A DNA stretch of 64,000 nucleotides from Candidatus Amesbacteria bacterium (GCA_963736875.1 CAVTQH010000004.1:187899-251898), one strand, 5' to 3'; counted from the stretch's first letter, positions 1 through 64,000 are shown. Program-made: numbers and translations. The notes: generated by a model from the letters alone, not told the origin.

Positions 1-69
1 GGTTTAATCATCAAAATAGAAGATAAAATCAGAAGCAAACTTGAAAAAATTCTGGGATACCAAGAATAA
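1..69 (+). CDS. 3' end of an unidentified plus-strand gene (partial, …IIKIEDKIRSKLEKILGYQE*)
   Basis: Open frame runs off the 5' edge of the window and ends at a TAA near position 69. No recognisable family. Confidence 0.2.
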   Translation, partial: GLIIKIEDKIRSKLEKILGYQE

Positions 70-140
70 AACCCGTCAAATAGACATATTTCACACGATC
101 AATTTTCACGGAGGAGGGAAGTAGGGGTAGGGGAGAGTCG

Positions 141-1043
141 TCATTTTACCGGGTGGAATTTATGATGTGTTTCTTCGGCAAATTTATCAGACGCGTGCAC
201 ATACCGGGTCGTTGTTTCCAGTGATTCATGGCCCAAAAGTACCTGAATTGCAGCCGGATTTGCCCCGGATTCCGCCAAATATGTCGCAAAACCGTGTCTT
301 AGGGAATGAGCCGAAGTCGGCAGATTCATCCGCAGTTTTTCGCTGTACTCTTTGATTTTTGCCTGAAGATAATTGGTTGATATCCTTCGGGTATTCTTCG
401 CCGCATTGTTACCCCGGTACGGAATAAACAAGGCTGCCGCCGTATCCTGTCTTTTGGATAAATACAGATTCAGACATCGGGATGCTCTGTCGGTTAAATA
501 TACAAATCTTTCTTTTTTGCCCTTGCCCCGTACAAATAACCGGCCGGTTCCGTCCAGCTGGGTTTTGTTCAAAGATAACAGTTCGGATATCCGCATCCCG
601 GTGGATAACAGCACTTCCAGCATTGCCCGGTTTCGCAGACCGATCACTTCATCTTTTTCCAGTTTTTCCGGTGACTCAATAAGTTTTACCAAATCATCCA
701 GTTCCGCCACTTGTTTTATTTTCTTGGGAGCTTTAATCATTTTTATCGCATCCGGGGGAAGCGGTACCGGCTTATCCATATCTATCAGATATCTTAGATA
801 AGCCCGGATACATGACAGACACCGGTTTACCGAGGCTGGCTCAAGGGTACGAACCCCTGTAATGCCCGTAAACGGCTTTTTCCGGTCCCGGCTGACTATC
901 CATGCCTTAAACTGGTTGAACAACTGCTTGTTTAGGTCTTTAAACCGGTGTTTTTCGTCATCCAGGAAATTTACCAGATACACCAGATCCCGCTCATAAT
1001 TGTAAACAGTTTCTTCGGAATAATTTTGGGTCTTCAAATACAA
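141..1043 (-). CDS. Tyrosine site-specific recombinase, XerC/XerD (phage-integrase) family
   Basis: 300-aa ORF. C-terminal catalytic signature R…HxxR…Y (…SLRHGFATYLAESG…LLGHESLETTTRYVH) and an N-terminal SAM-like core-binding region typical of Xer recombinases. Confidence 0.85.
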   Translation of the reverse strand: MYLKTQNYSEETVYNYERDLVYLVNFLDDEKHRFKDLNKQLFNQFKAWIVSRDRKKPFTGITGVRTLEPASVNRCLSCIRAYLRYLIDMDKPVPLPPDAIKMIKAPKKIKQVAELDDLVKLIESPEKLEKDEVIGLRNRAMLEVLLSTGMRISELLSLNKTQLDGTGRLFVRGKGKKERFVYLTDRASRCLNLYLSKRQDTAAALFIPYRGNNAAKNTRRISTNYLQAKIKEYSEKLRMNLPTSAHSLRHGFATYLAESGANPAAIQVLLGHESLETTTRYVHASDKFAEETHHKFHPVK

Positions 1044-1162
1044 GAGGAAATCGTCAAAGTAGGGTAACTGGGGTTTTTGATGTTTTCATGGTATTGGGGA
1101 GTATCCATAAAACATATTGTAAAACAAATATACTGTAATGCTCAGTCTTCTCCATACGTGAG

Positions 1163-1194
1163 TAACTGAGTGTTAGAGATATTATACTCAGTTA
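1163..1194. repeat. 9-bp perfect inverted repeat (TAACTGAGT … ACTCAGTTA) with a 14-nt AT-rich spacer, in the 550-bp intergenic region upstream of the Xer recombinase
   Basis: Read directly from the sequence. It may be a regulatory or recombination site; its function is unknown. Confidence 0.4.
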
Positions 1195-1589
1195 TTATCA
1201 TATCTGAAATTACATGTCAACCCTCAAACAGAGAACCGCTAACCCTTCTCTCTTCAATAATCTCCAGGATTTTTATTTACTATTTTCTTATAAGAATATA
1301 TTGTTTTATCTGTATTTTGTGTTTGGCACTCCGTCCCCCGGGGTGGTACCCGGGTTATCCACAATCGAAAGTCCCATCAGTGTAAATAAATACTATCAAA
1401 CTATATCATCTGAAGCTAAATAATGGCGATATATAGACTTATAATATAGTCATTTCGTGAAAATTCAGCCTATAATTGTGAAAAGAGAACCTATAATATG
1501 TCTGTACTTCGACCTTTTTCCACCCTCCTCTCTCCCCTACCTGACAACTATGCAAAAAAATCTTAAATCAATTTATTCTTATCAGAATA

Positions 1590-1874
1590 TTATTTTTCCT
1601 TTTCATCTTGCCATCTTTGCATGGCATCCGCACTTGAACGTATCCTACCTTCAATCTTTTGTTCTAAGGTTTCCCCTTGCAGTACATTTACAATTCTAAT
1701 CCATTTGGCTCTCCAACCTTTTCCTTCCCAAAATCCATATTCTCCTTTAATTTGAGGGTTAGGTTTCAGCTTAACCACTTTTCCACCCGGATAAACACAT
1801 TCGTATGATCGACCCTTTTTAACTACCACAGGTTCTTCTGTGTACTCTGGTGTCTCCTCTACTATCTCTGTCAT
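1590..1874 (-). CDS. Hypothetical small soluble protein (94 aa)
   Basis: ORF overlaps the upstream membrane-protein gene by 4 nt (ATGA-type), which suggests translational coupling. No recognisable motif. Confidence 0.35.
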   Translation of the reverse strand: MTEIVEETPEYTEEPVVVKKGRSYECVYPGGKVVKLKPNPQIKGEYGFWEGKGWRAKWIRIVNVLQGETLEQKIEGRIRSSADAMQRWQDEKEK

Positions 1875-2689
1875 GTCCGAATTTTATTTTTTTTAATATT
1901 AATTGTAAAGAGAAATGTCAGACCCCCCACCCGGCTGTGGCCAGCATGGTGATGGTTACCACCACGCCCACGGTCACATACTCCCCTACCGTCCGGGAAA
2001 ACAGCCTTTCCGAAAAATAATGCTGGGTAATTCCCAGAACTACATAAAGCATGGTGGATAAAAACAAGCGACCCCACGGAAATGCTAATCGGCCAAAAAC
2101 AGATGGAAACAGCCAGAAAGCCCAGGGAAACCGCCAGCCAGAATGAGTATGTCCATACTCTTTTACTGATTACCGGCAGCAGTTCCACCGACCATAAAGC
2201 GGGCATCAGCAGTAAAAAACCAGTAATAAAAACAAAAAGCCCTACCAGCCAATAATCAAACCGAAAGGATAATATCGTATCAAAAAGGAAAAATCCGGTT
2301 ATCAGAGCCATCACAAATCCGACAGCCGATGCTGCCCGAAACAGGGCAATAGTGCGGATGGCTGCCACTGAAAAAATATTGGCAGTCAGAAGCAGGGCAT
2401 ACTGGCCGATTCCGAATATCACGGCAATCGAAAGCCTTGCCGTCCAAGCCTGGGGAAGCAGAATATAAAACAAGCCTACCGCTGCGGTGAATAATACCGA
2501 CGGCAAGGTCACAGTCAGCCACTCGATCCCCGTTAATCCTTCTTTCAGTGACCATGCAGCTAATAACCACGAAACCACTGCCAGAAAACCGATTAAAAGA
2601 TACCTTATCTCCAATCCCACCGACTGGACTGCCAAAAGCCCTAAAGACAAAGCCATGGAGGTCAATACCAGTTTCTGCCTTTTTCGCAT
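1871..2689 (-). CDS. Polytopic integral membrane protein (about 8 predicted hydrophobic helices), unknown function
   Basis: 272-aa ORF dominated by long hydrophobic segments, directly downstream of yebC. Confidence 0.5.
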   Translation of the reverse strand: MRKRQKLVLTSMALSLGLLAVQSVGLEIRYLLIGFLAVVSWLLAAWSLKEGLTGIEWLTVTLPSVLFTAAVGLFYILLPQAWTARLSIAVIFGIGQYALLLTANIFSVAAIRTIALFRAASAVGFVMALITGFFLFDTILSFRFDYWLVGLFVFITGFLLLMPALWSVELLPVISKRVWTYSFWLAVSLGFLAVSICFWPISISVGSLVFIHHALCSSGNYPALFFGKAVFPDGRGVCDRGRGGNHHHAGHSRVGGLTFLFTINIKKNKIRT

Positions 2690-2692
2690 AAT

Positions 2693-3439
2693 TTAAATCT
2701 CCCCCGGTTGGTAATTACTCCACACCCGGGTTACATCATCCAGTTCCTCCAGATTTTCAATCGTCTGTTCCACTTTCTGCTGTTCTGCTGCATCTTTTAT
2801 CTCAGCGGCGGTATCCGGCTTCATCACCAATTGGGCGGACTCGACCTGATATCCCATTTTTTCAAGTTCTTCTTTGAATTCATAGGTTTTATCTTTATTG
2901 CAGTAAATATCAAAATATTCTCCGTCTGTTTCTATCTCATCAATACCCAAATCAATCATTGCCAATTCCTGTTCCTCAATGCTTTTAACCGAAGGATTGA
3001 GAGTTTTAACTCTTATCTCCCCCAAAGGTTTAAATAAATATGCTACCGACCCTGAGCCTGCCAGACTCCCCCCGGATTTTTCCAAAATCATTCTTATTTG
3101 CTGTGCAGTCCTGGCTTTATTATCCGTCAGTACATCTATCATTACCGCGCATCCCCCGGGTAAAAAACCTTCATACACGACTTCCGCCAGTTCTGCCCCC
3201 TTCCCTGCCCCCATTCCGTGCTCTATTGCCCGGGCAATATTATCCTTGGGCATATTAAACTGTCTGGCTTTATCAGCCACCAGTCTCAGCCGGAAATTCT
3301 TCGCCGGGTCACCGATACCTCCGCCCTGCCTGACTGCAATGGTAATCTGAGCCGCTAATTTAGTAAAAATTGCTCCCCTTTTAGCGTCTTTGGCTTCTTT
3401 TGCCCTGTGAATCGTGGCCCATTTCGAATGCCCTGACAT
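2693..3439 (-). CDS. yebC: YebC/PmpR family DNA-binding transcriptional regulator
   Basis: N-terminal MSGHSKWATIHRAK motif and overall YebC-like sequence. The track ORF extends to 3484, but the internal Met at 3439 matches the family N-terminus. Confidence 0.85.
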   Translation of the reverse strand: MSGHSKWATIHRAKEAKDAKRGAIFTKLAAQITIAVRQGGGIGDPAKNFRLRLVADKARQFNMPKDNIARAIEHGMGAGKGAELAEVVYEGFLPGGCAVMIDVLTDNKARTAQQIRMILEKSGGSLAGSGSVAYLFKPLGEIRVKTLNPSVKSIEEQELAMIDLGIDEIETDGEYFDIYCNKDKTYEFKEELEKMGYQVESAQLVMKPDTAAEIKDAAEQQKVEQTIENLEELDDVTRVWSNYQPGEI

Positions 3440-3513
3440 ACTCCCCCATTTTACCAAACCGCGCTGCTGATTTATCATTGACATCTCTTTTCAACCCGTT
3501 ATACTTTCCCATT

Positions 3514-4308
3514 GTGAACCCGGATCAGACCAAACTCGCCATCCAGGCTTCCATAAACCGCGACTGGAAGGAAGCTATCAAACTTAACCTTTCTCTTTTA
3601 CGGAAAAACACGCAGGATATTGACGCTTTAAACCGTCTGGGCAAGGCATATCTGCAATCCGGTTTCAAAACCAAAGCTGAAGCCGCCTACAAAAAAGCCC
3701 TGAGAATAGACAAATACAATCCCATTGCAACCAAGAGTCTGGAAGCCATTAAAAATTTCCGGGTCATCAGGAAAGCAGGCCAGACTGTTCCGGCCGGTGA
3801 TTTCTCGACCGCATTTCTGGAAGAACCGGGGACCACTAAAACCGTAAGCCTGATCCGCCTGGGAGATACGCAGGTGATTTCCCATCTTCAGCCGGGGGAT
3901 GAAATTTTCATAGTTGCCAGGGAACATTGTGTTTCGGCAGTCACCGGAAATCAGGATTATATCGGCCGGCTCCCCGATGACCTGGCATCCAGGTTAAGAC
4001 CCTTTATCAAATCCGGCAATACTTATCAGGCCTGGGTAAAATCCGCAGATCTGATATCCAAATCTCCCAATGTCAGAATATTTATCCGTGAGGTTTCCCG
4101 GTCTAAAAAATATCGCATCATTCCCTCCTTCCCCGCCACCGAAAAGCTGACTTATGCCGCTTTCACTCCCCCCGAGCTGATTCATTCGGAAAAACCGGAT
4201 ATTTCCACACCGGAAGAGGATGTGGACGAACCTCAGGCTACCGACGAAAAACCGGACACCGGCCCTGAAGCCGATCCCTCCGTTCAGGGTTTCCGCGAGG
4301 AAGAGTAA
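3514..4308 (+). CDS. TPR-like repeat protein with an acidic C-terminal tail, unknown function
   Basis: Track ORF 3400..4308. The 5' part overlaps yebC on the opposite strand, so an internal GTG near 3514 is the more likely start. TPR-like helix pair (…LNRLGKAYLQSGFKTKAEAAYKKALRID…). Confidence 0.45.
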   Translation: MNPDQTKLAIQASINRDWKEAIKLNLSLLRKNTQDIDALNRLGKAYLQSGFKTKAEAAYKKALRIDKYNPIATKSLEAIKNFRVIRKAGQTVPAGDFSTAFLEEPGTTKTVSLIRLGDTQVISHLQPGDEIFIVAREHCVSAVTGNQDYIGRLPDDLASRLRPFIKSGNTYQAWVKSADLISKSPNVRIFIREVSRSKKYRIIPSFPATEKLTYAAFTPPELIHSEKPDISTPEEDVDEPQATDEKPDTGPEADPSVQGFREEE

Positions 4309-4313
4309 ATCTT

Positions 4314-5129
4314 TCACTCCCCCAGCCGCCACCCGGCATATTCCTTTCCTATCCTGATACTGACTTCCCGGTCACCCAGATCCGGATCGGCACTCCACAT
4401 ACACTCAAAATATCTCACCAGCCATCTGACTCCGGTGTTTTGTTTCATATTTGTATTCGATCGGACCTCACATTTTTCGATATTTTCCTTACCCGCGGCC
4501 ACATTCACCACTTTAAAACCGGCGTTCTCCACCACCCGGGAAAAGCGGGTACCCAATCCCCCGATTCCCGTGGTGTTGTATACCGATACATTCAGATTCT
4601 CTTTCGCCAGTTTTGACGAAAAAAACATTTCCCCTATATTCTTCTGCCCGATATTTGATAAACCCAGAACTTTTTCCCCGTCAGGATCTGTATTTTCCTC
4701 AATCCAGCTGGTATCTGCCAGGCTGATCTCTTTATATTCCACCCCGCGGCTTACATTCCACCAGGCCAGTTTATCCCAAAAACCCATTTCTTCCCAAACC
4801 AAAGTATACGGCACCCCCAAAAAGTCAGCTACCGAGTCAGCCACCCATTTCACTCCGTTTTTCAACCCCAGTTTTGAAAGCGAACTGATTTTCCAGATAC
4901 CTTTTCCGTTCACCGTCGGTATCTCCATTTCCCCGGGCAGAATTACTTTTACACCTGACCCGGTTTCAGGATCAATGGATGAAACTGAAATATTATCCCC
5001 GTTCCCCCGGGTTTTAACCGTAGTATACCGGCTGAAACCATCCCAGACCCGTCTTTGATAGTTGTTAAACACCTCTGCAGAAATTATTCCCATTCCGATA
5101 AGTATTAATACCAAAAAAACGGTTTTCAT
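4314..5129 (-). CDS. Membrane-anchored LytR_C (LytR/CpsA/Psr C-terminal) domain protein
   Basis: N-terminal TM/signal segment. C-terminal block …NLNVSVYNTTGIGGLGTRFSRVVENAGFKVVNVAAGKE… is typical of the LytR_C domain. Confidence 0.6.
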   Translation of the reverse strand: MKTVFLVLILIGMGIISAEVFNNYQRRVWDGFSRYTTVKTRGNGDNISVSSIDPETGSGVKVILPGEMEIPTVNGKGIWKISSLSKLGLKNGVKWVADSVADFLGVPYTLVWEEMGFWDKLAWWNVSRGVEYKEISLADTSWIEENTDPDGEKVLGLSNIGQKNIGEMFFSSKLAKENLNVSVYNTTGIGGLGTRFSRVVENAGFKVVNVAAGKENIEKCEVRSNTNMKQNTGVRWLVRYFECMWSADPDLGDREVSIRIGKEYAGWRLGE

Positions 5130-6896
5130 ATAGAAAGTACCGCCTTATCAGTTGTTTTTTTATTCATAAAATAATCTTTCAGACTCTCCGTTTTTCCGTC
5201 CTTCCCGAAATGGTCAATTATATGAGCCAAAAATTCCCCTCCCACACTGTGAGGCAGCAGTACATAGTCAGCCCCTGCCTTATACAGTTTTCCTGCCTCG
5301 GAAACGTCATTTGCCGTCATCACCACAAGTCTGCCGGGTTTTTTAAACTCCGCCAGACCTGAAAGTAATTGCAGACTGTCATTTTCATCAGGCACAGTGG
5401 AAATAACCACCGCTGCTTTTCCCAGGTTAAGCTGATCGTGCAGCTCGCAGTCTGACATATCTCCGAATATCACTTTTACCCCCTCCTCCTTGAGCTTTTC
5501 AACAATTTCCGGATTGAAATCCACAACCAGCACATCTTTTCCCATTTTTTTCAATGCCGGAAGAATCCTGCTCCCCACCCGGTTATGCCCGAACAGTATT
5601 ATATGGTTATCAACCGTTTCCCTTTTCTCCCCGGAGTTTAAAATCTTTTTCTTTTCCCATATTCCCAATAACCCTTCCAGTTTGGTATACAACCAATGAG
5701 AATTCCATAACAGATACGTCGAACACGTCATGGTCAGTATTCCCACCAGGGTAACCAGTGTCAGCACCCGTTCCTGGACCAGTCCCGTTTTGACTGCATT
5801 GGCTACCATTACCAAAGAAAATTCCGATATTTGGGCTACTGCCAGACTGGCCATAAAATAGGTCCGCTTGCGGTACCCCATATTACCCAAAATTATCATA
5901 ATTGCCACCGGCCCTCCCGCTACCACCAAAAGCGACAGGACAATGGCCGGAATAACCAGGGTAGACATCCCTGTCCAGACCACGTTTGCTCCCAAGAGCT
6001 ACGAAAAACCAGGTCAGAAAAAAATCTCTTAAAGGCCTGACCCGGGAAATTATTTGTGCCTGTTCAGCCACATTTGCCAGAGTCAGGCCTGCCAAAAATC
6101 CTCCGATTTCCACCGAAAATCCCAATACCGGTGAGGCGACAATTGCCGCCACCACCAGACACCATCCGATTGAAGTAATAAACAGCAACTCGGTTGATTT
6201 TGCCAGATAATCCAGGATTCCCGCCATCACTTTTCCCGACAGCCACACCGCAGCAGTCACCATCAATCCGCCTTTTATTACCACTTCAATAAATGAACTT
6301 AAGGTTAACGTCCCGTCCACCCATCCTGAAAGCACCACCATCAATCCAATAATCACAAAATCCTGGACCAGCAAATATCCGACTGCAATTTTTCCCGACA
6401 GGCTTTGCAGATCTCCCTTTTCTGATAAAAGTTTGACTACCAGGATAGTACTGGCAAACGAAGTGGCTACCCCCAAATACATCGCTTCCACACCTGAAAA
6501 TCCCATCACTCTTGCCAGTACGAATCCTGCCGCCGAAGACACAATTATTTTTCCCACTCCGGCAACTAGTGATACTTTACCCATCCTTTTAAGTTCGGAT
6601 AAAGGCAGTTCCAGCCCGGCCAGAAACAAAAGCAATGTGATCCCGAATCTTCCCATCACTTCTATCATCACTTTCATCTGGGGATTCTCCATCCCGGTTC
6701 CGCCGAGTAGCGAAATTACTATCCCCGCTAGTACATATCCCAAAAGTGGCGGTTGGCGTAAAAGTCTGGCCACCACACCACCGGCGGCCGCCAGACCCAA
6801 AATTCCCGCCAGGCTGATAAATACACCCGATGTCTCCACTCCTATAAGTGTACCAGTTTCCCCAGGGCTGTGACCAGATCGGAGGGAACCGGGCAT
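5126..6896 (-). CDS. Kef-type monovalent cation:proton antiporter (CPA2) with a C-terminal TrkA-N/RCK domain; split into two overlapping ORFs by an apparent 1-nt frameshift near 5990-6000
   Basis: ORF 5883..6896 has Na+/H+-exchanger TM helices. ORF 5126..5995 continues the TM region and carries a Rossmann-type RCK domain (ILFGHNRVGSRI…). The frames switch at …FFVALG|ANVVWTG…. Confidence 0.7.
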
Positions 6897-7567
6897 TCAA
6901 AATCCATGATTTTTTCAAGTACCGGATGTTTAAGTGATAGCTTTTGAGCGTGCAGCCACATCCGGGAACACCACATCCGGTCTTTATCCGACTGCCGGCT
7001 GTTAAGGTAAAGAGAATCGCTGACAATCGGATGGCCCATGTGTTTTAAATGCACTCTCAGCTGGTGAGTCCGTCCGGTCATCGGTTTTAACTCCAGTAAT
7101 GAGTAACTGTCAGTGTTTAATCCGTAATGATTCAAAACTTTCCATTCGGTCACGGCAGTCCTGGATAAATCTCCCCCGACGGAAAATTTCCCCCAAACTT
7201 TGGGATTTCTGGTAATCGGAAGGCTGATAATCCCCTGCTTTGGATCAACTTTACCGTGTACCAGAGCGATATAAGTTTTTTTCACTCTGCGGTTTAAAAA
7301 CTGGGATTTTAACTTTTCATAAGATTGTGGGTTTTTTGCCATAATCAGAAGCCCGCTGGTATCCTTATCCAGCCGGTGTACCACTCCCCCCTTTTGCGCA
7401 AACTCTGTATCAGCATATGCTGTAAGCTGCAATTTGTAAGTTGTGGCAAACCATTCCTGTACGGTTTCTTCTCTGCTGGTTTGTGAATTATTCACCACCA
7501 TTCCCGCCGGTTTATCGATTACCACCAGACTCTCATCATCATAAACAACTTTCGGCTCACCGCTCAT
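6842..7567 (-). CDS. RluA-family 23S rRNA/tRNA pseudouridine synthase
   Basis: Catalytic HRLDKDTSGLL motif and RluA-like fold sequence. Confidence 0.85.
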   Translation of the reverse strand: MSGEPKVVYDDESLVVIDKPAGMVVNNSQTSREETVQEWFATTYKLQLTAYADTEFAQKGGVVHRLDKDTSGLLIMAKNPQSYEKLKSQFLNRRVKKTYIALVHGKVDPKQGIISLPITRNPKVWGKFSVGGDLSRTAVTEWKVLNHYGLNTDSYSLLELKPMTGRTHQLRVHLKHMGHPIVSDSLYLNSRQSDKDRMWCSRMWLHAQKLSLKHPVLEKIMDFECPVPSDLVTALGKLVHL

Positions 7568-7569
7568 AC

Positions 7570-7968
7570 CTACTTCTCTCTTTTTCTTTCACACCCGACA
7601 CACACTGTTGTTTCGGGCATTATCATCAATCTGTCAGTATCAATCATTTTGCCGCACCTCTCGCAAATCCCGTATTTCCCTATCCTGATTCTGGTTAAAG
7701 CTTTATGTATCTGGATCATGCTTCTGTCCAGAGCCAGTTTAATAGCGGACACCTGCATGTGCCCTGTCCGTTCGGCAGCGTCGGCATCAACCGCTGCGTT
7801 ATCTTCCAGACGGCTTTTATCGGAAAAGGGATCTTCCTGGGTTAATTCTTTTTTTCTTTTCTCCAGCCCGAACAGTCGCTGGGACAAATAGTCCCTTACA
7901 GGTCGGAGCACTTCCGCCGGATATTTAACCTGAAATTTTTTTAAGTTTGTTTTCTTTTTATTATTCAT
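7570..7968 (-). CDS. DksA/TraR-family C4 zinc-finger protein
   Basis: C-terminal CERCGKMIDTDRL…CVGC four-cysteine finger preceded by a coiled-coil region. Confidence 0.7.
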   Translation of the reverse strand: MNNKKKTNLKKFQVKYPAEVLRPVRDYLSQRLFGLEKRKKELTQEDPFSDKSRLEDNAAVDADAAERTGHMQVSAIKLALDRSMIQIHKALTRIRIGKYGICERCGKMIDTDRLMIMPETTVCVGCERKREK

Positions 7969-8566
7969 GCTTAAATCCCGACTGCAGATAAATTGCTACC
8001 AGGGTAAAGGCTACTACCCAGGCAGCTACTAACTGGTCGACTGTCAAACCCCACCAGTATACCTTGGCCGAAGTAAATATTGCAACCAGAATTTGCGACA
8101 GGCAAAAACAAAGCAGGCTGACCATTCCCACCAAACCCATCTTCCCCGAAGGGTACCAGGAAAACTTACGGTAACCGCTTCTCACCCACCAGGCCAGAAC
8201 TATCCCGACGATCGCCGAAAGCATCTCCCAGACAGCTTCAGGACCCCAGGCTAGGCTCCCTAAAAGCCAGAGCCACAAACCCGTCACCGCCAGAATATCA
8301 AACAATTCCCAGAAATCCCATTTTTTCCTCAGGCACCACCACCATCCGGTAACCAATACTACCATTACTCCCACCACTTTCCCTCCCATCGCACCCAACC
8401 CCGCAGCCGCTAAAAGCCACAAAAAAAACGAAAATATTTCATCATTGGTAAAATCATTCCGCATTTTCTGCCACAAAACAAAGCTGGCCCAGATTACCGC
8501 CGGTCCGAGAAAAACCAACCAGACCGTAATATGGAATTTACCCAGAGTTAAAAGTACGGGCCACAT
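7961..8566 (-). CDS. Trp-rich integral membrane protein, unknown function
   Basis: 201-aa ORF with 5-6 hydrophobic helices and many Trp residues. No catalytic motif recognised. Confidence 0.45.
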   Translation of the reverse strand: MWPVLLTLGKFHITVWLVFLGPAVIWASFVLWQKMRNDFTNDEIFSFFLWLLAAAGLGAMGGKVVGVMVVLVTGWWWCLRKKWDFWELFDILAVTGLWLWLLGSLAWGPEAVWEMLSAIVGIVLAWWVRSGYRKFSWYPSGKMGLVGMVSLLCFCLSQILVAIFTSAKVYWWGLTVDQLVAAWVVAFTLVAIYLQSGFKHE

Positions 8567-8615
8567 GGTGTGGCAATTTTATCCCGGTCATTCTAAAATT
8601 ACAAAGTGACACCCA

Positions 8616-8700
8616 GCCGAAGTGGTGGAATGGTAGACACGCAGGTCTCAAAAACCTGTGGGCCCAAAAGCCCGTGACGGTTCGAGTCCGTCCTTCGGCA
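8616..8700 (+). tRNA. tRNA-Leu (anticodon CAA), class II with long variable arm; CCA not encoded
   Basis: 7-bp acceptor stem GCCGAAG/CTTCGGC, D-arm, anticodon stem CAGGT/ACCTG with loop CTCAAAA (anticodon CAA), long variable arm, T-arm GACGG-TTCGAGT-CCGTC, discriminator A. Confidence 0.8.
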
Positions 8701-9054
8701 CAAGCCTAGTGCCTGCGGCACCCCTCTTGACAATAACTCTTACTCTGTCCCATACTACTTTCAGTGACTGCCAGAAATCGCATGATCGTTAAATACCGGC
8801 TTATGGGTCTGGGGATTATATTCATCGCCTTGCTCACCATGTCCTTCGCCATCCTTTTAATTCAGGAACAGCAGCAGTATTCTGCTCTGGCCAGAACCTA
8901 TCAAGTTACTTACCCCTGAAAAATATGGCCAAAAAACCTGCCCCCTCCTCTCCGCTCTTTTTGGAGATTTTGTTCCTGCTGGTCTTCGTGACCTGTCTGG
9001 CAATCGGAATCATGGCAATCGCCGTACCAAAATTTGTACCTCCGGTCTGGTAAT

Positions 9055-10371
9055 TTACTCTTTCCGTTTGCCTTCCACTGAGTAAAATTTTATTCTGTCG
9101 CCTCTGAAACGCAGTTTGATCGACCGCAGCGGACCGTTCCGGTGTTTGGCAATATCCAGATTCATATTCTCAAAATCTTCATCGTTTTCCCGCCACATAA
9201 ACATCACCACGTCCGCATCCTGTTCGATCGCTCCCGATTCTCTTAGATCAGCCAGCTGCGGTCTTTTTACTCCCCTGGCTTCAACCTGGCGGGAAAGTTG
9301 TGACAGGGCCAGTACCGGTATCTTTAATTCCCTGGCCAGGTTTTTTAATCCCTGCGACACTTCCGATACCTCCTGTACCCGGTTATCCAGATTTCTTACC
9401 GGCCGGGCCAGCTGCAAATAATCGACTATGATCAGGCGCAGGCCGTGCTCCGCCTGAAGCCGCCTGGCTTTTGTCCGCATCTCCAAAATCGACATGCCGG
9501 GAGTGTCATCAATGTAAAGCGGAGTTTCATACAGTTCACCCATGGCATCCGACAGTTTTGAGAATTCATCTTCATCCAGCCGCCCGGTTTTCATCTTCCA
9601 CGCATCAATTTCCGCCTGGGAGACTAAAAGCCGGTCCATCAGTTCCTCCTTGCTCATTTCCAGAGAGAAAAAACCTACCGGCAGTCTGAACCTGAAAGCC
9701 GCATTTTGGGCAATATTAAGTGCCAGTGCGGTTTTTCCGATTCCCGGCCGGGCTGCCAGAATCAGTAAATTACTGTTCTGCATCCCCGCCAGAGTCTCAT
9801 CCAGATCCGTAAATCCGGTAGGTACACCCCGCAGCGCTCCGGCAGATTTGTGCAGCTCGTCCAGGCGGTCGAACGACTCCGCCAGAATATTTTTTACCGG
9901 TACGAACACCTGTTTTAAATGCTGCTGGGCCAGGGCAAATACTGTTGACTCTGCAGTATCCAGTATCTGCCTCACGTCACCGCTGTCGTCAAACGACAGG
10001 TCGGTAATTTTCGCCGCCGCCGAAATCAATTGCCTTTTGGTATAGTGGTCGCGGACCAGTCTCCCGTAATGTTCCGCGTGAGCCGCTGTCGGTACCATAT
10101 TCACCAATTCGGTCAGGTATTGCGATCCGCCTACGGTTTTCAGGTCTTTATTTTTTTTCAGTCTCTCCGTTACCGAAACCACATCCACCGGTTCCCGTTC
10201 CTGATACAAATCTGAAATCACTTTAAAAATCAGCTGATGTTTATCTTCATAAAAGTGCTCCGGCAGTAAAAATTCCACCACCGCCACCACCGCATCCTTG
10301 TCCAGAAGCACGGCTCCTAGTACCGACTGCTCGGCTGTCTGTGAATGGGGAGGAACCTTGATATCCGCCAT
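9055..10371 (-). CDS. dnaB: Replicative DNA helicase DnaB
   Basis: DnaB N-terminal domain plus RecA-like core with Walker A (GIGKTALALN), Walker B and arginine finger. No intein. The track ORF starts at a TTG (10410), but the ATG at 10371 (MADIKV…) is more plausible. Confidence 0.9.
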   Translation of the reverse strand: MADIKVPPHSQTAEQSVLGAVLLDKDAVVAVVEFLLPEHFYEDKHQLIFKVISDLYQEREPVDVVSVTERLKKNKDLKTVGGSQYLTELVNMVPTAAHAEHYGRLVRDHYTKRQLISAAAKITDLSFDDSGDVRQILDTAESTVFALAQQHLKQVFVPVKNILAESFDRLDELHKSAGALRGVPTGFTDLDETLAGMQNSNLLILAARPGIGKTALALNIAQNAAFRFRLPVGFFSLEMSKEELMDRLLVSQAEIDAWKMKTGRLDEDEFSKLSDAMGELYETPLYIDDTPGMSILEMRTKARRLQAEHGLRLIIVDYLQLARPVRNLDNRVQEVSEVSQGLKNLARELKIPVLALSQLSRQVEARGVKRPQLADLRESGAIEQDADVVMFMWRENDEDFENMNLDIAKHRNGPLRSIKLRFRGDRIKFYSVEGKRKE

Positions 10372-10374
10372 ATA

Positions 10375-10400
10375 TGTTCTACTCTTACTCTTACTCTTAC
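10375..10400. repeat. Hexanucleotide microsatellite (actctt)x3-4 followed by a T7 run at the extreme 5' end/leader of dnaB
   Basis: Read directly from the sequence. It would encode (KS)n if the upstream TTG start were used. Confidence 0.5.
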
Positions 10401-11068
10401 TTTTTTTCAAGTACCACTAACTGCATATCTTCAGGAAGTCTGTCAGCCACAATTGAATATTTCGCCACGGGTACAATCTCAGTTTTTCCCATTTCTTTCA
10501 GAAAATCATCAATCGTTCCCAGATCTTTCAGTCCGAAATCCGCCGTTTTGTAATGCATCGGAATTATTACCCACGGATCAACCTGCCCCGCTACTTCTTT
10601 GGCAGTTTTGGCATCAATGGTATATACCCCTCCCACAGGCACAAAAACCACGTCGATTGCCCCGATTTCTTCCAGCTGCTGATCACTCAGTTTATGACCC
10701 AGATCTCCCAGATGCGCAATTCTCAAGCCTTCCATTTCGATGACATACACCGTATTCAATCCCCTTTCACCACCCGATTTTTCATCGTGCCAGGTGGGGA
10801 CGCCGACCACCGACACCCCTCCGATTTCATACTCCCCCGGTCCGCTTATCACAAACGGATGACCTGGTTTACCGGCAGGCAGGCCTTTAATTTTATCCAC
10901 GGCATTATGATCAAAGTGATCATGGGATACGGTTATGATATCCGCTTCCACTTCCCTGGGATATTTCCCCACCTGATCTCCGTAAGGATCAGTCACTACG
11001 GTCTTTGATCTGCCTTTAAGCCGAAAGCTGGCGTGCCCGAAATATGCAATTTCCACATGCATAAACAT
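10397..11068 (-). CDS. MBL-fold metallo-hydrolase
   Basis: HxHxDH zinc-binding motif (TVSHDHFDHN) and downstream His/Asp ligands. Confidence 0.8.
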   Translation of the reverse strand: MFMHVEIAYFGHASFRLKGRSKTVVTDPYGDQVGKYPREVEADIITVSHDHFDHNAVDKIKGLPAGKPGHPFVISGPGEYEIGGVSVVGVPTWHDEKSGGERGLNTVYVIEMEGLRIAHLGDLGHKLSDQQLEEIGAIDVVFVPVGGVYTIDAKTAKEVAGQVDPWVIIPMHYKTADFGLKDLGTIDDFLKEMGKTEIVPVAKYSIVADRLPEDMQLVVLEKK

Positions 11069-11085
11069 ACACCAGATTTTTTATC

Positions 11086-11114
11086 TTGACAAGTAAGGCC
11101 CGGTCAATTAATCT
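11086..11114 (+). promoter_or_regulatory. Putative sigma70-like promoter (TTGACA - 17 nt - TAATCT) upstream of the 11130 gene
   Basis: Perfect -35 hexamer, 17-nt spacer and a weak -10, about 15 nt before the ATG at 11130. Confidence 0.3.
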
Positions 11115-11129
11115 CTTCCCAGTCGATAT

Positions 11130-11564
11130 ATGAAAAAAGAGGTGTTTTTAGCCGTAAGTGTGGGATTTGTATTAGGTCTTCTGATCACTTTCGGAATCTG
11201 GACTGCCAACCGTAATCTCAAAGTTTCCCCCAGGCCGGAAATTACCCGGATCCTTACCTCGCCTTCTCCGGAACCGTCAGCCGCCCCATCCTCCCCGCTT
11301 GCCCTGACTTTGACTTCTCCCGAGGATGAATTACTCACCACTTCCGACAGCGTCATAATTTCCGGTAAAACTTCTCCCGAAGCCGTTTTGTCAATCATTT
11401 CTGAAAGCAGTGAAAAGATTATCACCGCGGATAAAACCGGGACTTTTACCACCGATGTTGATCTGGAAGGCGGCTTTAACCGGCTTTTAGTCACCGCTTT
11501 TGACATGTCCGGAAATTCCGCTTCACAGGAACTATTAGTTACCTATACTACTTCAAAGATATGA
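11130..11564 (+). CDS. N-terminally anchored secreted protein, Ser/Pro-rich linker plus small beta-rich domain
   Basis: Signal-anchor (MKKEVFLAVSVGFVLGLLITFGIW), then an SP-rich low-complexity stretch. Confidence 0.5.
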   Translation: MKKEVFLAVSVGFVLGLLITFGIWTANRNLKVSPRPEITRILTSPSPEPSAAPSSPLALTLTSPEDELLTTSDSVIISGKTSPEAVLSIISESSEKIITADKTGTFTTDVDLEGGFNRLLVTAFDMSGNSASQELLVTYTTSKI

Positions 11565-12223
11565 AACGCAAATTAATAATCCTGCTGGTTCTGGCATTCA
11601 CTCTTTCCGCAAACGTTTCGGCGCAGACTGCCACCGAGGGAGCTTCCCCTTTGAGAGACTCCGTCAAACAAAAGGTAGCCGAGGAGCTGGCCCAGATCAA
11701 AAAAGCGGTATCCAAAAAAGCTTTCCTGGGCACAATCAGTAGTGTATCCGAAGCCACCCTGACTATCACCAATCTCCGAAATCAAACCCGGAGTGTTGTT
11801 GTCGGCACCGATTCGGTCATCAAACTTAAAAACGGCAAGGACGGAACCGTGGCGGATCTGAAATCCGGCCTGGTAATTTTGGTTATGGGAGATGTGGACA
11901 GTGCCGGAGTCATGACATCCAAACGCCTTCTCGTAATTTCCCTGCCGGCAGAATTCAAACGGCGGGCGGTCATGGGTACAGTCACCAAAGCCACCGCTTC
12001 TTCACTGACTCTGGAAAAAATAAATACCAAGGAAACCTGGACTGTTAAGCTGACTTCCGCCACCAAATACACCGCCAAAACCAAAGCTGCGGATGTCAAA
12101 GTTGGTCTGAAAATTGTGGTTTTGGGTACTGTTACTTCCGATAAAGCTCTTACCGCTCTCCAGCTTCATCTCATCCCTGCCGCCACAGCCACTCCGTCTT
12201 CCATTCCCTCCCCCACCCTATAG
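11561..12223 (+). CDS. Secreted protein with cleavable signal peptide and repeated beta-strand modules, unknown function
   Basis: Signal peptide MKRKLIILLVLAFTLSANVSAQT. 4-nt overlap with the upstream gene. Confidence 0.55.
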   Translation: MKRKLIILLVLAFTLSANVSAQTATEGASPLRDSVKQKVAEELAQIKKAVSKKAFLGTISSVSEATLTITNLRNQTRSVVVGTDSVIKLKNGKDGTVADLKSGLVILVMGDVDSAGVMTSKRLLVISLPAEFKRRAVMGTVTKATASSLTLEKINTKETWTVKLTSATKYTAKTKAADVKVGLKIVVLGTVTSDKALTALQLHLIPAATATPSSIPSPTL

Positions 12224-12239
12224 ATATATAATTAATCCG

Positions 12240-13445
12240 GTGAGACGACTGATCATACTGTTTTTCTTAATTGGTATTATTCTGATCGCCTCAGTAATAT
12301 TTGCCAAAATCTATACCCCATCTCCCCAATTCCCGGTTCCGGACTACCCCCAACCACAATTCATTATCAATGGATCTAAGATTTATAACATCCGGTCCGG
12401 CCGGTTTATTGATCTGTTAAAAGGTTACTCTACGCCTCTCTGGTCACCATCCGGAAAATTAGCGTTACTGAATCAGGGAGACTATGATTACATACCTAAA
12501 AGCTTTTTTTCCATTCCTTCCGCCAAGGCTACAACCGCCGGCTTCAATTATTTGCTTTACCTGGTTGATCCGATAGACTCCGAACCCCGCCTGCTTCTCC
12601 CGGAGGTATTCGGTCAGGTCCGCTGGGCCAAAGATTCAACCGGCTTCTATTACACCAAAGAATACTTAAGAAATTCGCCTCTTCTACTCGGAAATCAATC
12701 AGGTATGGAACCGGACAGAATAGATTACTTCTTCGTCGATCTTACCGGCCGTTCTTCTCCTTCCACTACCGAAAATTTCAAATCATTATCTTATCAACCG
12801 GCATCAGATCCCAAAGTCTCGGCCGAAGGGTTTACCGCCACTTCCGGTTGGACAAAGAATAGTCCTCCGAAATATTTTGTCGAAATTACCGATCCCCAAG
12901 GAAATCGTTTCCCCCTACCTGATATCGGTGAATTCAAACCTGACTTACTTTACCCGGCTAAGTGGTCTCCGTCCGGTAGCTCTCTGGCTATAATATATAA
13001 ATACGCATCCCCCACCCCTCCGTTCCGGGAAAAGTTTACTCTCGCAGTCTTTAGTTTGGATCAAATTCTCTATCAGAAGTTCCCTTCAAAATTTTCCCGG
13101 GAAATTTCCGCCGATCACCTCCATTTCGAATGGCTAAATGAAGATAAATTACTGGTCGGACAACTTACCGATTTAAGAGATAAATACCTGACTGCCACAG
13201 GCAATATTGGTATATATGACTCTAAAACTTTTTCCTTTAAACCTCTTACTCCTGCAATTACTTCCCGGATATATCACCTCGAATTGACTATTTCACCTGA
13301 TAAACAATATTTTACCTATACTATTAAACCCCCTGGTGACAGTATGTATTTTGAAACTTACGTTTATGACATTAACGGAAATCAAATAACCATACTCCCG
13401 GGTAACGGGGTTATCTGGAAACCCCTTGACAATCAAACACTATAG
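12240..13445 (+). CDS. Membrane-anchored periplasmic beta-propeller protein (TolB/PD40-like repeats)
   Basis: Probable GTG start after the stop of the previous gene; the track ORF reads through from 12114. N-terminal TM helix. Recurring …WSPSG.. and …SPDKQY… blades typical of PD40/WD40-like propellers. Confidence 0.55.
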   Translation: MRRLIILFFLIGIILIASVIFAKIYTPSPQFPVPDYPQPQFIINGSKIYNIRSGRFIDLLKGYSTPLWSPSGKLALLNQGDYDYIPKSFFSIPSAKATTAGFNYLLYLVDPIDSEPRLLLPEVFGQVRWAKDSTGFYYTKEYLRNSPLLLGNQSGMEPDRIDYFFVDLTGRSSPSTTENFKSLSYQPASDPKVSAEGFTATSGWTKNSPPKYFVEITDPQGNRFPLPDIGEFKPDLLYPAKWSPSGSSLAIIYKYASPTPPFREKFTLAVFSLDQILYQKFPSKFSREISADHLHFEWLNEDKLLVGQLTDLRDKYLTATGNIGIYDSKTFSFKPLTPAITSRIYHLELTISPDKQYFTYTIKPPGDSMYFETYVYDINGNQITILPGNGVIWKPLDNQTL

Positions 13446-13459
13446 GGTGTATATGAGAT

Positions 13460-13484
13460 GAGCCGCAGGGCTCTATTTTTTTTC
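13460..13484 (+). terminator. Rho-independent terminator (GAGCC-gcag-GGCTC stem-loop followed by TATTTTTTTTC)
   Basis: Hairpin plus T8 run 15 nt after the stop of the 12240..13445 gene. Confidence 0.5.
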
Positions 13485-13499
13485 TGTTATCATTAATAT

Positions 13500-14714
13500 A
13501 TGATTTCACAACCTCTTAAAGGTTTCCGTGACTTTTTACCGGAAACCATGGCAGTCAGAAGCAAGGTTATCAACACACTGAAAAGTGTGTTTGAATCCTA
13601 TGGATTTTCCGAGCTCCAAACTCCGACCTTGGAATATGCAGAAATTTTGAAGGGAAAATATGGAGAGGAAGCGGAAAAACTGATGTATCTTTTCAGGGAC
13701 AGAGGAGACCGTGAAGTTGGTCTCAAATACGATCTTACCGTTCCCCTCGCCAGAGTTATGGCTCAATACCCGGACCTGCCCAAGCCATTCAAACGATATC
13801 AAATCCAACCGGTATTCCGCGCAGAGAATACCCAAAAAGGCCGGTATAGAGAAATTTATCAATGTGATATTGATACCATCGGAACTACCTCTCCCATTGC
13901 TGATGCGGAAATACTCGCAATAACTTCCGACTCTCTGACTTCTTTAAAATTCAATAATTTCACGATCAGAGTTAACTCCAGAGAGGTACTCAAACAGATT
14001 ACCGATTCTCCTTCAATTCTTCAATCGATAGACAAGCTCGATAAAAAAACTGTAGAAGAAATAATTGAAGAATTGAAAACTAAAGGAGTTGAGGCTTCAT
14101 TTATTCAGGACACCCTTGCCCGACTCGATACCCTCAAACCGGATGATCACTTGAACAAAGTCATCGATATGGCCCGAAAACTGGGAGCTAAGAACATCCA
14201 ATTTGATCCCCGCCTGGTCAGAGGTCTGGATTATTATACCGGCCCGATTTTTGAAACAGTTATTACCGAGCCCAAAATCGGATCAATTACCGGGGGTGGT
14301 AGATACGATAATTTAATTCAATCATTAGGAGGGCCAAAATTAGAAGCTGTAGGTACTTCCTTCGGCCTAGATCGGTTGTGTGATGCAATAGAGGAGCTAA
14401 AACTATGGCCTGATTTTACATTCAACCGGGTTAATGTTCTGGTAACTGTATTCAACACAGATCTGATAGATAAATCCTTGGAACTAAGTGCAAAACTTCG
14501 TCAGGCAAAAGTAAATGCTGAACTGTACTCCGAATCAAGGGATGGAATCGACAAACAATTAAAATATGCATCCAAAAAAGAAATTCCTTTTGTCGCCATT
14601 CTTGGTCCTGAAGAAATTGAAAAGAACGTTGTTACTTTAAAAAACATGCAAACCGGAGAGCAAAAACAGTTAAACCCGGAAAATTTAATTTCGGATTTAG
14701 AAATTAGAAATTAG
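13500..14714 (+). CDS. hisS: Histidyl-tRNA synthetase
   Basis: Class II aaRS motifs, HisRS-specific N-terminus (…KGFRDFLPE…), and a C-terminal anticodon-binding domain. Confidence 0.85.
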   Translation: MISQPLKGFRDFLPETMAVRSKVINTLKSVFESYGFSELQTPTLEYAEILKGKYGEEAEKLMYLFRDRGDREVGLKYDLTVPLARVMAQYPDLPKPFKRYQIQPVFRAENTQKGRYREIYQCDIDTIGTTSPIADAEILAITSDSLTSLKFNNFTIRVNSREVLKQITDSPSILQSIDKLDKKTVEEIIEELKTKGVEASFIQDTLARLDTLKPDDHLNKVIDMARKLGAKNIQFDPRLVRGLDYYTGPIFETVITEPKIGSITGGGRYDNLIQSLGGPKLEAVGTSFGLDRLCDAIEELKLWPDFTFNRVNVLVTVFNTDLIDKSLELSAKLRQAKVNAELYSESRDGIDKQLKYASKKEIPFVAILGPEEIEKNVVTLKNMQTGEQKQLNPENLISDLEIRN

Positions 14715-14739
14715 ATATTAGTAATTTAAAATTATTGCC

Positions 14740-15654
14740 GTGTCTGCCCCTACCCGTGCCTATCTCATGCTCCTGGCTGTGGCTGCAATCTGGGGTTTTG
14801 CCCCGCCGATCATCAAAGTGGCTTTTTCTTCCTTTCCCCCGCTGTTTTTTCTCACTTATCGTTTTTTAATTACCAACTTTATCCTGATCCCGGTCCTGCT
14901 TCTTACCGAACCGGACACCTGGCACACGCTTTCCCGTTTAAAACCCCGGGATTGGTTCATATTTATCGGAACCGGTATTCTGGGGTCCACCGTCCAGCTG
15001 GGTCTTTTATTTTGGGGTCTGAATTACACCACTTCGCTTGATGCCGCGGTCATTGGTGCCATACCGCCTGTTTTAGTGGCTATTGGCAGTGTAATATTTC
15101 TCAAAGAAAAAATATCCCGGAGAGGAATAATTGGTTTGACTGTGGCGTTTTTGGGATCAATTTTTATTGTCATTCAGCCGTTATTTGAAGGCAGGTCGGT
15201 TGTTTCCGGAAGTCTCACTGGTAACTTTCTGGTTTTTCTGGGAACCGTCTCCTGGGCAGTCTACGTGATTATCACCAAGCTGGAACTGCGCCACCGTCTT
15301 TCCCCCCTGCTTCTGACTGCCAATATGTTTTTTACCGGTTTTATCTCAATTTCTTTTATTTCCGTTTTCTATTATTCCCCGTCTGTTGTTTTCCGTCTCC
15401 TTTCCGCGGCTCCCATAAGCGCTCATGCCAGTGTGGTATACATGGCATTTATTTCCGGAGCCCTGGCCTACTGGCTTTATCAGAAAGCCCAAAAAGTCAT
15501 CGCCGCCTCCCGGGCTGATATTTTCCTCTACCTCTCCCCCGTTTTTACCGCCCCGCTGGCATATTATTTTCTGGACGAACCGATTACTCTTCCCCTGATT
15601 ATCGGATCATTTATCATCGCCGCCGGTGTGATTATCTCCCAGACCCGCCGCTAA
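14740..15654 (+). CDS. EamA/DMT-family transporter
   Basis: Ten TM helices in two EamA repeats. GTG start. Confidence 0.8.
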
Positions 15655-16533
15655 ATCTGTTACCACATTTCCCAGATCCCCTTCGATAATCCGGTCCAAT
15701 TGATGCCAGCTCTTGCCTATCCTGTGGTCGGTCACCCGGTTTTGGGGAAAATTATATGTCCTTATTTTCTCCGATCGCATGCTCCTGCCGATTTTTGAAC
15801 GTTGGTCTTTGAGGTTTGCCAGCTTTTTTTCCTGTTCCAACTCCCATAATTGTGACCGTAAAAGCGCCATGGCTATCTTTCTGTTCTGCTCCTGAAACCT
15901 TTCCTGCCGGGATTGCACTATTATTCCCGACGGTTTATGTAAAAGGCGCACCGCCGTAGCTACTTTGTTCACGTTCTGCCCTCCGTGACCTCCCCCCCGG
16001 GTAAATTCCCAGACCAGATCATCCTCTCTTATTTCTATCTGGTTTTCGGCAACTTCCGGAAGCACCACAATTGAAGCCGTGGAAGTGTGAATCCTGCCGT
16101 AAGCTTCGGTTACCGGTACCCGCTGTACCCGGTGAACCCCCGTCTCCCATTTTAACTTTTCAAAAACTCCTTTGCCTTTAAGCTTAATCACTCCGCTGTC
16201 CAATTGCTCGATTTGCCATTTATTATTTTCCGCAAATCGGCTGTACATCCGCATTAGTTCCTCGGCCCAGATTTTCGCTTCATCCCCTCCCACCCCGGGC
16301 CGTGCTTCCACAATAATGCTGTTAAAATTCTCAGTCGGTTCGCCGGCAGCATCATGTGAAGCAGGGTCGGTCATCGCCCGGTCAATTTTCTCTATCTCCG
16401 TCTCAATTCTCTTCACTTCTTCGTCTGCCATCTCCTTCATTCCGGGTTCCTGCCCCATTTTTTTGGCCTCTTCGAGTTTCAACTCCAGTCTTTCCTTCTC
16501 CTCCGTTAAATACTGATTTGCTTCGTTAGCCAC
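15607..16533 (-). CDS. prfA: Peptide chain release factor 1 (shortened N-terminal domain)
   Basis: GGQ motif ([13 protein letters not shown]) and RF1-type P-V-T tripeptide ([16 protein letters not shown]). No RF2 SPF motif and no programmed-frameshift site. Confidence 0.8.
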
Positions 16534-16545
16534 GGTCTTAATTAC

Positions 16546-16875
16546 TTAACTCACTTTGCTTCTTACCCGGTCAAACATTTCTTTCAGATTCTTGGGTTTG
16601 GCTGCTTCGATATCCTCTTCCTCTTTCTTTTTTATGGCCTGTCTTTTCTTTTTGGACAAAGAGGCCGTTCCCTTGGGTGCCGAAGCCATTTTCTGCTGAA
16701 ACTTCTCCACCCGGCCCATGGTATCCACAAACCTCATTTCACCGGTAAAGAACGGGTGGCACTTGGCACAAATATCCACATCAATTTTTTGTTTGGTCGA
16801 ACCTACCGTAAAAGTATTACCGCAGGCACACGTCACCACCGCCTCATAATATTTTGGGTGAATAGTCGCTTTCAT
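16546..16875 (-). CDS. rpmE: 50S ribosomal protein L31 with a Lys-rich C-terminal extension
   Basis: [22 protein letters not shown]…[10 protein letters not shown] zinc-ribbon L31 core. About 40 extra basic residues at the C-terminus. Confidence 0.85.
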
Positions 16876-16927
16876 ACAGATACCGATTTTACCAGAAAAT
16901 CAGGCTAATTAGAATAATTAGCTTAAT

Positions 16928-18121
16928 CTACTTTGCTTCTTCCAGAGTCACCGTTACGGTTTTGGTTTCGTTATTCCGCCAGTATTCCACTTCCACTTTA
17001 TCCCCCACCTTATGGCTTGAAATAGCCGCCGCCACCGAATTCACGTCTCCCGAAATCTTCTTTCCGTCAATTTTGGTAATAATATCCTGGGCCTGCAGTC
17101 CGGCTTTTTCTGCCGGGGATCCGGGTATTACTGCCTGGATGAAAGCTCCCGCCGGAACTTCATATTTTAATGCCGTCTGCATATCCAGAATCTGGTACCG
17201 TACACCTAAGAAAGGCCGGTTAAACTGCCCGGTTTTGTTGAAGTTATCAATTGCCTCCTTAATGATGTTTATAGGCAGGGCAAAACCGATATTCTGGCCT
17301 TGAGATGATACCGCGGTGTTTACCCCGATCACCTGACCGGAAGAATTAAGAAGCGGACCTCCGGAATTTCCCGGGTTAATCGCCGCATCGGTTTGAATTA
17401 CGTTATCCAGCCGCTCCACCGCCCCTTCCAGGGGACTCCCGGCATCAATACCTCTCCCCAGACCTGATACCACACCTGTCGTCACCGTATGCCGGAACTC
17501 TCCCAGCGCGGTGCCGATGGCAATCACAAACTGGCCAACTTTGAGATTTCCCGAATCTCCCATTTCCACAGTTTTCAATCCGCTGGCAGTGATCTTTAAT
17601 ATCGCCAGATCATTCGTCGGGTCTCGGTAGATTTTTTCTACTTGATACTGCTTATCATCATTGGTTATCACCCGATACGTCGCTTCGGTGTCGGCCACTA
17701 CATGCTTGTTGGTTACAATCAGGCCGTCACTGCTGATAATAAAACCGCTGCCGATGTCCTCCTCGATCTTTTTCTGTTGTGTCTGCCCCTGCCCGAACTG
17801 CTGTTTGAAAAATCCGAACGGGTCGGAAAACGGATCAAAATTGAAAGAGGGCGATGTATAGGTCTGGATTTTGGAAATCCCCACCGTTACCACGGAAGGA
17901 CTCACTTTTTCCGTGACGTCAATTACCACGGATTCCTCGGTGACCACCCGGACATTACTCGGGCTGGGATTTACCATACCCTGGCGGTCTACCGGAAACC
18001 ATTTATCCAATATCTTGTAACCGAACAGTCTATCCGAAATCGCTCCTCCCCCCACCGCTCCCGCCACCACCAGAATTCCCGCCAGTCCCAGAGCCAACTT
18101 TGAAAATCTTTTCTTTACCAT
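16928..18121 (-). CDS. HtrA/DegP-family serine protease with PDZ domain
   Basis: Catalytic triad context (…TNKHVV…, …DLAILKI…, …GNSGGPL…), C-terminal PDZ, N-terminal TM anchor. Confidence 0.9.
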   Translation of the reverse strand: MVKKRFSKLALGLAGILVVAGAVGGGAISDRLFGYKILDKWFPVDRQGMVNPSPSNVRVVTEESVVIDVTEKVSPSVVTVGISKIQTYTSPSFNFDPFSDPFGFFKQQFGQGQTQQKKIEEDIGSGFIISSDGLIVTNKHVVADTEATYRVITNDDKQYQVEKIYRDPTNDLAILKITASGLKTVEMGDSGNLKVGQFVIAIGTALGEFRHTVTTGVVSGLGRGIDAGSPLEGAVERLDNVIQTDAAINPGNSGGPLLNSSGQVIGVNTAVSSQGQNIGFALPINIIKEAIDNFNKTGQFNRPFLGVRYQILDMQTALKYEVPAGAFIQAVIPGSPAEKAGLQAQDIITKIDGKKISGDVNSVAAAISSHKVGDKVEVEYWRNNETKTVTVTLEEAK

Positions 18122-18164
18122 AGAAAAATATTATATCCTTTAAAGGCAAAATTTTGTCAAGTCC

Positions 18165-19415
18165 TTATTTCAGAAGTTCAATGGCTTTGACAAGTTGCGG
18201 ATCGTTTTCCCAGGCGGTGGTTTCACTCCCGTTTTCCCAGGCTACCGCCACGTCAGGGGTAATTCCTTTTTTATCAATCCAGTCTCCGGAAGGTCTCAGC
18301 CATTTGGCTACCGTTACATGGATTCCCGATCCGTCGGGAAAATCCTCCGGTTGCTGCACACTCCCTTTTCCGAAAGACTTTATTCCCACCACTTTTGCCC
18401 GCCTGTGATCCTGGAGAGCCCCCGCCAATATTTCGGATGCTGAAGCGCTTCCTCCGTTGACCAAAACCACTACCGGTAAAGCCGTCAGCTGGCCATTCCG
18501 GTCCACTTTGTTATCCGTCTTGGTTCCGTCCCCGTATTGCTGGCTGACTACCAGATCATCCGCTTTGAGAAATTCACCGGCAATGTATACCGCCATTTCC
18601 AGATATCCGCCCGGATTGTTTCTTAAATCCAGCACCATCCCGCGGCACTTTTCCTTCTGATTCAGGCAATTGGATACCACGTCCGCTACCACCGTCCCCC
18701 ATTCCTCTCGGGTCCTGTCACCGAATCTGGACAATTTCACCCAGGCGGTGTTATCCGCATACTGGATCGTCACGCTTTTAACCACAATCGTATCCCTGGT
18801 CAATTCCACTTCAAACGGTTTGTCCACCCCTTCCCTAAATAACATCAGTTTTACTTTTGTCCCCTTGGTTCCGCGGATTAATTTCACCGCTTCGGTAATT
18901 GCCATTCCGTCCGTCGCCTGGTCAATTCCCTTGGCTTCATCTTTAATTTTTAAAATCAGATCTCCCGCTTTCACTCCGGCTTTCATGGCCGGTGACCCGT
19001 CCAATGGCGTCATTACCGCCAGCTGTTTTTCTTTAAATCCCAGTTGAATTCCTACTCCCTCAAACGCCCCGCCCAGATCCTCTTTGGTCTCTTTATTCTG
19101 CTGGAAGGGTAAATACACGGTATAAGGATCGCCTATCGCCGCCACCATCCCGGAAATTGCCCCGTCTATCATTTTCTTCGTATCCAAATCCGCTTTATCC
19201 ACATAAAGTTTTGACACTTTATCCCATACGGTCCAAAACAGGGAAAAATCTCCTTCGGACGGCTGTCCCTGCATAATCGCCGTCTTATTCACCACCACCG
19301 CCGGTTTCCAGTTGGCGTAAGTGATTTTAAGTTTTTGTTCACCAAACCAGAAACCCATCCAGCCGGCAAGCATCACCAACACCGTAACCAAAAAGAAATT
19401 CCTAAAATTCATCAA
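18165..19415 (-). CDS. Carboxyl-terminal processing (S41) peptidase
   Basis: PDZ domain plus S41 catalytic region (…VLDLRNNPGGYL…, Ser/Lys dyad context). N-terminal TM anchor. Confidence 0.85.
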   Translation of the reverse strand: MMNFRNFFLVTVLVMLAGWMGFWFGEQKLKITYANWKPAVVVNKTAIMQGQPSEGDFSLFWTVWDKVSKLYVDKADLDTKKMIDGAISGMVAAIGDPYTVYLPFQQNKETKEDLGGAFEGVGIQLGFKEKQLAVMTPLDGSPAMKAGVKAGDLILKIKDEAKGIDQATDGMAITEAVKLIRGTKGTKVKLMLFREGVDKPFEVELTRDTIVVKSVTIQYADNTAWVKLSRFGDRTREEWGTVVADVVSNCLNQKEKCRGMVLDLRNNPGGYLEMAVYIAGEFLKADDLVVSQQYGDGTKTDNKVDRNGQLTALPVVVLVNGGSASASEILAGALQDHRRAKVVGIKSFGKGSVQQPEDFPDGSGIHVTVAKWLRPSGDWIDKKGITPDVAVAWENGSETTAWENDPQLVKAIELLK

Positions 19416-19424
19416 TAGATACTA

Positions 19425-19655
19425 CTACAAACCCGAGACAAAAGGCAAAAGAGCCAAATGCCTGGCGTGTTTTATCCCCGCTGATAATTTTCTCTGATGT
19501 TTGGCGCATACTCCCGACCTGTCGCGCCCGATTATTCTTCCCCTGTCACTTATAAATCTGGAGAGATTGGCTACTTCTTTGAAACTGGGATCAATCTTTT
19601 CCTTGCAAAAGAAACAATTTCTCGGGACCTTGATTTTTCTCTTCCTCTGTATCAT
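19425..19655 (-). CDS. rpsR: 30S ribosomal protein S18
   Basis: …ISDRGRIIGRDRSGVCAKHQRKLSAGIKHARHLALLPF… matches S18. Confidence 0.85.
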   Translation of the reverse strand: MIQRKRKIKVPRNCFFCKEKIDPSFKEVANLSRFISDRGRIIGRDRSGVCAKHQRKLSAGIKHARHLALLPFVSGL

Positions 19656-19660
19656 AAGCT

Positions 19661-20209
19661 CTAAAAAGGAATATCTTCAGCCACTTCCTGTGCTTTATCC
19701 GGTTTTTCCTCTTCTTCTTCCTTTTTCGTCTTCGTCTTGGACTTGGACCCGCCTGCCGGCCGGCCGGGTTTCGGTTCCGCAACCGGAGCTGCAGCCGGAA
19801 CTTCTTCAACGACTGCCGGTTCTTCAACAACAGGACTTGCCTCAACCGGCTCAATCGCTTCTTCACCCTGGCGTTTGGAGTCCAGTACCAGCATGTCTTC
19901 AATTACTATTTCTGTCGCCTGCCTTTGAGCTCCGTCCTGGCCGGTCCATTGTCGGGTCTGCAGCCGGCCTTCTACATACACTCTGCGGCCTTTGAATAAC
20001 AGTTGCGAACAAAGTTCTGCCAGTTTATTCCAGGCTACAATCCGGTGAAATTCCGTTTCTTCTTTCTTTTCCCCGTTATCAGTTACCCAGGTTCTGTTGG
20101 TGGCCAGTCCCATGGTGCAAACTGCCGTTCCCTGCGGGGTATATCTCAGCTCCGGGTCCCGGGTAAGATTTCCGATCAACTGAACTTTATTTAAAGACCG
20201 TGTTGCCAT
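19661..20209 (-). CDS. ssb: Single-stranded DNA-binding protein
   Basis: OB-fold SSB core (…VQLIGNLTRDPELRYTPQG…), Pro/Glu-rich linker and acidic C-terminal tail ending DIPF. Confidence 0.9.
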   Translation of the reverse strand: MATRSLNKVQLIGNLTRDPELRYTPQGTAVCTMGLATNRTWVTDNGEKKEETEFHRIVAWNKLAELCSQLLFKGRRVYVEGRLQTRQWTGQDGAQRQATEIVIEDMLVLDSKRQGEEAIEPVEASPVVEEPAVVEEVPAAAPVAEPKPGRPAGGSKSKTKTKKEEEEEKPDKAQEVAEDIPF

Positions 20210-20494
20210 TTATATCCTGACTAAAAGGTGTCTTAAAACATCTTTATCCACACCTAACTTCTTGTCCAATTGTATCACAGATTCGGAAGGCAGCTCAACC
20301 TGTAAATTTATATAGACTCCTTCCGTTTTACTGTTAATTTTGTAAGCCAGCTGTTTCCGTCCCATATCCATGGTTTTTTCCACCACTCCCCCGAGACCTT
20401 TCATCACCTTTTCAATTTTTTCCACAAACTTGTCCTTCACCTCGTCTTTTACCGAAGGCGCCAGGATCAAAGTCAAATCATATTTGTTTTTCAT
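20210..20494 (-). CDS. rpsF: 30S ribosomal protein S6
   Basis: S6-like sequence. Conserved rpsF-ssb-rpsR gene order. Confidence 0.85.
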   Translation of the reverse strand: MKNKYDLTLILAPSVKDEVKDKFVEKIEKVMKGLGGVVEKTMDMGRKQLAYKINSKTEGVYINLQVELPSESVIQLDKKLGVDKDVLRHLLVRI

Positions 20495-20543
20495 AAATAC
20501 CCGTGTATTTTACCGGTTCATAACCCATATATCAATTGTACTA

Positions 20544-20834
20544 TTATCTGTGACTACCGGGGGTTTTACTTCCGGTCCGGCGTCTGGCCCAACTTTTGCC
20601 TCTAATTATTTCCCCCGATCTCTCCGTATAACTGATTACCGTCTCAGCAAAACAGCCAACATCGTTTCTGCTTCCGTTTCCTTCGAATATCCTCATTATT
20701 GCCACAGTTAACTTATCCAGGGCATTTTGTCCTTCAGTGGTTATTCTGGCGGTGTTGTAGGCCTCTTGCCCTACCAACTTTCTTGTTGCCCGCATAGCTC
20801 TCATATCCCGAAAGTTACCGATAATTTCACTCAT
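20544..20834 (-). CDS. Four-helix-bundle protein (TIGR02436-like, the so-called 23S rRNA intervening-sequence protein family)
   Basis: …IFEGNGSRND… resembles the conserved IAEG.G.R block of this family. The N-terminal RDMRAMR… region matches too. Start taken at the internal Met. Confidence 0.45.
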   Translation of the reverse strand: MSEIIGNFRDMRAMRATRKLVGQEAYNTARITTEGQNALDKLTVAIMRIFEGNGSRNDVGCFAETVISYTERSGEIIRGKSWARRRTGSKTPGSHR

Positions 20835-20864
20835 TTGCACATTATATCGCACTATACCGGGTTT

Positions 20865-21833
20865 TTACACTCCCACTTTAAACTCCACCACGTCTCCCTC
20901 CTGCATTATGTATTCCCTGCCCTCCTGGCGGACTTTTCCCAGCTCCCGGGCCTTCACCCATCCGCCTGCCTTAATAAATTCCTGCCAGTTAATTACATCC
21001 GCCTTAATAAAATGCTTAATAAAGTCGGTGTGAATTACTCCGGCAGCTTCCGGAGCTTTAGTCCCCTTCTTAATCGTCCAGGCCCGGGATTCAATTTCAC
21101 CCGCTGTCAGAAATGTCTGCAGTCCCAATATTTCAAATGCCCGGGTAATCAATTTTTCCAGACCGCTCTCAGAAACCCCCAATTCTTTCAGATATTCCTT
21201 CTGCTCATCTTCGGAAAGACCTGCCAGATCCGCCTCGGTCTTGGCACAAATCGCAATTACCGCCTCCTTATCCAATTCCAATCCGACAGCAAACTTCTCC
21301 TCCAACTTCGAAGCCCCGGATAAATCATTTTCGTCCACATTCAAGACCACCAGGATCGGTTTTTTTGCCAAAAGTGGTAATTCCTGATCATCAGGTAGTC
21401 TTTTCTTCTCATGCCGTTCCTGCGTCTCCAAATCCGCCAAATCCAGTTCCGTTTTTACCACCTCAAAATCGGATTTCGGATCGACTGCGCCTTCACGAAT
21501 AATATTTTCATCCGAAAAGGCTCTGACTACGTGACACACAGCATCGACCTCTCTGATATGCGACAAGAATTTATTTCCCAGTCCTTCTCCCTGACTGGCT
21601 CCCTTAACCAGTCCTGCAATATCCACAAATTTAACGGTAGCCGGAACTATCTTATTGGTCTTTACTACCTCAGCCAGCAATGGAAGCCGTGAATCCGGAA
21701 CGGGAACCACTCCGATATTCGGTTCAATGGTGGCAAACGGAAAATTCGCCACATAAGCGACTTGTCTTTTTAAAAGCGCGTTAAAAAGCGTCGACTTACC
21801 AACATTGGGTAAACCTACAATTCCGATTTCCAT
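20865..21833 (-). CDS. ychF: Ribosome-binding ATPase YchF (Obg-family GTPase)
   Basis: G1 GLPNVGKST, G3/G4 motifs, TGS-like C-terminal domain. Confidence 0.9.
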   Translation of the reverse strand: MEIGIVGLPNVGKSTLFNALLKRQVAYVANFPFATIEPNIGVVPVPDSRLPLLAEVVKTNKIVPATVKFVDIAGLVKGASQGEGLGNKFLSHIREVDAVCHVVRAFSDENIIREGAVDPKSDFEVVKTELDLADLETQERHEKKRLPDDQELPLLAKKPILVVLNVDENDLSGASKLEEKFAVGLELDKEAVIAICAKTEADLAGLSEDEQKEYLKELGVSESGLEKLITRAFEILGLQTFLTAGEIESRAWTIKKGTKAPEAAGVIHTDFIKHFIKADVINWQEFIKAGGWVKARELGKVRQEGREYIMQEGDVVEFKVGV

Positions 21834-21904
21834 AGTTTATTAAGTTGATTTAATCATGTATAATGCATGCACTAAACATGAAGGAGATTCTATATGAGTC
21901 TCCT

Positions 21905-22537
21905 TTATTTTTTTTCCTGAAATTTAAGCTGTTCCCTTAAATAATTGAAATCCCTAAAATCACTCCCGGCAAACTGTCTTATCTCGCGAGCAGTACGCTC
22001 TCCCCTGGCCAGAAGCACCACTTTTTTCCCAATTTCCTTCATATATTTCAGAACTGGCAAAAAGTCTCCGTCTCCTGACAAAAAAATTAATTTCCCAAAC
22101 TTTTCCTTCTCTTTCATTAGATAAAATGCCATCTCCACATCGCAGTTAGCTTTTCTCTGTGTAGTATCATTCTCACCACGATATAGCTTTACAGGTTTTA
22201 ATAATATATCATACCCAAAACTTTTCAGTTTTATATAAAACTTGATCCTTTGTAAATGTTTAGAGAGTAAAATTAGCTTAGCTTCATCGTATCTCTTTCC
22301 CTCCTTTTTTATCAAACTCACCAAATAATTTTCCACTTTTTCTACCGGGACAGATTCATTTTTTAAATAATCGTAAGTATAACCATGTAATTCAACGCCT
22401 CCGAAATAATAAATTTTAGACACTCCGTATTTCCTTTTTAGATATTCCGCAAACTTTTTATAATCTATCTTCCATCCCAGACTTTTTTCTCCGCCATAAA
22501 ACAGATTTGATGCGTCAATAAATGCAAATGTCTTCAT
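21905..22537 (-). CDS. NYN-domain (LabA-like, PIN-related) protein
   Basis: …FIDASNLFYG… N-terminus, …CDVEMA… and …LSGDGDF… acidic motifs characteristic of NYN/LabA nucleases. Confidence 0.75.
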   Translation of the reverse strand: MKTFAFIDASNLFYGGEKSLGWKIDYKKFAEYLKRKYGVSKIYYFGGVELHGYTYDYLKNESVPVEKVENYLVSLIKKEGKRYDEAKLILLSKHLQRIKFYIKLKSFGYDILLKPVKLYRGENDTTQRKANCDVEMAFYLMKEKEKFGKLIFLSGDGDFLPVLKYMKEIGKKVVLLARGERTAREIRQFAGSDFRDFNYLREQLKFQEKK

Positions 22538-22617
22538 TCCCGAATTTTACACCATTATTTAAGCCTGTACTCAACTCAAAATAAATATTTTTCACCCTAC
22601 AAAATTTATCAGCTTAT

Positions 22618-23619
22618 TCATATTGCTTCAGATTTTCCCACCAGCTTTTCCAGTTCAGCCTGCATCACATCATCCATTCTGAATGCACCGGGGGTAAACG
22701 GATGCGGCAGCCACTCCGAAACGTTTGTTTCTTTCAATGTATAATCTTTCCCGTCAACGGAAACCAATTCCACCGGAAGCGGTGTATCATTCCTCTTCCA
22801 TCTGCGCAATATCTCATCCAGCTCCAGAATTGCCTGCCGGTCACGATACAAAGGGTCCGGAACTTTACCCCGGCAAACCACCACTAATTTTTCCAGATTC
22901 AGATGTCTTTCGGATACTTCCGTACCGGGATAATCACCTCTCCAATGCAATACTGCACTCATAATCGGCGGTACGGCATCAAATCCCGCGTTTGTGTAGA
23001 GAGAACCCGGCCACATGGTACCATCCATACCCACCAGAACCGCCCCGTATAGCCTGTTTTTCAATTCCTGTGGTAAGTAGACATCCACTGCCTGATCAAT
23101 AGCCATATCTGCCCGGGTTATCTGATTTTCATTAATTGTTGCACTGTCACCGGTCCGATAACCGTTATACAGATAATCTTTCAATTGGGTAGCCACAATG
23201 CCGGTCTCATTGCCATTAAGCAGAATCAGTTCGGAGGAACAGTTTGCTTTCAAAACGTCCAAACAGGCTCCGCAGGGACATCCATAATCATTTGATGTGA
23301 TTAGTCTATGGGTTTTTTCGTACCATGCAAGTGCCTCCGCCGGACTTTCGGTTATATCCATCAGCCCTGATAAAGTGGCCGTTTCACCATGAACCCAGGC
23401 ATCACTTAATGCATGTTCTTTGTTCCCCCCGAAATACTCCATTCCGTCCGTCGCCAAAATCCCCGTGAGCACATAATACAGTGATTGCCATGGGTAAGCC
23501 TTAGCCTTATCCCCGGCGTCCAGGGTAAGTTTCGTATATCTCTTCCTTCTGTCTTCATCAAAAAACGGATTATCATTTTTTGAAAAAGGTGAATACATTG
23601 GAACTTCCGTCATTATCAT
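22618..23619 (-). CDS. cdd: Cytidine deaminase, two-domain (E. coli Cdd-type) form
   Basis: N-terminal CDA domain aligns to Cdd: …VHGETATL… (H[A/G]E zinc/catalytic motif) and …GCPCGACLDVL… (PCxxC). The C-terminal pseudo-domain matches the E. coli Cdd second domain (…GAVLVGMDGTMWPGSLYTNAGFDAVPPIMSAVL…). Confidence 0.7.
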   Translation of the reverse strand: MIMTEVPMYSPFSKNDNPFFDEDRRKRYTKLTLDAGDKAKAYPWQSLYYVLTGILATDGMEYFGGNKEHALSDAWVHGETATLSGLMDITESPAEALAWYEKTHRLITSNDYGCPCGACLDVLKANCSSELILLNGNETGIVATQLKDYLYNGYRTGDSATINENQITRADMAIDQAVDVYLPQELKNRLYGAVLVGMDGTMWPGSLYTNAGFDAVPPIMSAVLHWRGDYPGTEVSERHLNLEKLVVVCRGKVPDPLYRDRQAILELDEILRRWKRNDTPLPVELVSVDGKDYTLKETNVSEWLPHPFTPGAFRMDDVMQAELEKLVGKSEAI

Positions 23620-23709
23620 CGCACTTTAACATACAACCAAAACAGTTATCTTCATTCACATATTTTTAATGTATCGATTTCGAATTTAAAAGACCGAATT
23701 GGCTGCTTT

Positions 23710-24582
23710 TTACTCGGTTTTAATTTCATCATAATCGAAAGCCATTCGCACTTCCAGACTCCGATATATCCAATCTGCTTTGGACAATATTTCTATCCCC
23801 GAAACCTTATCATTATTTGTACCCCTGACAGCATCCCACAATATTTTCAGATTATCCTTGATGTAATCCGGAAAACGCTCTTCAATGTCTTTTCTCCAAT
23901 TCTGGTAGGTTATATCCTGCTTTTCCAGTTCCTCATCAGACCAGACCTGCCCGTTTAATGCTCCGTCGATCTGGTAACTTTCCATAATCGGCTCGCCGCG
24001 GGTAGAAAAACTTGTAACTCCACTCAAATCCCTGGTAAAAGGATTTGCATTCTGATATTCCTGGATTCTGTCCCCCGCAGTATTCCACAATTTACTCCAG
24101 GCGTGCTGGGCTATCAATCGCCGGGCAACCAACGGATCCTGGTCATGGTGTTTGTCCATTGCCTTTAAAAGAATAGCAGCCTGTGCCAGGATATCCTCCC
24201 CCTCCCGGTATTCATCAATGTCCCCTGCAGTTTCTTTTACCGCCTTCCATTTCGATACTTCCCCTGTAGCCAAACTCCTTACTTTCTGATTGATATTTAT
24301 CCAGTCCTTTTGTCTTTCTTCCAGAAGTCCCTTTGCATCATCCTTCTCAAGATCCGGAACTGTCAAACCGGTCGCTTCAACCAATTCCTGATAAGTCCCT
24401 TTTTCTTGGCCTTCGTTTACGTTAAACCACCACTCATACACCGTATCCAGTTTCTCCTTCCAGTGCTTACCTGTAAATATGGTCTTACCGGCAATTTCCA
24501 CCAGTTTTCGGTGATTTGATATATCCGGTAAAACCGGTGTCTCCCGGCCAGTCTCGAATTCCGCGTAACCTGTTTCTGACAT
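23710..24582 (-). CDS. Hypothetical protein (290 aa), no recognised domain
   Basis: Long ORF with reasonable composition between cdd and an alpha/beta hydrolase. Trp-rich. Confidence 0.45.
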   Translation of the reverse strand: MSETGYAEFETGRETPVLPDISNHRKLVEIAGKTIFTGKHWKEKLDTVYEWWFNVNEGQEKGTYQELVEATGLTVPDLEKDDAKGLLEERQKDWININQKVRSLATGEVSKWKAVKETAGDIDEYREGEDILAQAAILLKAMDKHHDQDPLVARRLIAQHAWSKLWNTAGDRIQEYQNANPFTRDLSGVTSFSTRGEPIMESYQIDGALNGQVWSDEELEKQDITYQNWRKDIEERFPDYIKDNLKILWDAVRGTNNDKVSGIEILSKADWIYRSLEVRMAFDYDEIKTE

Positions 24583-24589
24583 TAAATAA

Positions 24590-25279
24590 TTATATATCCT
24601 TTTTTCCCTGTTCCCAGGCCCACAGGTACAAGAGGATTTTCGCGATAACCTCGGGATGTTCCAGTATGGTAAAGTGGCCTTCCCCCTTAATCGGAATGTT
24701 ATCTAAGGCCCCCTCAAGATAGCAACCCCGGGGAATCAATCTATCACGCTGGAAAAATAATGAAATAATTTTTGAGTTGACTTCCGTTTCTTCACTCAGG
24801 CTTTTAATAATTTTACTTTTACTGGACATTTCTTTGGCCGGTCTGTATGGCACCCATCTCGCCGGGTCGGAACCCAAAAAGGGTGTGGCTATGGCAAACA
24901 TTTTTTCTGCCAGACCGTCAATCAATATCTGCTTGCCTATCAGACCGCCTTTGCTGTGACAAATAAGTCTCGCATTATAAAGGCCGTTCCGATCAATTAC
25001 GCCTTCAACTATCCCGGCCGCGGTTTTGATATCAAGTTTATTTGTTTTACCCAGACCCGGTATGGTCCATACGTCATGGCCGTGGCCGTTATCAGAAACC
25101 CAATCACCGATCGTTCTTAACACTCCCCAGGGTTCATACAACCCCGGAATAAGTATCACGGGTGCTTTGCCGGTCTTATGTTCCAGGTATGAATCCGGAG
25201 GTTCGGATATCAAATGCGACCGGACCTCCAACTCAGCTAACTTTCCCAGATCCTTCCCCAGATTGCGCCAGCGTTCCAC
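24590..25279 (-). CDS. Alpha/beta-hydrolase fold protein (lipase/esterase-like)
   Basis: Nucleophile-elbow-like …ICHSKGGLIG… and downstream Asp/His candidates. Confidence 0.6.
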   Translation of the reverse strand: MERWRNLGKDLGKLAELEVRSHLISEPPDSYLEHKTGKAPVILIPGLYEPWGVLRTIGDWVSDNGHGHDVWTIPGLGKTNKLDIKTAAGIVEGVIDRNGLYNARLICHSKGGLIGKQILIDGLAEKMFAIATPFLGSDPARWVPYRPAKEMSSKSKIIKSLSEETEVNSKIISLFFQRDRLIPRGCYLEGALDNIPIKGEGHFTILEHPEVIAKILLYLWAWEQGKKDI

Positions 25280-25306
25280 GGACAGATTTTACATCATCAG
25301 CCTGGA

Positions 25307-26656
25307 CTATAAGGGCAGGGTTATGGTAAATACGGTATTCTTATCATTTACGGTGACGCTGATATCGCCGTTGTGAAGGATTAATATTTTCTTTGCCAGA
25401 AACAGGCCGATACCGCTGCCTTCGGTATGGCCGGAGAATTTCTTACCTTCGTGGTATCCGGCAAATACCGCATCCAGATCTTTTACAGGTATCGGTTTCC
25501 CGAATCCGCTGCAGACTATCTCCAGCTGATTTTTGTCTTTATTGACTTGTCCCGATACTGTGACCGCAGTCCCGGAATCGGCATAATAGATCTGGTTTAA
25601 AAAGACATTCTGGAAAGCCAGCTCCAGCAGTTCGGAATCAGCCTGCACCTGACGGATATCACCCAGTCCCGACAGATCTATCCTGATTTCCACCTCATCC
25701 AACTTGGCAACTTTACCCAGATGGTTCATGGCGTTTGAAATCAGCTCTGTGACATCGGCAGACTTCTTCTCCATCCGGGTTGAATCCGAAAGTGTATTTG
25801 CCTCCTCCAGATTATGAATCCTCTGGATCATCTGCATCGAACTTTTATAAACCTGCGTAATTGCATCCCGGATCAACGAATCCTTTTCAAAATCATTTTC
25901 ATCCAGTACCAGTTCGCAGGCCCAGCGGATCTCGGTCAGTGGTGTCCGGACTTCATGGGATATAACATGTAATATAGCCCCTTTCTCTTCCATGGCTTCT
26001 ATCTGAAAAAGCATGTATTTGCGGTTGCTCCATAAAACCAGCAACAGAAAAGAAAAAGCAATGACCGGCAGCAAAGCTGATCTGATAATCGGCAGGAAAT
26101 ACTGCGAATAGGCATCGATATCCGCCCCCAGAACGGCCATGTTTTCCCCGGTTTCAGGATCGATGACTTGGGCAAAACTCGACAGCCAGTATCCCCATCT
26201 GTCCCTGTCCAGTTCGAAGCCGGCTTTATTAGTTGTAAAAGCCGACTTGAACACTTCACTGGCCTCGTCAAATGTGTCACCCGGTGCCGAATAATCCCCG
26301 GATTCGGGATCTTCTGAATCTGCAATGAATACGATTTCCCCCTGCTGGTATCTCATCACATATAAAAACCGCATCTCCGGATTTACTTCCCTGACTCTGG
26401 TCAGCTTATCCTTGAGATCCCGGTATAAAGGATTGTTTATATCATCCGCACTGCCGGACAAAACCCTGATTTTGTCAGCATCAATCATCAGAGCCAGACT
26501 GGTAATTTTCTGGATCTGAAATTGTCTGACATTAAATTCGCTGACCAGTACCGTGATTATTGTGGATACAAATCCCAGAACCATCGTCATAATAATCAGG
26601 ATGTTGTACCTGATCCTGAGGATTTTGGGTGAACTTGATTTTAAGGTTATCCGCAT
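25307..26656 (-). CDS. Sensor histidine kinase with N-terminal TM/periplasmic sensor region
   Basis: Two TM segments flanking a sensor region. H-box …HEVRTPLTEIRW…, HATPase_c N/G1/G2 boxes. Confidence 0.8.
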   Translation of the reverse strand: MRITLKSSSPKILRIRYNILIIMTMVLGFVSTIITVLVSEFNVRQFQIQKITSLALMIDADKIRVLSGSADDINNPLYRDLKDKLTRVREVNPEMRFLYVMRYQQGEIVFIADSEDPESGDYSAPGDTFDEASEVFKSAFTTNKAGFELDRDRWGYWLSSFAQVIDPETGENMAVLGADIDAYSQYFLPIIRSALLPVIAFSFLLLVLWSNRKYMLFQIEAMEEKGAILHVISHEVRTPLTEIRWACELVLDENDFEKDSLIRDAITQVYKSSMQMIQRIHNLEEANTLSDSTRMEKKSADVTELISNAMNHLGKVAKLDEVEIRIDLSGLGDIRQVQADSELLELAFQNVFLNQIYYADSGTAVTVSGQVNKDKNQLEIVCSGFGKPIPVKDLDAVFAGYHEGKKFSGHTEGSGIGLFLAKKILILHNGDISVTVNDKNTVFTITLPL

Positions 26657-26721
26657 GGTACTTAAATGATATTAAACTAAAATCAGATAATGTTACAATT
26701 AAATCCAGATATAGATATAGT

Positions 26722-27117
26722 ATGAGCCCTGATCAATCTTCCTCCCCCACTCTCAAAAAAGTTCTGGTTGTTGAGGATGAAAAGCCCTTGGCGGATGCTC
26801 TGGAGATGAAACTAAAACATGAAGGTTTTGCCGTGGCCAGGGCTACCAATGGTCAGGAGGGACTGGAAGCCGTTTTATCTTTCAGCCCCGACGTAATTCT
26901 TTTAGATCTGATGATGCCGGTGATGGACGGAAAGACCATGTTGAGAAAGCTCCGCGACCTGCCTCAGTTTAAAACTTTACCGATAATTGTTCTTACCAAT
27001 GCCGGAACAGTGGACAATATCAGGGAAACCCAGACTTTCTTCAATGCCGCTGAATTCTTTATCAAATCAAACGTCTCTCTCGAAGCCATTGTGGCCAAAA
27101 TCAAAGAAATCGTTTAA
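26722..27117 (+). CDS. Single-domain response regulator (CheY-like receiver)
   Basis: …VLVVEDEKPL…DVILLDLMMPVMDG…K… with receiver Asp/Lys positions. The track ORF starts upstream at 26629, but the ATG at 26722 fits the domain. Confidence 0.8.
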   Translation: MSPDQSSSPTLKKVLVVEDEKPLADALEMKLKHEGFAVARATNGQEGLEAVLSFSPDVILLDLMMPVMDGKTMLRKLRDLPQFKTLPIIVLTNAGTVDNIRETQTFFNAAEFFIKSNVSLEAIVAKIKEIV

Positions 27118-27127
27118 GATCTGGTAC

Positions 27128-27802
27128 ATGCTCCGGACTACATCAGAAAAACTCCGGGAATTTTTTTCCTCATCCAAAATCCTTACTTACAAAAGAGGTG
27201 AAATTATTCTGCGTTCGGACGACTCTCCCCAGGGAATTATTTTTTTGGAAGATGGATATGTCAAAATGAATACCATTTTCCCCGACGGCCGGGAACTGAC
27301 TCTGAATATTTTCAAACCACAGACTTATTTTCCCATGACCTGGGCTATCGCAGATATCCCAAATACATATTTTTACCAGGCTATGACAAATCTTAAAATC
27401 AGAAGAATGCCCAAAAACCTGTTTCTGGAGTTTATGGATAAAAATCCCGATGTGCTTCGTGAACTCACCACCCGGATTCTCATCGGTTTGGACGGATTAC
27501 TGACCAACATCCGGTATATCCTGTCCGGCAGTTCCCGTTACCGGGTGGCTGCAGCTATTCTTCTGTGTGCCAGGCGCTTCGGTAAAAAAACCGGTGCAAA
27601 CAGCGTCTCGGTCATGCTACCCCTTACCCATCAGGACATCGGAAACATTGCCGGAATCACCAGAGAAACCGCGACCATTGCCATAGACAAACTCCAAAAA
27701 CAGGGTTTGATCACTCATCACTACCGGCACCTGATTGTAAATAAATTCGACGAACTTACACGTGTCTCCCTTCTGTCCGATGAGGCTACAATAACCTTGT
27801 GA
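27128..27802 (+). CDS. Crp/Fnr-family transcriptional regulator
   Basis: N-terminal cNMP-binding beta-barrel (…GEIILRSDDSPQGIIFLEDGYVKM…) and C-terminal HTH (…THQDIGNIAGITRETATIAIDKL…). Its last ~20 codons lie inside the left direct repeat. Confidence 0.75.
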   Translation: MLRTTSEKLREFFSSSKILTYKRGEIILRSDDSPQGIIFLEDGYVKMNTIFPDGRELTLNIFKPQTYFPMTWAIADIPNTYFYQAMTNLKIRRMPKNLFLEFMDKNPDVLRELTTRILIGLDGLLTNIRYILSGSSRYRVAAAILLCARRFGKKTGANSVSVMLPLTHQDIGNIAGITRETATIAIDKLQKQGLITHHYRHLIVNKFDELTRVSLLSDEATITL

Positions 27803-27863
27803 GAAAACTGATTTTCCATTCTTTAATCTGGGATATTTATTTTTGGCGTTCTTTCTGTGCACC
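27740..27863. repeat. Left copy of a ~122-124 bp imperfect direct repeat (about 88% identical to 33181..33302)
   Basis: Aligns to the right copy across the crp 3' end (…NKFDELTRVSLLSDEATITL*) and a decayed GT39 5' start (gtgagaaaactgattttccat…). Read directly. Confidence 0.8.
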
Positions 27864-27947
27864 CGAAAATGGTATATTTAATCTGACCTATTGCATTACT
27901 TGGTTCTAGGTGATAGCCTCAACTATAGAGGTAAGTTCCCGATTAAG

Positions 27948-29624
27948 ATGTACCACTCTTTTTTATCCGCGAAACTTTGGCTTGGTTTGTTTGCAGTGTT
28001 GACGTTAGCGATCTCCACCGTCTGGCTGGGAAATAATCTGAATAATAAAACTTCGACAGAAATTTATGCCGCCGGAGAAACGGTGAATATTTCTTTACTG
28101 CCAAACAGGGTAAATTTACCGCCGAACAGCAGTACACAACTGACATTGGCCGCCATGACCAATAGAATCGCCGCCGTAAACATCGAGATTAATTTTGATA
28201 CTACGAGAGTACAGCTTGCCAGTGAAGTCGCTGTGGGAACAGCTTTACCGTACATGTTGCCGGGGAATACAACCATGGCTCAGGCAAACGCATCAGGAAG
28301 ACTGATTATCCACCTGGGGAAAACCCCGGGTAACCCTGTCGACCCGACCGGGACGTTTAGTGTAGCAACTGTCACCTGGACGTCGGCTACCACTCAAAAC
28401 AATGTTACCACCCAGGTAAGTATTAATACCGCTACTTCAACCGTGACAGATAATTCCGACCCGGCTAATCCCCAGTATGTACCCATTACCGCATCACCTT
28501 TGACCGTAAATATTAATGTTGTAAACACGCCAACTCCCACCCCCAGACCCACAAATACCCCCACCCCCAGACCCACAAATATCCCCACACCCAGACCAAC
28601 CAGCACTCCGGTTCCGACGGCAACTCCCACCCCCAGACCCACAAATACCCCCACCCCCAGACCCACAAATATCCCCACACCCAGACCAACCAGCACTCCG
28701 GTTCCGACGGCAACTCCCACCCCCAGACCCACAAATACCCCCACCCCCAGACCCACAAATATCCCCACACCCAGACCAACCAGCACTCCGGTTCCGACGG
28801 GTACTTCAACTCCTCCCACTCCAACCCGAACCCCGACGGCAACGCTCATCCCGGTAACACCAACCTCAATTCCTCCAACCGGTTCACTGGTTATCAGAAG
28901 CGTTCAGGCCACGAGAATTACGCAGACCACGGCCGAGATCACCTGGTTCCTCTCCGGTTATGGAACGGGGCAGGTTGAGTACGGAACAACTACCGCGTAT
29001 GGATTGTTTTCCAAGCCTGATACTTCATCATATTGGTTTCATATTGAACAGCTGACCAACCTGACACCAAACACGCTTTATCACTATCGCGTCATATCAT
29101 CCAACATCAGCGGTCAGAAAACCGTCAGCGCAGACCACACTTTCACCACAAAACCGCCAATTCTTCCCACACCCATACTTGAAAAACAAATCTTTACAGC
29201 AGTTGAAGACAAGACTATCGGCGTTGCCGGAGAGCAGGAAGATACTCAGACTCTGAAAGTTGACAATTCACCTATGAATAATTTCCTGATGAAGTTTAAT
29301 ATTACGGGGTTGAACGGACGTCGGGTCAACTCGGCCATGTTAAGAGTCTATTGCACGGACGGTTCGCTGGGCGGCGGAAGATTTTATTCCACTACCAATA
29401 ATTGGAGCGAAGAAAGTCTGGCCTGGAATAACGCACCGCCTGCATTTACCCTGTTAGGTTATTTGGGATTCGTGTATCCCGGTAGATGGTATCAGGTAAA
29501 CGTGACGGGATTCGTCAGAGGTGAAGGGACTTATTCTTTCCGGGCAACATCATTCTGGTGGGACGCAGCTGCTTACAGCTCCTCAGAGGGTAATCAGCCT
29601 CCGCAGTTGGTGATTACATATTAA
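27948..29624 (+). CDS. Secreted modular protein: N-terminal domain, Pro/Thr linker (3 tandem repeats), fibronectin-III-like domain, C-terminal DNRLRE-like domain
   Basis: Signal-anchor [25 protein letters not shown]-rich linker. FN3-like block (…[21 protein letters not shown]…YHYRVISSN…). C-terminal …[20 protein letters not shown]…[14 protein letters not shown]… resembles DNRLRE-type domains. Confidence 0.7.
28531..28800. repeat. Perfect tandem repeat, 3 x 90 bp, encoding the [30 protein letters not shown] linker
   Basis: Three identical 90-bp units read directly. Confidence 0.9.
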
Positions 29625-29769
29625 CTACCCTTATCATTTTGGGAAATAATTTTAGTCGCGCAATCTCTTGTTCGGTGATGTGGGTAAGATAATGAAATCC
29701 CCTTTTCAGGCTTCACGAATGATAAATCATTTTAGTTTCTCTCCGGTATATACTAAAATAAAAATACTT

Positions 29770-30858
29770 ATGCGCCATATTTTCTTAGCCGCTATTACGC
29801 TCTGTCTATGTTTTGGGCTGCTGCCGCCGGATGTTCAGGCAGGTTATATTATTAATCACTTAAACGTATCTCAGGCAGACAGTATTCCTCAAACTTATTC
29901 AGACCGGATCCGGACAATGGACATTTTTTTCGGGCATCGATCTGTTGGTTTTAATATTTTGTCAGGCATTGACTCTCTAAAATCGGCAAACCCTGCCAGA
30001 TTTTCTATCAACCGGATTTCTTTTTCAGCTTATGACCCGGATTATTCCTGGTTTAACGGAGCCAACGGTATAGCTGATATAGAAATAGGTGCCAATGGTG
30101 ATTATCAAAGCAAAATAAATAGATTTAGTGAATTATTAAATAATGGCTTTGGTTCCGCCCTAAACAAACTTAATTCTAACGGTATTCCCGGTGTCGCGAT
30201 GATGAAATTCTGTTACGTGGACATAACCAGCAATCCATCAGCCATATGGAATAGTTATCTTAGCACTCTCACCAACCTGCAGACAGCGTATCCAATCACT
30301 CAGTTTGTTTTCTGGACAATACCCCTTTCAACCATCAGTGGGAATGAAGACAGAAATATATTAAATCAATCCATTAGAACTCATACCAATGGTAAAAACG
30401 TTGTTTTCGATCTGGCAGACATAGAAACCTATGCCCCTAACGGCAACCGGTGTTGCGCCACTGATCGATTAGGCATCAATGGCACCTGTGCCGCGAATGC
30501 CACACCGGTATTATGCCAACAGTATTTTGATGCCTCTGATCCATATAATGATGACGGTCATTTGGTGTCGGCTCTCGGTCAGGAAAGAGTTGCCAGAGCC
30601 TGGTGGGTACTGATGGCAAATATTGCCGGCTGGTCAGGTAACGGTAGCCCTACCGTCACTCCGGTCGCTACGCCCACACCGACCACCATTCCTGGTGATG
30701 CCAACGGAGACAGGCATGTAGACGACTTAGACTTTGCGATCTGGGCCAATAACTACGGCATAACCAATGCCACGGGACCAGGACAGGGGGATTTTAACCG
30801 TGACCTCAGAGTTGACGATCTGGACTACACCATCTGGGCAAACAATTACGGAAGGTAG
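29770..30858 (+). CDS. Secreted SGNH/GDSL-like hydrolase (putative carbohydrate esterase) with C-terminal type-I dockerin-like module
   Basis: Signal peptide MRHIFLAAITLCLCFGLLPPDVQA. Block-V-like …NDDGHLVSALG…. PT linker. C-terminal …GDANGDRHVDDLDFAIWANNYG…GDFNRDLRVDDLDYTIWANNYGR (duplicated calcium-binding loop plus helix). Confidence 0.65.
   Translation: MRHIFLAAITLCLCFGLLPPDVQAGYIINHLNVSQADSIPQTYSDRIRTMDIFFGHRSVGFNILSGIDSLKSANPARFSINRISFSAYDPDYSWFNGANGIADIEIGANGDYQSKINRFSELLNNGFGSALNKLNSNGIPGVAMMKFCYVDITSNPSAIWNSYLSTLTNLQTAYPITQFVFWTIPLSTISGNEDRNILNQSIRTHTNGKNVVFDLADIETYAPNGNRCCATDRLGINGTCAANATPVLCQQYFDASDPYNDDGHLVSALGQERVARAWWVLMANIAGWSGNGSPTVTPVATPTPTTIPGDANGDRHVDDLDFAIWANNYGITNATGPGQGDFNRDLRVDDLDYTIWANNYGR
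30691..30858. repeat. Dockerin-module DNA repeat, copy 1 (about 95% identical to 33011..33178)
   Basis: 168-bp segments encoding the C-terminal dockerin of two different genes are near-identical. Confidence 0.8.
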
Positions 30859-30898
30859 ACCCTTTCTCCCCTGTTTGACATAGTCATTACTATGAATC

Positions 30899-33178
30899 AT
30901 GATGAAAATGGTGTTTATTAGATCATTTCTCCGCAGTCTGGCAATTCTTGGTGTTTTTCTAATCTTCCCTGCGTCCATCCATGCCGCTACCTACTATGTG
31001 TCCACTACCGGAAGTGATACTAATAGCGGGACTTCCACCTCCAGTCCTTTCAGAACCATACAAACAGCCGCAAACAGGGCAGTTGCCGGTGATATGGTGC
31101 AAGTTATGGCAGGAACTTACTACCAAAAATTTGCTCCGGTTAATTCAGGTACCTCTGCTGCTTATATAACTTATATGCCTTATCCCGGAGCAGGTGTGAT
31201 TTTGGACGGAACAGGTGTTGCTCTGACATCCAGTGGTTATTTGGATGGCCTGGTTCAGATAATTGGAAAAAGTTATATAAAAATCCAGGGGTTTACCATA
31301 AGAAACTCTTCAGTAAACGGGATAAATATCCGTCCTTCGGATAGCGGAGTATGGTCTTCATATATTGAAATAAGTGGAAACACTATTCTAAATACCAGTA
31401 GAGTGGGTATCAAAGCCAACCGGTCGCGGTTTTTAACAGTTAGAAATAACACTATCAGACATGTAGATTATTCATCCGGAATCGGAATTTGGAATTCGGA
31501 AGATATCACTGTTGATAACAATATCATTGATACCCCTCACTGGTATCACGAATGCCAGGGAGGTTATGAGGAGGGTTTATCCATATCTTCAGTGAACCGT
31601 TTTGTGGTCAGCAATAATTTTTTGGATTATAGCGAGACCCCGCCTGCCGGTTATTGCGAAAATGCCCAAAGGCTGGGTATTGATGTCAAAGATAGTTCAC
31701 AAAATGGTACTGTTCATCATAACAATGTAAAGAATTTTGATGCTGCAGGAATATACGTTGACGGATGGCATGCCGGTGCAAATGGCACTCCAACCTTAAA
31801 TCGTGTAAATATTTATCAAAACTTCGTCAGTGACAGTGGTGGAATTACAGTGGGCTGCGAACAATCCGATGGAATAGTGGAATATATAAACATTTATAAC
31901 AATCTGTTAATAAATAACGGATATTGCGCCATTCAAGTAAGAGGGGCTTATGGTAACGGTCTTAGGAAAAACATTAATATTTATAACAACACAATATACG
32001 GTGCCCGCGTTTCCGCAGGAAATGGCGGAGCCGGGATTTATGTAACAACAGAAAATCTGGCCAGCAATAATTCCGATAAGCCGGTAATCATCCGCAATAA
32101 TATTTCCAATTTTTATTTTCTTTCTACCGGCGGCGGAACGGTCGGACAGATCAGGGCGGGAAATTCAACCATGGCAGGTATGGTAGCTGCCGATCACAAT
32201 ATTGTTTATGGACCTCAATCCTGTGCACTCGATTACCTTTCATGTGTTGAATTGGGATCAAGAATATCGGCTTCCCCAACCAGTCTTTTTGTAAATCCTT
32301 CAACTTTTGATCTTCATTTAAAAAGCACTTCACCCGCCATCAATGCCGGTACAAACATAAGTTTATTTACTTCTGATTATGATGGGATTACCCGACCACA
32401 GGGAGCCGCTTATGATATCGGGGCGTTTGAATATACCACGGGAATAGTACCAACTCCGACTCCTACACCAACTCCTGCCCAGACTCTTGCCCCAACCCCG
32501 ACTGCTCCGCCGGCCAACCCCGGAAATATTCTTGTAAACCCGTCTTTTGAAAGCTCCTCCGGTATCTGGTATGACCCTTGGTGGCTTGGTGTAAGTAATG
32601 GCGGCACCGGAACGCTGAACAGGGATACAAGTACTGCGGCTGACGGTGCGATATCCGCCAGGGTAGATGTCCCATCAGTCACTACTAATTGGTATGTGCA
32701 GTTTTTTCAGGATAATTTAGTGATTAACGCCGGCTCAAGTTACGCTATATCCTTCTGGGCTAAATCAGATAAATCTAAGTCCGTAAATTGGGCAGTACAG
32801 AGAGTAGTTTCACCTTATACACAATATATTAGTCCCACGATCAGCCTTACAACTTCATGGCAGAAATACACCCTGGCGTTTAACCCGACCGTATCCGATT
32901 CGAATGTCAAACTGGCTTTTATGTTGGCAGACAATACCGGTTCTACCTGGTTTGACGGATTAAGTTTTGAGGTACTTTCTTCAACTCCCGCCCCCACTCC
33001 TGCTCCAAAACCCGGTGATGCCAACGGGGACGGGTATGTAGACGACTTAGACTTTGCGATCTGGGCCAATAACTACGGCATAACCAATGCCACGGGACCG
33101 GGACAGGGGGATTTTAACCGTGACCACAGAGTTGACGATCTGGACTACACCATCTGGGCGAATAATTATGGGAGATAA
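30899..33178 (+). CDS. Secreted right-handed parallel beta-helix (pectate-lyase-like) protein with CBM4/9/22-like module and C-terminal type-I dockerin-like module
   Basis: Signal peptide. Recurring NNxI/IYNN beta-helix rungs. PT linker. …GNILVNPSFESSSG…WYVQFF…SYAISFWAKS…WFDGLSFE… is CBM_4_9-like. Second PT linker. Dockerin …GDANGDGYVDDLDFAIWANNYG…NRDHRVDDLDYTIWANNYGR. Confidence 0.8.
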   Translation: MMKMVFIRSFLRSLAILGVFLIFPASIHAATYYVSTTGSDTNSGTSTSSPFRTIQTAANRAVAGDMVQVMAGTYYQKFAPVNSGTSAAYITYMPYPGAGVILDGTGVALTSSGYLDGLVQIIGKSYIKIQGFTIRNSSVNGINIRPSDSGVWSSYIEISGNTILNTSRVGIKANRSRFLTVRNNTIRHVDYSSGIGIWNSEDITVDNNIIDTPHWYHECQGGYEEGLSISSVNRFVVSNNFLDYSETPPAGYCENAQRLGIDVKDSSQNGTVHHNNVKNFDAAGIYVDGWHAGANGTPTLNRVNIYQNFVSDSGGITVGCEQSDGIVEYINIYNNLLINNGYCAIQVRGAYGNGLRKNINIYNNTIYGARVSAGNGGAGIYVTTENLASNNSDKPVIIRNNISNFYFLSTGGGTVGQIRAGNSTMAGMVAADHNIVYGPQSCALDYLSCVELGSRISASPTSLFVNPSTFDLHLKSTSPAINAGTNISLFTSDYDGITRPQGAAYDIGAFEYTTGIVPTPTPTPTPAQTLAPTPTAPPANPGNILVNPSFESSSGIWYDPWWLGVSNGGTGTLNRDTSTAADGAISARVDVPSVTTNWYVQFFQDNLVINAGSSYAISFWAKSDKSKSVNWAVQRVVSPYTQYISPTISLTTSWQKYTLAFNPTVSDSNVKLAFMLADNTGSTWFDGLSFEVLSSTPAPTPAPKPGDANGDGYVDDLDFAIWANNYGITNATGPGQGDFNRDHRVDDLDYTIWANNYGR
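33011..33178. repeat. Dockerin-module DNA repeat, copy 2
   Basis: See copy 1. Confidence 0.8.
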
Positions 33179-33180
33179 CC

Positions 33181-33302
33181 AATAAATCCTACGAACTTAC
33201 CCGTGTCTCTCTTCTGTCGGACGAGGTTATAATAACCTGGTGAGAAAACTGATTTTCCATCCTTTAATCTGGATATTTATTTTGGCGTTCTTTCTGCGCA
33301 CC
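33181..33302. repeat. Right copy of the ~122-124 bp direct repeat; contains a 20-codon remnant of a crp-like 3' end (NKSYELTRVSLLSDEVIITW*) and the intact GT39 start
   Basis: Read directly. It begins immediately after the stop of the beta-helix/dockerin gene. Confidence 0.8.
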
Positions 33303-34856
33303 TACCGGCTGTCTTCCCTGCCGCCCGGTTTCCATGTGGATGAAGTCAAAGCCGGCTGGAATGCCTACTCCTTATGGCTTACCGGCCGTGACGACTGGCT
33401 GCACCCCTTTCCTCTGCACTACGACACTTTCGGCGATCAGCGCCCCACAGGTTTGTTTTACGCCATGATTCCCTCGCTTAAAATATTCGGTCTGACTCAG
33501 TTCGCCGTCCGTTTTACTCCCGCCCTTTTCGGTTCGCTGGCCGTATTTGCCGTCTTTTTTCTGACTTTTCTCATAACTCAAAAATCAAAACTTGCCACGC
33601 TGTCTGCCCTGATGCTTGCCGTCTCTCCCTGGCACATCACTCTATCGCGGGCTACCTCCGAAGGAATTGTATCCGTCACCCTGATTCTTTTCGGTTTGTA
33701 TTTTCTCATCCGCAGTCTCAGATCCCGGACTCTATCCCCGCTTGTCCTCTCCGGCATTTTTCTTATCCTGTCATACTTTTTCTATCACACCTCCCGTCTT
33801 CTAGTCCCGGTGTTTGTCATCACAGTCATGACTTACAGCTATATCACTTCAGTCAGACACCGCATTTTTCTCCCCGGTTTAATTTTATTACTCATCCTTT
33901 CTGCCGTTACCTGTTTGTTTCTTCTTTCCCCGGTTGCCCGCAGCCGTCTTTCCCAGGTCTCGGTATTTTCCGATCCGGGAGTTAACTTTGAACTGCAGCG
34001 GTTGCCTTTTGAGGAAGGTCCGAACCGGGTATTTACCGCCCGGGCGTTCCACAATAAAATTCAGGTTTTCACCGGCCGTTTTCTTGATGAATACGCGCAA
34101 TATTTCAGTTCCGGGTTTTACCTCACTGCCGGTGAAGCCAAACCGGTCCGCTATCAGACCGCATCCCGGGGTTTAATCCTTTACATCGAACTTATTTTGA
34201 TATTGGCAGGTCTCACCGCGGTTGCCGGGAAAAAGCTTTCCTGCCTGCCGGTTCTTTTGCTTCTGGTCTCACCCCTGCCCGCTGCCATCACCACCGAGGA
34301 TGCCCCGAACCTGCACCGGGCTCTCTTAATGACCCCTTTTCTCTCAATTTTGGCCGCATCCGGTTTTTGGTACATATATCGGGTCAAACACAGCTTAATA
34401 TTTATCGTAACAGTCCTTTTCCTTCTGGATTTCGTCCACTATACCCATCTCTATCTTGTTCATAATCCAAGACGCGACAATATTACCCTTTCGCGGAATG
34501 CCGGAGTCACGGAACTCATTGAAAAAATTTCCGGTTATCGTCAGGAGTATCCCCGGATTTTTCTGACCAACCGCCCCGATCATCTTTATCCCTGGTATGC
34601 CTTTCTTACTGCCCGGGATCCGCGCGTCTTCAATCAGCTTATTGCCGTAAACAAAAACGCGGAATTTACCTGGGAAGGATTAACTTTCAGCCAGCATCGC
34701 TGCCCTTCGGAATTTTTATCAGCCTACAACCTTCCCCGGGCTTTAGCCGTTGATACCGAAGGCTGCCCGGTTAATACAAGTCTGACGCAGGTTGATTCCG
34801 TTTCCCGTGATAGCGGCGGACACCCGTACACCCTGTGGACGGTCCCCTCACTCTGA
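33240..34856 (+). CDS. Family-39 glycosyltransferase (ArnT/PMT-like, undecaprenyl/dolichyl-phosphate sugar transferase)
   Basis: …GFHVDEVKAGWNAYSL… plus DE motif in the first periplasmic loop, and 11+ TM helices. Confidence 0.85.
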   Translation: MRKLIFHPLIWIFILAFFLRTYRLSSLPPGFHVDEVKAGWNAYSLWLTGRDDWLHPFPLHYDTFGDQRPTGLFYAMIPSLKIFGLTQFAVRFTPALFGSLAVFAVFFLTFLITQKSKLATLSALMLAVSPWHITLSRATSEGIVSVTLILFGLYFLIRSLRSRTLSPLVLSGIFLILSYFFYHTSRLLVPVFVITVMTYSYITSVRHRIFLPGLILLLILSAVTCLFLLSPVARSRLSQVSVFSDPGVNFELQRLPFEEGPNRVFTARAFHNKIQVFTGRFLDEYAQYFSSGFYLTAGEAKPVRYQTASRGLILYIELILILAGLTAVAGKKLSCLPVLLLLVSPLPAAITTEDAPNLHRALLMTPFLSILAASGFWYIYRVKHSLIFIVTVLFLLDFVHYTHLYLVHNPRRDNITLSRNAGVTELIEKISGYRQEYPRIFLTNRPDHLYPWYAFLTARDPRVFNQLIAVNKNAEFTWEGLTFSQHRCPSEFLSAYNLPRALAVDTEGCPVNTSLTQVDSVSRDSGGHPYTLWTVPSL

Positions 34857-34863
34857 CCTCTTA

Positions 34864-35598
34864 CTATTTACTGCCTATCACCACCACCACATCGTACTTG
34901 CTGGTCTCCGGCAGGTCTTTGACCTGGCTCTCAAGAGTATATTTGGCTGCCGTCAAATCCTTTGACAGCTCTTCCAGATATGCTTTCTTGGTTTGTTTAA
35001 TCGAGATTTCCGTCATTTCATAATCCGAGTTTTCAGCATTTCCAATCTCCACCCCGCTGTATCCGGCAGCTTCCAGGACATCACCGGCTTTGGCTGCTAC
35101 CCCCTTGCCGTCAGTTCCGTTCAAAACCTGGATTTTCAAAAGGGATTTGTTGACCGGTTTAACCGTCGGTGTGGGGGATGTTACTGCTTTTGTCGGAGCG
35201 GGTTGGGTAATTGTAGGCTGTACCGCCTTTCCGGAACTGACCGGTTTTGTCTCCCCTCTCCCCCAGACATAATATCCCACCCCGAAACCGGATCCCAATC
35301 CTATCAGAAAAGCGATCACTACAGCCGTGATATTTAAAAGCTTCGAACCGGTTTTCTTTTCCGCCGGTGGTTCAGCGGATGCAGGTTTGACTTCCCCCTG
35401 ATCCACGATTTTTGCCAGATTATCTATCGAAGCTCCCAATCCTTCTGCCGGTTTGACCGGCACACTGGCTTCCGGCTGGTCTTCTACCGCTTCCAGTCTG
35501 ACTCCCATTGGCTTATCCACCAGGACCTCTTCTTTTACTGCTTCCGCATTCACTTCAGGTTTGTCATCCGGTACTACCACCGGAGGATTCACGGTCAC
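34864..35598 (-). CDS. Membrane-anchored LytR_C-domain protein with Pro/Glu-rich N-terminal region
   Basis: Single TM, then C-terminal …KIQVLNGTDGKGVAAKAGDVLEAAGYSGVEIGNAENSDY…KYDVVVVIG (LytR_C). Confidence 0.6.
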   Translation of the reverse strand: MTVNPPVVVPDDKPEVNAEAVKEEVLVDKPMGVRLEAVEDQPEASVPVKPAEGLGASIDNLAKIVDQGEVKPASAEPPAEKKTGSKLLNITAVVIAFLIGLGSGFGVGYYVWGRGETKPVSSGKAVQPTITQPAPTKAVTSPTPTVKPVNKSLLKIQVLNGTDGKGVAAKAGDVLEAAGYSGVEIGNAENSDYEMTEISIKQTKKAYLEELSKDLTAAKYTLESQVKDLPETSKYDVVVVIGSK

Positions 35599-35731
35599 CG
35601 GCTCCTCCGCCGGTTTAATCTTCTGTTTTTTTCACTTCTGCTTTTGGTTTCCTTGGTCTTTTTCTTCATCACTTTATTCTAGCACCTAATAGTGTGCAAA
35701 ATATAGCTGCCACCTGTCAAGACTGAATATT

Positions 35732-36104
35732 TTATGAAATTTTCAAAATTGACTTAACTTTGTTTACAAAGTCATCTACGGAAGTATCCGTCTTGACCAG
35801 GTAGTCGATCGCTCCCAGCTTCATTCCCCTCTCCACATCCTCTTTTTGACCTAAATTGGTGGCAATTAAAACCGGGATGGACTTCCACTTATCATTTTTC
35901 TTAATTTCCTCCAGAGTGGCAAATCCGTCTTTTCTGGGCATCACCAAATCCAGCAAAATTAAGTCGGGAATAAATTCCTTGAGTATGGACCAGCGCTTCT
36001 TCCCCGTCGGCCGCTGTCCTGACTTCAAACCCCATTTTTAAAAGCTTGACTTTGTAGGCACCGGACAAATACTTATCATCTTCAACTACTAATATTTTCT
36101 GCAT
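35732..36104 (-). CDS. Single-domain response regulator, split by an apparent frameshift near 35985-36000
   Basis: ORF 35901..36143 gives MQKILVVEDDKYLSGAYKVKLLKMGFEVRTAADGEEALVHTQ…. ORF 35732..36028 gives …KEFIPDLILLDLVMPRKDGFATLEEIKKND…KT…. Together they make one receiver domain. Confidence 0.55.
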
Positions 36105-36105
36105 G

Positions 36106-36510
36106 CTACTTTTTTTCACCCCCGTTCCCGGAAGTGATTTCATCCACCACTCCCATTAGATCATCCAATCTTGATTCAGCCTTCAACACATACTTTTTTG
36201 CTCCCAAGGCCAGCATCTCCGTCACCCGGTCCTGGGTAGCCGAATTGCTGACCACCATTACCGGGATATTTGCCCACGCCGGATTCTCCTTCAAAGCCAC
36301 CATAAACTTCAACCCGGTCATGTCTTTTAAATAATAATCCAGCCAGATTGCGTCGGGCGGCTGCGCCAGATTATTCATGCAGTCGATTGCCTGCTTCCCT
36401 GACATGCAGGCAATAACTTTTTTTCCGTCAATTTCCAGCTTTTTGGTGATGGCTTTTAAAAGCAACTCCTCGTCTTCCACCACCATCACCGTTATTGTTT
36501 TATTATCCAT
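36106..36510 (-). CDS. Single-domain response regulator (CheY-like)
   Basis: …ITVMVVEDEELLL…DAIWLDYYLKDMTG…VVSNS… receiver features. Confidence 0.8.
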   Translation of the reverse strand: MDNKTITVMVVEDEELLLKAITKKLEIDGKKVIACMSGKQAIDCMNNLAQPPDAIWLDYYLKDMTGLKFMVALKENPAWANIPVMVVSNSATQDRVTEMLALGAKKYVLKAESRLDDLMGVVDEITSGNGGEKK

Positions 36511-36541
36511 ATGAATGCATATCAGGTTATCATATATAAAT

Positions 36542-37895
36542 TCAGGAATCGATAGTTACTTCACCTTTTTTGGGTGGCGTCCCCGATACCGGTAAACTGA
36601 ACCAGAATGTTGTTCCCTTGTTTTCTTCACTGGCAAACCAGATTTTTCCCTTGGAAGAATCAATTATTGCCTTTACCAGATACAATCCCAGTCCTGTCCC
36701 GTCAGCATCCGCTCTTTGGGCATTTTCAGCTCTGAAAAACCTTTCAAACATTTTACCGTAGTCCGCTTTGGGTATTCCGCATCCGTTATCCGTCACCTGG
36801 GAAATAATTTCATCTTCCTTACGCGAAATAAATACCGAAATTTCCCCGTTGGCGGGGGTATATTTTATCGCATTGGACAACAGATTCAGATACACCTGCC
36901 TGATCAATTTGGGATCAACTTTTATTTGCGGCAGTTCCGGATGTACGCTGACCACCATATTTATTTTCTTTTCAATAATTTTCGGATGCAACTCCTTCAA
37001 TATCTGATTTACCAATTCCCCCAAATCCGTAGGTACCGGATCAATTTTTATTCTTCCCGATTCAATCCTGGAAATATTCAGAAGCGAATTCACCAGCTCG
37101 ATCATTCTCTCATTGGATTGGTATAAACATTGGACAAATTCGGTCTGCTCCGGGTTCAATTGACCGGCATCACCCCCGGAAAGCATTTCCGTATACCATT
37201 TAATTGCAGATAGCGGGGTCCTGAGCTGATGCGAAGCCAGAGAAACAAACTCTGTTTTTGCCCTGTCAATTTCTCTTTCCCGGGTGATATCCCGAAATAC
37301 CGCAATTACACCTACCGTCTTCCCGTTTAACAATCACCGGAGCTGCAGTTGTCCCGACGGAAAACTTGGTTCCGTCACGCCGGACATAATAATTGGTGCT
37401 GCTGGCTATCGGTTGTCCCGTAATCAGTACTTTTTGGGTGGCTCTTCTCTCGGCCGGAATCGCGTTTCCCTTTTCATCCGCCAACGGTGCCACTTCAAAC
37501 CATTTTTTACCCACCACTTCTTCATTCTTCCATCCCACCATCATTTCCGCCTGCTTGTTAATCATTTCGACGTTACCGTTTCTGTCAGTCACTACAATTC
37601 CCTCACCCAGACAACCCAACAAGGCAATATCCTTCGCCCGTTTTTCTTCCATCTCTTCCGTCCGTTTTTTCAAAAGATCCCTGCTTATTCTCAGCTGGCC
37701 CAGACTTCTCAGTGTCAATACCGCTAAAGCAACATTAAAAATATTTATTCCCAGTATTATTTCCCAGCTGTACAAGTTCGCGGAGCGATAATACAGGTAA
37801 ACCAGAATCGGAAAAATCACCACTGATAATGCCAGCCACAACCACCCTGACCATATTTTTCGTTCTTTCCCGACTTTTCTCTCCTTTTCCTCCAT
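36542..37895 (-). CDS. PAS-domain sensor histidine kinase, split by an apparent frameshift near 37325-37335
   Basis: N-terminal ORF (37266..37895) has 2 TM plus a PAS domain. C-terminal ORF (36542..37333) has H-box …[17 protein letters not shown]… and HATPase_c. The frames join at …TTAAPV|[18 protein letters not shown]…. Confidence 0.7.
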
Positions 37896-37924
37896 ATTAA
37901 TACCATACCATATCCGCGACCGGC

Positions 37925-38446
37925 TTAATAACCCCTCAATTTACGCCCTTTCCAGATTTTATCCAACCCCAACCATAATGATGTATTTGGAACTCTCTCC
38001 TTTAAGTCTATAGTAAAGTCCGAAATTACCCTCCGGCACCAGTTTTTGGTTTCTTCCGGAGAAATTCCTCTTTCTCCGGCTCTGGCCAAATATACCGCAA
38101 AATTATACAAATCAGCCGCAGACAGGGAAAAATCCAATCCGTGTCTTAAGAGAAAAAAGTGGGTAAATAAAACGGCCATCCGTTTATTACCGTTAGCAAA
38201 AACATGACCGCGTACCAGCTGATTCAAATAGGCGGATGCAGCTTCCAAAACCGACGAATTCAGATACTTCCCGCCGTATGTTTGTCTGACAGATTCGATT
38301 ACTGCCTCGAGTTTCCCCGGATATCGGGTATCAAACGGCGGGATCGGTTCTCCGTACTCTACTCTTTTTCTGAAAATCTCGAAGATACGGCCGCAGATTA
38401 CCGGGTTTAGCCAATGCTTCGGGATTTTTGTAAGCTTTGGTGTCAT
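37925..38446 (-). CDS. Doc (death-on-curing) family toxin, Fic-fold
   Basis: Doc-type motif HxFx(D/N)GNKR is present as …RGHVFANGNKRMAV…. The protein aligns along its length to the phage P1 Doc core. Confidence 0.8.
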   Translation of the reverse strand: MTPKLTKIPKHWLNPVICGRIFEIFRKRVEYGEPIPPFDTRYPGKLEAVIESVRQTYGGKYLNSSVLEAASAYLNQLVRGHVFANGNKRMAVLFTHFFLLRHGLDFSLSAADLYNFAVYLARAGERGISPEETKNWCRRVISDFTIDLKERVPNTSLWLGLDKIWKGRKLRGY

Positions 38447-38576
38447 ACTCCTCTAACCATTTATAGGTATCCCCATACTTCTTCATACTATATTCCACCT
38501 CTTTCAAAACCGAAACATCCCCCGCCATCAGTCGGCGGATAAGATCATTCACTTTCTGCACAATCCTTTTTGCCAT
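38331..38576 (-). CDS. Hypothetical 81-aa protein upstream of doc (possible antitoxin); its 3' 116 nt overlap the doc ORF in another frame
   Basis: The N-terminal ~50 residues look protein-like (MAKRIVQKVNDLIRRLMAGDVSVLKEVEYSMKKYGDTYKWLEEY…). The overlapping tail is Arg-rich and may be read-through caused by an indel. Confidence 0.3.
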   Translation of the reverse strand: MAKRIVQKVNDLIRRLMAGDVSVLKEVEYSMKKYGDTYKWLEEYDTKAYKNPEALAKPGNLRPYLRDFQKKSRVRRTDPAV

Positions 38577-38616
38577 ACGCGTATTGTATCAGAAACACCG
38601 GAACTTTATATCCGCT

Positions 38617-38898
38617 TCAATTAATTACTTTCTTTCCGGTTTGTACCCGGCCTTCGGCCACATCGATTTGTTTACCCAAAGCCTGCAGAAACTTCTTGGC
38701 CTGGCTCCTGCTCATACCGATACGGGAAACTATCCGCCATTGCCGGGTTGTCCCCACTCTCTGACAGATATCCAGAACTATGCCGTCCTCGTTCGAACTG
38801 ATTACAATATTATCGGTATACAAAATCGGTGTGGTATCCAGATTCACATTCAAAGACACCGCATTCAGATCATTATCATTTTTATCCGTTTTATCCAT
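38617..38898 (-). CDS. DUF3467-like small protein
   Basis: …IVISSNEDGIVLDICQRVG…RIVSRIGMSRSQAKKFLQALGKQI… fits the DUF3467 pattern (…HS..EFVLDF… / …SRI.LTP.HAKRLL.AL…). Confidence 0.5.
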   Translation of the reverse strand: MDKTDKNDNDLNAVSLNVNLDTTPILYTDNIVISSNEDGIVLDICQRVGTTRQWRIVSRIGMSRSQAKKFLQALGKQIDVAEGRVQTGKKVIN

Positions 38899-38978
38899 TC
38901 CCTGTCACCTCCTTCCAGTATTTCACACCCCTGAAAATATGAACTGAAGTCTATTGTTTAATTTATTCGATTCTGACA

Positions 38979-39593
38979 TTAATTATTAGTTTTCGACCTT
39001 GCGAATGCTTTTTTAATGGAAATTCCGAGTTTGAACTGCACTAATATTGTGATTATTATACAAACAACAAAAAGGTAAATCGGAAAACCAACACTGGCCA
39101 GAGAGTATTCTTTAATGGCAAATAAGGTGATTACTGCAGAAATTACCGTTGTAAAGTAGGGCCATCCGCTTTCGGTTTCAGGATTATTATATGACTTTAT
39201 AATCGTTGGTAATGAAGCTAATCCGTCAGCAACAATGCTAAATATAATCGCAATACTACCGGATTTTGTTATCTGCCAAAGAATAAGACCAATAATTGAT
39301 AATGCTCCGCAGGATAAATCAAACTTATTCAGTTTCCATTCAGCTTGTTTGTTAAAAAATGAGGCAGTAAATATCAATAGAGGTTCTATTCCCGCAACCA
39401 AAGTAGTAAGTGTCAATAATAATCCGATCCCCTGTTTAATTTGGGCAGCAAATGCGATTAGCGGGGCAAATGACCATAAAAGAAATGATACTTTATTCGG
39501 TTTTACTTTTCCCTTAACAGTATCAATCAAGTAACTCATACCTCCTATGGCTACGATTACTGAACCGAGAATTGTAAATCGTTCGTCAATCAT
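38979..39593 (-). CDS. Integral membrane protein (about 6 TM), unknown function
   Basis: Hydrophobic 204-aa ORF, 4-nt overlap with rarA. Confidence 0.5.
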   Translation of the reverse strand: MIDERFTILGSVIVAIGGMSYLIDTVKGKVKPNKVSFLLWSFAPLIAFAAQIKQGIGLLLTLTTLVAGIEPLLIFTASFFNKQAEWKLNKFDLSCGALSIIGLILWQITKSGSIAIIFSIVADGLASLPTIIKSYNNPETESGWPYFTTVISAVITLFAIKEYSLASVGFPIYLFVVCIIITILVQFKLGISIKKAFARSKTNN

Positions 39594-40735
39594 TCTTTAA
39601 TACTATAATATTTCTTCCCCTTAATTTTATCAGGCAGCAGACTCTCTTTGGGATATTTTTCATATCCCTTCCCGTAACCTAAATCTTTCATCAGTTTTGT
39701 CGGGGCATTTCTGATACTCATCGGTATCGGCAGATTCCCGAATTGTTTGACATCCGCTAGTGCCGTCATGTAGGCATCATATGCCCGCCTGTCTTTTTTG
39801 CACAGCGATAGATATACCACCCCCGCCGCCAGATTTTCCTGGCATTCCGGATAACCTATCGTCTCACACGCCCGAAATACCGCGTTAGCCACCACCAGAG
39901 CCGTCGGTACGGCCATTCCGATGTCTTCGGAGGCAAATACCACCATTCTCCTGGCAATAAACAGCGGATCTTCCCCGGCATCCACCATCCTGGCCAGATA
40001 ATATAATGCCGCGTCGGCATCTGAAGCCCGCATGGATTTGATAAACGCCGAAATCGTGTTGTAATGCTCTTCCCCCAGCTTATCGTAGCGCAGATGTTTG
40101 GACTGTAAGGCGTTTTTCAGATTTTCCACCGTCACTTTTCCGTACAGATCGCAGGTATTTTCAATCATGGTAATTGCCTGCCGGGCATCGCCGTTTGCCA
40201 TCGCCACCAGCCATTCTTTGCTGGCCTTATTCATCTTCACTTTGGTCCGCCCGATAATCAAAAGCATTTCTTCACCGGTCAGCTCATATAAAACAAATAC
40301 CCTGCATCGGGACAGCAGGGGTGAAATCACTTCGAAGCTGGGATTTTCCGTCGTTGCCCCGATTAAAGTAATCGTGCCGTTTTCCACATGCGGCAGCAGA
40401 TAATCCTGCTGGGCTTTGTTAAACCGGTGGATCTCATCCAGAAACAAAACCACGGGCAGCATGGACTTTTTTGCCCGCTCCACCACTTTCCTGACATCTT
40501 CCTTACCGGCGTCCACTGCCGACAGATTCACAAATTCCGCTCCTATGCCGTCGGCGTATATTCTTCCCAGTGTGGTTTTTCCCACTCCCGGAGGTCCCCA
40601 TAATATAAATGAAAACTTATGCCTGTTCTCAATTGCCATCCGTAAGGGGGCTGTCGGCCCTACCAGATGTTCCTGCCCCACAAAATCAGACAGTTTATTA
40701 GGTCTCAATCTTTCTGCCAGCGGTACATCACCCAT
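39590..40735 (-). CDS. rarA: Replication-associated recombination protein A (AAA+ ATPase RarA/MgsA)
   Basis: Walker A GPPGVGKTTL, Walker B LFLDEIHRF, sensor and MgsA C-terminal helical domains. Confidence 0.9.
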   Translation of the reverse strand: MGDVPLAERLRPNKLSDFVGQEHLVGPTAPLRMAIENRHKFSFILWGPPGVGKTTLGRIYADGIGAEFVNLSAVDAGKEDVRKVVERAKKSMLPVVLFLDEIHRFNKAQQDYLLPHVENGTITLIGATTENPSFEVISPLLSRCRVFVLYELTGEEMLLIIGRTKVKMNKASKEWLVAMANGDARQAITMIENTCDLYGKVTVENLKNALQSKHLRYDKLGEEHYNTISAFIKSMRASDADAALYYLARMVDAGEDPLFIARRMVVFASEDIGMAVPTALVVANAVFRACETIGYPECQENLAAGVVYLSLCKKDRRAYDAYMTALADVKQFGNLPIPMSIRNAPTKLMKDLGYGKGYEKYPKESLLPDKIKGKKYYSIKE

Positions 40736-40770
40736 ATCTTTATTCTACATCCAAACAAAACCCAAAACAA

Positions 40771-40986
40771 CTATCCTATCACTTTATATCCCTGTTTTTC
40801 TATTGTCTGGGTGATTTTTTTATCACTTGTTACTGCCGGATCGTATTCCACTTCCGCCGCCTGTTTCACAAAATCACATTTGGACTTGACTCCGATATCC
40901 TCCAGTTCCCCCTCAATCACCATGCAGCAGCTGGCACAGTGCAACCCGGATAATTTTAATGTTTTTTTAACCATCATTTTCTTCAA
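40771..40986 (-). CDS. copZ: Heavy-metal-associated (HMA) domain copper chaperone CopZ-like
   Basis: GLHCASC metal-binding motif (M/LxCxxC) in a ~70-aa ferredoxin-like fold. Confidence 0.8.
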   Translation of the reverse strand: MKKMMVKKTLKLSGLHCASCCMVIEGELEDIGVKSKCDFVKQAAEVEYDPAVTSDKKITQTIEKQGYKVIG

Positions 40987-41213
40987 TCGACTATTGTTAA
41001 TTGACCGCTGTACATCCCCATGGTACAGCTGAACAGCAGTTTACCTGATTTATCGGGAATTACTGCTTCAAAACTCTCACTTGTACCCGGCGGTACGACT
41101 TTGGATATTCCCAGTCCGGGGATATTTAAGGCCTGAATACATCCGTACCCTTCCTTATTCACCAGATTAAACTTCACTCTGCTGCCGGCTTTGACTACCG
41201 GATTATCCACCAA
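40983..41213 (-). CDS. Small hypothetical protein (76 aa), possibly a cupredoxin-like fragment
   Basis: TTG start. C-terminal …FSCTMGMYSGQLTIV… loosely resembles a C…M copper-site loop. No signal peptide. Confidence 0.3.
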   Translation of the reverse strand: MVDNPVVKAGSRVKFNLVNKEGYGCIQALNIPGLGISKVVPPGTSESFEAVIPDKSGKLLFSCTMGMYSGQLTIVD

Positions 41214-41338
41214 GTACCGGTTACTCTAAAATGGTAATCGTTACTTCGCCGGCTGCTTCACCGATTCCGTCCCGGAGTTTACTTCTTCCGGACAAAAACT
41301 AATCAGACAATTAATTTTTGCCGAAATATTCTGTGCCG

Positions 41339-42005
41339 TTACCGGACTTCCCAGAGATACCAATCCGGAATTAAAGCTGAAAAGTGCTGTTGCCAGAACC
41401 AGCGTATGCTGCGATTTTTCTGAATTTTTCCTTTGCCACTCCCTCCAGCTTGGTAATTGTCAGTCCCAGAATGAAAAACAGCGGTACTCGTACCCAACAC
41501 AAATGTTCCGAGTATCGCTCCTCCCGCCCACACACTGCCGGCGGCAACAGCCAGAGCCATCATTGCCTGGGTGGTTCCGCAAGGGAGAAATACCGTAGAA
41601 GCCCCCAGAACTACCGGAGCAAACCTATCTCCTGATTTCGCCGTCTGTCTGATAAATTTTCCCAAAAATCTGGGGGTTTGCAGTAAGAATCGCCTGAAAA
41701 ACGGATGTATATCAAACATTGCCATCGCCACCCCCAGCATATACACGGCAGCCGCAATCTGCAGAGCTGCTATCCCTCCGGGACCTAAATTTAACTGCCG
41801 ATCCCAAAGCTCCTAAAACAAATCCCAATATCACATAAGCTCCCAGTTTGGACACCAAAAAATATATTACGTCCGCCAATCCTGCCTTTCCTTCCTTACC
41901 GGCTACGGCGGTAGTCAGCAAACCTCCCTGAACCGCCACACAGCTGATTCCTCCGGCCAGAAGTCCTGTCATAAATACCCAGCCCAGATTCACCATGTGT
42001 GCCAT
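41339..42005 (-). CDS. Integral membrane protein with paired Cys motifs (possible thiol:disulfide or metal permease), split by an apparent frameshift near 41712-41746
   Basis: ORFs 41712..42005 and 41339..41746 are both strongly hydrophobic with …GGISCVAV… and …LPCGTTQAMMAL… motifs. The frames overlap. Confidence 0.4.
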
Positions 42006-42110
42006 CTTACCAATCCCCCCCGGGGGGAGTCAATACCTATTCCAGAACATTCGCCTCATCTTCGGTCACCCTGTCGGCCTATAACCCCTCCCCTGTTATG
42101 AATATATATC

Positions 42111-42764
42111 TTACCCTATCTTATCAATAAGAGCTGATAATACGGCTATATTATCAATGGTATAGTCTGCTCCCGCTGCTTCCAAAGTTGTTTTCACGGC
42201 ATATTCGGAAATAAACCCCGCAACCCGGCAACCCGCCTCTTTAGCTGCCCTGATACCGGCAATGGCATCTTCAACCACCAGACAATTTTCAGGATCCGTT
42301 TCCAATTTTTGGGCTGTCAATAAATATATTTCCGGATCGGGTTTCGGGACCAGTACTTCCTCTCCCGTTGTGGTGATATCAAATGCCAGTTCCAGCCCCA
42401 GTTCCTCCAATTCTTTTTCCACCACCGACCAGGTGCTGCTCGTAGACAGCGCCGTTCTCCACCCCCTGCTTTTAATCTTTTCGATAACTTCTTTTATTCC
42501 CTCCCGCAGTTTAAGCTCCCGGCTTAAATTTCTATATGTCTCCACCGTTTCACTGACTAATTTTTCTATCGGAACTTTCCCGGTTATCCTTCTCCAATTA
42601 TTCGCTAAACCTATCCCCGGTTCGTGCTGCCATCCGTTGGGCATTAGGAATTTTGAACTAGAAATTATAAATTTTTTAGCTACCGTGCAAAACGCCTCCT
42701 CCCACTCCGCCTCGTTATCCAAAACCGTCCCGTCCAAATCAAAAATTACGGCCTGTACTGCCAT
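42111..42764 (-). CDS. HAD-superfamily hydrolase (beta-phosphoglucomutase-like subfamily IA)
   Basis: Motif I VIFDLDGTVLD, motif II/III context, C-terminal …VVEDAIAGIRAAKEAG…. Confidence 0.8.
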   Translation of the reverse strand: MAVQAVIFDLDGTVLDNEAEWEEAFCTVAKKFIISSSKFLMPNGWQHEPGIGLANNWRRITGKVPIEKLVSETVETYRNLSRELKLREGIKEVIEKIKSRGWRTALSTSSTWSVVEKELEELGLELAFDITTTGEEVLVPKPDPEIYLLTAQKLETDPENCLVVEDAIAGIRAAKEAGCRVAGFISEYAVKTTLEAAGADYTIDNIAVLSALIDKIG

Positions 42765-42776
42765 GACCTGTTTATT

Positions 42777-42971
42777 TTACTGGTTTGAGAGAAATCTCCT
42801 TATCCTATGTAATGCTTCTGCCACCGTCCCCACTTTTTTCATTTCTCCCGGTGTCATATTTGGCACACCTTCTTCTCGTAGCGGCTGAATCTTCTTCTGT
42901 GCGATTGCTTCAGGTGTTCTTTTTACACCCCCTGCAGATCCTCCAGCTTCAATATTATCTTCCATTAGCAT
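42777..42971 (-). CDS. Small hypothetical protein (64 aa)
   Basis: ORF only. Confidence 0.25.
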   Translation of the reverse strand: MLMEDNIEAGGSAGGVKRTPEAIAQKKIQPLREEGVPNMTPGEMKKVGTVAEALHRIRRFLSNQ

Positions 42972-42982
42972 GTACTATATTG

Positions 42983-43846
42983 TCATTTATTTATCCTGTC
43001 AATCGGATTTTGTGGGACAAACCAAAATCGGTTCCGGTCGATGTCTTTTCCGGTGACCTGATTTTGAGCTTGCGTCCAGGCTCCTTCTATTGCTGTTCCA
43101 AATGCCTGTTTTCCATCTCTGGATGTAAACGGATCCATACAGTACAAATCAGCCTGTCCCCAATTGCCTTTCATCATTCTGTGTCTGGCCCACTGCAGTG
43201 CTTCCAGTCTGTCTTGTATTTCCTTTTCCTTTCCCGGGAATATTTCATGAATTTGAAGCGACCTTTGGGCATATGCATAACCGTGATCAATGGCATATAT
43301 ATCCTTTTGTTTAATATCCAGAGTGTTTAATAACGCCGTCATTTCGCTCCGTTTTGTTTCATCAAAAATCATTTCCGCCGCCATCCGACCGGTTCTCTCC
43401 CCTTTTTCCTGGGCGGCTTTAATATTTTTCTGTCTTTCCGCTTCCAGTCTGTCGGTAAAAGCAGATCCTTTATTTTCTCCTCTGAAAATATCGCTGGGTT
43501 TATTAAACATTTGCTCGTACCACATATTCATGGCATCCATAAAACTGAAGTCTTTTCCGGATGCCTTGGTGGAAACTGCGGCTGCCGCCATCTGTTCCAG
43601 TTGTTGGTTGTACTTTTCCCTGGCTTGGTCATTAGACAGGACAGTATATGCTTCATTCAATATTTTAGTTCTCTCTTCGGCATCCTGGTCACCGGGATGG
43701 GTATCCGGATGCGAATTTTTTATGCTGTTTCTGTACGCATCTTTGATTTGGTCCTTGGTTGCTCCTTTTCCCACTCCCAGAGTTTCATAATAACCTCTGA
43801 ATGGGGGTCTTTGTGATTCTTTATTCTCGGATCCTGAATCGTCCAT
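42983..43846 (-). CDS. J-domain (DnaJ-like) protein with unique C-terminal region
   Basis: …YYETLGVGKGATKDQIKDAYRNSIKNSHPDTHPGD… contains the HPD motif. No Gly/Phe or zinc-finger regions typical of DnaJ. Confidence 0.7.
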   Translation of the reverse strand: MDDSGSENKESQRPPFRGYYETLGVGKGATKDQIKDAYRNSIKNSHPDTHPGDQDAEERTKILNEAYTVLSNDQAREKYNQQLEQMAAAAVSTKASGKDFSFMDAMNMWYEQMFNKPSDIFRGENKGSAFTDRLEAERQKNIKAAQEKGERTGRMAAEMIFDETKRSEMTALLNTLDIKQKDIYAIDHGYAYAQRSLQIHEIFPGKEKEIQDRLEALQWARHRMMKGNWGQADLYCMDPFTSRDGKQAFGTAIEGAWTQAQNQVTGKDIDRNRFWFVPQNPIDRINK

Positions 43847-43849
43847 ATT

Positions 43850-44518
43850 TTAATTCTCCGTCACCACCTTAAGTCTGCCGTAATTATATACAGTTGTATC
43901 AGCCGTCAATGATTTCGCCTGCACCCGGATTAAATTTCTCCCTGCCCAAAATGAGATTTTTCCCGAAACCGATATCGCTTCAATCTGACTGTTGGTCGAC
44001 ACCTCACTCCCCTGTACCCCGATACCGTGGGTTACATCAAAAAGCCTGACGTATGCCATTCCGTTACCGTTAAAAAGTTTCATACTGGCTTCAAAATAAA
44101 TTTCAATCAGGCCCGGATAATCTCCCGGATCAAAATAGAAATCTGTTCCCGGTATATCCTGCCAGAGATTTGCCGTGGTACTTCCCGTCCCCGGAATGGT
44201 TACATATTGCACGGTTCTGATCTTCGCCTTGGAAGCGGGTATTGGCTGAAAACCGGGTTTTGCTGTCGGTGCCGGTGTTATTCCCTGAGATTCTTCCAGT
44301 TTTCCAATTCTGGCATCATATGCTTCTAACTTCAGATCAATTTGACTTTGGCAATCAGTTCCGCACACATCTATAGTTTGAGTTGCAGGACTCTGAAACA
44401 ATGAACTGTCCTGGCTGCCGGTATTTATTACCTGCGGTTTGGTCAACAAATACCACACACCCGCATTTATTACTATTAAATCTAATACCAACAAGACTTT
44501 TAATATATTTTTCAGCAT
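43850..44518 (-). CDS. Membrane-anchored extracytoplasmic protein, unknown function
   Basis: Start taken at the internal Met (MLKNILKVLLVLDLIVINAGVWYLL TM helix). The track ORF extends to 44560, overlapping cysS. Confidence 0.45.
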   Translation of the reverse strand: MLKNILKVLLVLDLIVINAGVWYLLTKPQVINTGSQDSSLFQSPATQTIDVCGTDCQSQIDLKLEAYDARIGKLEESQGITPAPTAKPGFQPIPASKAKIRTVQYVTIPGTGSTTANLWQDIPGTDFYFDPGDYPGLIEIYFEASMKLFNGNGMAYVRLFDVTHGIGVQGSEVSTNSQIEAISVSGKISFWAGRNLIRVQAKSLTADTTVYNYGRLKVVTEN

Positions 44519-45909
44519 TTTTTTATCCGCGGTCCCAGCTTGGTATCTTCGACCGTCCATCCCTTCTCTTCAATTTTTCTGCGCCGGGTATCCGCTTCCA
44601 CAAACTTGCCGGATTTTCTTAATACTTCTCTTTCAGCTGACATTTTCTTCACCTCCTCCGGTACTTCTTCCTCGGAAACAGCATCTAAATTAAGTCCCAA
44701 AATCCGGTCCCACTCTAAAAGCTGGTCCAGTTTGTCGTAATCCGGAATATTGCTTTTCAGCATTTCCCAGACCACGGCCAGTCCTGCCGGAACCCCCAGG
44801 TCGTCACAAACTGCTGCCGAAAACTTTGTCCTTAATTCTTCAAGTTTTTTTAATTTTTCTCTTGATAATTCAACCCTTGCACCGGCAGTCCCTTTTTTTC
44901 TCACTTCCAGCACAAATTGACGCAATTTCTCCAAAGCACTCTGGGCAGCAGCCAGAGATGACCAGGTAAAATTCAGTCCTTTCCGGTAATGTGACGTCAG
45001 AATCAGATACCTTAGTGCCATTGGTGAAAAACCCTTTTCCACCAAATCGGTAGCCAGAATGTTGTTTCCCAGACTTTTGCTGATTTTCTCGCCGTCCAGA
45101 AATAACCATTCGTTGTGCAGCCAGTAATTGGCCGTCTGGTGCCTGAAAGCTCCGTATGCCTGCGCAATTTCATTGGTATGGTGGACTTCTTTATGCTCTT
45201 TGCCTCCGGTATGAATATCAAACCGTTCCCCCAGATATTTCACGGACATCGCCGTACACTCGATATGCCATCCCGGAAATCCCGTCCCCCACGGGCTGTC
45301 CCATTTCATCACATGGTCCGGCTGGTTGGTTATCCATAAAAGAAAATCCCAGGGTTTCTTTTTCTCCGGATCCACTTCTACCCTGGCCCCCGATTCCTGT
45401 TCATCCAAATTGAGTCCTGCAAAATCCGCATACCTCGGAAACTTTCCCGTATCAAATACCAACCCGGTCTTGGTTTTATAAGTAAATCCGTTTGCCTCAA
45501 TTTTTTTAATCAGATCAATCTGATCCTGAATGTGTTCCGTAGCCTTGCATAAAACATTCGGTCTCTGAATATTTAAAAGGTCCAGGCTTTCAATAAACTG
45601 CCCGGTATATTTTTCGGCTATCTGCCAGACCGTCAGTCCTTCTCTTTTCGCCCCCTTTTCCATTTTATCGTCTCCCGTATCTTCATCTGATGTCAGATGC
45701 CCGACATCGGTAATGTTCATCACCCAATTCACATCAAGCCCCTGCCATCTTAAAAGTCTGACCAGGGTGTCCCACTGGACGTAACAGTACATATGTCCGA
45801 TATGCTGATTCCAATATACTGTCGGTCCGCAGGAATATATTCCCACCTTGCCTTTTTTTAAAGGTACCAACTCCTCAACCTGTTTTGTCAGGGTGTTATA
45901 GAGTCTCAT
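44512..45909 (-). CDS. cysS: Cysteinyl-tRNA synthetase
   Basis: HIGH (…HIGHMYCY…), KMSKS (…KISKSLGN…), Cys-binding residues and a C-terminal anticodon-binding region. Confidence 0.9.
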   Translation of the reverse strand: MRLYNTLTKQVEELVPLKKGKVGIYSCGPTVYWNQHIGHMYCYVQWDTLVRLLRWQGLDVNWVMNITDVGHLTSDEDTGDDKMEKGAKREGLTVWQIAEKYTGQFIESLDLLNIQRPNVLCKATEHIQDQIDLIKKIEANGFTYKTKTGLVFDTGKFPRYADFAGLNLDEQESGARVEVDPEKKKPWDFLLWITNQPDHVMKWDSPWGTGFPGWHIECTAMSVKYLGERFDIHTGGKEHKEVHHTNEIAQAYGAFRHQTANYWLHNEWLFLDGEKISKSLGNNILATDLVEKGFSPMALRYLILTSHYRKGLNFTWSSLAAAQSALEKLRQFVLEVRKKGTAGARVELSREKLKKLEELRTKFSAAVCDDLGVPAGLAVVWEMLKSNIPDYDKLDQLLEWDRILGLNLDAVSEEEVPEEVKKMSAEREVLRKSGKFVEADTRRRKIEEKGWTVEDTKLGPRIKKC

Positions 45910-46610
45910 ATTTTAAAGTTAACATATTTATAAGGGTATTTCCTCTGTTTATCCACCAGATGGTACCACTCATAATGCCATATTGCGAATACCCACAGCA
46001 GAGGTAAAGGCAATGACTTACCCAGTCTTTGACTGGAATGAGCCCTTGCTGCCCGCCATTTATTCCAACAGTATCTGCTCGTATTCAATTGGTAAGTAGG
46101 CTCCGCCAGAAAAGGTCTTACCGGCGGATTTACCGCATTTTTCAGATTTTCCGGTAATGTTGCCCAGATAACCTTTGTCTTAAGTCTTTCTGAAAACACC
46201 GATAAAGCTATATGGTCAGGGTGGCCGGAAATCCCGCTGTGGTCGTACGTCACCACCAAACCCGGTTGATACCTTTTTATTAAATCAATTACCCATGGTT
46301 GCCAATCCCGTTGACTCATTTTTAATTTCCCGTCCTCAAACTCGCCCAACACTACCTCATCTGCCTGAAGAATCTTTGATGCTTTTTCCAATTCCTTAAC
46401 TCTGATATCCTTATTTATTCTTCCGTTTCCACTCACAACATTTAGCCCGGCTTCCCCTCTGGTCAGAGATACCACAACAGTTTTCCAACCCATCTGTTTT
46501 GCCGCCATTAGCAAACCACCGGCAGCCATAGTTTCATCATCCGGGTGCGGAAACACCGTCATCAAAACCTTATTATCAATATCTGTTAACAATCCGCGTA
46601 AGTCTTTCAT
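45906..46610 (-). CDS. PIG-L/LmbE-family N-acetylglucosaminyl deacetylase
   Basis: …VFPHPDDE… zinc-binding motif and …HPDH… second motif. 4-nt overlap with cysS. Confidence 0.8.
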   Translation of the reverse strand: MKDLRGLLTDIDNKVLMTVFPHPDDETMAAGGLLMAAKQMGWKTVVVSLTRGEAGLNVVSGNGRINKDIRVKELEKASKILQADEVVLGEFEDGKLKMSQRDWQPWVIDLIKRYQPGLVVTYDHSGISGHPDHIALSVFSERLKTKVIWATLPENLKNAVNPPVRPFLAEPTYQLNTSRYCWNKWRAARAHSSQRLGKSLPLPLLWVFAIWHYEWYHLVDKQRKYPYKYVNFKI

Positions 46611-46816
46611 AACTAAAAACCCGCCGCCGCGGGATTAATCCATTATCTGCTTCCCCGTCTCACACTGGTAAAATCACGCCTGAAACCTCACACTCTTATT
46701 CCCGAATCCCCGGCTGCTCCGGAAAAAGTCCATCGGACGCCTGTCAAACTTGGCCACCTGCGGTACTTTCTTCTTGATATTGTTATCTTCCTGCGCCATA
46801 TACTAATAATACCAAA

Positions 46817-47275
46817 TCAGCCTCCGGTCCGCTGATGGGCTTCTCTGGAACCCGTTTTACCGGTGAGCATTTTTTTCCACACCGGCTCCTCCTTTTTCTT
46901 CTCTTCCAGCTGTTTTTTTTGTTCTTTATGCTTTACTTCAGCCTGCTGCGTCTGTTGGGTTTGCTTGGTTTTCTCCTGTCTTACTTTAGTAATCGCCTGA
47001 TTAATCTGTTCCAGATTTTGCCGAGTTTGAACTAAAAGTTGTTGATTCTGATCCTGCACCTGTTTTTGTTGTTGTTGCGATAACTGTTTGGTTTGTCCCT
47101 GACCCTGTTCCGCATCCTGCTGTTGGTAGTCGCCGGTTACCTGCTGTTTGATATCCGTTGCCACGGCTTTCACCGTATCACCCACCGCTTTTTTTACCGG
47201 TTTTACCGCCTGCCGTGTCAGATTTTCAAAACTGTCACCCTGGTCTCCCCAGGGATTTCTTCCAAAAACCGCCAT
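46817..47275 (-). CDS. Gln-rich coiled-coil hypothetical protein
   Basis: 152-aa low-complexity Q/K/E-rich ORF. Confidence 0.45.
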   Translation of the reverse strand: MAVFGRNPWGDQGDSFENLTRQAVKPVKKAVGDTVKAVATDIKQQVTGDYQQQDAEQGQGQTKQLSQQQQKQVQDQNQQLLVQTRQNLEQINQAITKVRQEKTKQTQQTQQAEVKHKEQKKQLEEKKKEEPVWKKMLTGKTGSREAHQRTGG

Positions 47276-47877
47276 CAGTATTCTCTCCTTCCTTCTATCG
47301 CTCTATTTAACGTCACTTCATCCGCATATTCAATATCCGCCCCCACTGGAAGTCCATGCGCCAGTCTGGTAATTTTCGGTTTTTCTCCGTTCACTCTCAA
47401 TTGTTTGGCAAGATACATGCAGGTCGCCTCCCCTTCCATATTCGGATTCAATGCCAGTATCACTTCACTGATTTTTTTGCCGTTTAACCGCCTGGCCAGC
47501 TCATCTATCCTGATTTCATCCGGTCCGATATTGTGAAGCGGATCGATTACTCCCCCCAAAACGTGATATACCCCGTTAAATTTATTTCCCCGCTCCAGTG
47601 CCAGCACATCCAGCGGGTGCTCTACCACACACACCAGGCTTTTATCCCGGTTATTGTCGCCGCAAATATCACAGGGGTCGGTCTCCGCCACATTAAAACA
47701 CTCCGAGCAGATTTTGGTATCCGATTTTAGGCAGGAAAGTGCCCGGGCAAACTTTTCAATTTCTCCCTGCGGTACCGCCAGCAAATAATAGGTCAGCCGG
47801 GCGGCAGTCTTCGGACCGACCCCGGGTAATCTTTCAAACGCTTCAATCAGATTCTGTATCGCTCTGGCTATCCGCAT
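47275..47877 (-). CDS. recR: Recombination protein RecR
   Basis: HhH, C4 zinc finger (CSECFNVAETDPCDIC), Toprim domain. Confidence 0.9.
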   Translation of the reverse strand: MRIARAIQNLIEAFERLPGVGPKTAARLTYYLLAVPQGEIEKFARALSCLKSDTKICSECFNVAETDPCDICGDNNRDKSLVCVVEHPLDVLALERGNKFNGVYHVLGGVIDPLHNIGPDEIRIDELARRLNGKKISEVILALNPNMEGEATCMYLAKQLRVNGEKPKITRLAHGLPVGADIEYADEVTLNRAIEGRREY

Positions 47878-47909
47878 ACCCTGTGATTTTACTCCAATTC
47901 CCGCACTTT

Positions 47910-48179
47910 TTATTGCATTCCCCCGGACACATTCATCAGCTCTTTGGCTGCCAGTTCCTGGCTTTTTCTGATCGCTTTATTCAATACTTCATTCAAAACC
48001 TCATTTGAAATCCCCTGGATTGATAGTTCCAGTACTTTCTGATCACCGGACATCACCACTTTAACCCCGTTTTCTTCCACCACTACCTGCTGACCGGCAA
48101 GGTTTTTCTGCATCTGCATTGCCTGCTGCCGCAGTTTATTCAAATCCCCGAGTTTTCCTAAAGCATCACCTATACCCAT
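47910..48179 (-). CDS. ybaB: YbaB/EbfC nucleoid-associated protein
   Basis: …MGIGDALGKLGDLNKLRQQAMQMQKNLA… typical family sequence. dnaX-ybaB-recR synteny. Confidence 0.85.
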   Translation of the reverse strand: MGIGDALGKLGDLNKLRQQAMQMQKNLAGQQVVVEENGVKVVMSGDQKVLELSIQGISNEVLNEVLNKAIRKSQELAAKELMNVSGGMQ

Positions 48180-48225
48180 GGTCTGATTTTAAATTGTAAA
48201 TCGGAAATTGTAAATCGGTAACTTC

Positions 48226-49752
48226 TCACACCGCTTCCGCTTTAAATATTTCCCGGGCGGCTTTTACGATATCTTCCCCGACTCCCGCGGCTGTCACTTC
48301 CTCAACCGCCTTTTGCCTTCCCTGTCCCAACCTTAAATACAGCTTGACCGGACCGATGTCAAACATCTCCCCTACCGTTTCTTCCACAATCTGCCGGCAT
48401 TTTTCACTTTCCAGTTTATCCTTATGAAATTTATAAAATACTTCCAATTCCAGTTTCTCCCCGTCAAAGTCCACGGGTTTGGTAGACCGCAGCAGGGCTT
48501 CCACTGAATGGTTTTTCGGCCTGACCATTTTCATAATGTCCGGCCATTTTCCGTTAATTTCCTCCAGGTTGTATTTTCCCTTTCCGGTGGCTTTAATTTC
48601 CTTTTCTTTATCCGTTTTTTCCGGCACTTTCTCTTCCTCTCTTATTTCCTCATTTTTTGCCTGAAATCTGAAGTCTGGTCCCTTGGTACTGCTTTGTGTA
48701 TTTTCAATCACCCAGACTTCCAGAGGCAACTGCATTACAGCGGCAGACTTCATCTGCTCGTAAGCCCGGTCCAGTCCGGAAATCAGTTTCAAAATTACTT
48801 CCGTATTTTTAAATCCGGATGCCGATCCGGCTACCGTTTTCATCAGTTCTTCCCGAAGTGACTCCGAGATCATTTCCGTAAACCGTCTCAGATTAACCCC
48901 CTGAAGATATAGTTCCTGTATCATATCCAGACACTCTTTCCGCAAACCGGAAGCCATATTTTTTACAAACCTGTCCGGGTCGGCCACTGCCAGCACTCCG
49001 GTTACCTGCCTGACCGCCTCATCCGTCACCTCACCCGAAGCCAAAATCACCTGCTCCAGAATCTTTGTTCCGTCCCGGAAACTTCCCCGGGCAACCGAGG
49101 CAATCAGCTCCAGCACCACATCTTCACCTTTTACTTTTTCCCCTTCCAAAACACATTTTAAACTCGCCACAGCTTCAGCCGGTGTCGGCCGTTTAAAAAT
49201 CACTCTGGTGCACCTTGATACTACCGTCTCCGGCAGCCGGTCAGCTTCGGTGGTACACAAAATAAACATAGTGTTGGCCGGGGGTTCTTCCAAAATCTTT
49301 AAAAGCGCATTGGCCGCTTCCGCAGTCAGCATGTGCACTTCATCAATAATGTATACCTTGTAAAGGGCATTCATCGGAGCTAATTTTATTTTCTCGCGCA
49401 GATCCCTGATCTCGTCTATCCCCCGGTTGGACGCCGCATCGATTTCCACCACATCCACCGCCGATCCGGCGGTTATTGCCTGGCACATCCGGCATTTGTT
49501 GCACGGTTCAAAATCCTTATCTCCTTTATGCCCCGTGCAGTTGACCACTTTGGCCAGTATCCTGGCGGTACTGGTCTTTCCCGTTCCCCGGGGTCCCGAA
49601 AACAGCCAGGCATGAGGTAAATTTTTCGAGGCAAGCATTTTGGTCAACCCCTGCCGCACTTCCGTCAAATGCAGGTCCGATATCTTCTGCGGCCGGTATT
49701 TCAGGTAGAGTGTCATCCCGTTGTTTATAGCCCTTAATGGGTCGGCAATCAA
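48226..49752 (-). CDS. dnaX: DNA polymerase III subunit gamma/tau
   Basis: AAA+ clamp-loader motifs (GPRGTGKTS, DEVHML, SRC) and zinc-binding module CxxC. Confidence 0.9.
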   Translation of the reverse strand: MIADPLRAINNGMTLYLKYRPQKISDLHLTEVRQGLTKMLASKNLPHAWLFSGPRGTGKTSTARILAKVVNCTGHKGDKDFEPCNKCRMCQAITAGSAVDVVEIDAASNRGIDEIRDLREKIKLAPMNALYKVYIIDEVHMLTAEAANALLKILEEPPANTMFILCTTEADRLPETVVSRCTRVIFKRPTPAEAVASLKCVLEGEKVKGEDVVLELIASVARGSFRDGTKILEQVILASGEVTDEAVRQVTGVLAVADPDRFVKNMASGLRKECLDMIQELYLQGVNLRRFTEMISESLREELMKTVAGSASGFKNTEVILKLISGLDRAYEQMKSAAVMQLPLEVWVIENTQSSTKGPDFRFQAKNEEIREEEKVPEKTDKEKEIKATGKGKYNLEEINGKWPDIMKMVRPKNHSVEALLRSTKPVDFDGEKLELEVFYKFHKDKLESEKCRQIVEETVGEMFDIGPVKLYLRLGQGRQKAVEEVTAAGVGEDIVKAAREIFKAEAV

Positions 49753-49769
49753 CTGCTTAAAACTTGTGT

Positions 49770-50153
49770 TCAGATCCCCGGTTCATGATGAATCCCCAAA
49801 AGATGCCGGCACCCGTGTTCCGCCAGAAACCAGATTTCATCATCCACCATCAGGTTTTTTTCGGCCGCCTGTTTCACCGCAATCGGATAACAGATGACGA
49901 TATCCCCCAGCCGCAATACCCCGTCGGGAAAAACCCCTTCCTCCAGGGGAAAGGAAATCACATCCGTCACTTCATCCGAGCCTAAATATTTCTTATGCAA
50001 CTCCCGCATTTTTCGCTCCCCCACAATAACCAGTGACATTTCAACACTGGTGCTTACTCCCATACCGGACAGTAAATCCGCCAGACCCTGGCGTATCCGT
50101 TTCCGGTCAATTCTGTAACCCGTCTCCGTGGAAATATCCAGATTTACGGTCAT
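49770..50153 (-). CDS. ybeY: Endoribonuclease YbeY
   Basis: H…H…H zinc site (…HGCRHLLGIHHE…). Somewhat short C-terminus. Confidence 0.8.
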   Translation of the reverse strand: MTVNLDISTETGYRIDRKRIRQGLADLLSGMGVSTSVEMSLVIVGERKMRELHKKYLGSDEVTDVISFPLEEGVFPDGVLRLGDIVICYPIAVKQAAEKNLMVDDEIWFLAEHGCRHLLGIHHEPGI

Positions 50154-50156
50154 TTA

Positions 50157-50600
50157 TTATCCCAGAATATCCTTTACTACCCGGGCTACGGTTGCCCCGT
50201 CCGCTTTCCCCTTCAATACCGGTGTTACCGCCCGCATCACCAGTCCGAAATTCTTTCTCTCTTCCTCACCCAATGTCTTAATAATCTTAGCCACTTCGAT
50301 TAAAATTTCCTCATCGGACATTTGAGCCGGCAAATATTGAGAAAGTATTTCCGCTTCTTTCTGCTCCCCGGCAGCCTGCTCTTTCCTTCCTCCTGCCGTA
50401 AAAGACTCAACTGCTTCTTTTCTTTTTTTCACTTCCTTTGAAATCACTCCGAAAATGTCCTGGTCTGTTAAATCACGCTGTAAATCAATTTTTTTGTAGT
50501 TGAGTTCCGACAGCAACATGCGGATCACCGAAACCCGCAGTGCCTCCCCTGCCTTCATGGCAACTGTCAGATCATTTCTGATTTTTTCCTCAAGACTCAT
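50157..50600 (-). CDS. GatB/YqeY-domain protein
   Basis: Characteristic YqeY sequence (…LRVSVIRMLLSEL…). Confidence 0.8.
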   Translation of the reverse strand: MSLEEKIRNDLTVAMKAGEALRVSVIRMLLSELNYKKIDLQRDLTDQDIFGVISKEVKKRKEAVESFTAGGRKEQAAGEQKEAEILSQYLPAQMSDEEILIEVAKIIKTLGEEERKNFGLVMRAVTPVLKGKADGATVARVVKDILG

Positions 50601-50800
50601 TTTCCTCCGAAAGGCCTCATTACCCTTTTATAACCCTTCCGCCTTTCCTTGATTTTTTCCTGCTTGATTAAAGACGGTTTACGGTAAAATTCCCTTTGTT
50701 TCAGCTCAATCAGAATCTCGTCGGAAATTACTTTCTTCCGGAAATCGGCAATCAGCTTGTCGTCGGATTGTCCTGGTTTTTTACGTACAACTGTCGGCAA
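50597..50800 (-). CDS. rpsU: 30S ribosomal protein S21
   Basis: MPTVVRKKPGQSDDKLIADFRKK… S21-like. Confidence 0.85.
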   Translation of the reverse strand: MPTVVRKKPGQSDDKLIADFRKKVISDEILIELKQREFYRKPSLIKQEKIKERRKGYKRVMRPFGGK

Positions 50801-51175
50801 TTAACTCTTCCCCCCTTTCAAATCGAAGTTTGTCTCCATATCCGGAGACCTGTCTTTCCAGCCACCAATAACATGATAATGTATATGGAAAACCGACTGT
50901 CCGGCATCCTTCCCGTTCGCCATCAAAATCCTGAAAGCTTCTGTAATATTCATTTTTTTTGCCACACCGGCGGCTGCCAGCTGTATTTCCCCCAACACCA
51001 TCGTATCATTTCCCGTTGCTTCCGCTAACCGGCTAATATGTTTTTTGGGAACAACCAAAACATGCACCGGAGCTATAGGATTAATATCCCTGAAAGCCAC
51101 CCACGTACCACCCTCCATCACCTTCTCTGATGGAATCTCGCCGGCTATGATTTTACAGAAAACACAGTCCTTCAT
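50801..51175 (-). CDS. HIT-family (histidine triad) hydrolase
   Basis: HxHxHxx motif (…HIHYHVIGG…). Confidence 0.85.
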   Translation of the reverse strand: MKDCVFCKIIAGEIPSEKVMEGGTWVAFRDINPIAPVHVLVVPKKHISRLAEATGNDTMVLGEIQLAAAGVAKKMNITEAFRILMANGKDAGQSVFHIHYHVIGGWKDRSPDMETNFDLKGGKS

Positions 51176-51212
51176 AAGTTCTTGGATTATATACTATCGG
51201 TCAGGTATCCGG

Positions 51213-51512
51213 CTACAGGCCTGATGCTTCACTCTTAATCTGCTCCAAATCCGCCACCCCGCCGTCATCAACCGTCATCTGCAATTGCACCATCATTCCG
51301 GCAGGTGATTCCGCTTCCACAACCTGCTCCCGATCTTGGGTCGGAGTTTCAACCGGATTTCTGATCATTCCCCCTCCGGAAAGGCTTTTTACCCAGATTA
51401 CCGCCACGGCCGCAAACACCACGGCTATAGCCAGATATAAAAACTGGTCCGCTTCTCTGGATTTGGTCAAAATGTCACTCTCCTTCCTTAAGTTTGGGCG
51501 GGATTTCCACAC
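51213..51512 (-). CDS. Hypothetical membrane-anchored small protein
   Basis: Single hydrophobic helix. Start uncertain. Confidence 0.3.
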   Translation of the reverse strand: MWKSRPNLRKESDILTKSREADQFLYLAIAVVFAAVAVIWVKSLSGGGMIRNPVETPTQDREQVVEAESPAGMMVQLQMTVDDGGVADLEQIKSEASGL

Positions 51513-52167
51513 CCAGTAATAAAGCTAACTTCTGCACCGCCGAGACTGCCGCAAACCGTGCATCTTTCACTTTCTGATGAATGGCCAGCATTTCCTTTTC
51601 AAAAGCCTTTACCGCTTCACTGACTTCTTTTCCCAGATTCTCTTCTATCCCCGAAATTATCAGAGTACACGATCTCCCCTCCTGAGCAGTTATTGCCACC
51701 CTCGCTTCAGAAATCTTCTGCCTGGCGGTGGCAACCGCCGTCTCCACGCCGGCCGTATCTTTCCCGTTGGCTTTCGCCTGGGCTGATCTGGATGCCACCC
51801 GGTCAAGCACTTCGGAAATCCGGTCCAGATGCCTTGCGGCAATTTCCACCCTGTTTTGATTGGTATTGCATATCCGGTTGTTTACTCTTTCCAGTATCTG
51901 CTTTTTTCTGGCATCTTTGATTTCACCAAGCCTCTCCTGCCACCTGAGTCTCAGTTCTTCCCGAAGCTTGGTTAAAGTCGGTCTGATATCAATTATTCTT
52001 CGCCAACTCCCCCCGCCGGTTGCCACGCTCACTTCATGCCTGATTACTGTTTCTCCGTTGTTTGCTATGACCACACTTTCCGCCCGTGCTTCGGCGTATT
52101 CCGCCGCTGCTCCCGCCGGAGACAACACCAAAAACACCAAAGCCGATACAACAAATCCCTTTCTCAC
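51475..52167 (-). CDS. Secreted coiled-coil hypothetical protein
   Basis: Signal peptide (…LVFLVLSPAGAAAEY…) followed by helical repeats. Confidence 0.45.
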   Translation of the reverse strand: MRKGFVVSALVFLVLSPAGAAAEYAEARAESVVIANNGETVIRHEVSVATGGGSWRRIIDIRPTLTKLREELRLRWQERLGEIKDARKKQILERVNNRICNTNQNRVEIAARHLDRISEVLDRVASRSAQAKANGKDTAGVETAVATARQKISEARVAITAQEGRSCTLIISGIEENLGKEVSEAVKAFEKEMLAIHQKVKDARFAAVSAVQKLALLLGVEIPPKLKEGE

Positions 52168-52220
52168 TTCCCCAGTACACCATAATTTTGATTAATTTGT
52201 CAAGTATAATCCCCTTAAAT

Positions 52221-53298
<1,078 letters not shown>

Positions 53299-53307
53299 TC
53301 CCCGCAC

Positions 53308-53547
53308 ATGACTGACCAGCTTAAAAACCAACTGACCGAAGCCGATATTAAGAGGCTCGAATGGTATGGTGACGCCAGAATTATTAAATTATTTTTGGAT
53401 GCCGGCAGGTCAATCATAGCCCAAAACGGACTCAAAAACCACTGGACAGCCAGGAATCTAGTGGAAAAATCCGACGGGATCTCCGTATATACCAGGAGGA
53501 TATTCCGGCAATTATATGGCTTACTTCTGGCCTTAAGCAACATCTAA
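53308..53547 (+). CDS. Hypothetical small protein (79 aa) between tgt and queA
   Basis: ORF only. Confidence 0.3.
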   Translation: MTDQLKNQLTEADIKRLEWYGDARIIKLFLDAGRSIIAQNGLKNHWTARNLVEKSDGISVYTRRIFRQLYGLLLALSNI

Positions 53548-53565
53548 GAAAAATTACCCCCACAG

Positions 53566-54565
53566 ATGCCTGACTATTCCATAACCTTCCTCTGATTTAA
53601 TCGCCCAGACACCGGCTAGACCGCGAGATCACAGTCGGTTGCTTTTAATTGACCGCAGTACCGGCCATCTCTCCCACCACCGCTTTAATGAGCTTCCGGA
53701 CCTTCTTCATCCCACCGACGTCCTGGTTTTTAACAATACCAAAGTCTTCCCGGCACGATTACACGGTCAAAAAGTAACCGGAGGGTATGTGGAGGTATTA
53801 TTACTCAAAAATCATAATAAAGGACTCTGGGAGGTCATATCTCATCCAGGTCTTAAACCCGGTCAATGCCTTAATTTTAGTTTAAAGGTCAAAGCGGTCG
53901 TCATTGACCCAAATCACATCAGATTTCCTGATACTGTTAACTATTCGCTGTTAACCAAACTGGGCCTGACCCCGCTTCCCCCTTATATCCATCCCACCGT
54001 CGGAGAATCAATTCTGCGCAAACAATACCAGACAATTTATGCCAGATACCCCGGTTCCGCCGCAGCTCCTACGGCCGGTCTGCATTTTACCAAACGATTA
54101 TTAAGTCAGCTAAAAATCAGAAATATTCAGTCGGAATACCTGACTCTTCATGTCGGATTGGGAACATTCAAAGCACCTACCCCGCAGCAGATTTCTTCCG
54201 GAAAACTCCACAGTGAATACTTCGACCTTAACAGTCAAACCGCCGCACGACTGAATCACGCCAAATTAAAAAAACGGCGTATCATTGCGGTCGGTACCAC
54301 GGTCTGCCGGGTTCTTGAAGCCTGTTGTGACCCCAAAAGTCACCGGCTTTCCCAGGGTAAGGGAGAAACGGATATTTTTATCAAACCCCCGTATCAATTC
54401 AAATTTATCGACGGATTAATCACCAACTTCCACCTGCCGCGCACCAGTCTTCTGATGCTGGTATCCGCATTTTCTTCATGGCCGATAATCAACCGCGCTT
54501 ACCAGGAAGCTATCCGGCAAAAATACCGTTTCTATTCCTTCGGCGACGCCTGTTTGCTTATTTAA
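53566..54565 (+). CDS. queA: S-adenosylmethionine:tRNA ribosyltransferase-isomerase QueA (probable frameshift near 53588-53592 at the 5' end)
   Basis: Track ORF 53639..54565 is QueA-like throughout. Upstream, ATG-MPDYSITF in another frame plus …PSSDLIAQTPARPRDHSRLLLIDR… in frame matches the QueA N-terminus (MRVTDFSFELPESLIAHYP…). Confidence 0.75.
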
Positions 54566-54863
54566 CCGGTTTTTTTGCAGACTTCCAGCCTTCGGTTACT
54601 CTTTTTTCCAGCTCTTCCACTTTCTGGCTGACCATCTCGCTGGCCTGGGCGGCAAAATCCCCGGTCTTGCCCGAAAACTCACCAAATTTCTCCGTCCCCT
54701 CTTTCACCGCTTTTTTCCAGCCCACCTGCAATTTTTTCCGTTTTTTTTCATCAGACAAAACTACCGCCGCCGCACCGGCAGCAGCTCCAAACACCGCCGC
54801 TTTTAAAGCGGTTCCCAAAGCAGATCCTCCTTTACTCTTGTGACTTGTCATGTTTAACCACAC
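54558..54863 (-). CDS. YtxH-like small protein
   Basis: N-terminal Gly/Ala-rich amphipathic segment then a charged helical region. Confidence 0.45.
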   Translation of the reverse strand: MWLNMTSHKSKGGSALGTALKAAVFGAAAGAAAVVLSDEKKRKKLQVGWKKAVKEGTEKFGEFSGKTGDFAAQASEMVSQKVEELEKRVTEGWKSAKKPVK

Positions 54864-55092
54864 CCCCCTTCTTAATTTTAGGCAGTACGCTTTGCACCAA
54901 AGTTAAAACCGCCAGTTTAATCCCGTCTTTTAATGCCGCCGCATCCGTTGCCACTCCCTTCGCTTTTTCCGATACTACCCGGACGTTTTGCAGAATTCTG
55001 AACACTTCCGCGGTTATAGCCACCGCACATATTACTAACACCACAAAACCCGTACCCAGACACAAATAAAAATAATCCAATGATGTCATCAC
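54832..55092 (-). CDS. DUF948-like membrane protein
   Basis: N-terminal TM helix followed by coiled-coil. Overlaps the downstream YtxH-like gene. Confidence 0.45.
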   Translation of the reverse strand: MMTSLDYFYLCLGTGFVVLVICAVAITAEVFRILQNVRVVSEKAKGVATDAAALKDGIKLAVLTLVQSVLPKIKKGGVVKHDKSQE

Positions 55093-55326
55093 TCTGAGTC
55101 TACACTATTTTCCGCTATCTTTTCAATAATCGTTCATATCCCCTGTTATTACCGCCCATTCTTATCCACCACTGTGATCTCTTCATGTTTTTCCTAACCA
55201 TTATCGCATTTTCCTTACCCCCGTCAGGCCATTTCCGGCACAAATAATAAATCGTTCTTTCTTTCCCCGGGGTACCAAATGCCGGTACTTCAAAGTCTGC
55301 CTCCCACAGAGGTGCTTCCGATTTCA

Positions 55327-56471
55327 TTACTTTCCCAACAGCTTGCTGATAAGGCCCATCCGCCACACGTCCTGCAGGGATACAAGTGCCATCAGCGTCA
55401 GCAAAAACGCCATACCCCAGGAATTCACTTTCTGTTCTATCTCGGCTGATATCCGGCGTTTAAACAGGTATTCGAGCCAGATAAACAGCATCCTCCCCCC
55501 GTCCAAAGCCGGAATCGGCAGCACGTTAAATACCGCCAGGTTCACGGATAATACAGCCACGAGTTCCAGAAGCGGCAGCCACCCTTCAGCCGCCACCAAA
55601 CCGGTCAATTGATATATTCCCACCGGTCCCGAAACTCCCTCCGGAGCTTTTCCGGCCACCAGATTTTTTCCGATTTGTCTTAATCCGTCAAAAACCCTGC
55701 CTATCCAGATTCCGGTTGATTTAAACCCCTGTCTGGCTACCCCGATAATACAGTCCGGATTGTACACTTTGCAGCTGACCGTGTTTACGTAAGGATAATC
55801 CGCAATCGTTACTCCCAATGCTCCCTGCCCCTCGGGGGGGTTTTTCCGGGGAACCACGGCAATCAGTTCCTCCCTGGTACCCCTTTCCGCAATCCCTTCA
55901 AAAAGCGGGGTTACCTGCCCCCGTTCGACAGTAATGCTCACTTTCAGTCCTCCCCAGGATTTCATCAGCTGTCCGAATTGTTGTACCGAATAAACCGGCT
56001 TCCCTTCAACTTTTACCACCCGTCTTCCACTGCAAAACCGGCGATAGCAGCCGGTGATTCCGGAGCAATTTCAACGACAGTTACTTTGGACTGGGTTTGA
56101 CCCGGTATTCCCACCACCGAATACAGCCAGCCAAAAGCCGCCAGTGCCAATACCAGATTCATCACCACTCCGGCAATTATTACGGCTATTCTTTGCTTTT
56201 TTCCCCGGCTCCAAAAATCCTTTCCCTTTAATGCTCCGGTCGATGCAGGACCTTCTTCACCCAAAAGTCTTACAAATCCTCCGAACAGCAAAGGGTACAG
56301 CGCAAACTGTGTTCCCCGTAATTTAAACTTTATCAGCGGTCTGGTAAACGGCAGTCCGAAAGCAAACTCTTCCACCCTGATTCCCAGTAATACCGCAGCC
56401 ATAAAATGCCCCAGTTCGTGAACCAGAACCAATACGGATAAAACCAGTCCGAAAACAACCCACGTCGGCAT
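55327..56471 (-). CDS. rseP: RIP metalloprotease RseP (site-2 protease, M50), split by an apparent G-run indel near 56013-56020
   Basis: N-terminal ORF has the HELGH zinc motif. C-terminal ORF has PDZ and the C-terminal LDGG motif. The reconstructed junction is …AVEDG(V)VKVEGKPV…. Confidence 0.8.
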
Positions 56472-56713
56472 GTTCTCCAGTTTACAGTTTCAAATCTCTT
56501 AAAACAACACCATGTACTACTTCACCAACCCCTGCCCAACCAGCACTAACACCCCTAACGCCAATAAAGCAGCCGCTATTTCCACTTTCGTCATTATCTT
56601 GTCGAGCTTCTCAGCCCGATCCATTCTCTGCAAATTCTTTGCCCAATTTGGTAGTGTTTCCATATACTTATAATACTATAAGACCTTAATAAATACAACT
56701 ATAGGCCTGAATA

Positions 56714-57268
56714 TTATACTTTCATTAATTCCGCTTCCTTGGCTTTACCGGTATTTTCAATATCCAGCATCATTTTATCCATCACTTTTTGCAGCTCTTC
56801 CTCAATCCTCGTCCGGTCATCCTCAGGCAGTGTCCCGGCCTCAAATTCCCGCTTCATTTCACTCATTTTATCGTGCCGGATCTGCCTCAGTTTCACTCTC
56901 CCCTCCTCCATTTTCTGATGCAGCATCCGTACATACTCCTGCCTGCGTTCGGAAGTTAGTGCAGGCACCGCAATTCTGATGACATTATTATCCAAAACCG
57001 GGGTTAATCCCACATTTGCTCCGACAATATCCCTTCTGATGTCCCCGATAATCGACGGATCATAAGGGGTTACGAGAAGTGACTGGGGATCCGGAGCTGT
57101 GATGGTTGCCAGTTCCACTATCCGCATTTTGGCGGTTCCCCCGTATGCGTTGATTACGATATTTTCGACCAGCGTCGGAGTCGCCCTGCCGGTTCTGATA
57201 GTTCCGATATCCTGCTTCACAAACTCCAGTACCTTTTGCATCCTGGCCGGTACGTCTCCCAAATCCAT
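56714..57268 (-). CDS. frr: Ribosome recycling factor
   Basis: Full-length RRF-like sequence. Confidence 0.9.
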   Translation of the reverse strand: MDLGDVPARMQKVLEFVKQDIGTIRTGRATPTLVENIVINAYGGTAKMRIVELATITAPDPQSLLVTPYDPSIIGDIRRDIVGANVGLTPVLDNNVIRIAVPALTSERRQEYVRMLHQKMEEGRVKLRQIRHDKMSEMKREFEAGTLPEDDRTRIEEELQKVMDKMMLDIENTGKAKEAELMKV

Positions 57269-57301
57269 ATCCCAATAATATCACAAAGTCAATTTTCCGG
57301 A

Positions 57302-57595
57302 CTATGAATTCCCGATTTTTCCACTCGAAATTCTTTTCCCTCGCGCCCTGGCAATTTGCTTTGGTCCCTCCTGATGGGAAAAATTCTTCTCCAATCTCTT
57401 TACCAAGGCAAACAAACACGAATAACATACCGGAGCGTCAGACTTTTTCAGTGCGTCTCTTATTTCGTCCAAAGCTATGTCTGGTCTGTACCCTGTCTGG
57501 TAACAAGCACCATACAAACTCCCTCCGTTTTGTATCAATTTCATTAAATCCGGATTAACTTGATTGCATGTTTCACACCCTCCACACTTTGCCAT
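57302..57595 (-). CDS. Cys-rich small protein (CGGC…C … CYSC), unknown function
   Basis: Start at internal MAKCGGCETC…. Sits between tsf and frr, where pyrH usually lies. Confidence 0.35.
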   Translation of the reverse strand: MAKCGGCETCNQVNPDLMKLIQNGGSLYGACYQTGYRPDIALDEIRDALKKSDAPVCYSCLFALVKRLEKNFSHQEGPKQIARARGKRISSGKIGNS

Positions 57596-57630
57596 TTGGG
57601 AATTATACCCTATCAAAGGCTTTTATTCAC

Positions 57631-58077
57631 CTAGACTTTCAATACTTTGAATTCCACCACCTGGATATTTTCACCCAGCTTGCCGATTACTTCCTTGATC
57701 AGTACTTCTATTGTCTTTGACGGATCCCGGACATATTCCTGTTTCAAAAGCGTTTCCACCGACTCCGGATCGCTGGCGCAAACATGCATTGCCAGTTCTC
57801 TGCCCAATTTCTGAAAATCGTCTGTTTTGGCCACAAAATCCGTCTCGCAGGCCAAAGCCAGAATAGCTCCCGTCACCCCGGTGTGATGCGCATAGGTAAA
57901 CACCATTCCCGCTTTTACTTCCCTCTCCCCTTTCTTGGCTGCTTTCTCGATTCCTCTTTTTCTCAGCCACTCCGTGGCTTTTTTCTGATCACCGCCGCTT
58001 TCATCCAGCGCCTGCCGGCAGTCGGACACTCCCGCTCCCGTGGCTTGCCGTAATTTTTTAATAGCCAGTACATCCAT
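57631..58077 (-). CDS. tsf: Elongation factor Ts (short 148-aa form)
   Basis: N-terminal UBA-like …LRQATGAGVSDCRQALDESGGDQKKATEWLRKRG… and a single dimerisation/core domain. Confidence 0.85.
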   Translation of the reverse strand: MDVLAIKKLRQATGAGVSDCRQALDESGGDQKKATEWLRKRGIEKAAKKGEREVKAGMVFTYAHHTGVTGAILALACETDFVAKTDDFQKLGRELAMHVCASDPESVETLLKQEYVRDPSKTIEVLIKEVIGKLGENIQVVEFKVLKV

Positions 58078-58079
58078 AT

Positions 58080-58938
58080 TTATTTTTTCTCCTTTACAAC
58101 TTTTGCCAATACTTCAACTTTAGCCTCTTTCCCAACTTCCTCCTCGACTTTTTTTTCTATTTCTTCGGCCACCGCTTCTGCCACCTCCGGTTCGGATTTT
58201 TTCTCTTTTTTAATTTTTTTCTCCTTCACTTCATCCCGGGGTTTATCCCCTGGCTGAGACCGCTTTCCCTCTTCCACCGCGTCCGCTATAGCCTTGACAA
58301 TCAATTCAATCGATTTTACCGCATCGTCATTGGCGGCAATTAAATAGTCCACAATTTCCGGCCGGGCATTGGTATCCACGATTCCCACAACCGGAATCCG
58401 CATTCTTACCGCTTCCCGCACGGCTACTTCTTCCCGATGGGTATCCACCACAAATATTGCGTCGGGTAAGTCTGCTCAATGCTGCCACCCCGCCGAAAAA
58501 CTTTCCCAGACTGACAATTTCCCGGTCAAACAGAAGCCTTTCCTTCTTGGTATATTTGTTCAGTTCCCCCGCTTCTTTTTTGGCTTTAAGATCAGCCAGT
58601 TTGTGGATGCTTTTTGACAGCTGGGAAAAATTAGTTAGAAGCCCTCCCATCCACCTGACACTGGTATACGGCATCCCGACTCTGATCGCTTCCGCTTTTA
58701 CCATATCCGCCGCCTGTCTTTTGGTCCCCACAAACAAAATTACTCCGCCTTCGGACGCCACCTTTTTTACAAAATCGCAGGCTGCTTCCAGTCCTTCTTT
58801 GGTTTTGGCCAAATCAAAAATATGCACTCCGTCCCTCACGCCGTAAATATATTTACTCATTGCCGGATTCCACCGTCTCTTCATATGCCCGAAATGGCAA
58901 CCGGCTTCCAATAATTCCTCCAAAGTGATTTTCTTCAT
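58080..58938 (-). CDS. rpsB: 30S ribosomal protein S2, split by an apparent C-run indel near 58450-58460; Lys/Glu-rich C-terminal tail
   Basis: N-terminal ORF …[13 protein letters not shown]…FVGTKRQA…. The C-terminal frame continues …[18 protein letters not shown]…[10 protein letters not shown]…. Confidence 0.85.
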
Positions 58939-59089
58939 TACTGCTTTCTCCTTAATCCGCCACCTGTCAGAAGTTAATCAGGAGAAAATGACAAGTGTGT
59001 GAAATAACTTCCTTATTCTATCCCAAACTCCGACCTCTTGCCTAGTCCCATCCGCATTTTCAATCACTAGCCTGTTTCTCCCGCCGTTC

Positions 59090-59660
59090 TTAGCCTGATA
59101 CATCAGCCCGTCCGCTCTGATCAATAAAATCTGCAGCTGATTCATCCGGTCTGGCTAAAGTTGCTCCCACACTTACCGTAATTCTTCTGTCTGTAAGTCC
59201 TGCCTGGCCTGCTACTTCGGACCAAATTTTTCCGCCCATTCTCTTGGCTGTCTGTTTCAGCTGCTTCTTCATCCTTCGCTTCCGGAATTATCAATATTAA
59301 TTCCTCCCCCCCGAACCGTCCGGCCAGCCCGGTTTCTCCCTCCTCATCTTTAATTATTTCCGCCACTGCCTTCAGTACCTTATCCCCTACCAAATGCCCA
59401 AACTCGTCATTAATATTTTTTAAAAAATCCAGATCAATAAACAAAATCCCCACTTTCCAGCCGTGTTTCTTAGCCACTTTCAGCTCTCTTGCCAGAGAAG
59501 CTCCGATATACGCCTGATTAAACAAACCTGTCAGTCCGTCGCGGATTGCATCTCTCTCTGCTTTGACTAACCTTGCAGCCCATTTATCCGCCATCTGGTC
59601 GGGACTTAAAAACCCTCCGCTTATTTTCGCTAAGTCACTTTTATATCTGCTTTTACCCAT
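59090..59660 (-). CDS. GGDEF-domain protein (stand-alone diguanylate-cyclase-like), split by an apparent frameshift near 59270
   Basis: …DGLTGLFNQAY…FIDLDFLKNINDEFGHLVGDKVL…RFGGEELILI… has GGEEL, a variant of the GG[D/E]EF motif. The C-terminal piece lies in the overlapping ORF 59090..59272. Confidence 0.6.
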
Positions 59661-59720
59661 TCCTTATGCGCTTTATCATCCCTGTCAATTTTCCGTCTGT
59701 CTTCATCTGACATTTCCATA

Positions 59721-60490
59721 TTATTTTTTCGCCTTGATTAACTCCAGCAGATTTGCAAATAACATCGCTACCGTTACCGGTCCCACTCCTCCGGGGACAG
59801 GCGTAAAAAACGAAGCTTTACCCGCCACTTCCGGATCAAAATCACCGTGCGGATACCCCACATCAATACACACCACCCCTTCCTTTACCATCTGCGGCCG
59901 GATCAGCCGTTCCTGCCCGGTACAGGAAATTACTACATCCGCATCTCTTAAAATGTCCGCACTAAAATCATCCTTATCCATTCCGGCACACCGAAGCTCC
60001 TCTCACCAGTCTTGATCCGACCGTTCCCCTGTTTCCCACCACCACAATTTTTTGATATTTGTTTATTGAATTTAATATTTCTGTCACCGCCCTCACTGTC
60101 GCCGGAACTACCAAAGACCTGACATTCAGCCCGTCCGCGTCTTTGCCGGGATCAATCAAAAGACTTAATTTAATATCCTGAGACCGGCTGCCGGTTAAAG
60201 GCAGCTGCAGCATGATTCCGTCAACTCTCTCGTCCTTGTTTAAGTTGCTGACCAACCCTTCCGGATCGGTCGTGCTTTTCAGATCATAAGCAGTCAATTC
60301 AATTCCCAACTCCCCGGCTTTTTTCTTTTTAATGTTGGTGTACATTCTTCCTTCGGGATCCTGGGGATTACAAATCGATACTAATCGCGGCGCCCGTCCC
60401 AGATCTCCTGGTTATCCGGACCACTTCACTTTTAAGTCGGTTCTCGATTCTCCCCGCCATCTCCTTCCCGTCAAATATCACCGTATTCAT
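59721..60490 (-). CDS. folD: Bifunctional methylene-THF dehydrogenase/methenyl-THF cyclohydrolase FolD, fragmented by two apparent frameshifts (about 59980 and 60390)
   Basis: Three consecutive frames give MNTVIFDGKEMAGRIENRLKSEV…, then …YTNIKKKKAGELGIE…QLPL…VVVGNRGTVG…, then …DADVVISCTGQ…VCIDVGY…GGVGPVTVAML…. Confidence 0.7.
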
Positions 60491-61704
60491 GGTACCGGAA
60501 ATTTGGCACATAACTGTTTCACTTTTAAATTGACCTCCCGGGCTTGACTTTTTGAGCTCAAAATTTCATCTATCAGTCCGGCAATTTGTCTCATTTCCGG
60601 CTCTTTCATTCCCCGGGTTGTTACCGCCGGTGTTCCCAGCCGGATGCCGGAAGGTTTTTTGGCAGAACCCGGATCATAGGGTACGGTGTTGGCATTAACC
60701 ACTATCCCCGCCTCTTCCAAGGATACCGCAGCATCTTTACCCGAAATCCCTTTATCCTGCAGATCAACTACCATCATATGGTTGTCTGTTCCTCCCGTGC
60801 TCAGACTCAGACCCGATGCGGTTAGTTCTCCGGCCAGCACTTTTGCATTTTTAACTACCTGGCTGATATATGCTTTAAATTCCGGCCGGGACGCTTCTTC
60901 CAATGCAATCGCTATCCCGGCAATGGCTGCTTCATGCGGTCCTCCCTGGATTCCCGGAAATACCCCCCGGTCAATTTTATTAGAAAGCGTCGGGTCTTTG
61001 TCCAAACCTCTTTGGGTTACCATAAGCATCGCTCCCCGGGGACCTCGGAGGGTTTTATGAGTGGTAGTCATAATAATATCGGCATAAGGCACCGGCGACG
61101 GGTGCTCCCCGGCGATAACCAAACCGGCAATATGGGAAATATCCGCCAGTAAATATGCTCCGGTCTTTTCCGCCGCCCCGGCAAATCTTTCCCATTTGAT
61201 TTCCCGCGGATAGGCGGTAATACCGGCAATAATTAATTTCGGCTTCTCCCTAACTGCCATTTCCTCCATCCTGTCGTAATCCAGAAAACCTTTATCATCT
61301 ACGTCATACTGAACGGCGTTAAAAAACTTCCCCGAAAATGATGCCGCCTGGCCGTGTGTCAGATGCCCTCCCGCGGACAGTTTCATCCCCATAATCTTTT
61401 CTCCGGGAGAAATAAGCGCCAGAAGTACCGCGGCATTGGCCGGAGACCCGGAATAAGGCTGGACATTGGCATACGGTACACCGAACAATGATTTTGCTCG
61501 TTCTATGGCAATATTCTCTATTTCATCGATATATTTATTTCCCTGGTAGTATCGTTTCCCCGGATATCCCTCCGCATACTTATTGTTCAGTACCGAACCC
61601 TGTGCTTGCCGGACTGCCCTACTGGTATAGTTCTCGGACGGGATGAGCATCAGTGTTTCCCTCTGCCTTTTTTCTTCCGCTTTTATCAATTCAGTTATAT
61701 TCAT
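60487..61704 (-). CDS. glyA: Serine hydroxymethyltransferase
   Basis: PLP-lysine context …TTTHKTLRGPRG…, full-length SHMT. Start at the internal Met (MNITELIKAEE…). Confidence 0.9.
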   Translation of the reverse strand: MNITELIKAEEKRQRETLMLIPSENYTSRAVRQAQGSVLNNKYAEGYPGKRYYQGNKYIDEIENIAIERAKSLFGVPYANVQPYSGSPANAAVLLALISPGEKIMGMKLSAGGHLTHGQAASFSGKFFNAVQYDVDDKGFLDYDRMEEMAVREKPKLIIAGITAYPREIKWERFAGAAEKTGAYLLADISHIAGLVIAGEHPSPVPYADIIMTTTHKTLRGPRGAMLMVTQRGLDKDPTLSNKIDRGVFPGIQGGPHEAAIAGIAIALEEASRPEFKAYISQVVKNAKVLAGELTASGLSLSTGGTDNHMMVVDLQDKGISGKDAAVSLEEAGIVVNANTVPYDPGSAKKPSGIRLGTPAVTTRGMKEPEMRQIAGLIDEILSSKSQAREVNLKVKQLCAKFPVP

Positions 61705-61751
61705 TCGATAATTATACCCGTTCCGCCTGATTATTTGGTATATTAGGGCGT

Positions 61752-62291
61752 ATGGAAGAATCTCTTGAATACTCCTCACCGCTGACATGGGAGTCTTTTT
61801 ACAGACCGGTGTCGGCTGCTGTGGAACGACAATTGTTTCCGGATGCTGTCAATCGTCTAGCCCCTACGTTTTTACAGATTTCCAAATTAGCTTCCCTGCC
61901 GACACCGGAGCAATTGGGATTTACCTGGACCGGCGACCTGTCCCCGTCTCAAAACCAGGCTTTTGCCGCACTATGGAACCTCAAAAACCATCACCCCGGC
62001 GAATACTGGGCAGGTCTTCGCCAGTACTCTACCGAACAGCGGTTTATTACCCAGTTCACTCCGAATTCGTTAGCCGACAGCTACCTTATTAATATTACTA
62101 AGGAAAGCCGGAGAGCTTGTACAGGACTTTTCTTGAACCGGTTACGGTACCGGAATTTCAGTCCGAATTACAGCGAAATATTAACAAAAGATCCCAAATT
62201 TACCAATCTTAAACCAAATCAAAAAATCCTTCTGACTTATATCGCCACCGCCACCATCGCCCGCAAATCCACTTTCACCCGCCACATTTAA
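61752..62291 (+). CDS. Hypothetical protein (179 aa)
   Basis: ORF only. One of few plus-strand genes in this stretch. Confidence 0.4.
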   Translation: MEESLEYSSPLTWESFYRPVSAAVERQLFPDAVNRLAPTFLQISKLASLPTPEQLGFTWTGDLSPSQNQAFAALWNLKNHHPGEYWAGLRQYSTEQRFITQFTPNSLADSYLINITKESRRACTGLFLNRLRYRNFSPNYSEILTKDPKFTNLKPNQKILLTYIATATIARKSTFTRHI

Positions 62292-62689
62292 TCTTCCCCC
62301 CGCCGGTTACTCATTTTGCCACCATCCTCCTCATCCAATATTTGCCATAGACAGGACATCGCCTGAAGTCGCAATCCCGAATAATTCTCCGGAGGCTTTA
62401 CTCCCCTCTCATTGGCGCTATCAATTATTTCCTGCCACCTCTTTTCTATCCTTTGTTGAAAATTGGTTTTCGGCGTATTGTATCCTGAAATGCGCCTCAT
62501 CCAGTCGGTAAATATCAAAGCATATGAGATAGCCCCCATAGGAGGTGCTCTCCCCGATTTCTGCTTCCACCTCCTCAATCTTCCCAGGACTCTGGTTAAA
62601 TCACCATTTCTCATAAACGTAGCCGCCGGACCTTTAAGTTGTTTCTTGACCTTCACCATCGCCTCTCCGAAACTGCATTTCTCACTCAT
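62288..62689 (-). CDS. Hypothetical protein (133 aa)
   Basis: ORF only. Confidence 0.35.
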   Translation of the reverse strand: MSEKCSFGEAMVKVKKQLKGPAATFMRNGDLTRVLGRLRRWKQKSGRAPPMGAISYALIFTDWMRRISGYNTPKTNFQQRIEKRWQEIIDSANERGVKPPENYSGLRLQAMSCLWQILDEEDGGKMSNRRGED

Positions 62690-62707
62690 CCCGCCAGTTT
62701 TACCATA

Positions 62708-63140
62708 CTATTTCTTTCCCGTCGACCCGAATCCGCCCCGGCTCTTTCCTCCCATTGATTCTACTTCCACCCAATCGGCTTTTTCCCTGGGTAATACAAG
62801 CATTTGAGCTATCCGTGTTCCCTTCTCCACTTCGACTTTCTTTTTTGTAAAATTCCATACTGCCAGTTTCCACTCATCCTTATCTCCGCAATAATCCGGA
62901 TCAATAATCCCGACTCCGTTCACCGGCATTAATCCCATTTTATGAGTCGAGCTTCGGACCGCCAAAATTCCCACATATCCGTCAGGAATTTTCATCACGA
63001 TATTTAATGGTATATAAGCCACCTCTACCCGGCAAAACCACGGTATTTTTCCTGGTATATAAATCCGCCGAAGTCGCTTCGGGCGTCATGTATTCAGGTA
63101 AAGGCAGACCCTTATCAATTCTTTTAATTCTGATTCTCAT
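62708..63140 (-). CDS. dut: dUTP diphosphatase, apparent frameshift near 63025-63035 separating the N-terminal ~35 codons
   Basis: Motifs …AVRSS…, …GIIDPDY…, C-terminal …GGFGSTG. The upstream frame encodes MRIRIKRIDKGLPLPEYMTPEATSADLYTRKNTVVLPG (dUTPase motifs 1-2). Confidence 0.75.
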
Positions 63141-63754
63141 CTTTTCTTCATCGCCAGAGCCAGTTTAACCACGGTCCAGATCCGGCCGGCAACGGTCAGT
63201 ATCGGCGCATCCCCGCCCACTCTGATCCATCCGTAGCGGTCAGCCATAGCCAGATATGTCTTCCGCGCCCGGTACCATTCATCCTCGTTAGTGTTGTAAA
63301 TATGTCCTTCGCCGGTCCGCAAATCCAGCCTTCTCGGTCCGTCGATTAATATCGCCACATCCGGTTCGCTGAATCCTTTATTTAACTCTTCCATTTTCTC
63401 CAAACCCAGTCCCCGGGTTACTCCCCAAACAATTCCAGTACCTTTATAATCCTCCGCCAGTACCGTTACTCCCGATGAGAGCCAAGCTCTCAGGGTCGGT
63501 TCAAATTCCTGCCGGTTTTGGGCAAACAGCTGTTGCATTTCTTCTTCCGGCAATCCCTTCTCCTTCCGCCACAAAATCTTTTTCAGTTTTTCCCCCGAGT
63601 CACCCAGATCATAAATCGGATATTCCACCCGCCGGTACGCCACCCCTTCATGGTTCAGCCTCTCTTCCAAAAGTTCCAGTTGTTTGGTTTTACCCACCCC
63701 GCTGGGTCCGTACAGTACAATAAAAAGTCCTTTGCCCAATGCCATACTCCCCAA
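63137..63754 (-). CDS. tmk: Thymidylate-kinase-like P-loop nucleotide kinase
   Basis: P-loop …LYGPSGVGKT…, and a lid/NMP-binding layout comparable to dTMP kinase. Overlaps the dut start (ATGA). Confidence 0.55.
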   Translation of the reverse strand: MGSMALGKGLFIVLYGPSGVGKTKQLELLEERLNHEGVAYRRVEYPIYDLGDSGEKLKKILWRKEKGLPEEEMQQLFAQNRQEFEPTLRAWLSSGVTVLAEDYKGTGIVWGVTRGLGLEKMEELNKGFSEPDVAILIDGPRRLDLRTGEGHIYNTNEDEWYRARKTYLAMADRYGWIRVGGDAPILTVAGRIWTVVKLALAMKKR

Positions 63755-63897
63755 AGTTTATCACAATCCCAATTTATTAAAAAATTACCGTCAGTCCGAT
63801 GGCAATCAGTCCCAATCCCGCCACCCATTTCAAAGCTTCCCTCCACCCGCTTTTTTCTTTCGCTCCGGTTTCAACACTCATCAGGATATTTTACCAC

Positions 63898-64000
63898 TAG
63901 TCTCCCGCCACAAATACTTTCTCCGGTCCCGGCTCTTCTTTTTTCGGGTTCATCCTCACCAATCCGGCAACTGCTTTAACCGTTTGTGCCATCTTTTCCA
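63898..64000 (-). CDS. 3' end of an unidentified minus-strand gene running off the window (…KMAQTVKAVAGLVRMNPKKEEPGPEKVFVAGD*)
   Basis: Open frame to the window edge. Confidence 0.2.

Follow-up and report, generated by a model that had tools for sequence, protein, structure and literature searches.

Eleven genes in a 64,000-nt stretch of DNA from a Candidatus Amesbacteria bacterium (the window) are disrupted by 17-18 frameshifts of 1 nt each (Table 1). Judged from the sequence, these frameshifts are probably errors in the assembled consensus and not features of the organism, a reading to which we assign a probability of about 0.93. It upholds, if indirectly, the first-pass annotation, which had invoked sequencing or assembly indel error instead of gene decay; the support comes from an indel-only spectrum, low dN/dS values, intact genes in relatives and a bias toward insertions.

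Frameshifts in the window

Adjacent fragments match complementary portions of one Pfam profile, and all 12 sites listed in the first-pass annotation are true frame changes within one gene. That list was incomplete, as the 17-18 events include two in the GGDEF gene and five in the DsbD_2 gene. Splitting of at least twelve genes had been claimed; the splitting is real but the number is 11, since folD had been entered twice. Extra bases outnumber missing bases by ~13-15 to 2-4 among the 17-18 events. Every disruption is 1 nt long, with no larger, multi-base indels among them, and in-frame nonsense mutations were not found in the ~75 genes of the window. The essential single-copy gene rpsB is split at ~58470, with the S2 profile divided between two frames, which bears out the statement that essential genes are included. 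A reference-free codon-usage frame plot agrees with the events deduced from homology but is too noisy to reveal compensated indel pairs.

Table 1 Genes of the window disrupted by 1-nt frameshifts
Gene	Position	Strand	Disruption
Kef-type Na+/H+ exchanger with TrkA_N	5126..6896	-	one extra base, ~5985-5998; coding-strand context GCTCTTGGGAGCA
Single-domain response regulator (REC)	35732..36143	-	one extra base, ~35982-35997, CTGGTCCATAC
PAS histidine kinase	36542..37895	-	one extra base, ~37324-37333, GTTAAAC
DsbD_2 + Cupredoxin_1 fusion ('TauE/SafE' type, ~330 aa)	40983..42005	-	five 1-nt shifts, near 41786 (+1), 41489 (+1), 41401 (+1), 41266 (-1) and 41222 (+1)
tgt (queuine tRNA-ribosyltransferase)	52221..53298	+	one extra base, 52810-52820, TCGTTTTCC
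queA	53566..54565	+	net +1 frame offset, 53578-53600
rseP (M50 site-2 protease with PDZ)	55327..56471	-	one missing base, ~56017-56025
rpsB (ribosomal protein S2, essential)	58080..58938	-	one extra base, ~58464-58476, AGCAGACTT, no homopolymer
GGDEF diguanylate cyclase	58978..59660	-	two extra bases, ~59226-59287 and ~59124-59135 (GATTTTATT)
folD	59721..60490	-	two extra bases, ~60385-60411 and ~59984-59992 (GGTGTGCC)
dut (dUTPase)	62708..63140	-	one extra base, ~63019-63034, AGAGGTGGC

Repair of the reading frames

A single-base edit at each site produced one full-length Pfam match in 10 of the 11 genes, consistent with the earlier proposal that two consecutive ORFs, when joined, restore a conserved protein. 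The unrepaired Kef fragments match residues 4-273 of the 375-residue Na_H_Exchanger profile and TrkA_N; deletion of base 5992 yields a 589-aa protein that matches Na_H_Exchanger 4-363/375 followed by TrkA_N. The REC fragments cover positions 1-38 and 30-100 of the 111 in Response_reg, and the repaired protein of 136 aa covers 1-100 (81.8 bits). In the PAS histidine kinase, PAS resides in the upstream fragment and HisKA with HATPase_c in the downstream fragment; the repaired protein (450 aa) combines PAS_4 (5-110/110), HisKA and HATPase_c.

The tgt fragments match TGT 3-181 and 184-334 of 357, which become 3-334/357 after repair, and full-length homologues cover 99-100% of the repaired protein. 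The N-terminal tgt fragment of 206 aa (P0077), located on a 311,559-bp contig, has already been deposited in NCBI/ENA. The collections searched contained no independently assembled genome of this species, the closest tgt protein in them being 89% identical. For queA, alignment with the relative L081 points to one surplus base or, alternatively, to bases lost at both 53581 and 53598, and both repairs were tried; the two-insertion repair extends the Queuosine_synth match from 26-322 in the unrepaired ORF to 3-322/322. At the rseP site the window reads CCCGTC, versus CCCGGTC in L081. The rseP fragments match Peptidase_M50 2-105 and 127-221 of 221, and the repaired 381-aa protein contains 2-221/221 of the profile in addition to the PDZ domain.

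The rpsB fragments cover Ribosomal_S2 1-149 and 156-216 of 216, and the repaired protein the entire profile (1-216/216, 281.7 bits). An alignment with the S2 protein of L082 places the frame switch immediately ahead of the conserved LPDAIF motif. The shift, formerly assigned to a C-run, is thus located in AGCAGACTT before the LPD motif. Homology to the GGDEF protein of L082 is spread over three frames, and repair extends the profile match from 1-100 to 1-161/161. The folD coding sequence likewise passes through three frames; repaired, it specifies 255 aa with THF_DHG_CYH (2-115/115) and THF_DHG_CYH_C (12-158/160). The C-terminal dut fragment alone matches dUTPase 34-129 and the repaired 143-aa protein 4-129/129.

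The eleventh gene had been described as a Cys-motif membrane protein split at ~41730. It is indeed split, but by five shifts instead of one, and it encodes a DsbD_2-cupredoxin fusion. Its fragments match DsbD_2 2-65 and 77-186 of 199. All of the listed homologues (P0121-P0240) contain PF13386 and PF13473; most are single proteins of ~320-345 aa, P0133 being among the few partial ones. Most of them span 97-100% of the frame-stitched protein. When P0133 and P0121 served as tblastn queries, the locus was traversed in the frames -3, -1, -2, -3, -2, -3, and long stretches identical to P0133, the closest homologue, are retained despite five shifts in ~1 kb. Alignment to orthologues had been advised in the first-pass annotation; both these searches and the blastn comparison with L081, in which the gap in tgt lies exactly at 52810-52820, revealed gaps or frame switches at the sites.

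Several other arrangements that resemble split genes were dismissed. The REC/Crp pair at 26629-27117 and 26987-27802 consists of separate intact REC and Crp-type genes, and L31 followed in frame by RF1 represents two genes with a TAA stop between them. The overlap of RluA and Kef at 6842-6896 is an ordinary one, and that of CysS with the next gene also occurs in a relative. The 148-aa tsf product is of full length for the lineage (150 aa in L082), and the small Cys-rich ORF at 57302-57616 is undisrupted. An 81-aa ORF at 38331-38576 overlaps a Fic/Doc gene by 122 nt and may hide another indel.

Intact relatives and selection

In L081, with ~85% nucleotide identity, tgt, queA and rseP are intact and the gene order is kept. 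The same applies in L082/L083 to tgt, queA, rseP, frr, tsf, rpsB, GGDEF, folD and SHMT. A scan of the genome collection with SHMT (60487-61788) as query gave scattered matches resembling horizontal gene transfer, the best of which was just 67% identical. Downstream of the shifts, dN/dS relative to L081 amounts to 0.082 in tgt, 0.019 in rseP and 0.21 in queA, at a dS of ~0.6-0.7. Strong purifying selection (dN/dS ~0.02-0.21) persists in these frames. Amino acid identity to L082 is ~70% for tgt, 65-70% for rseP and 73% for rpsB among the broken genes, and 75% for CysS, 73% for RecR, 72% for frr and 74% for tsf among their intact neighbors. By this comparison the broken genes have an excess of indels but not of substitutions.

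Distribution and origin of the indels

Only one shift, that in Kef at ~6.0 kb, occurs between 0 and 35.7 kb. The error-bearing stretches are ~35.9-37.4, 41.2-41.8, 52.8-53.6, 56.0, 58.4-60.4 and 63.0 kb, together with the one site at 6.0 kb. At most one of 13 events within 0-35 kb would be expected under uniformity with P = 6e-4, and the clustering in the 35-64 kb half reported previously is thereby confirmed. Within that half the shifts are patchier than had been implied, since 42-52.8 kb is also free of them while elsewhere up to 5 per kb are found. The patchy distribution itself was taken to favor consensus error; the abruptness with which clean sequence gives way to dirty sequence was counted against it.

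The window is probably part of a 311,559-bp contig in the metagenome-assembled genome (MAG) of a Candidatus Amesbacteria-like (Microgenomates/CPR) bacterium. Some stretches of its consensus would carry random single-base indels, mostly spurious insertions, at 0.5-5 per kb, and each error would shift the frame and lead gene callers to report a single real gene as two to six ORFs that overlap. Low-coverage or poorly polished long reads, or a hybrid assembly patched with long reads, are a probable source because the contig is long, the spectrum consists of indels only, insertions predominate, and the errors are patchy and independent of homopolymers. The patchiness, the preponderance of insertions and the independence of homopolymers suggest gaps filled with long reads, patches left unpolished or locally reduced coverage and not a uniform platform bias. 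However, the missing association with homopolymers does not match the classic pattern of Nanopore, 454 or Ion Torrent, and the exact technical cause is therefore uncertain.

Residual indels that fragment gene calls are documented for long-read assemblies and MAGs (PMC9262707; PMC12007338; bioRxiv 10.1101/2021.08.23.457338). Of the known phenomena, the fragmentation of long-read and hybrid assemblies, which is measured by the IDEEL test and corrected by proovframe or Kastor, comes closest to the window. Both feature 1-nt indels, overlapping adjacent ORFs and affected essential genes in the absence of other decay, both involve a long MAG contig, and in both a reference-guided one-base repair restores full length. 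Unlike in typical cases, the indels of the window lie off homopolymers, are mostly insertions and are strongly patchy on one contig.

Classic homopolymer-type errors of the Nanopore R9, 454 or Ion Torrent kind are the best-known consensus fault of long reads (PMC9262707), and the first-pass annotation had suggested them, having placed several shifts at short homopolymers. Runs of 3-4 bases are in fact present at tgt (TTTT), the second GGDEF site (TTTT), the PAS histidine kinase (AAA), and Kef and the first folD site (GGG). As ~24% of all bases reside in runs of >=3, a few matches to short runs are expected by chance. The link to homopolymers is weak, and they are not the driver. None of the localized shifts falls in a run of >=5, despite 238 such runs (81 of them >=6) between 35.7 and 64 kb; the sole candidate is the poorly localized first GGDEF shift, whose interval includes an A5 run. 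At the rpsB, REC, second folD, and second, third and fifth DsbD_2 shifts no run exceeds 2. Homopolymer errors in Nanopore consensus sequences are mostly missing bases whereas extra bases dominate here, and this origin is unlikely. On the basis of a few contexts, a link to methylation motifs (CCWGG, GATC) of the sort seen with Nanopore errors was considered; most sites lack these motifs, and the shifts are placed too imprecisely for such a link.

Pseudogenes and frameshifting as alternatives

The breaks stand in the public record, as P0077 demonstrates, and they might reflect genuine, very recent pseudogenization, either of a symbiotic CPR lineage undergoing degeneration or of a cell line that is defective. 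CPR bacteria are symbionts with reduced genomes, and a frameshift is the commonest lesion by which bacterial genes are inactivated. Frameshifted, recognizable remnants beside intact genes are also seen in Mycobacterium leprae and recently host-restricted symbionts. Decay of the M. leprae type, however, also leaves nonsense codons and deletions of larger size, raises dN/dS, favors deletion over insertion and spares rpsB and other essential genes, none of which holds for the window. Here the essential rpsB is broken together with folD, dut and rseP within ~28 kb, without nonsense mutations, larger indels or an excess of amino acid substitutions, and dN/dS remains at 0.02-0.2 beyond the shifts. 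Five shifts in one otherwise well-conserved 1-kb gene, and the presence of 10 kb and 35 kb of clean sequence beside dirty stretches, likewise argue against pseudogenes. Spontaneous mutation in bacteria is biased toward deletion, as Mira, Ochman and Moran reportedly found in 2001; the excess of insertions runs opposite to this bias and hence supports consensus error. Pseudogenization is thus very improbable.

Programmed or tolerated +1 ribosomal frameshifting, or transcriptional slippage, would keep the genes functional and would account for the conserved downstream frames. Some 13-15 of the 17-18 events have the same sign and could be decoded only with a +1 shift, as at prfB (CUU UGA C) and at the +1 sites that are frequent in Euplotes, and two sites are on T4 runs (TCG-TTT-T in tgt and GAT-TTT-A at the second GGDEF site). 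Yet the sites of the window, in contrast to those of prfB and Euplotes, share no motif, their contexts including AGCAGACTT, ACGAGTA, GCTGGTT, TTAGAGT and GGTGTGCC, and most are not slippery homopolymers. At least two events (rseP and the fourth DsbD_2 shift) are of opposite sign, and at the shift the upstream frame meets neither a stop nor a rare codon but runs on for 2-49 codons. Moreover, none of L081, L082/L083, P0121 and P0133 departs from the frame at any corresponding site. Such frameshifting is even less credible than gene decay. Slimmer still is the chance that the extra bases are real and that full-length proteins are made from many +1-shifted genes of this bacterium, rpsB included, through unusually permissive +1 frameshifting or RNA-level correction. 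If true, permissive +1 decoding would be a bacterial counterpart of the pervasive frameshifting in Euplotes, but nothing supports real indels.

Consequences for gene content

Based on the consensus-error reading, 10 of the ~45 genes in the 35.7-64 kb region, about a fifth, would be mis-called as fragments. Fragments such as P0077 would make protein families seem larger and genomes less complete than they are, and the region needs polishing or frame correction ahead of functional inference. In CPR bacteria, such fragments could pass for gene loss in the queuosine, folate and dUTP pathways and in c-di-GMP signaling.

Split genes and their repair

At every site listed in the first-pass annotation, neighbouring ORFs on the same strand fit complementary parts of one Pfam profile, so that the gene splitting it described holds throughout. 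When one base per site (two for the GGDEF, folD and queA genes) was edited in ten of the genes and the products were rescanned against Pfam, each of the ten repaired proteins gave a single full-length match.

Pfam matches (profile positions) of the split genes before and after repair, with the lengths of intact counterparts in the relatives' contigs L082 and L083
Gene	Upstream fragment	Downstream fragment	Repaired protein	Length in L082/L083 (aa)
Kef	Na_H_Exchanger 4-273/375	TrkA_N	Na_H_Exchanger 4-363/375 + TrkA_N	
REC regulator	Response_reg 1-38/111	Response_reg 30-100/111	REC 1-100/111	
PAS kinase	PAS	HisKA + HATPase_c	PAS_4 5-110/110, then HisKA + HATPase_c	
DsbD_2-cupredoxin	DsbD_2 2-65/199	DsbD_2 77-186/199		
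tgt	TGT 3-181/357	TGT 184-334/357	TGT 3-334/357	360
queA	lacks N-terminal 25 positions	26-322/322	QueA 3-322/322	338
rseP	Peptidase_M50 2-105/221	Peptidase_M50 127-221/221	Peptidase_M50 2-221/221, PDZ insert present	387
rpsB	Ribosomal_S2 1-149/216	Ribosomal_S2 156-216/216	S2 1-216/216, 281.7 bits	280
GGDEF	GGDEF 1-100/161	60 aa, no match	GGDEF 1-161/161	245
folD	catalytic domain 25-115	C-terminal domain 74-159	both FolD domains	263
dut	short N-terminal piece, no match	dUTPase 34-129	dUTPase 4-129/129	

The overall tally in the window is 17-18 events in 11 genes and not in twelve, folD having been entered twice in the earlier count. All sites then listed are indeed frame changes, but the list was incomplete, and further events were found in the GGDEF, queA and DsbD_2 genes. 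The GGDEF coding sequence is spread over three frames and must therefore contain two shifts, while the net +1 offset of queA corresponds either to one extra base or to two missing bases 17 nt apart. The protein earlier described as a Cys-motif membrane protein is a DsbD_2 and Cupredoxin_1 fusion. Both domains are present in all of its listed homologues, most of which are single proteins of ~320-345 aa that cover the stitched query to 97-100%, P0133 being one of a few partial ones. Six frame segments, from 42005 to 40983, were traced by tblastn with the closest homologues, P0133 and P0121, and the gene therefore contains five one-base shifts within ~1 kb. The fusion, annotated 'sulfite exporter TauE/SafE', is conserved among Amesbacteria, Levybacteria and further Patescibacteria; in the window a 71-aa heavy-metal-associated (HMA) protein follows it.

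Comparison with relatives

The best full-length relatives of the repaired tgt product are proteins of Candidatus Amesbacteria and other Patescibacteria (Microgenomates). The N-terminal tgt fragment is matched at 100% identity by P0077 (206 aa), which NCBI and ENA record on one 311,559-bp contig. The window thus belongs to a public metagenome-assembled CPR genome, whose record includes the tgt frameshift. In L081, a JGI metagenome contig of ~85% nucleotide identity, tgt, queA and rseP are intact, and blastn of the window against it placed single-base gaps exactly at the shift sites, the remaining gaps summing to multiples of three. Two independent short-read-style contigs, L082 and L083, with ~70% protein identity to the window, have the gene order of its 42-61 kb part with every gene intact, including frr (186 aa) and tsf (150 aa).

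Assembly error or biology

On these sequence comparisons the frameshifts in this public CPR MAG are very probably artefacts of assembly, a reading to which we assign a probability of about 0.93. Error rather than gene decay, the reading first proposed, is supported indirectly by several independent and mutually consistent lines, namely the spectrum of lesions, selection, identity, sign bias, the essential genes affected and patchiness. Recent genuine pseudogenisation is very improbable: every disruption is of 1 nt, and neither in-frame nonsense codons nor larger frame-breaking indels were present in the ~75 genes checked. Strong purifying selection has acted on the sequence downstream of the shifts, where dN/dS relative to L081 is 0.082 in tgt, 0.019 in rseP and 0.21 in queA, with dS at ~0.6-0.7. 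Broken and intact genes have equal amino-acid identity to their L082 orthologues, the excess being limited to indels. Decay is further contradicted by the ratio of extra to missing bases, about 13-15 to 2-4, whereas natural bacterial mutation is deletion-biased, and by the breakage of the essential rpsB, as well as of folD, dut and rseP, in an organism with a small genome. The five shifts in the 1-kb DsbD_2-cupredoxin gene occur together with long identical stretches shared with its nearest homologue and therefore reflect an error rate and not a history of decay. Programmed +1 frameshifting has its sole attraction in the sign bias of the events and is less probable still, because the sites have no common motif, at least two events are of opposite sign, the upstream frame continues for 2-49 codons with no stop at the shift site, and all relatives are in frame at the corresponding positions.

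Distribution and possible origin of the frameshifts

The clustering noted between 35 and 64 kb stands insofar as a single event lies in 0-35.7 kb (P = 6e-4 under uniformity for no more than one of 13 events before 35 kb), but 42-52.8 kb is also clean; elsewhere 0.5-5 events occur per kb. DnaB, HisRS, RF1, HtrA, CtpA, YchF, S6-SSB-S18 and large dockerin and CBM proteins are full length in the first half. The proposed link to short homopolymers was not upheld. No localised event lies in a run of at least 5, despite 238 such runs and 81 of at least 6 between 35.7 and 64 kb, and the longest run is at most 2 at several well-localised events (rpsB AGCAGACTT, ACGAGTA, GCTGGTT, TTAGAGT and GGTGTGCC). 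Chance would account for the small number of T4, A3 and G3 contexts, since ~24% of all bases sit in runs of at least 3.

The consensus may rest on a small number of error-prone long reads, or a hybrid assembly may contain patches of long-read sequence. Such an origin would fit the signature of the events (random position, insertion-rich, indel-only, patchy) better than a homopolymer-limited platform. Residual indels that split gene calls are well documented in long-read assemblies and low-coverage MAGs (PMC9262707; PMC12007338; bioRxiv 10.1101/2021.08.23.457338).

Other features of the window

Features of the window
Feature	Positions	Strand
Tyrosine recombinase (XerC or phage-integrase type), full length, left end	141-1043	-
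tRNA-Leu(CAA), the one tRNA	8616-8701	+
rpmE and release factor	15607-16875	-
Four large intact ORFs (577, 396, 759, 538 aa)	27891-34856	+
Fic/Doc ORF	37925-38446	-
81-aa ORF	38331-38576	
DsbD_2-cupredoxin and HMA pair	40771-42005	-
DsbD_2-cupredoxin fusion	40983-42005	-
tgt segment with cancelling gaps	52432-52548	+
tsf to frr	56714-58077	-
Small Cys-rich ORF (MAKCGGCETC...)	57302-57616	
SHMT	60487-61788	-

The GC content is 41-50%. Strand asymmetry is very strong, and unusually so for a CPR genome: the GC skew of the + strand is -0.08 to -0.36 per 2-kb window, approaching zero only at 30-32 kb, and the - strand carries the majority of genes. The window has a tyrosine recombinase and a tRNA-Leu, and nothing indicative of an integrated element was seen. 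In the tgt segment, the alignment to L081 has one gap of 3 nt and three of 1 nt, which cancel out within ~40 nt; the cause is either loop variability or a pair of mutually compensating indel errors, by which a few codons would be garbled and the ORF kept open. On the - strand, the 81-aa ORF overlaps the Fic/Doc ORF by 122 nt in another frame; the two are either an unusually overlapping toxin-antitoxin pair or the result of another indel that lengthens the upstream ORF.

A TAA stop separates rpmE (L31, with a long Lys/Glu-rich tail) from a release factor in the same frame, which at 308 aa is short and lacks ~40 N-terminal PCRF profile positions. The TAA was rejected as a nonsense mutation, the arrangement of L31 and a separate release factor looking natural. 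EF-Ts is short in the lineage (148 aa in the window, 150 aa in L082 and in L084, another relative). No pyrH lies between tsf and frr; the small Cys-rich ORF takes its place, and at this position relatives encode 74-114 aa in an ORF that carries no annotation. The best matches of SHMT, at 50-67% identity, are spread across CPR phyla, DPANN-like archaea, Dehalococcoidia and Gemmataceae, which suggests a gene that is widely exchanged or slowly evolving. SHMT is of little use for locating near relatives of the window.

The first three of the four large ORFs encode CBM96, CBM_4_9, beta-helix and dockerin type I domains and the fourth a PMT_2 glycosyltransferase; the occurrence in an Amesbacteria-like genome of secreted proteins bearing dockerins may merit attention. 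The frameshifts, read as artefacts, hold no biological interest and amount to a practical warning: protein databases already contain fragments such as P0077.

Follow-up and report, generated by a model that had tools for sequence, protein, structure and literature searches.

The doc toxin gene of the window, by which we mean the whole 64,000-nt stretch of Candidatus Amesbacteria DNA that was analysed, shares its first 116 nt with a small open reading frame (ORF) that starts upstream of doc and reads on into it in another phase. Taken together, six tests (codon periodicity, stop codons, synonymous sites, codon positions, reciprocal identity and RNA structure) lead us to conclude that the shared stretch encodes two selected proteins, and we hold this dual coding to be real with high confidence. 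Toxin–antitoxin pairs are textbook cases of short (1–4 nt) overlaps and of DNA-binding antitoxins; here a whole subfamily of doc loci breaks both rules. Our preferred explanation, to which we assign a probability of roughly 65%, is a two-gene Doc module whose small protein is a stripped-down antitoxin: its HTH domain would have gone, and a tail written over the 5′ coding region of the toxin would have been added.

A doc gene with a small co-oriented partner

All genes of the locus lie on the minus strand. In the direction of transcription, a DUF3467-like gene is followed, after a 40-nt gap, by the small ORF, doc, a frameshift-split histidine kinase and response regulators. The features discussed below are:

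38898 to 38617, minus strand: DUF3467-like gene, 93 aa, at 21.8 bits below the Pfam cut-off of 25
38583 to 38591, minus strand: extended −10 promoter-like element TG-A-TACAAT, ending 6 nt before the ATG of the small ORF
38331 to 38576, minus strand: small ORF, 81 aa, a candidate antitoxin without an HTH domain, in which an N-terminal helix is followed by a conserved core helix and a putatively overprinted tail
38445 to 38501, minus strand: core helix, residues 26–44 of the small protein, EVEYSMKKYGDTYKWLEEY, its most conserved part
38331 to 38446, minus strand: dual-coding overlap of 116 nt, holding Doc residues 1–39 and small-protein residues 44–81 plus the stop
37925 to 38446, minus strand: Doc toxin gene, 173 aa, with a Fic-fold core at about residues 15–139 and a C-terminal extension of about 30 aa
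38180 to 38206, minus strand: Doc active-site motif HVFANGNKR, residues 81–89, in which NGNKR (N85, G86, N87, K88 and R89) is invariant in 30 homologues

The 116-nt overlap, noted earlier from the sequence alone, is real. The frame of the small ORF lies one base upstream of that of doc, its last 38 codons and stop are inside doc, and its codon for Y44 (TAT) includes the A and T of the doc ATG.

By sequence and by predicted structure, the 173-aa protein is a genuine Doc, as the sequence-only reading had proposed. It scores above the curated threshold of Pfam Fic (PF02661; 39.5 bits, cut-off 24) and passes that of NCBIfam TIGR01550 DOC_P1 (55 bits, cut-off 38.65), the latter match covering residues 20–139, and in the PDB its sequence finds P1 Doc (3K33, E 2e-5). 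Consistent with this, the AF2 model (pLDDT 89.3) has P1 Doc as its best PDB matches (3K33 and 3DD7, TM 0.71–0.76 normalised to the target), a likeness of predicted structure. The motif HVFANGNKR fits HxFx(D/N)(A/G)NKR, which we take to be the Doc-type active-site motif. Doc toxins phosphorylate EF-Tu and arrest growth. Since the Doc profile match begins at about residue 15, the ATG at 38446 is a sensible start for doc, and the part of Doc encoded within the overlap, with a helix at residues 15–25 and the conserved EPIPPF loop, is modelled confidently.

The surroundings differ from the sequence-only account, which had placed a DUF3467 gene after doc and had seen a degraded response regulator and histidine kinase patch, suggestive of an accessory or mobile context. 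In transcriptional order, the DUF3467-like gene in fact comes before the pair, and the ‘degradation’ of the kinase comes down to a single extra base relative to a close relative, L002. There is no sign of a mobile element around the pair: the order RarA, DUF3467-like gene, small ORF, Doc, histidine kinase, response regulator is conserved in relatives L002–L004, the GC content around the module is ordinary, and an Rfam scan of the window returned nothing but one tRNA, 29 kb away. The DUF3467-like gene was considered as a third component of the module and rejected, because it is conserved in the closest relatives only.

The long overlap is shared by a subfamily of doc loci

We compared the window with five metagenome contigs (L001–L005) and with 160 further doc loci from genomes and metagenomes, together with three obtained by exact look-up. 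Within this set a subfamily of 19 loci (18 non-redundant) encodes Doc proteins 42–84% identical to that of the window. Homologous doc loci had been named beforehand as the comparison to make, and in all 19 the small ORF does accompany doc, as a co-oriented partner gene directly upstream whose frame stays open 68–119 nt into the toxin gene. The resulting tail, read over the toxin’s first 23–39 codons, varies in length from 22 to 38 aa. The module subfamily is found mainly in Patescibacteria (Microgenomates-type) genomes. Relatives are labelled Amesbacteria, Blackburnbacteria, Microgenomates or Patescibacteria, and some carry putative ‘Pseudomonadales’ or ‘Gammaproteobacteria’ labels as metagenome-assembled genomes.

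Two classes of locus can be told apart. In the subfamily, the partner lacks an HTH domain, some 44 of its residues come before the doc ATG, and the Doc N-terminus (MTKKL..TP..WL.L..C..IF) is eight residues longer than that of the broad family. In the broad family, Doc is 30–40% identical to that of the window and follows a partner of about 85 aa with an N-terminal HTH_17 domain, whose stop falls between −12 and +14 nt relative to the doc ATG, the commonest overlaps being 1 or 4 nt.

The sequence-only reading had left two options for the long overlap, namely that an indel had removed the antitoxin stop or that the antitoxin arrangement was unusual. The first would make the overlap an assembly artefact. 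The neighbouring histidine kinase does contain a 1-nt insertion relative to L002, and the doc ATG overlaps with a third-frame TGA (ATGA) in the way seen in canonical pairs, so that a 1-nt indel restoring the canonical ATGA is possible on paper. The comparative data reject it. Five independent short-read metagenome contigs from other samples (L001–L005) carry an 81-aa ORF with identical start, stop and 116-nt overlap, with Doc 84% identical to that of the window in L002–L005 and more diverged in L001. The overlap of 68–119 nt in all 19 loci, the 97 database representatives that include the tail, and the selection on the tail described below likewise argue against an artefact, to which we give practically no weight. 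The second option gains support, as the arrangement belongs to a whole subfamily in which both frames are selected.

In the window and in L001–L005, the TGA of the small ORF sits within the doc codons for P-P-F-D. The third-frame TGA at the doc ATG is conserved in 18 of the 19 loci and may be a relic of an older arrangement, although it is also forced by Doc’s second codon and thus proves nothing. One further relative, L170 (coverage about 2x), is exceptional: a premature TAA stands just after the core helix, ahead of the tail, and the usual doc ATG is lost, while the ‘shadow’ of the tail is still open. L170 may be a copy in decay or contain a sequencing error, or else it may show that the module can do without the tail.

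Both frames of the overlap are under selection

Upstream of doc, variation in the small ORF follows the codon periodicity of its own frame (0.61 at position 3, 0.44 at position 1 and 0.22 at position 2), showing that the small ORF is coding.

To assess stop avoidance within the overlap, the Doc amino-acid sequence was held fixed and synonymous codons were resampled. The second frame of the window was open for at least 116 nt in 1.7% of the trials. All 18 non-redundant relatives are open for at least 68 nt, with per-sequence probabilities of 0.05–0.56; their product, about 1e-12 when the sequences are treated as independent, overstates the significance because the sequences are related, though their synonymous sites are largely saturated. 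Among canonical doc genes (n = 139), the same frame is open for at least 68 nt in 30%, as against 19 of 19 in the subfamily.

Synonymous changes were counted at codons with identical Doc residues. In close pairs they are suppressed 3- to 5-fold, and in the overlap only: differing codons numbered 2 of 33 in the overlap versus 30 of 92 downstream between the window and L002, 4 of 23 versus 16 of 29 between the window and L001, and 4 of 24 versus 18 of 29 between L001 and L002. The suppression fades in distant pairs. No such 5′ suppression was present in 47 independent non-overlapping doc pairs (0.53 vs 0.50). The second codon position of Doc, which is the wobble position of the tail, varies more in the overlap than downstream (0.43 vs 0.27), while its third position varies less (0.57 vs 0.66).

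Conservation of the tail as protein also exceeds what Doc can account for. Over the first 22 tail residues in 13 diverged loci, second-frame identity was 0.329, compared with 0.215 ± 0.010 expected if the Doc protein sequence alone were conserved (z 11.7), and four control windows downstream of the overlap gave no excess (z −0.5 to 1.0). In the reciprocal test, Doc-frame identity was 0.453 versus 0.213 expected (z 19.3), with z 1.7 for a control upstream of doc. Doc is the more strongly constrained of the two overlapping proteins.

These measurements bear on three further explanations of the overlap. Neutral read-through would have a real antitoxin end functionally at about residue 44, leaving a useless tail that is conserved only via the Doc N-terminus. 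The variable tail length, the stop just after the core helix in L170, the weak synonymous suppression in distant pairs and the chance opening of the frame in 30% of canonical doc genes would all suit it; the second-frame identity above the Doc-based prediction and flat in four controls, the suppression confined to the overlap in close pairs, the avoidance of stops in 19 of 19 loci and the more variable wobble position of the tail do not, and we regard read-through as improbable. The extra constraint could instead stem from an RNA element, such as a structure that gates doc translation, with no second protein frame, as synonymous suppression alone cannot separate RNA from protein constraint. 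However, RNAalifold found no conserved base pairs in the overlap across 19 sequences, the window’s own RNA fold is unremarkable (z −1.25), and the constraint shows up in one particular frame, where amino acids are conserved and stops avoided, which makes an RNA element very improbable. A fusion of antitoxin and toxin through programmed +1 frameshifting from the small ORF into doc is barely credible: the frames are one base apart and the junction is A-rich in several loci (GAAAAAT ATG), but there is no conserved slippery motif (GAGGAGTATG in the window versus GAGAAGTATG in L007), the window has an in-frame TAG in the doc frame two codons before the doc ATG, and the tail beyond the junction is conserved as protein.

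Probable relation of the small protein to HTH_17-type antitoxins

Neither the 81-aa protein of the window nor three of its relatives have a match in Pfam, NCBIfam or PADLOC, and HTH, RHH, AbrB and Phd domains were all absent from the small protein in these collections. The earlier judgement that it is not Phd/YefM-like holds up in a profile search of antitoxin families; for Phd/YefM, neither the window protein nor three diverged relatives gave a Pfam or NCBIfam match at E up to 1. A PDB profile search with the small-protein family returned spurious repeat-protein matches only. The AlphaFold model (pLDDT 73) is predicted to be all-helical, with helices at residues 2–50, 52–55 and 58–72, a loose end and no globular domain. 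Conservation is highest in V.YS.KKY..TY..LE.YD, and S30, Y34, Y38, L41 and E42 are invariant across the 19 loci; an example of a tail peptide is NPEALAKPGNLRPYLR.

The small protein’s conserved helix, VEYSMKKYGDTYKWLEEY, can be aligned to the final helix of HTH_17 antitoxins, which are about 85 aa long. When 19 small proteins were aligned with 116 HTH_17 antitoxins by hhalign, E was 1.3e-4 at a probability of only 54% over 26 columns, with small-protein residues 18–43 matching antitoxin residues 63–88 of 89. The last residue of the canonical antitoxin corresponds to Y44, whose codon straddles the doc ATG; the HTH_17-type C-terminal helix, V..TVKEYGETLKLLGKE, ends at the doc start, and the core helix of the small protein occupies the same position. 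Two family members, P0162 and P0174, look intermediate, the latter carrying ..AVKRTVSDYKSTIKFLGLYDKGK.. in its sequence. The HTH_17 profile itself (PF12728) scores nothing on the small proteins and 32–41 bits on the canonical partners, for which a PDB profile search gave a lone, weak match to a phage excisionase.

If the core helix is the last helix of the HTH_17 antitoxins, as both profile and position suggest, the lineage would have lost the DNA-binding domain. Descent of the small protein from an HTH_17-type antitoxin, with loss of the DNA-binding domain and of the stop at the doc start, is supported by these alignments. Among type II antitoxins, a DNA-binding domain for autoregulation is typical, not universal. 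The sequence-only reading had missed the apparent kinship of the core helix with the C-terminal helix of HTH_17-type antitoxins.

Some small proteins whose tails are unrelated also begin with the core motif. Two of them were checked, in L169 and at the P0177 locus; both are among short genes and neither adjoins doc. The helix may thus not be Doc-specific, and may represent a more general module.

The small protein is quite probably the antitoxin. It could otherwise be a regulatory uORF or leader peptide, or serve another role beside a Doc that lacks a protein antitoxin. The core motif in small proteins away from doc would be compatible with such a role, as would the missing DNA-binding domain and family match and the need for ribosomes to cross a doc start that has no well-spaced Shine–Dalgarno (SD) sequence; the axe-txe mini-ORF, which controls toxin translation, provides a precedent (PMC8708949). 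We nevertheless find a non-antitoxin role unlikely, as the amino-acid sequence itself, beyond mere translation, is conserved in 112 representatives, and the core helix can be aligned to the C-terminal helix of the HTH_17 proteins, presumed to be antitoxins, whose genes directly precede related doc genes, the two helices being placed alike with respect to the doc ATG. A Doc without a neutraliser would also normally be lethal.

Expression signals and a proposed mechanism

In 11 of the 19 loci, the small-ORF ATG is preceded at a distance of exactly 6 nt by a TAnnnT hexamer, against a background of about 1 match per position, and in 8 of those 11 the hexamer has a TG extension. With a −10 hexamer at this distance, the transcript would begin at the A of the ATG and be leaderless. 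An SD-like motif precedes the small ORF in 1 of the 19 loci, and none does so in the window. Judging from these sequence signals, the small ORF is likely read from a leaderless mRNA. Among HTH_17–Doc pairs, a −10 box stands 6 nt before the start in 24 of 114 (about a fifth). In M. tuberculosis, 32 of 37 toxin–antitoxin pairs are leaderless (PMC3898074). The doc ATG, for its part, is directly preceded by GAAAAA or GAGGAG, too close for normal SD spacing.

If the small protein is a stripped-down antitoxin, its core helix would bind and neutralise Doc in the manner of Phd, which uses its C-terminal helix. For want of a repressor domain, translation would set the antitoxin-to-toxin ratio in place of transcriptional autorepression. 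The antitoxin start would be leaderless and efficient and the toxin start occluded and weak; ribosomes on the small ORF would traverse the doc start codon, itself without a well-spaced SD, and so keep toxin synthesis low. The tail, through its predicted helix at residues 58–72, might make extra contacts with Doc or tune stability, and we put the chance of a specific role for it somewhat below even. More doubtful is the fuller proposal that the tail arose de novo by overprinting, is functional through Doc contact or antitoxin stability, and together with the leaderless start and ribosome traffic replaces the lost autoregulation. Were it true, the module would represent a translationally interlocked class of type II toxin–antitoxin system, in which toxin and antitoxin are genetically inseparable.

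Several observations sit uneasily with a stripped-down antitoxin. A doc start that has no well-spaced SD and would be crossed by ribosomes leaves the translation of Doc itself unexplained. The hhalign probability of 54%, the variable tail, the fading of synonymous suppression with distance, L170 and the occurrence of the core motif away from doc also count against it.

Comparison with known systems

The window’s module resembles P1 Phd–Doc (3K33, 3DD7) in its toxin fold and active-site motif and in having a small co-oriented upstream gene as presumed neutraliser; by analogy, neutralisation would probably also proceed via a C-terminal-type helix. It differs in that the partner is not Phd/YefM, lacks a DNA-binding domain and overlaps doc by 116 nt rather than a few. 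Also close are the HTH_17 (excisionase-type)–Doc pairs, which are common in Patescibacteria, Omnitrophota and other uncultured lineages and are uncharacterised. They share a homologous Doc (30–40% identity) and a last helix, ..KTVKEYGETLKLLGKE, that aligns with the core helix and stands directly before the doc ATG. Whereas their antitoxin is about 85 aa long, carries HTH_17 and stops near the doc ATG, the partner in the window’s subfamily has no HTH and reads on for 68–119 nt. What is new relative to known Doc modules is the long out-of-frame overlap, together with the apparent loss of a DNA-binding domain and a start that is probably leaderless. Our literature search, of incomplete coverage, found no description of such an arrangement, which is absence of evidence only.

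Overprinted viral genes offer a parallel, in that a new protein segment arises in the second frame of an older gene (PMC8227390). As in that case, selection acts on both frames of the window’s overlap, with suppression of synonymous changes in the older gene. Here, however, the setting is a cellular toxin–antitoxin module, and the overprinted piece would be the tail of the toxin’s own partner and not an unrelated accessory protein. Since selection can be measured in both frames, the subfamily would be a clear-cut bacterial case of overprinting giving rise to a new piece of protein.

Translational control of the toxin is known from type II systems, through coupled or overlapping ribosome-binding sites (PMC5535158) and through the axe-txe mini-ORF. 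The window’s upstream frame similarly covers the toxin initiation region, so translation of one gene should affect that of the other. The upstream frame of the known cases does not extend past the toxin start, whereas here it ends 68–119 nt inside the toxin gene, and the upstream gene is probably leaderless. The subfamily may provide a natural test of how a toxin-to-antitoxin ratio is set without a repressor domain.

Family size and annotation

A word-indexed profile search retrieved 27 called homologues of the small protein, all unnamed and without a Pfam domain. An exhaustive HMM search of 1.84 billion representatives yielded 112 homologues of 36–96 aa, of which 97 match through the tail. 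None of the syntenic contigs that we retrieved had the small ORF among its called genes. Where the ORF had been called, Doc was cut short: the database entry P0045 is the Doc of L009 in shortened form, starting with MPPFDD just after the stop of the small ORF and so losing about 35 residues. As a consequence of such annotation, the Doc of this subfamily looks orphan or truncated in databases, and surveys of toxin–antitoxin systems in Patescibacteria will miss its partner. Prodigal limits same-strand overlaps to 60 nt, which would explain both the omitted small ORF and the truncated Doc.

Genes flanking the module

Downstream of doc lies a histidine kinase gene that is split in the window, and upstream of the small ORF lies a DUF3467-like gene; Doc itself ends in a short extension.

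37925..38026: Doc C-terminal extension, ~30 aa (Doc residues about 140-173, ..SLWLGLDKIWKGRKLRGY)
37266..37895 and 36542..37333, minus strand: PAS/HisKA histidine kinase, two ORFs split by a frameshift, junction near 37330
38617..38898, minus strand: DUF3467-like protein, 93 aa (Pfam 21.8 bits, below the cut-off of 25)

The Doc extension is limited to the closest relatives (proteins P0002, P0003 and P0007). It is basic and aromatic, and a helix is predicted for it with low confidence.

The kinase orthologue in the close relative L002 is intact at 452 aa, whereas the window copy carries one extra base that yields two ORFs; the junction reads CCGGTGATTGTTAAAC in the window versus CCGGTGGTT-TTAAAC in L002. 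Either the gene is truly a pseudogene, or the split stems from an error in the assembly.

On the other side, the close relatives L003 and L004 have a RarA/MgsA gene followed directly by the DUF3467-like gene. The window has an insertion between the two: a gene for a membrane protein of 204 aa (38979..39593).

Variant copies and related loci

Two members of the small-protein family depart from the usual form, and the core motif also occurs away from doc.

L170 632..1205: module copy on a low-coverage contig
L169 378..602: small protein with the core motif, N-terminal AVKYSVKKYGKAYKMLEKYD

The small ORF of L170 stops early (..LLEKSDQ, then TAA), with the tail frame still open past this stop; the usual doc ATG is mutated, so Doc starts at an ATG further upstream. 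L170 is a decaying or mis-sequenced copy. In P0150, a 96-aa protein of the representative library, residues 1-55 look like a sigma-70 factor N-terminus (..GEITYDEINDILPEKL..) and the final 40 are the typical small-protein tail (EEYDKKSAKEPKILAESGRLRG..). A chimera created in assembly, or recombination at the locus, may account for this protein.

The motif AVKYSVKKYGKAYKMLEKYD also forms the N-terminus of small proteins in L169 and the locus of protein P0177, with unrelated tails. No doc adjoins these genes, whose neighbours are very short and in some cases have CxxC pairs. They perhaps belong to a phage or a mobile element, and such small proteins without a neighbouring doc could act as anti-Doc decoys.

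Among the canonical loci within L014-L165, about one fifth of HTH_17 antitoxin genes (24/114, a rough fraction, as starts were called automatically) also carry a TAnnnT hexamer at exactly 6 nt upstream of the start. Leaderless antitoxin transcripts may be common in these lineages.

Several MAGs that bear this Patescibacteria-type module (L007, L009-L012) are titled 'uncultured Pseudomonadales' or 'Gammaproteobacteria'. Possibly they are mislabelled, or the range of hosts is wider. One MAG so titled has a 725-kb contig.
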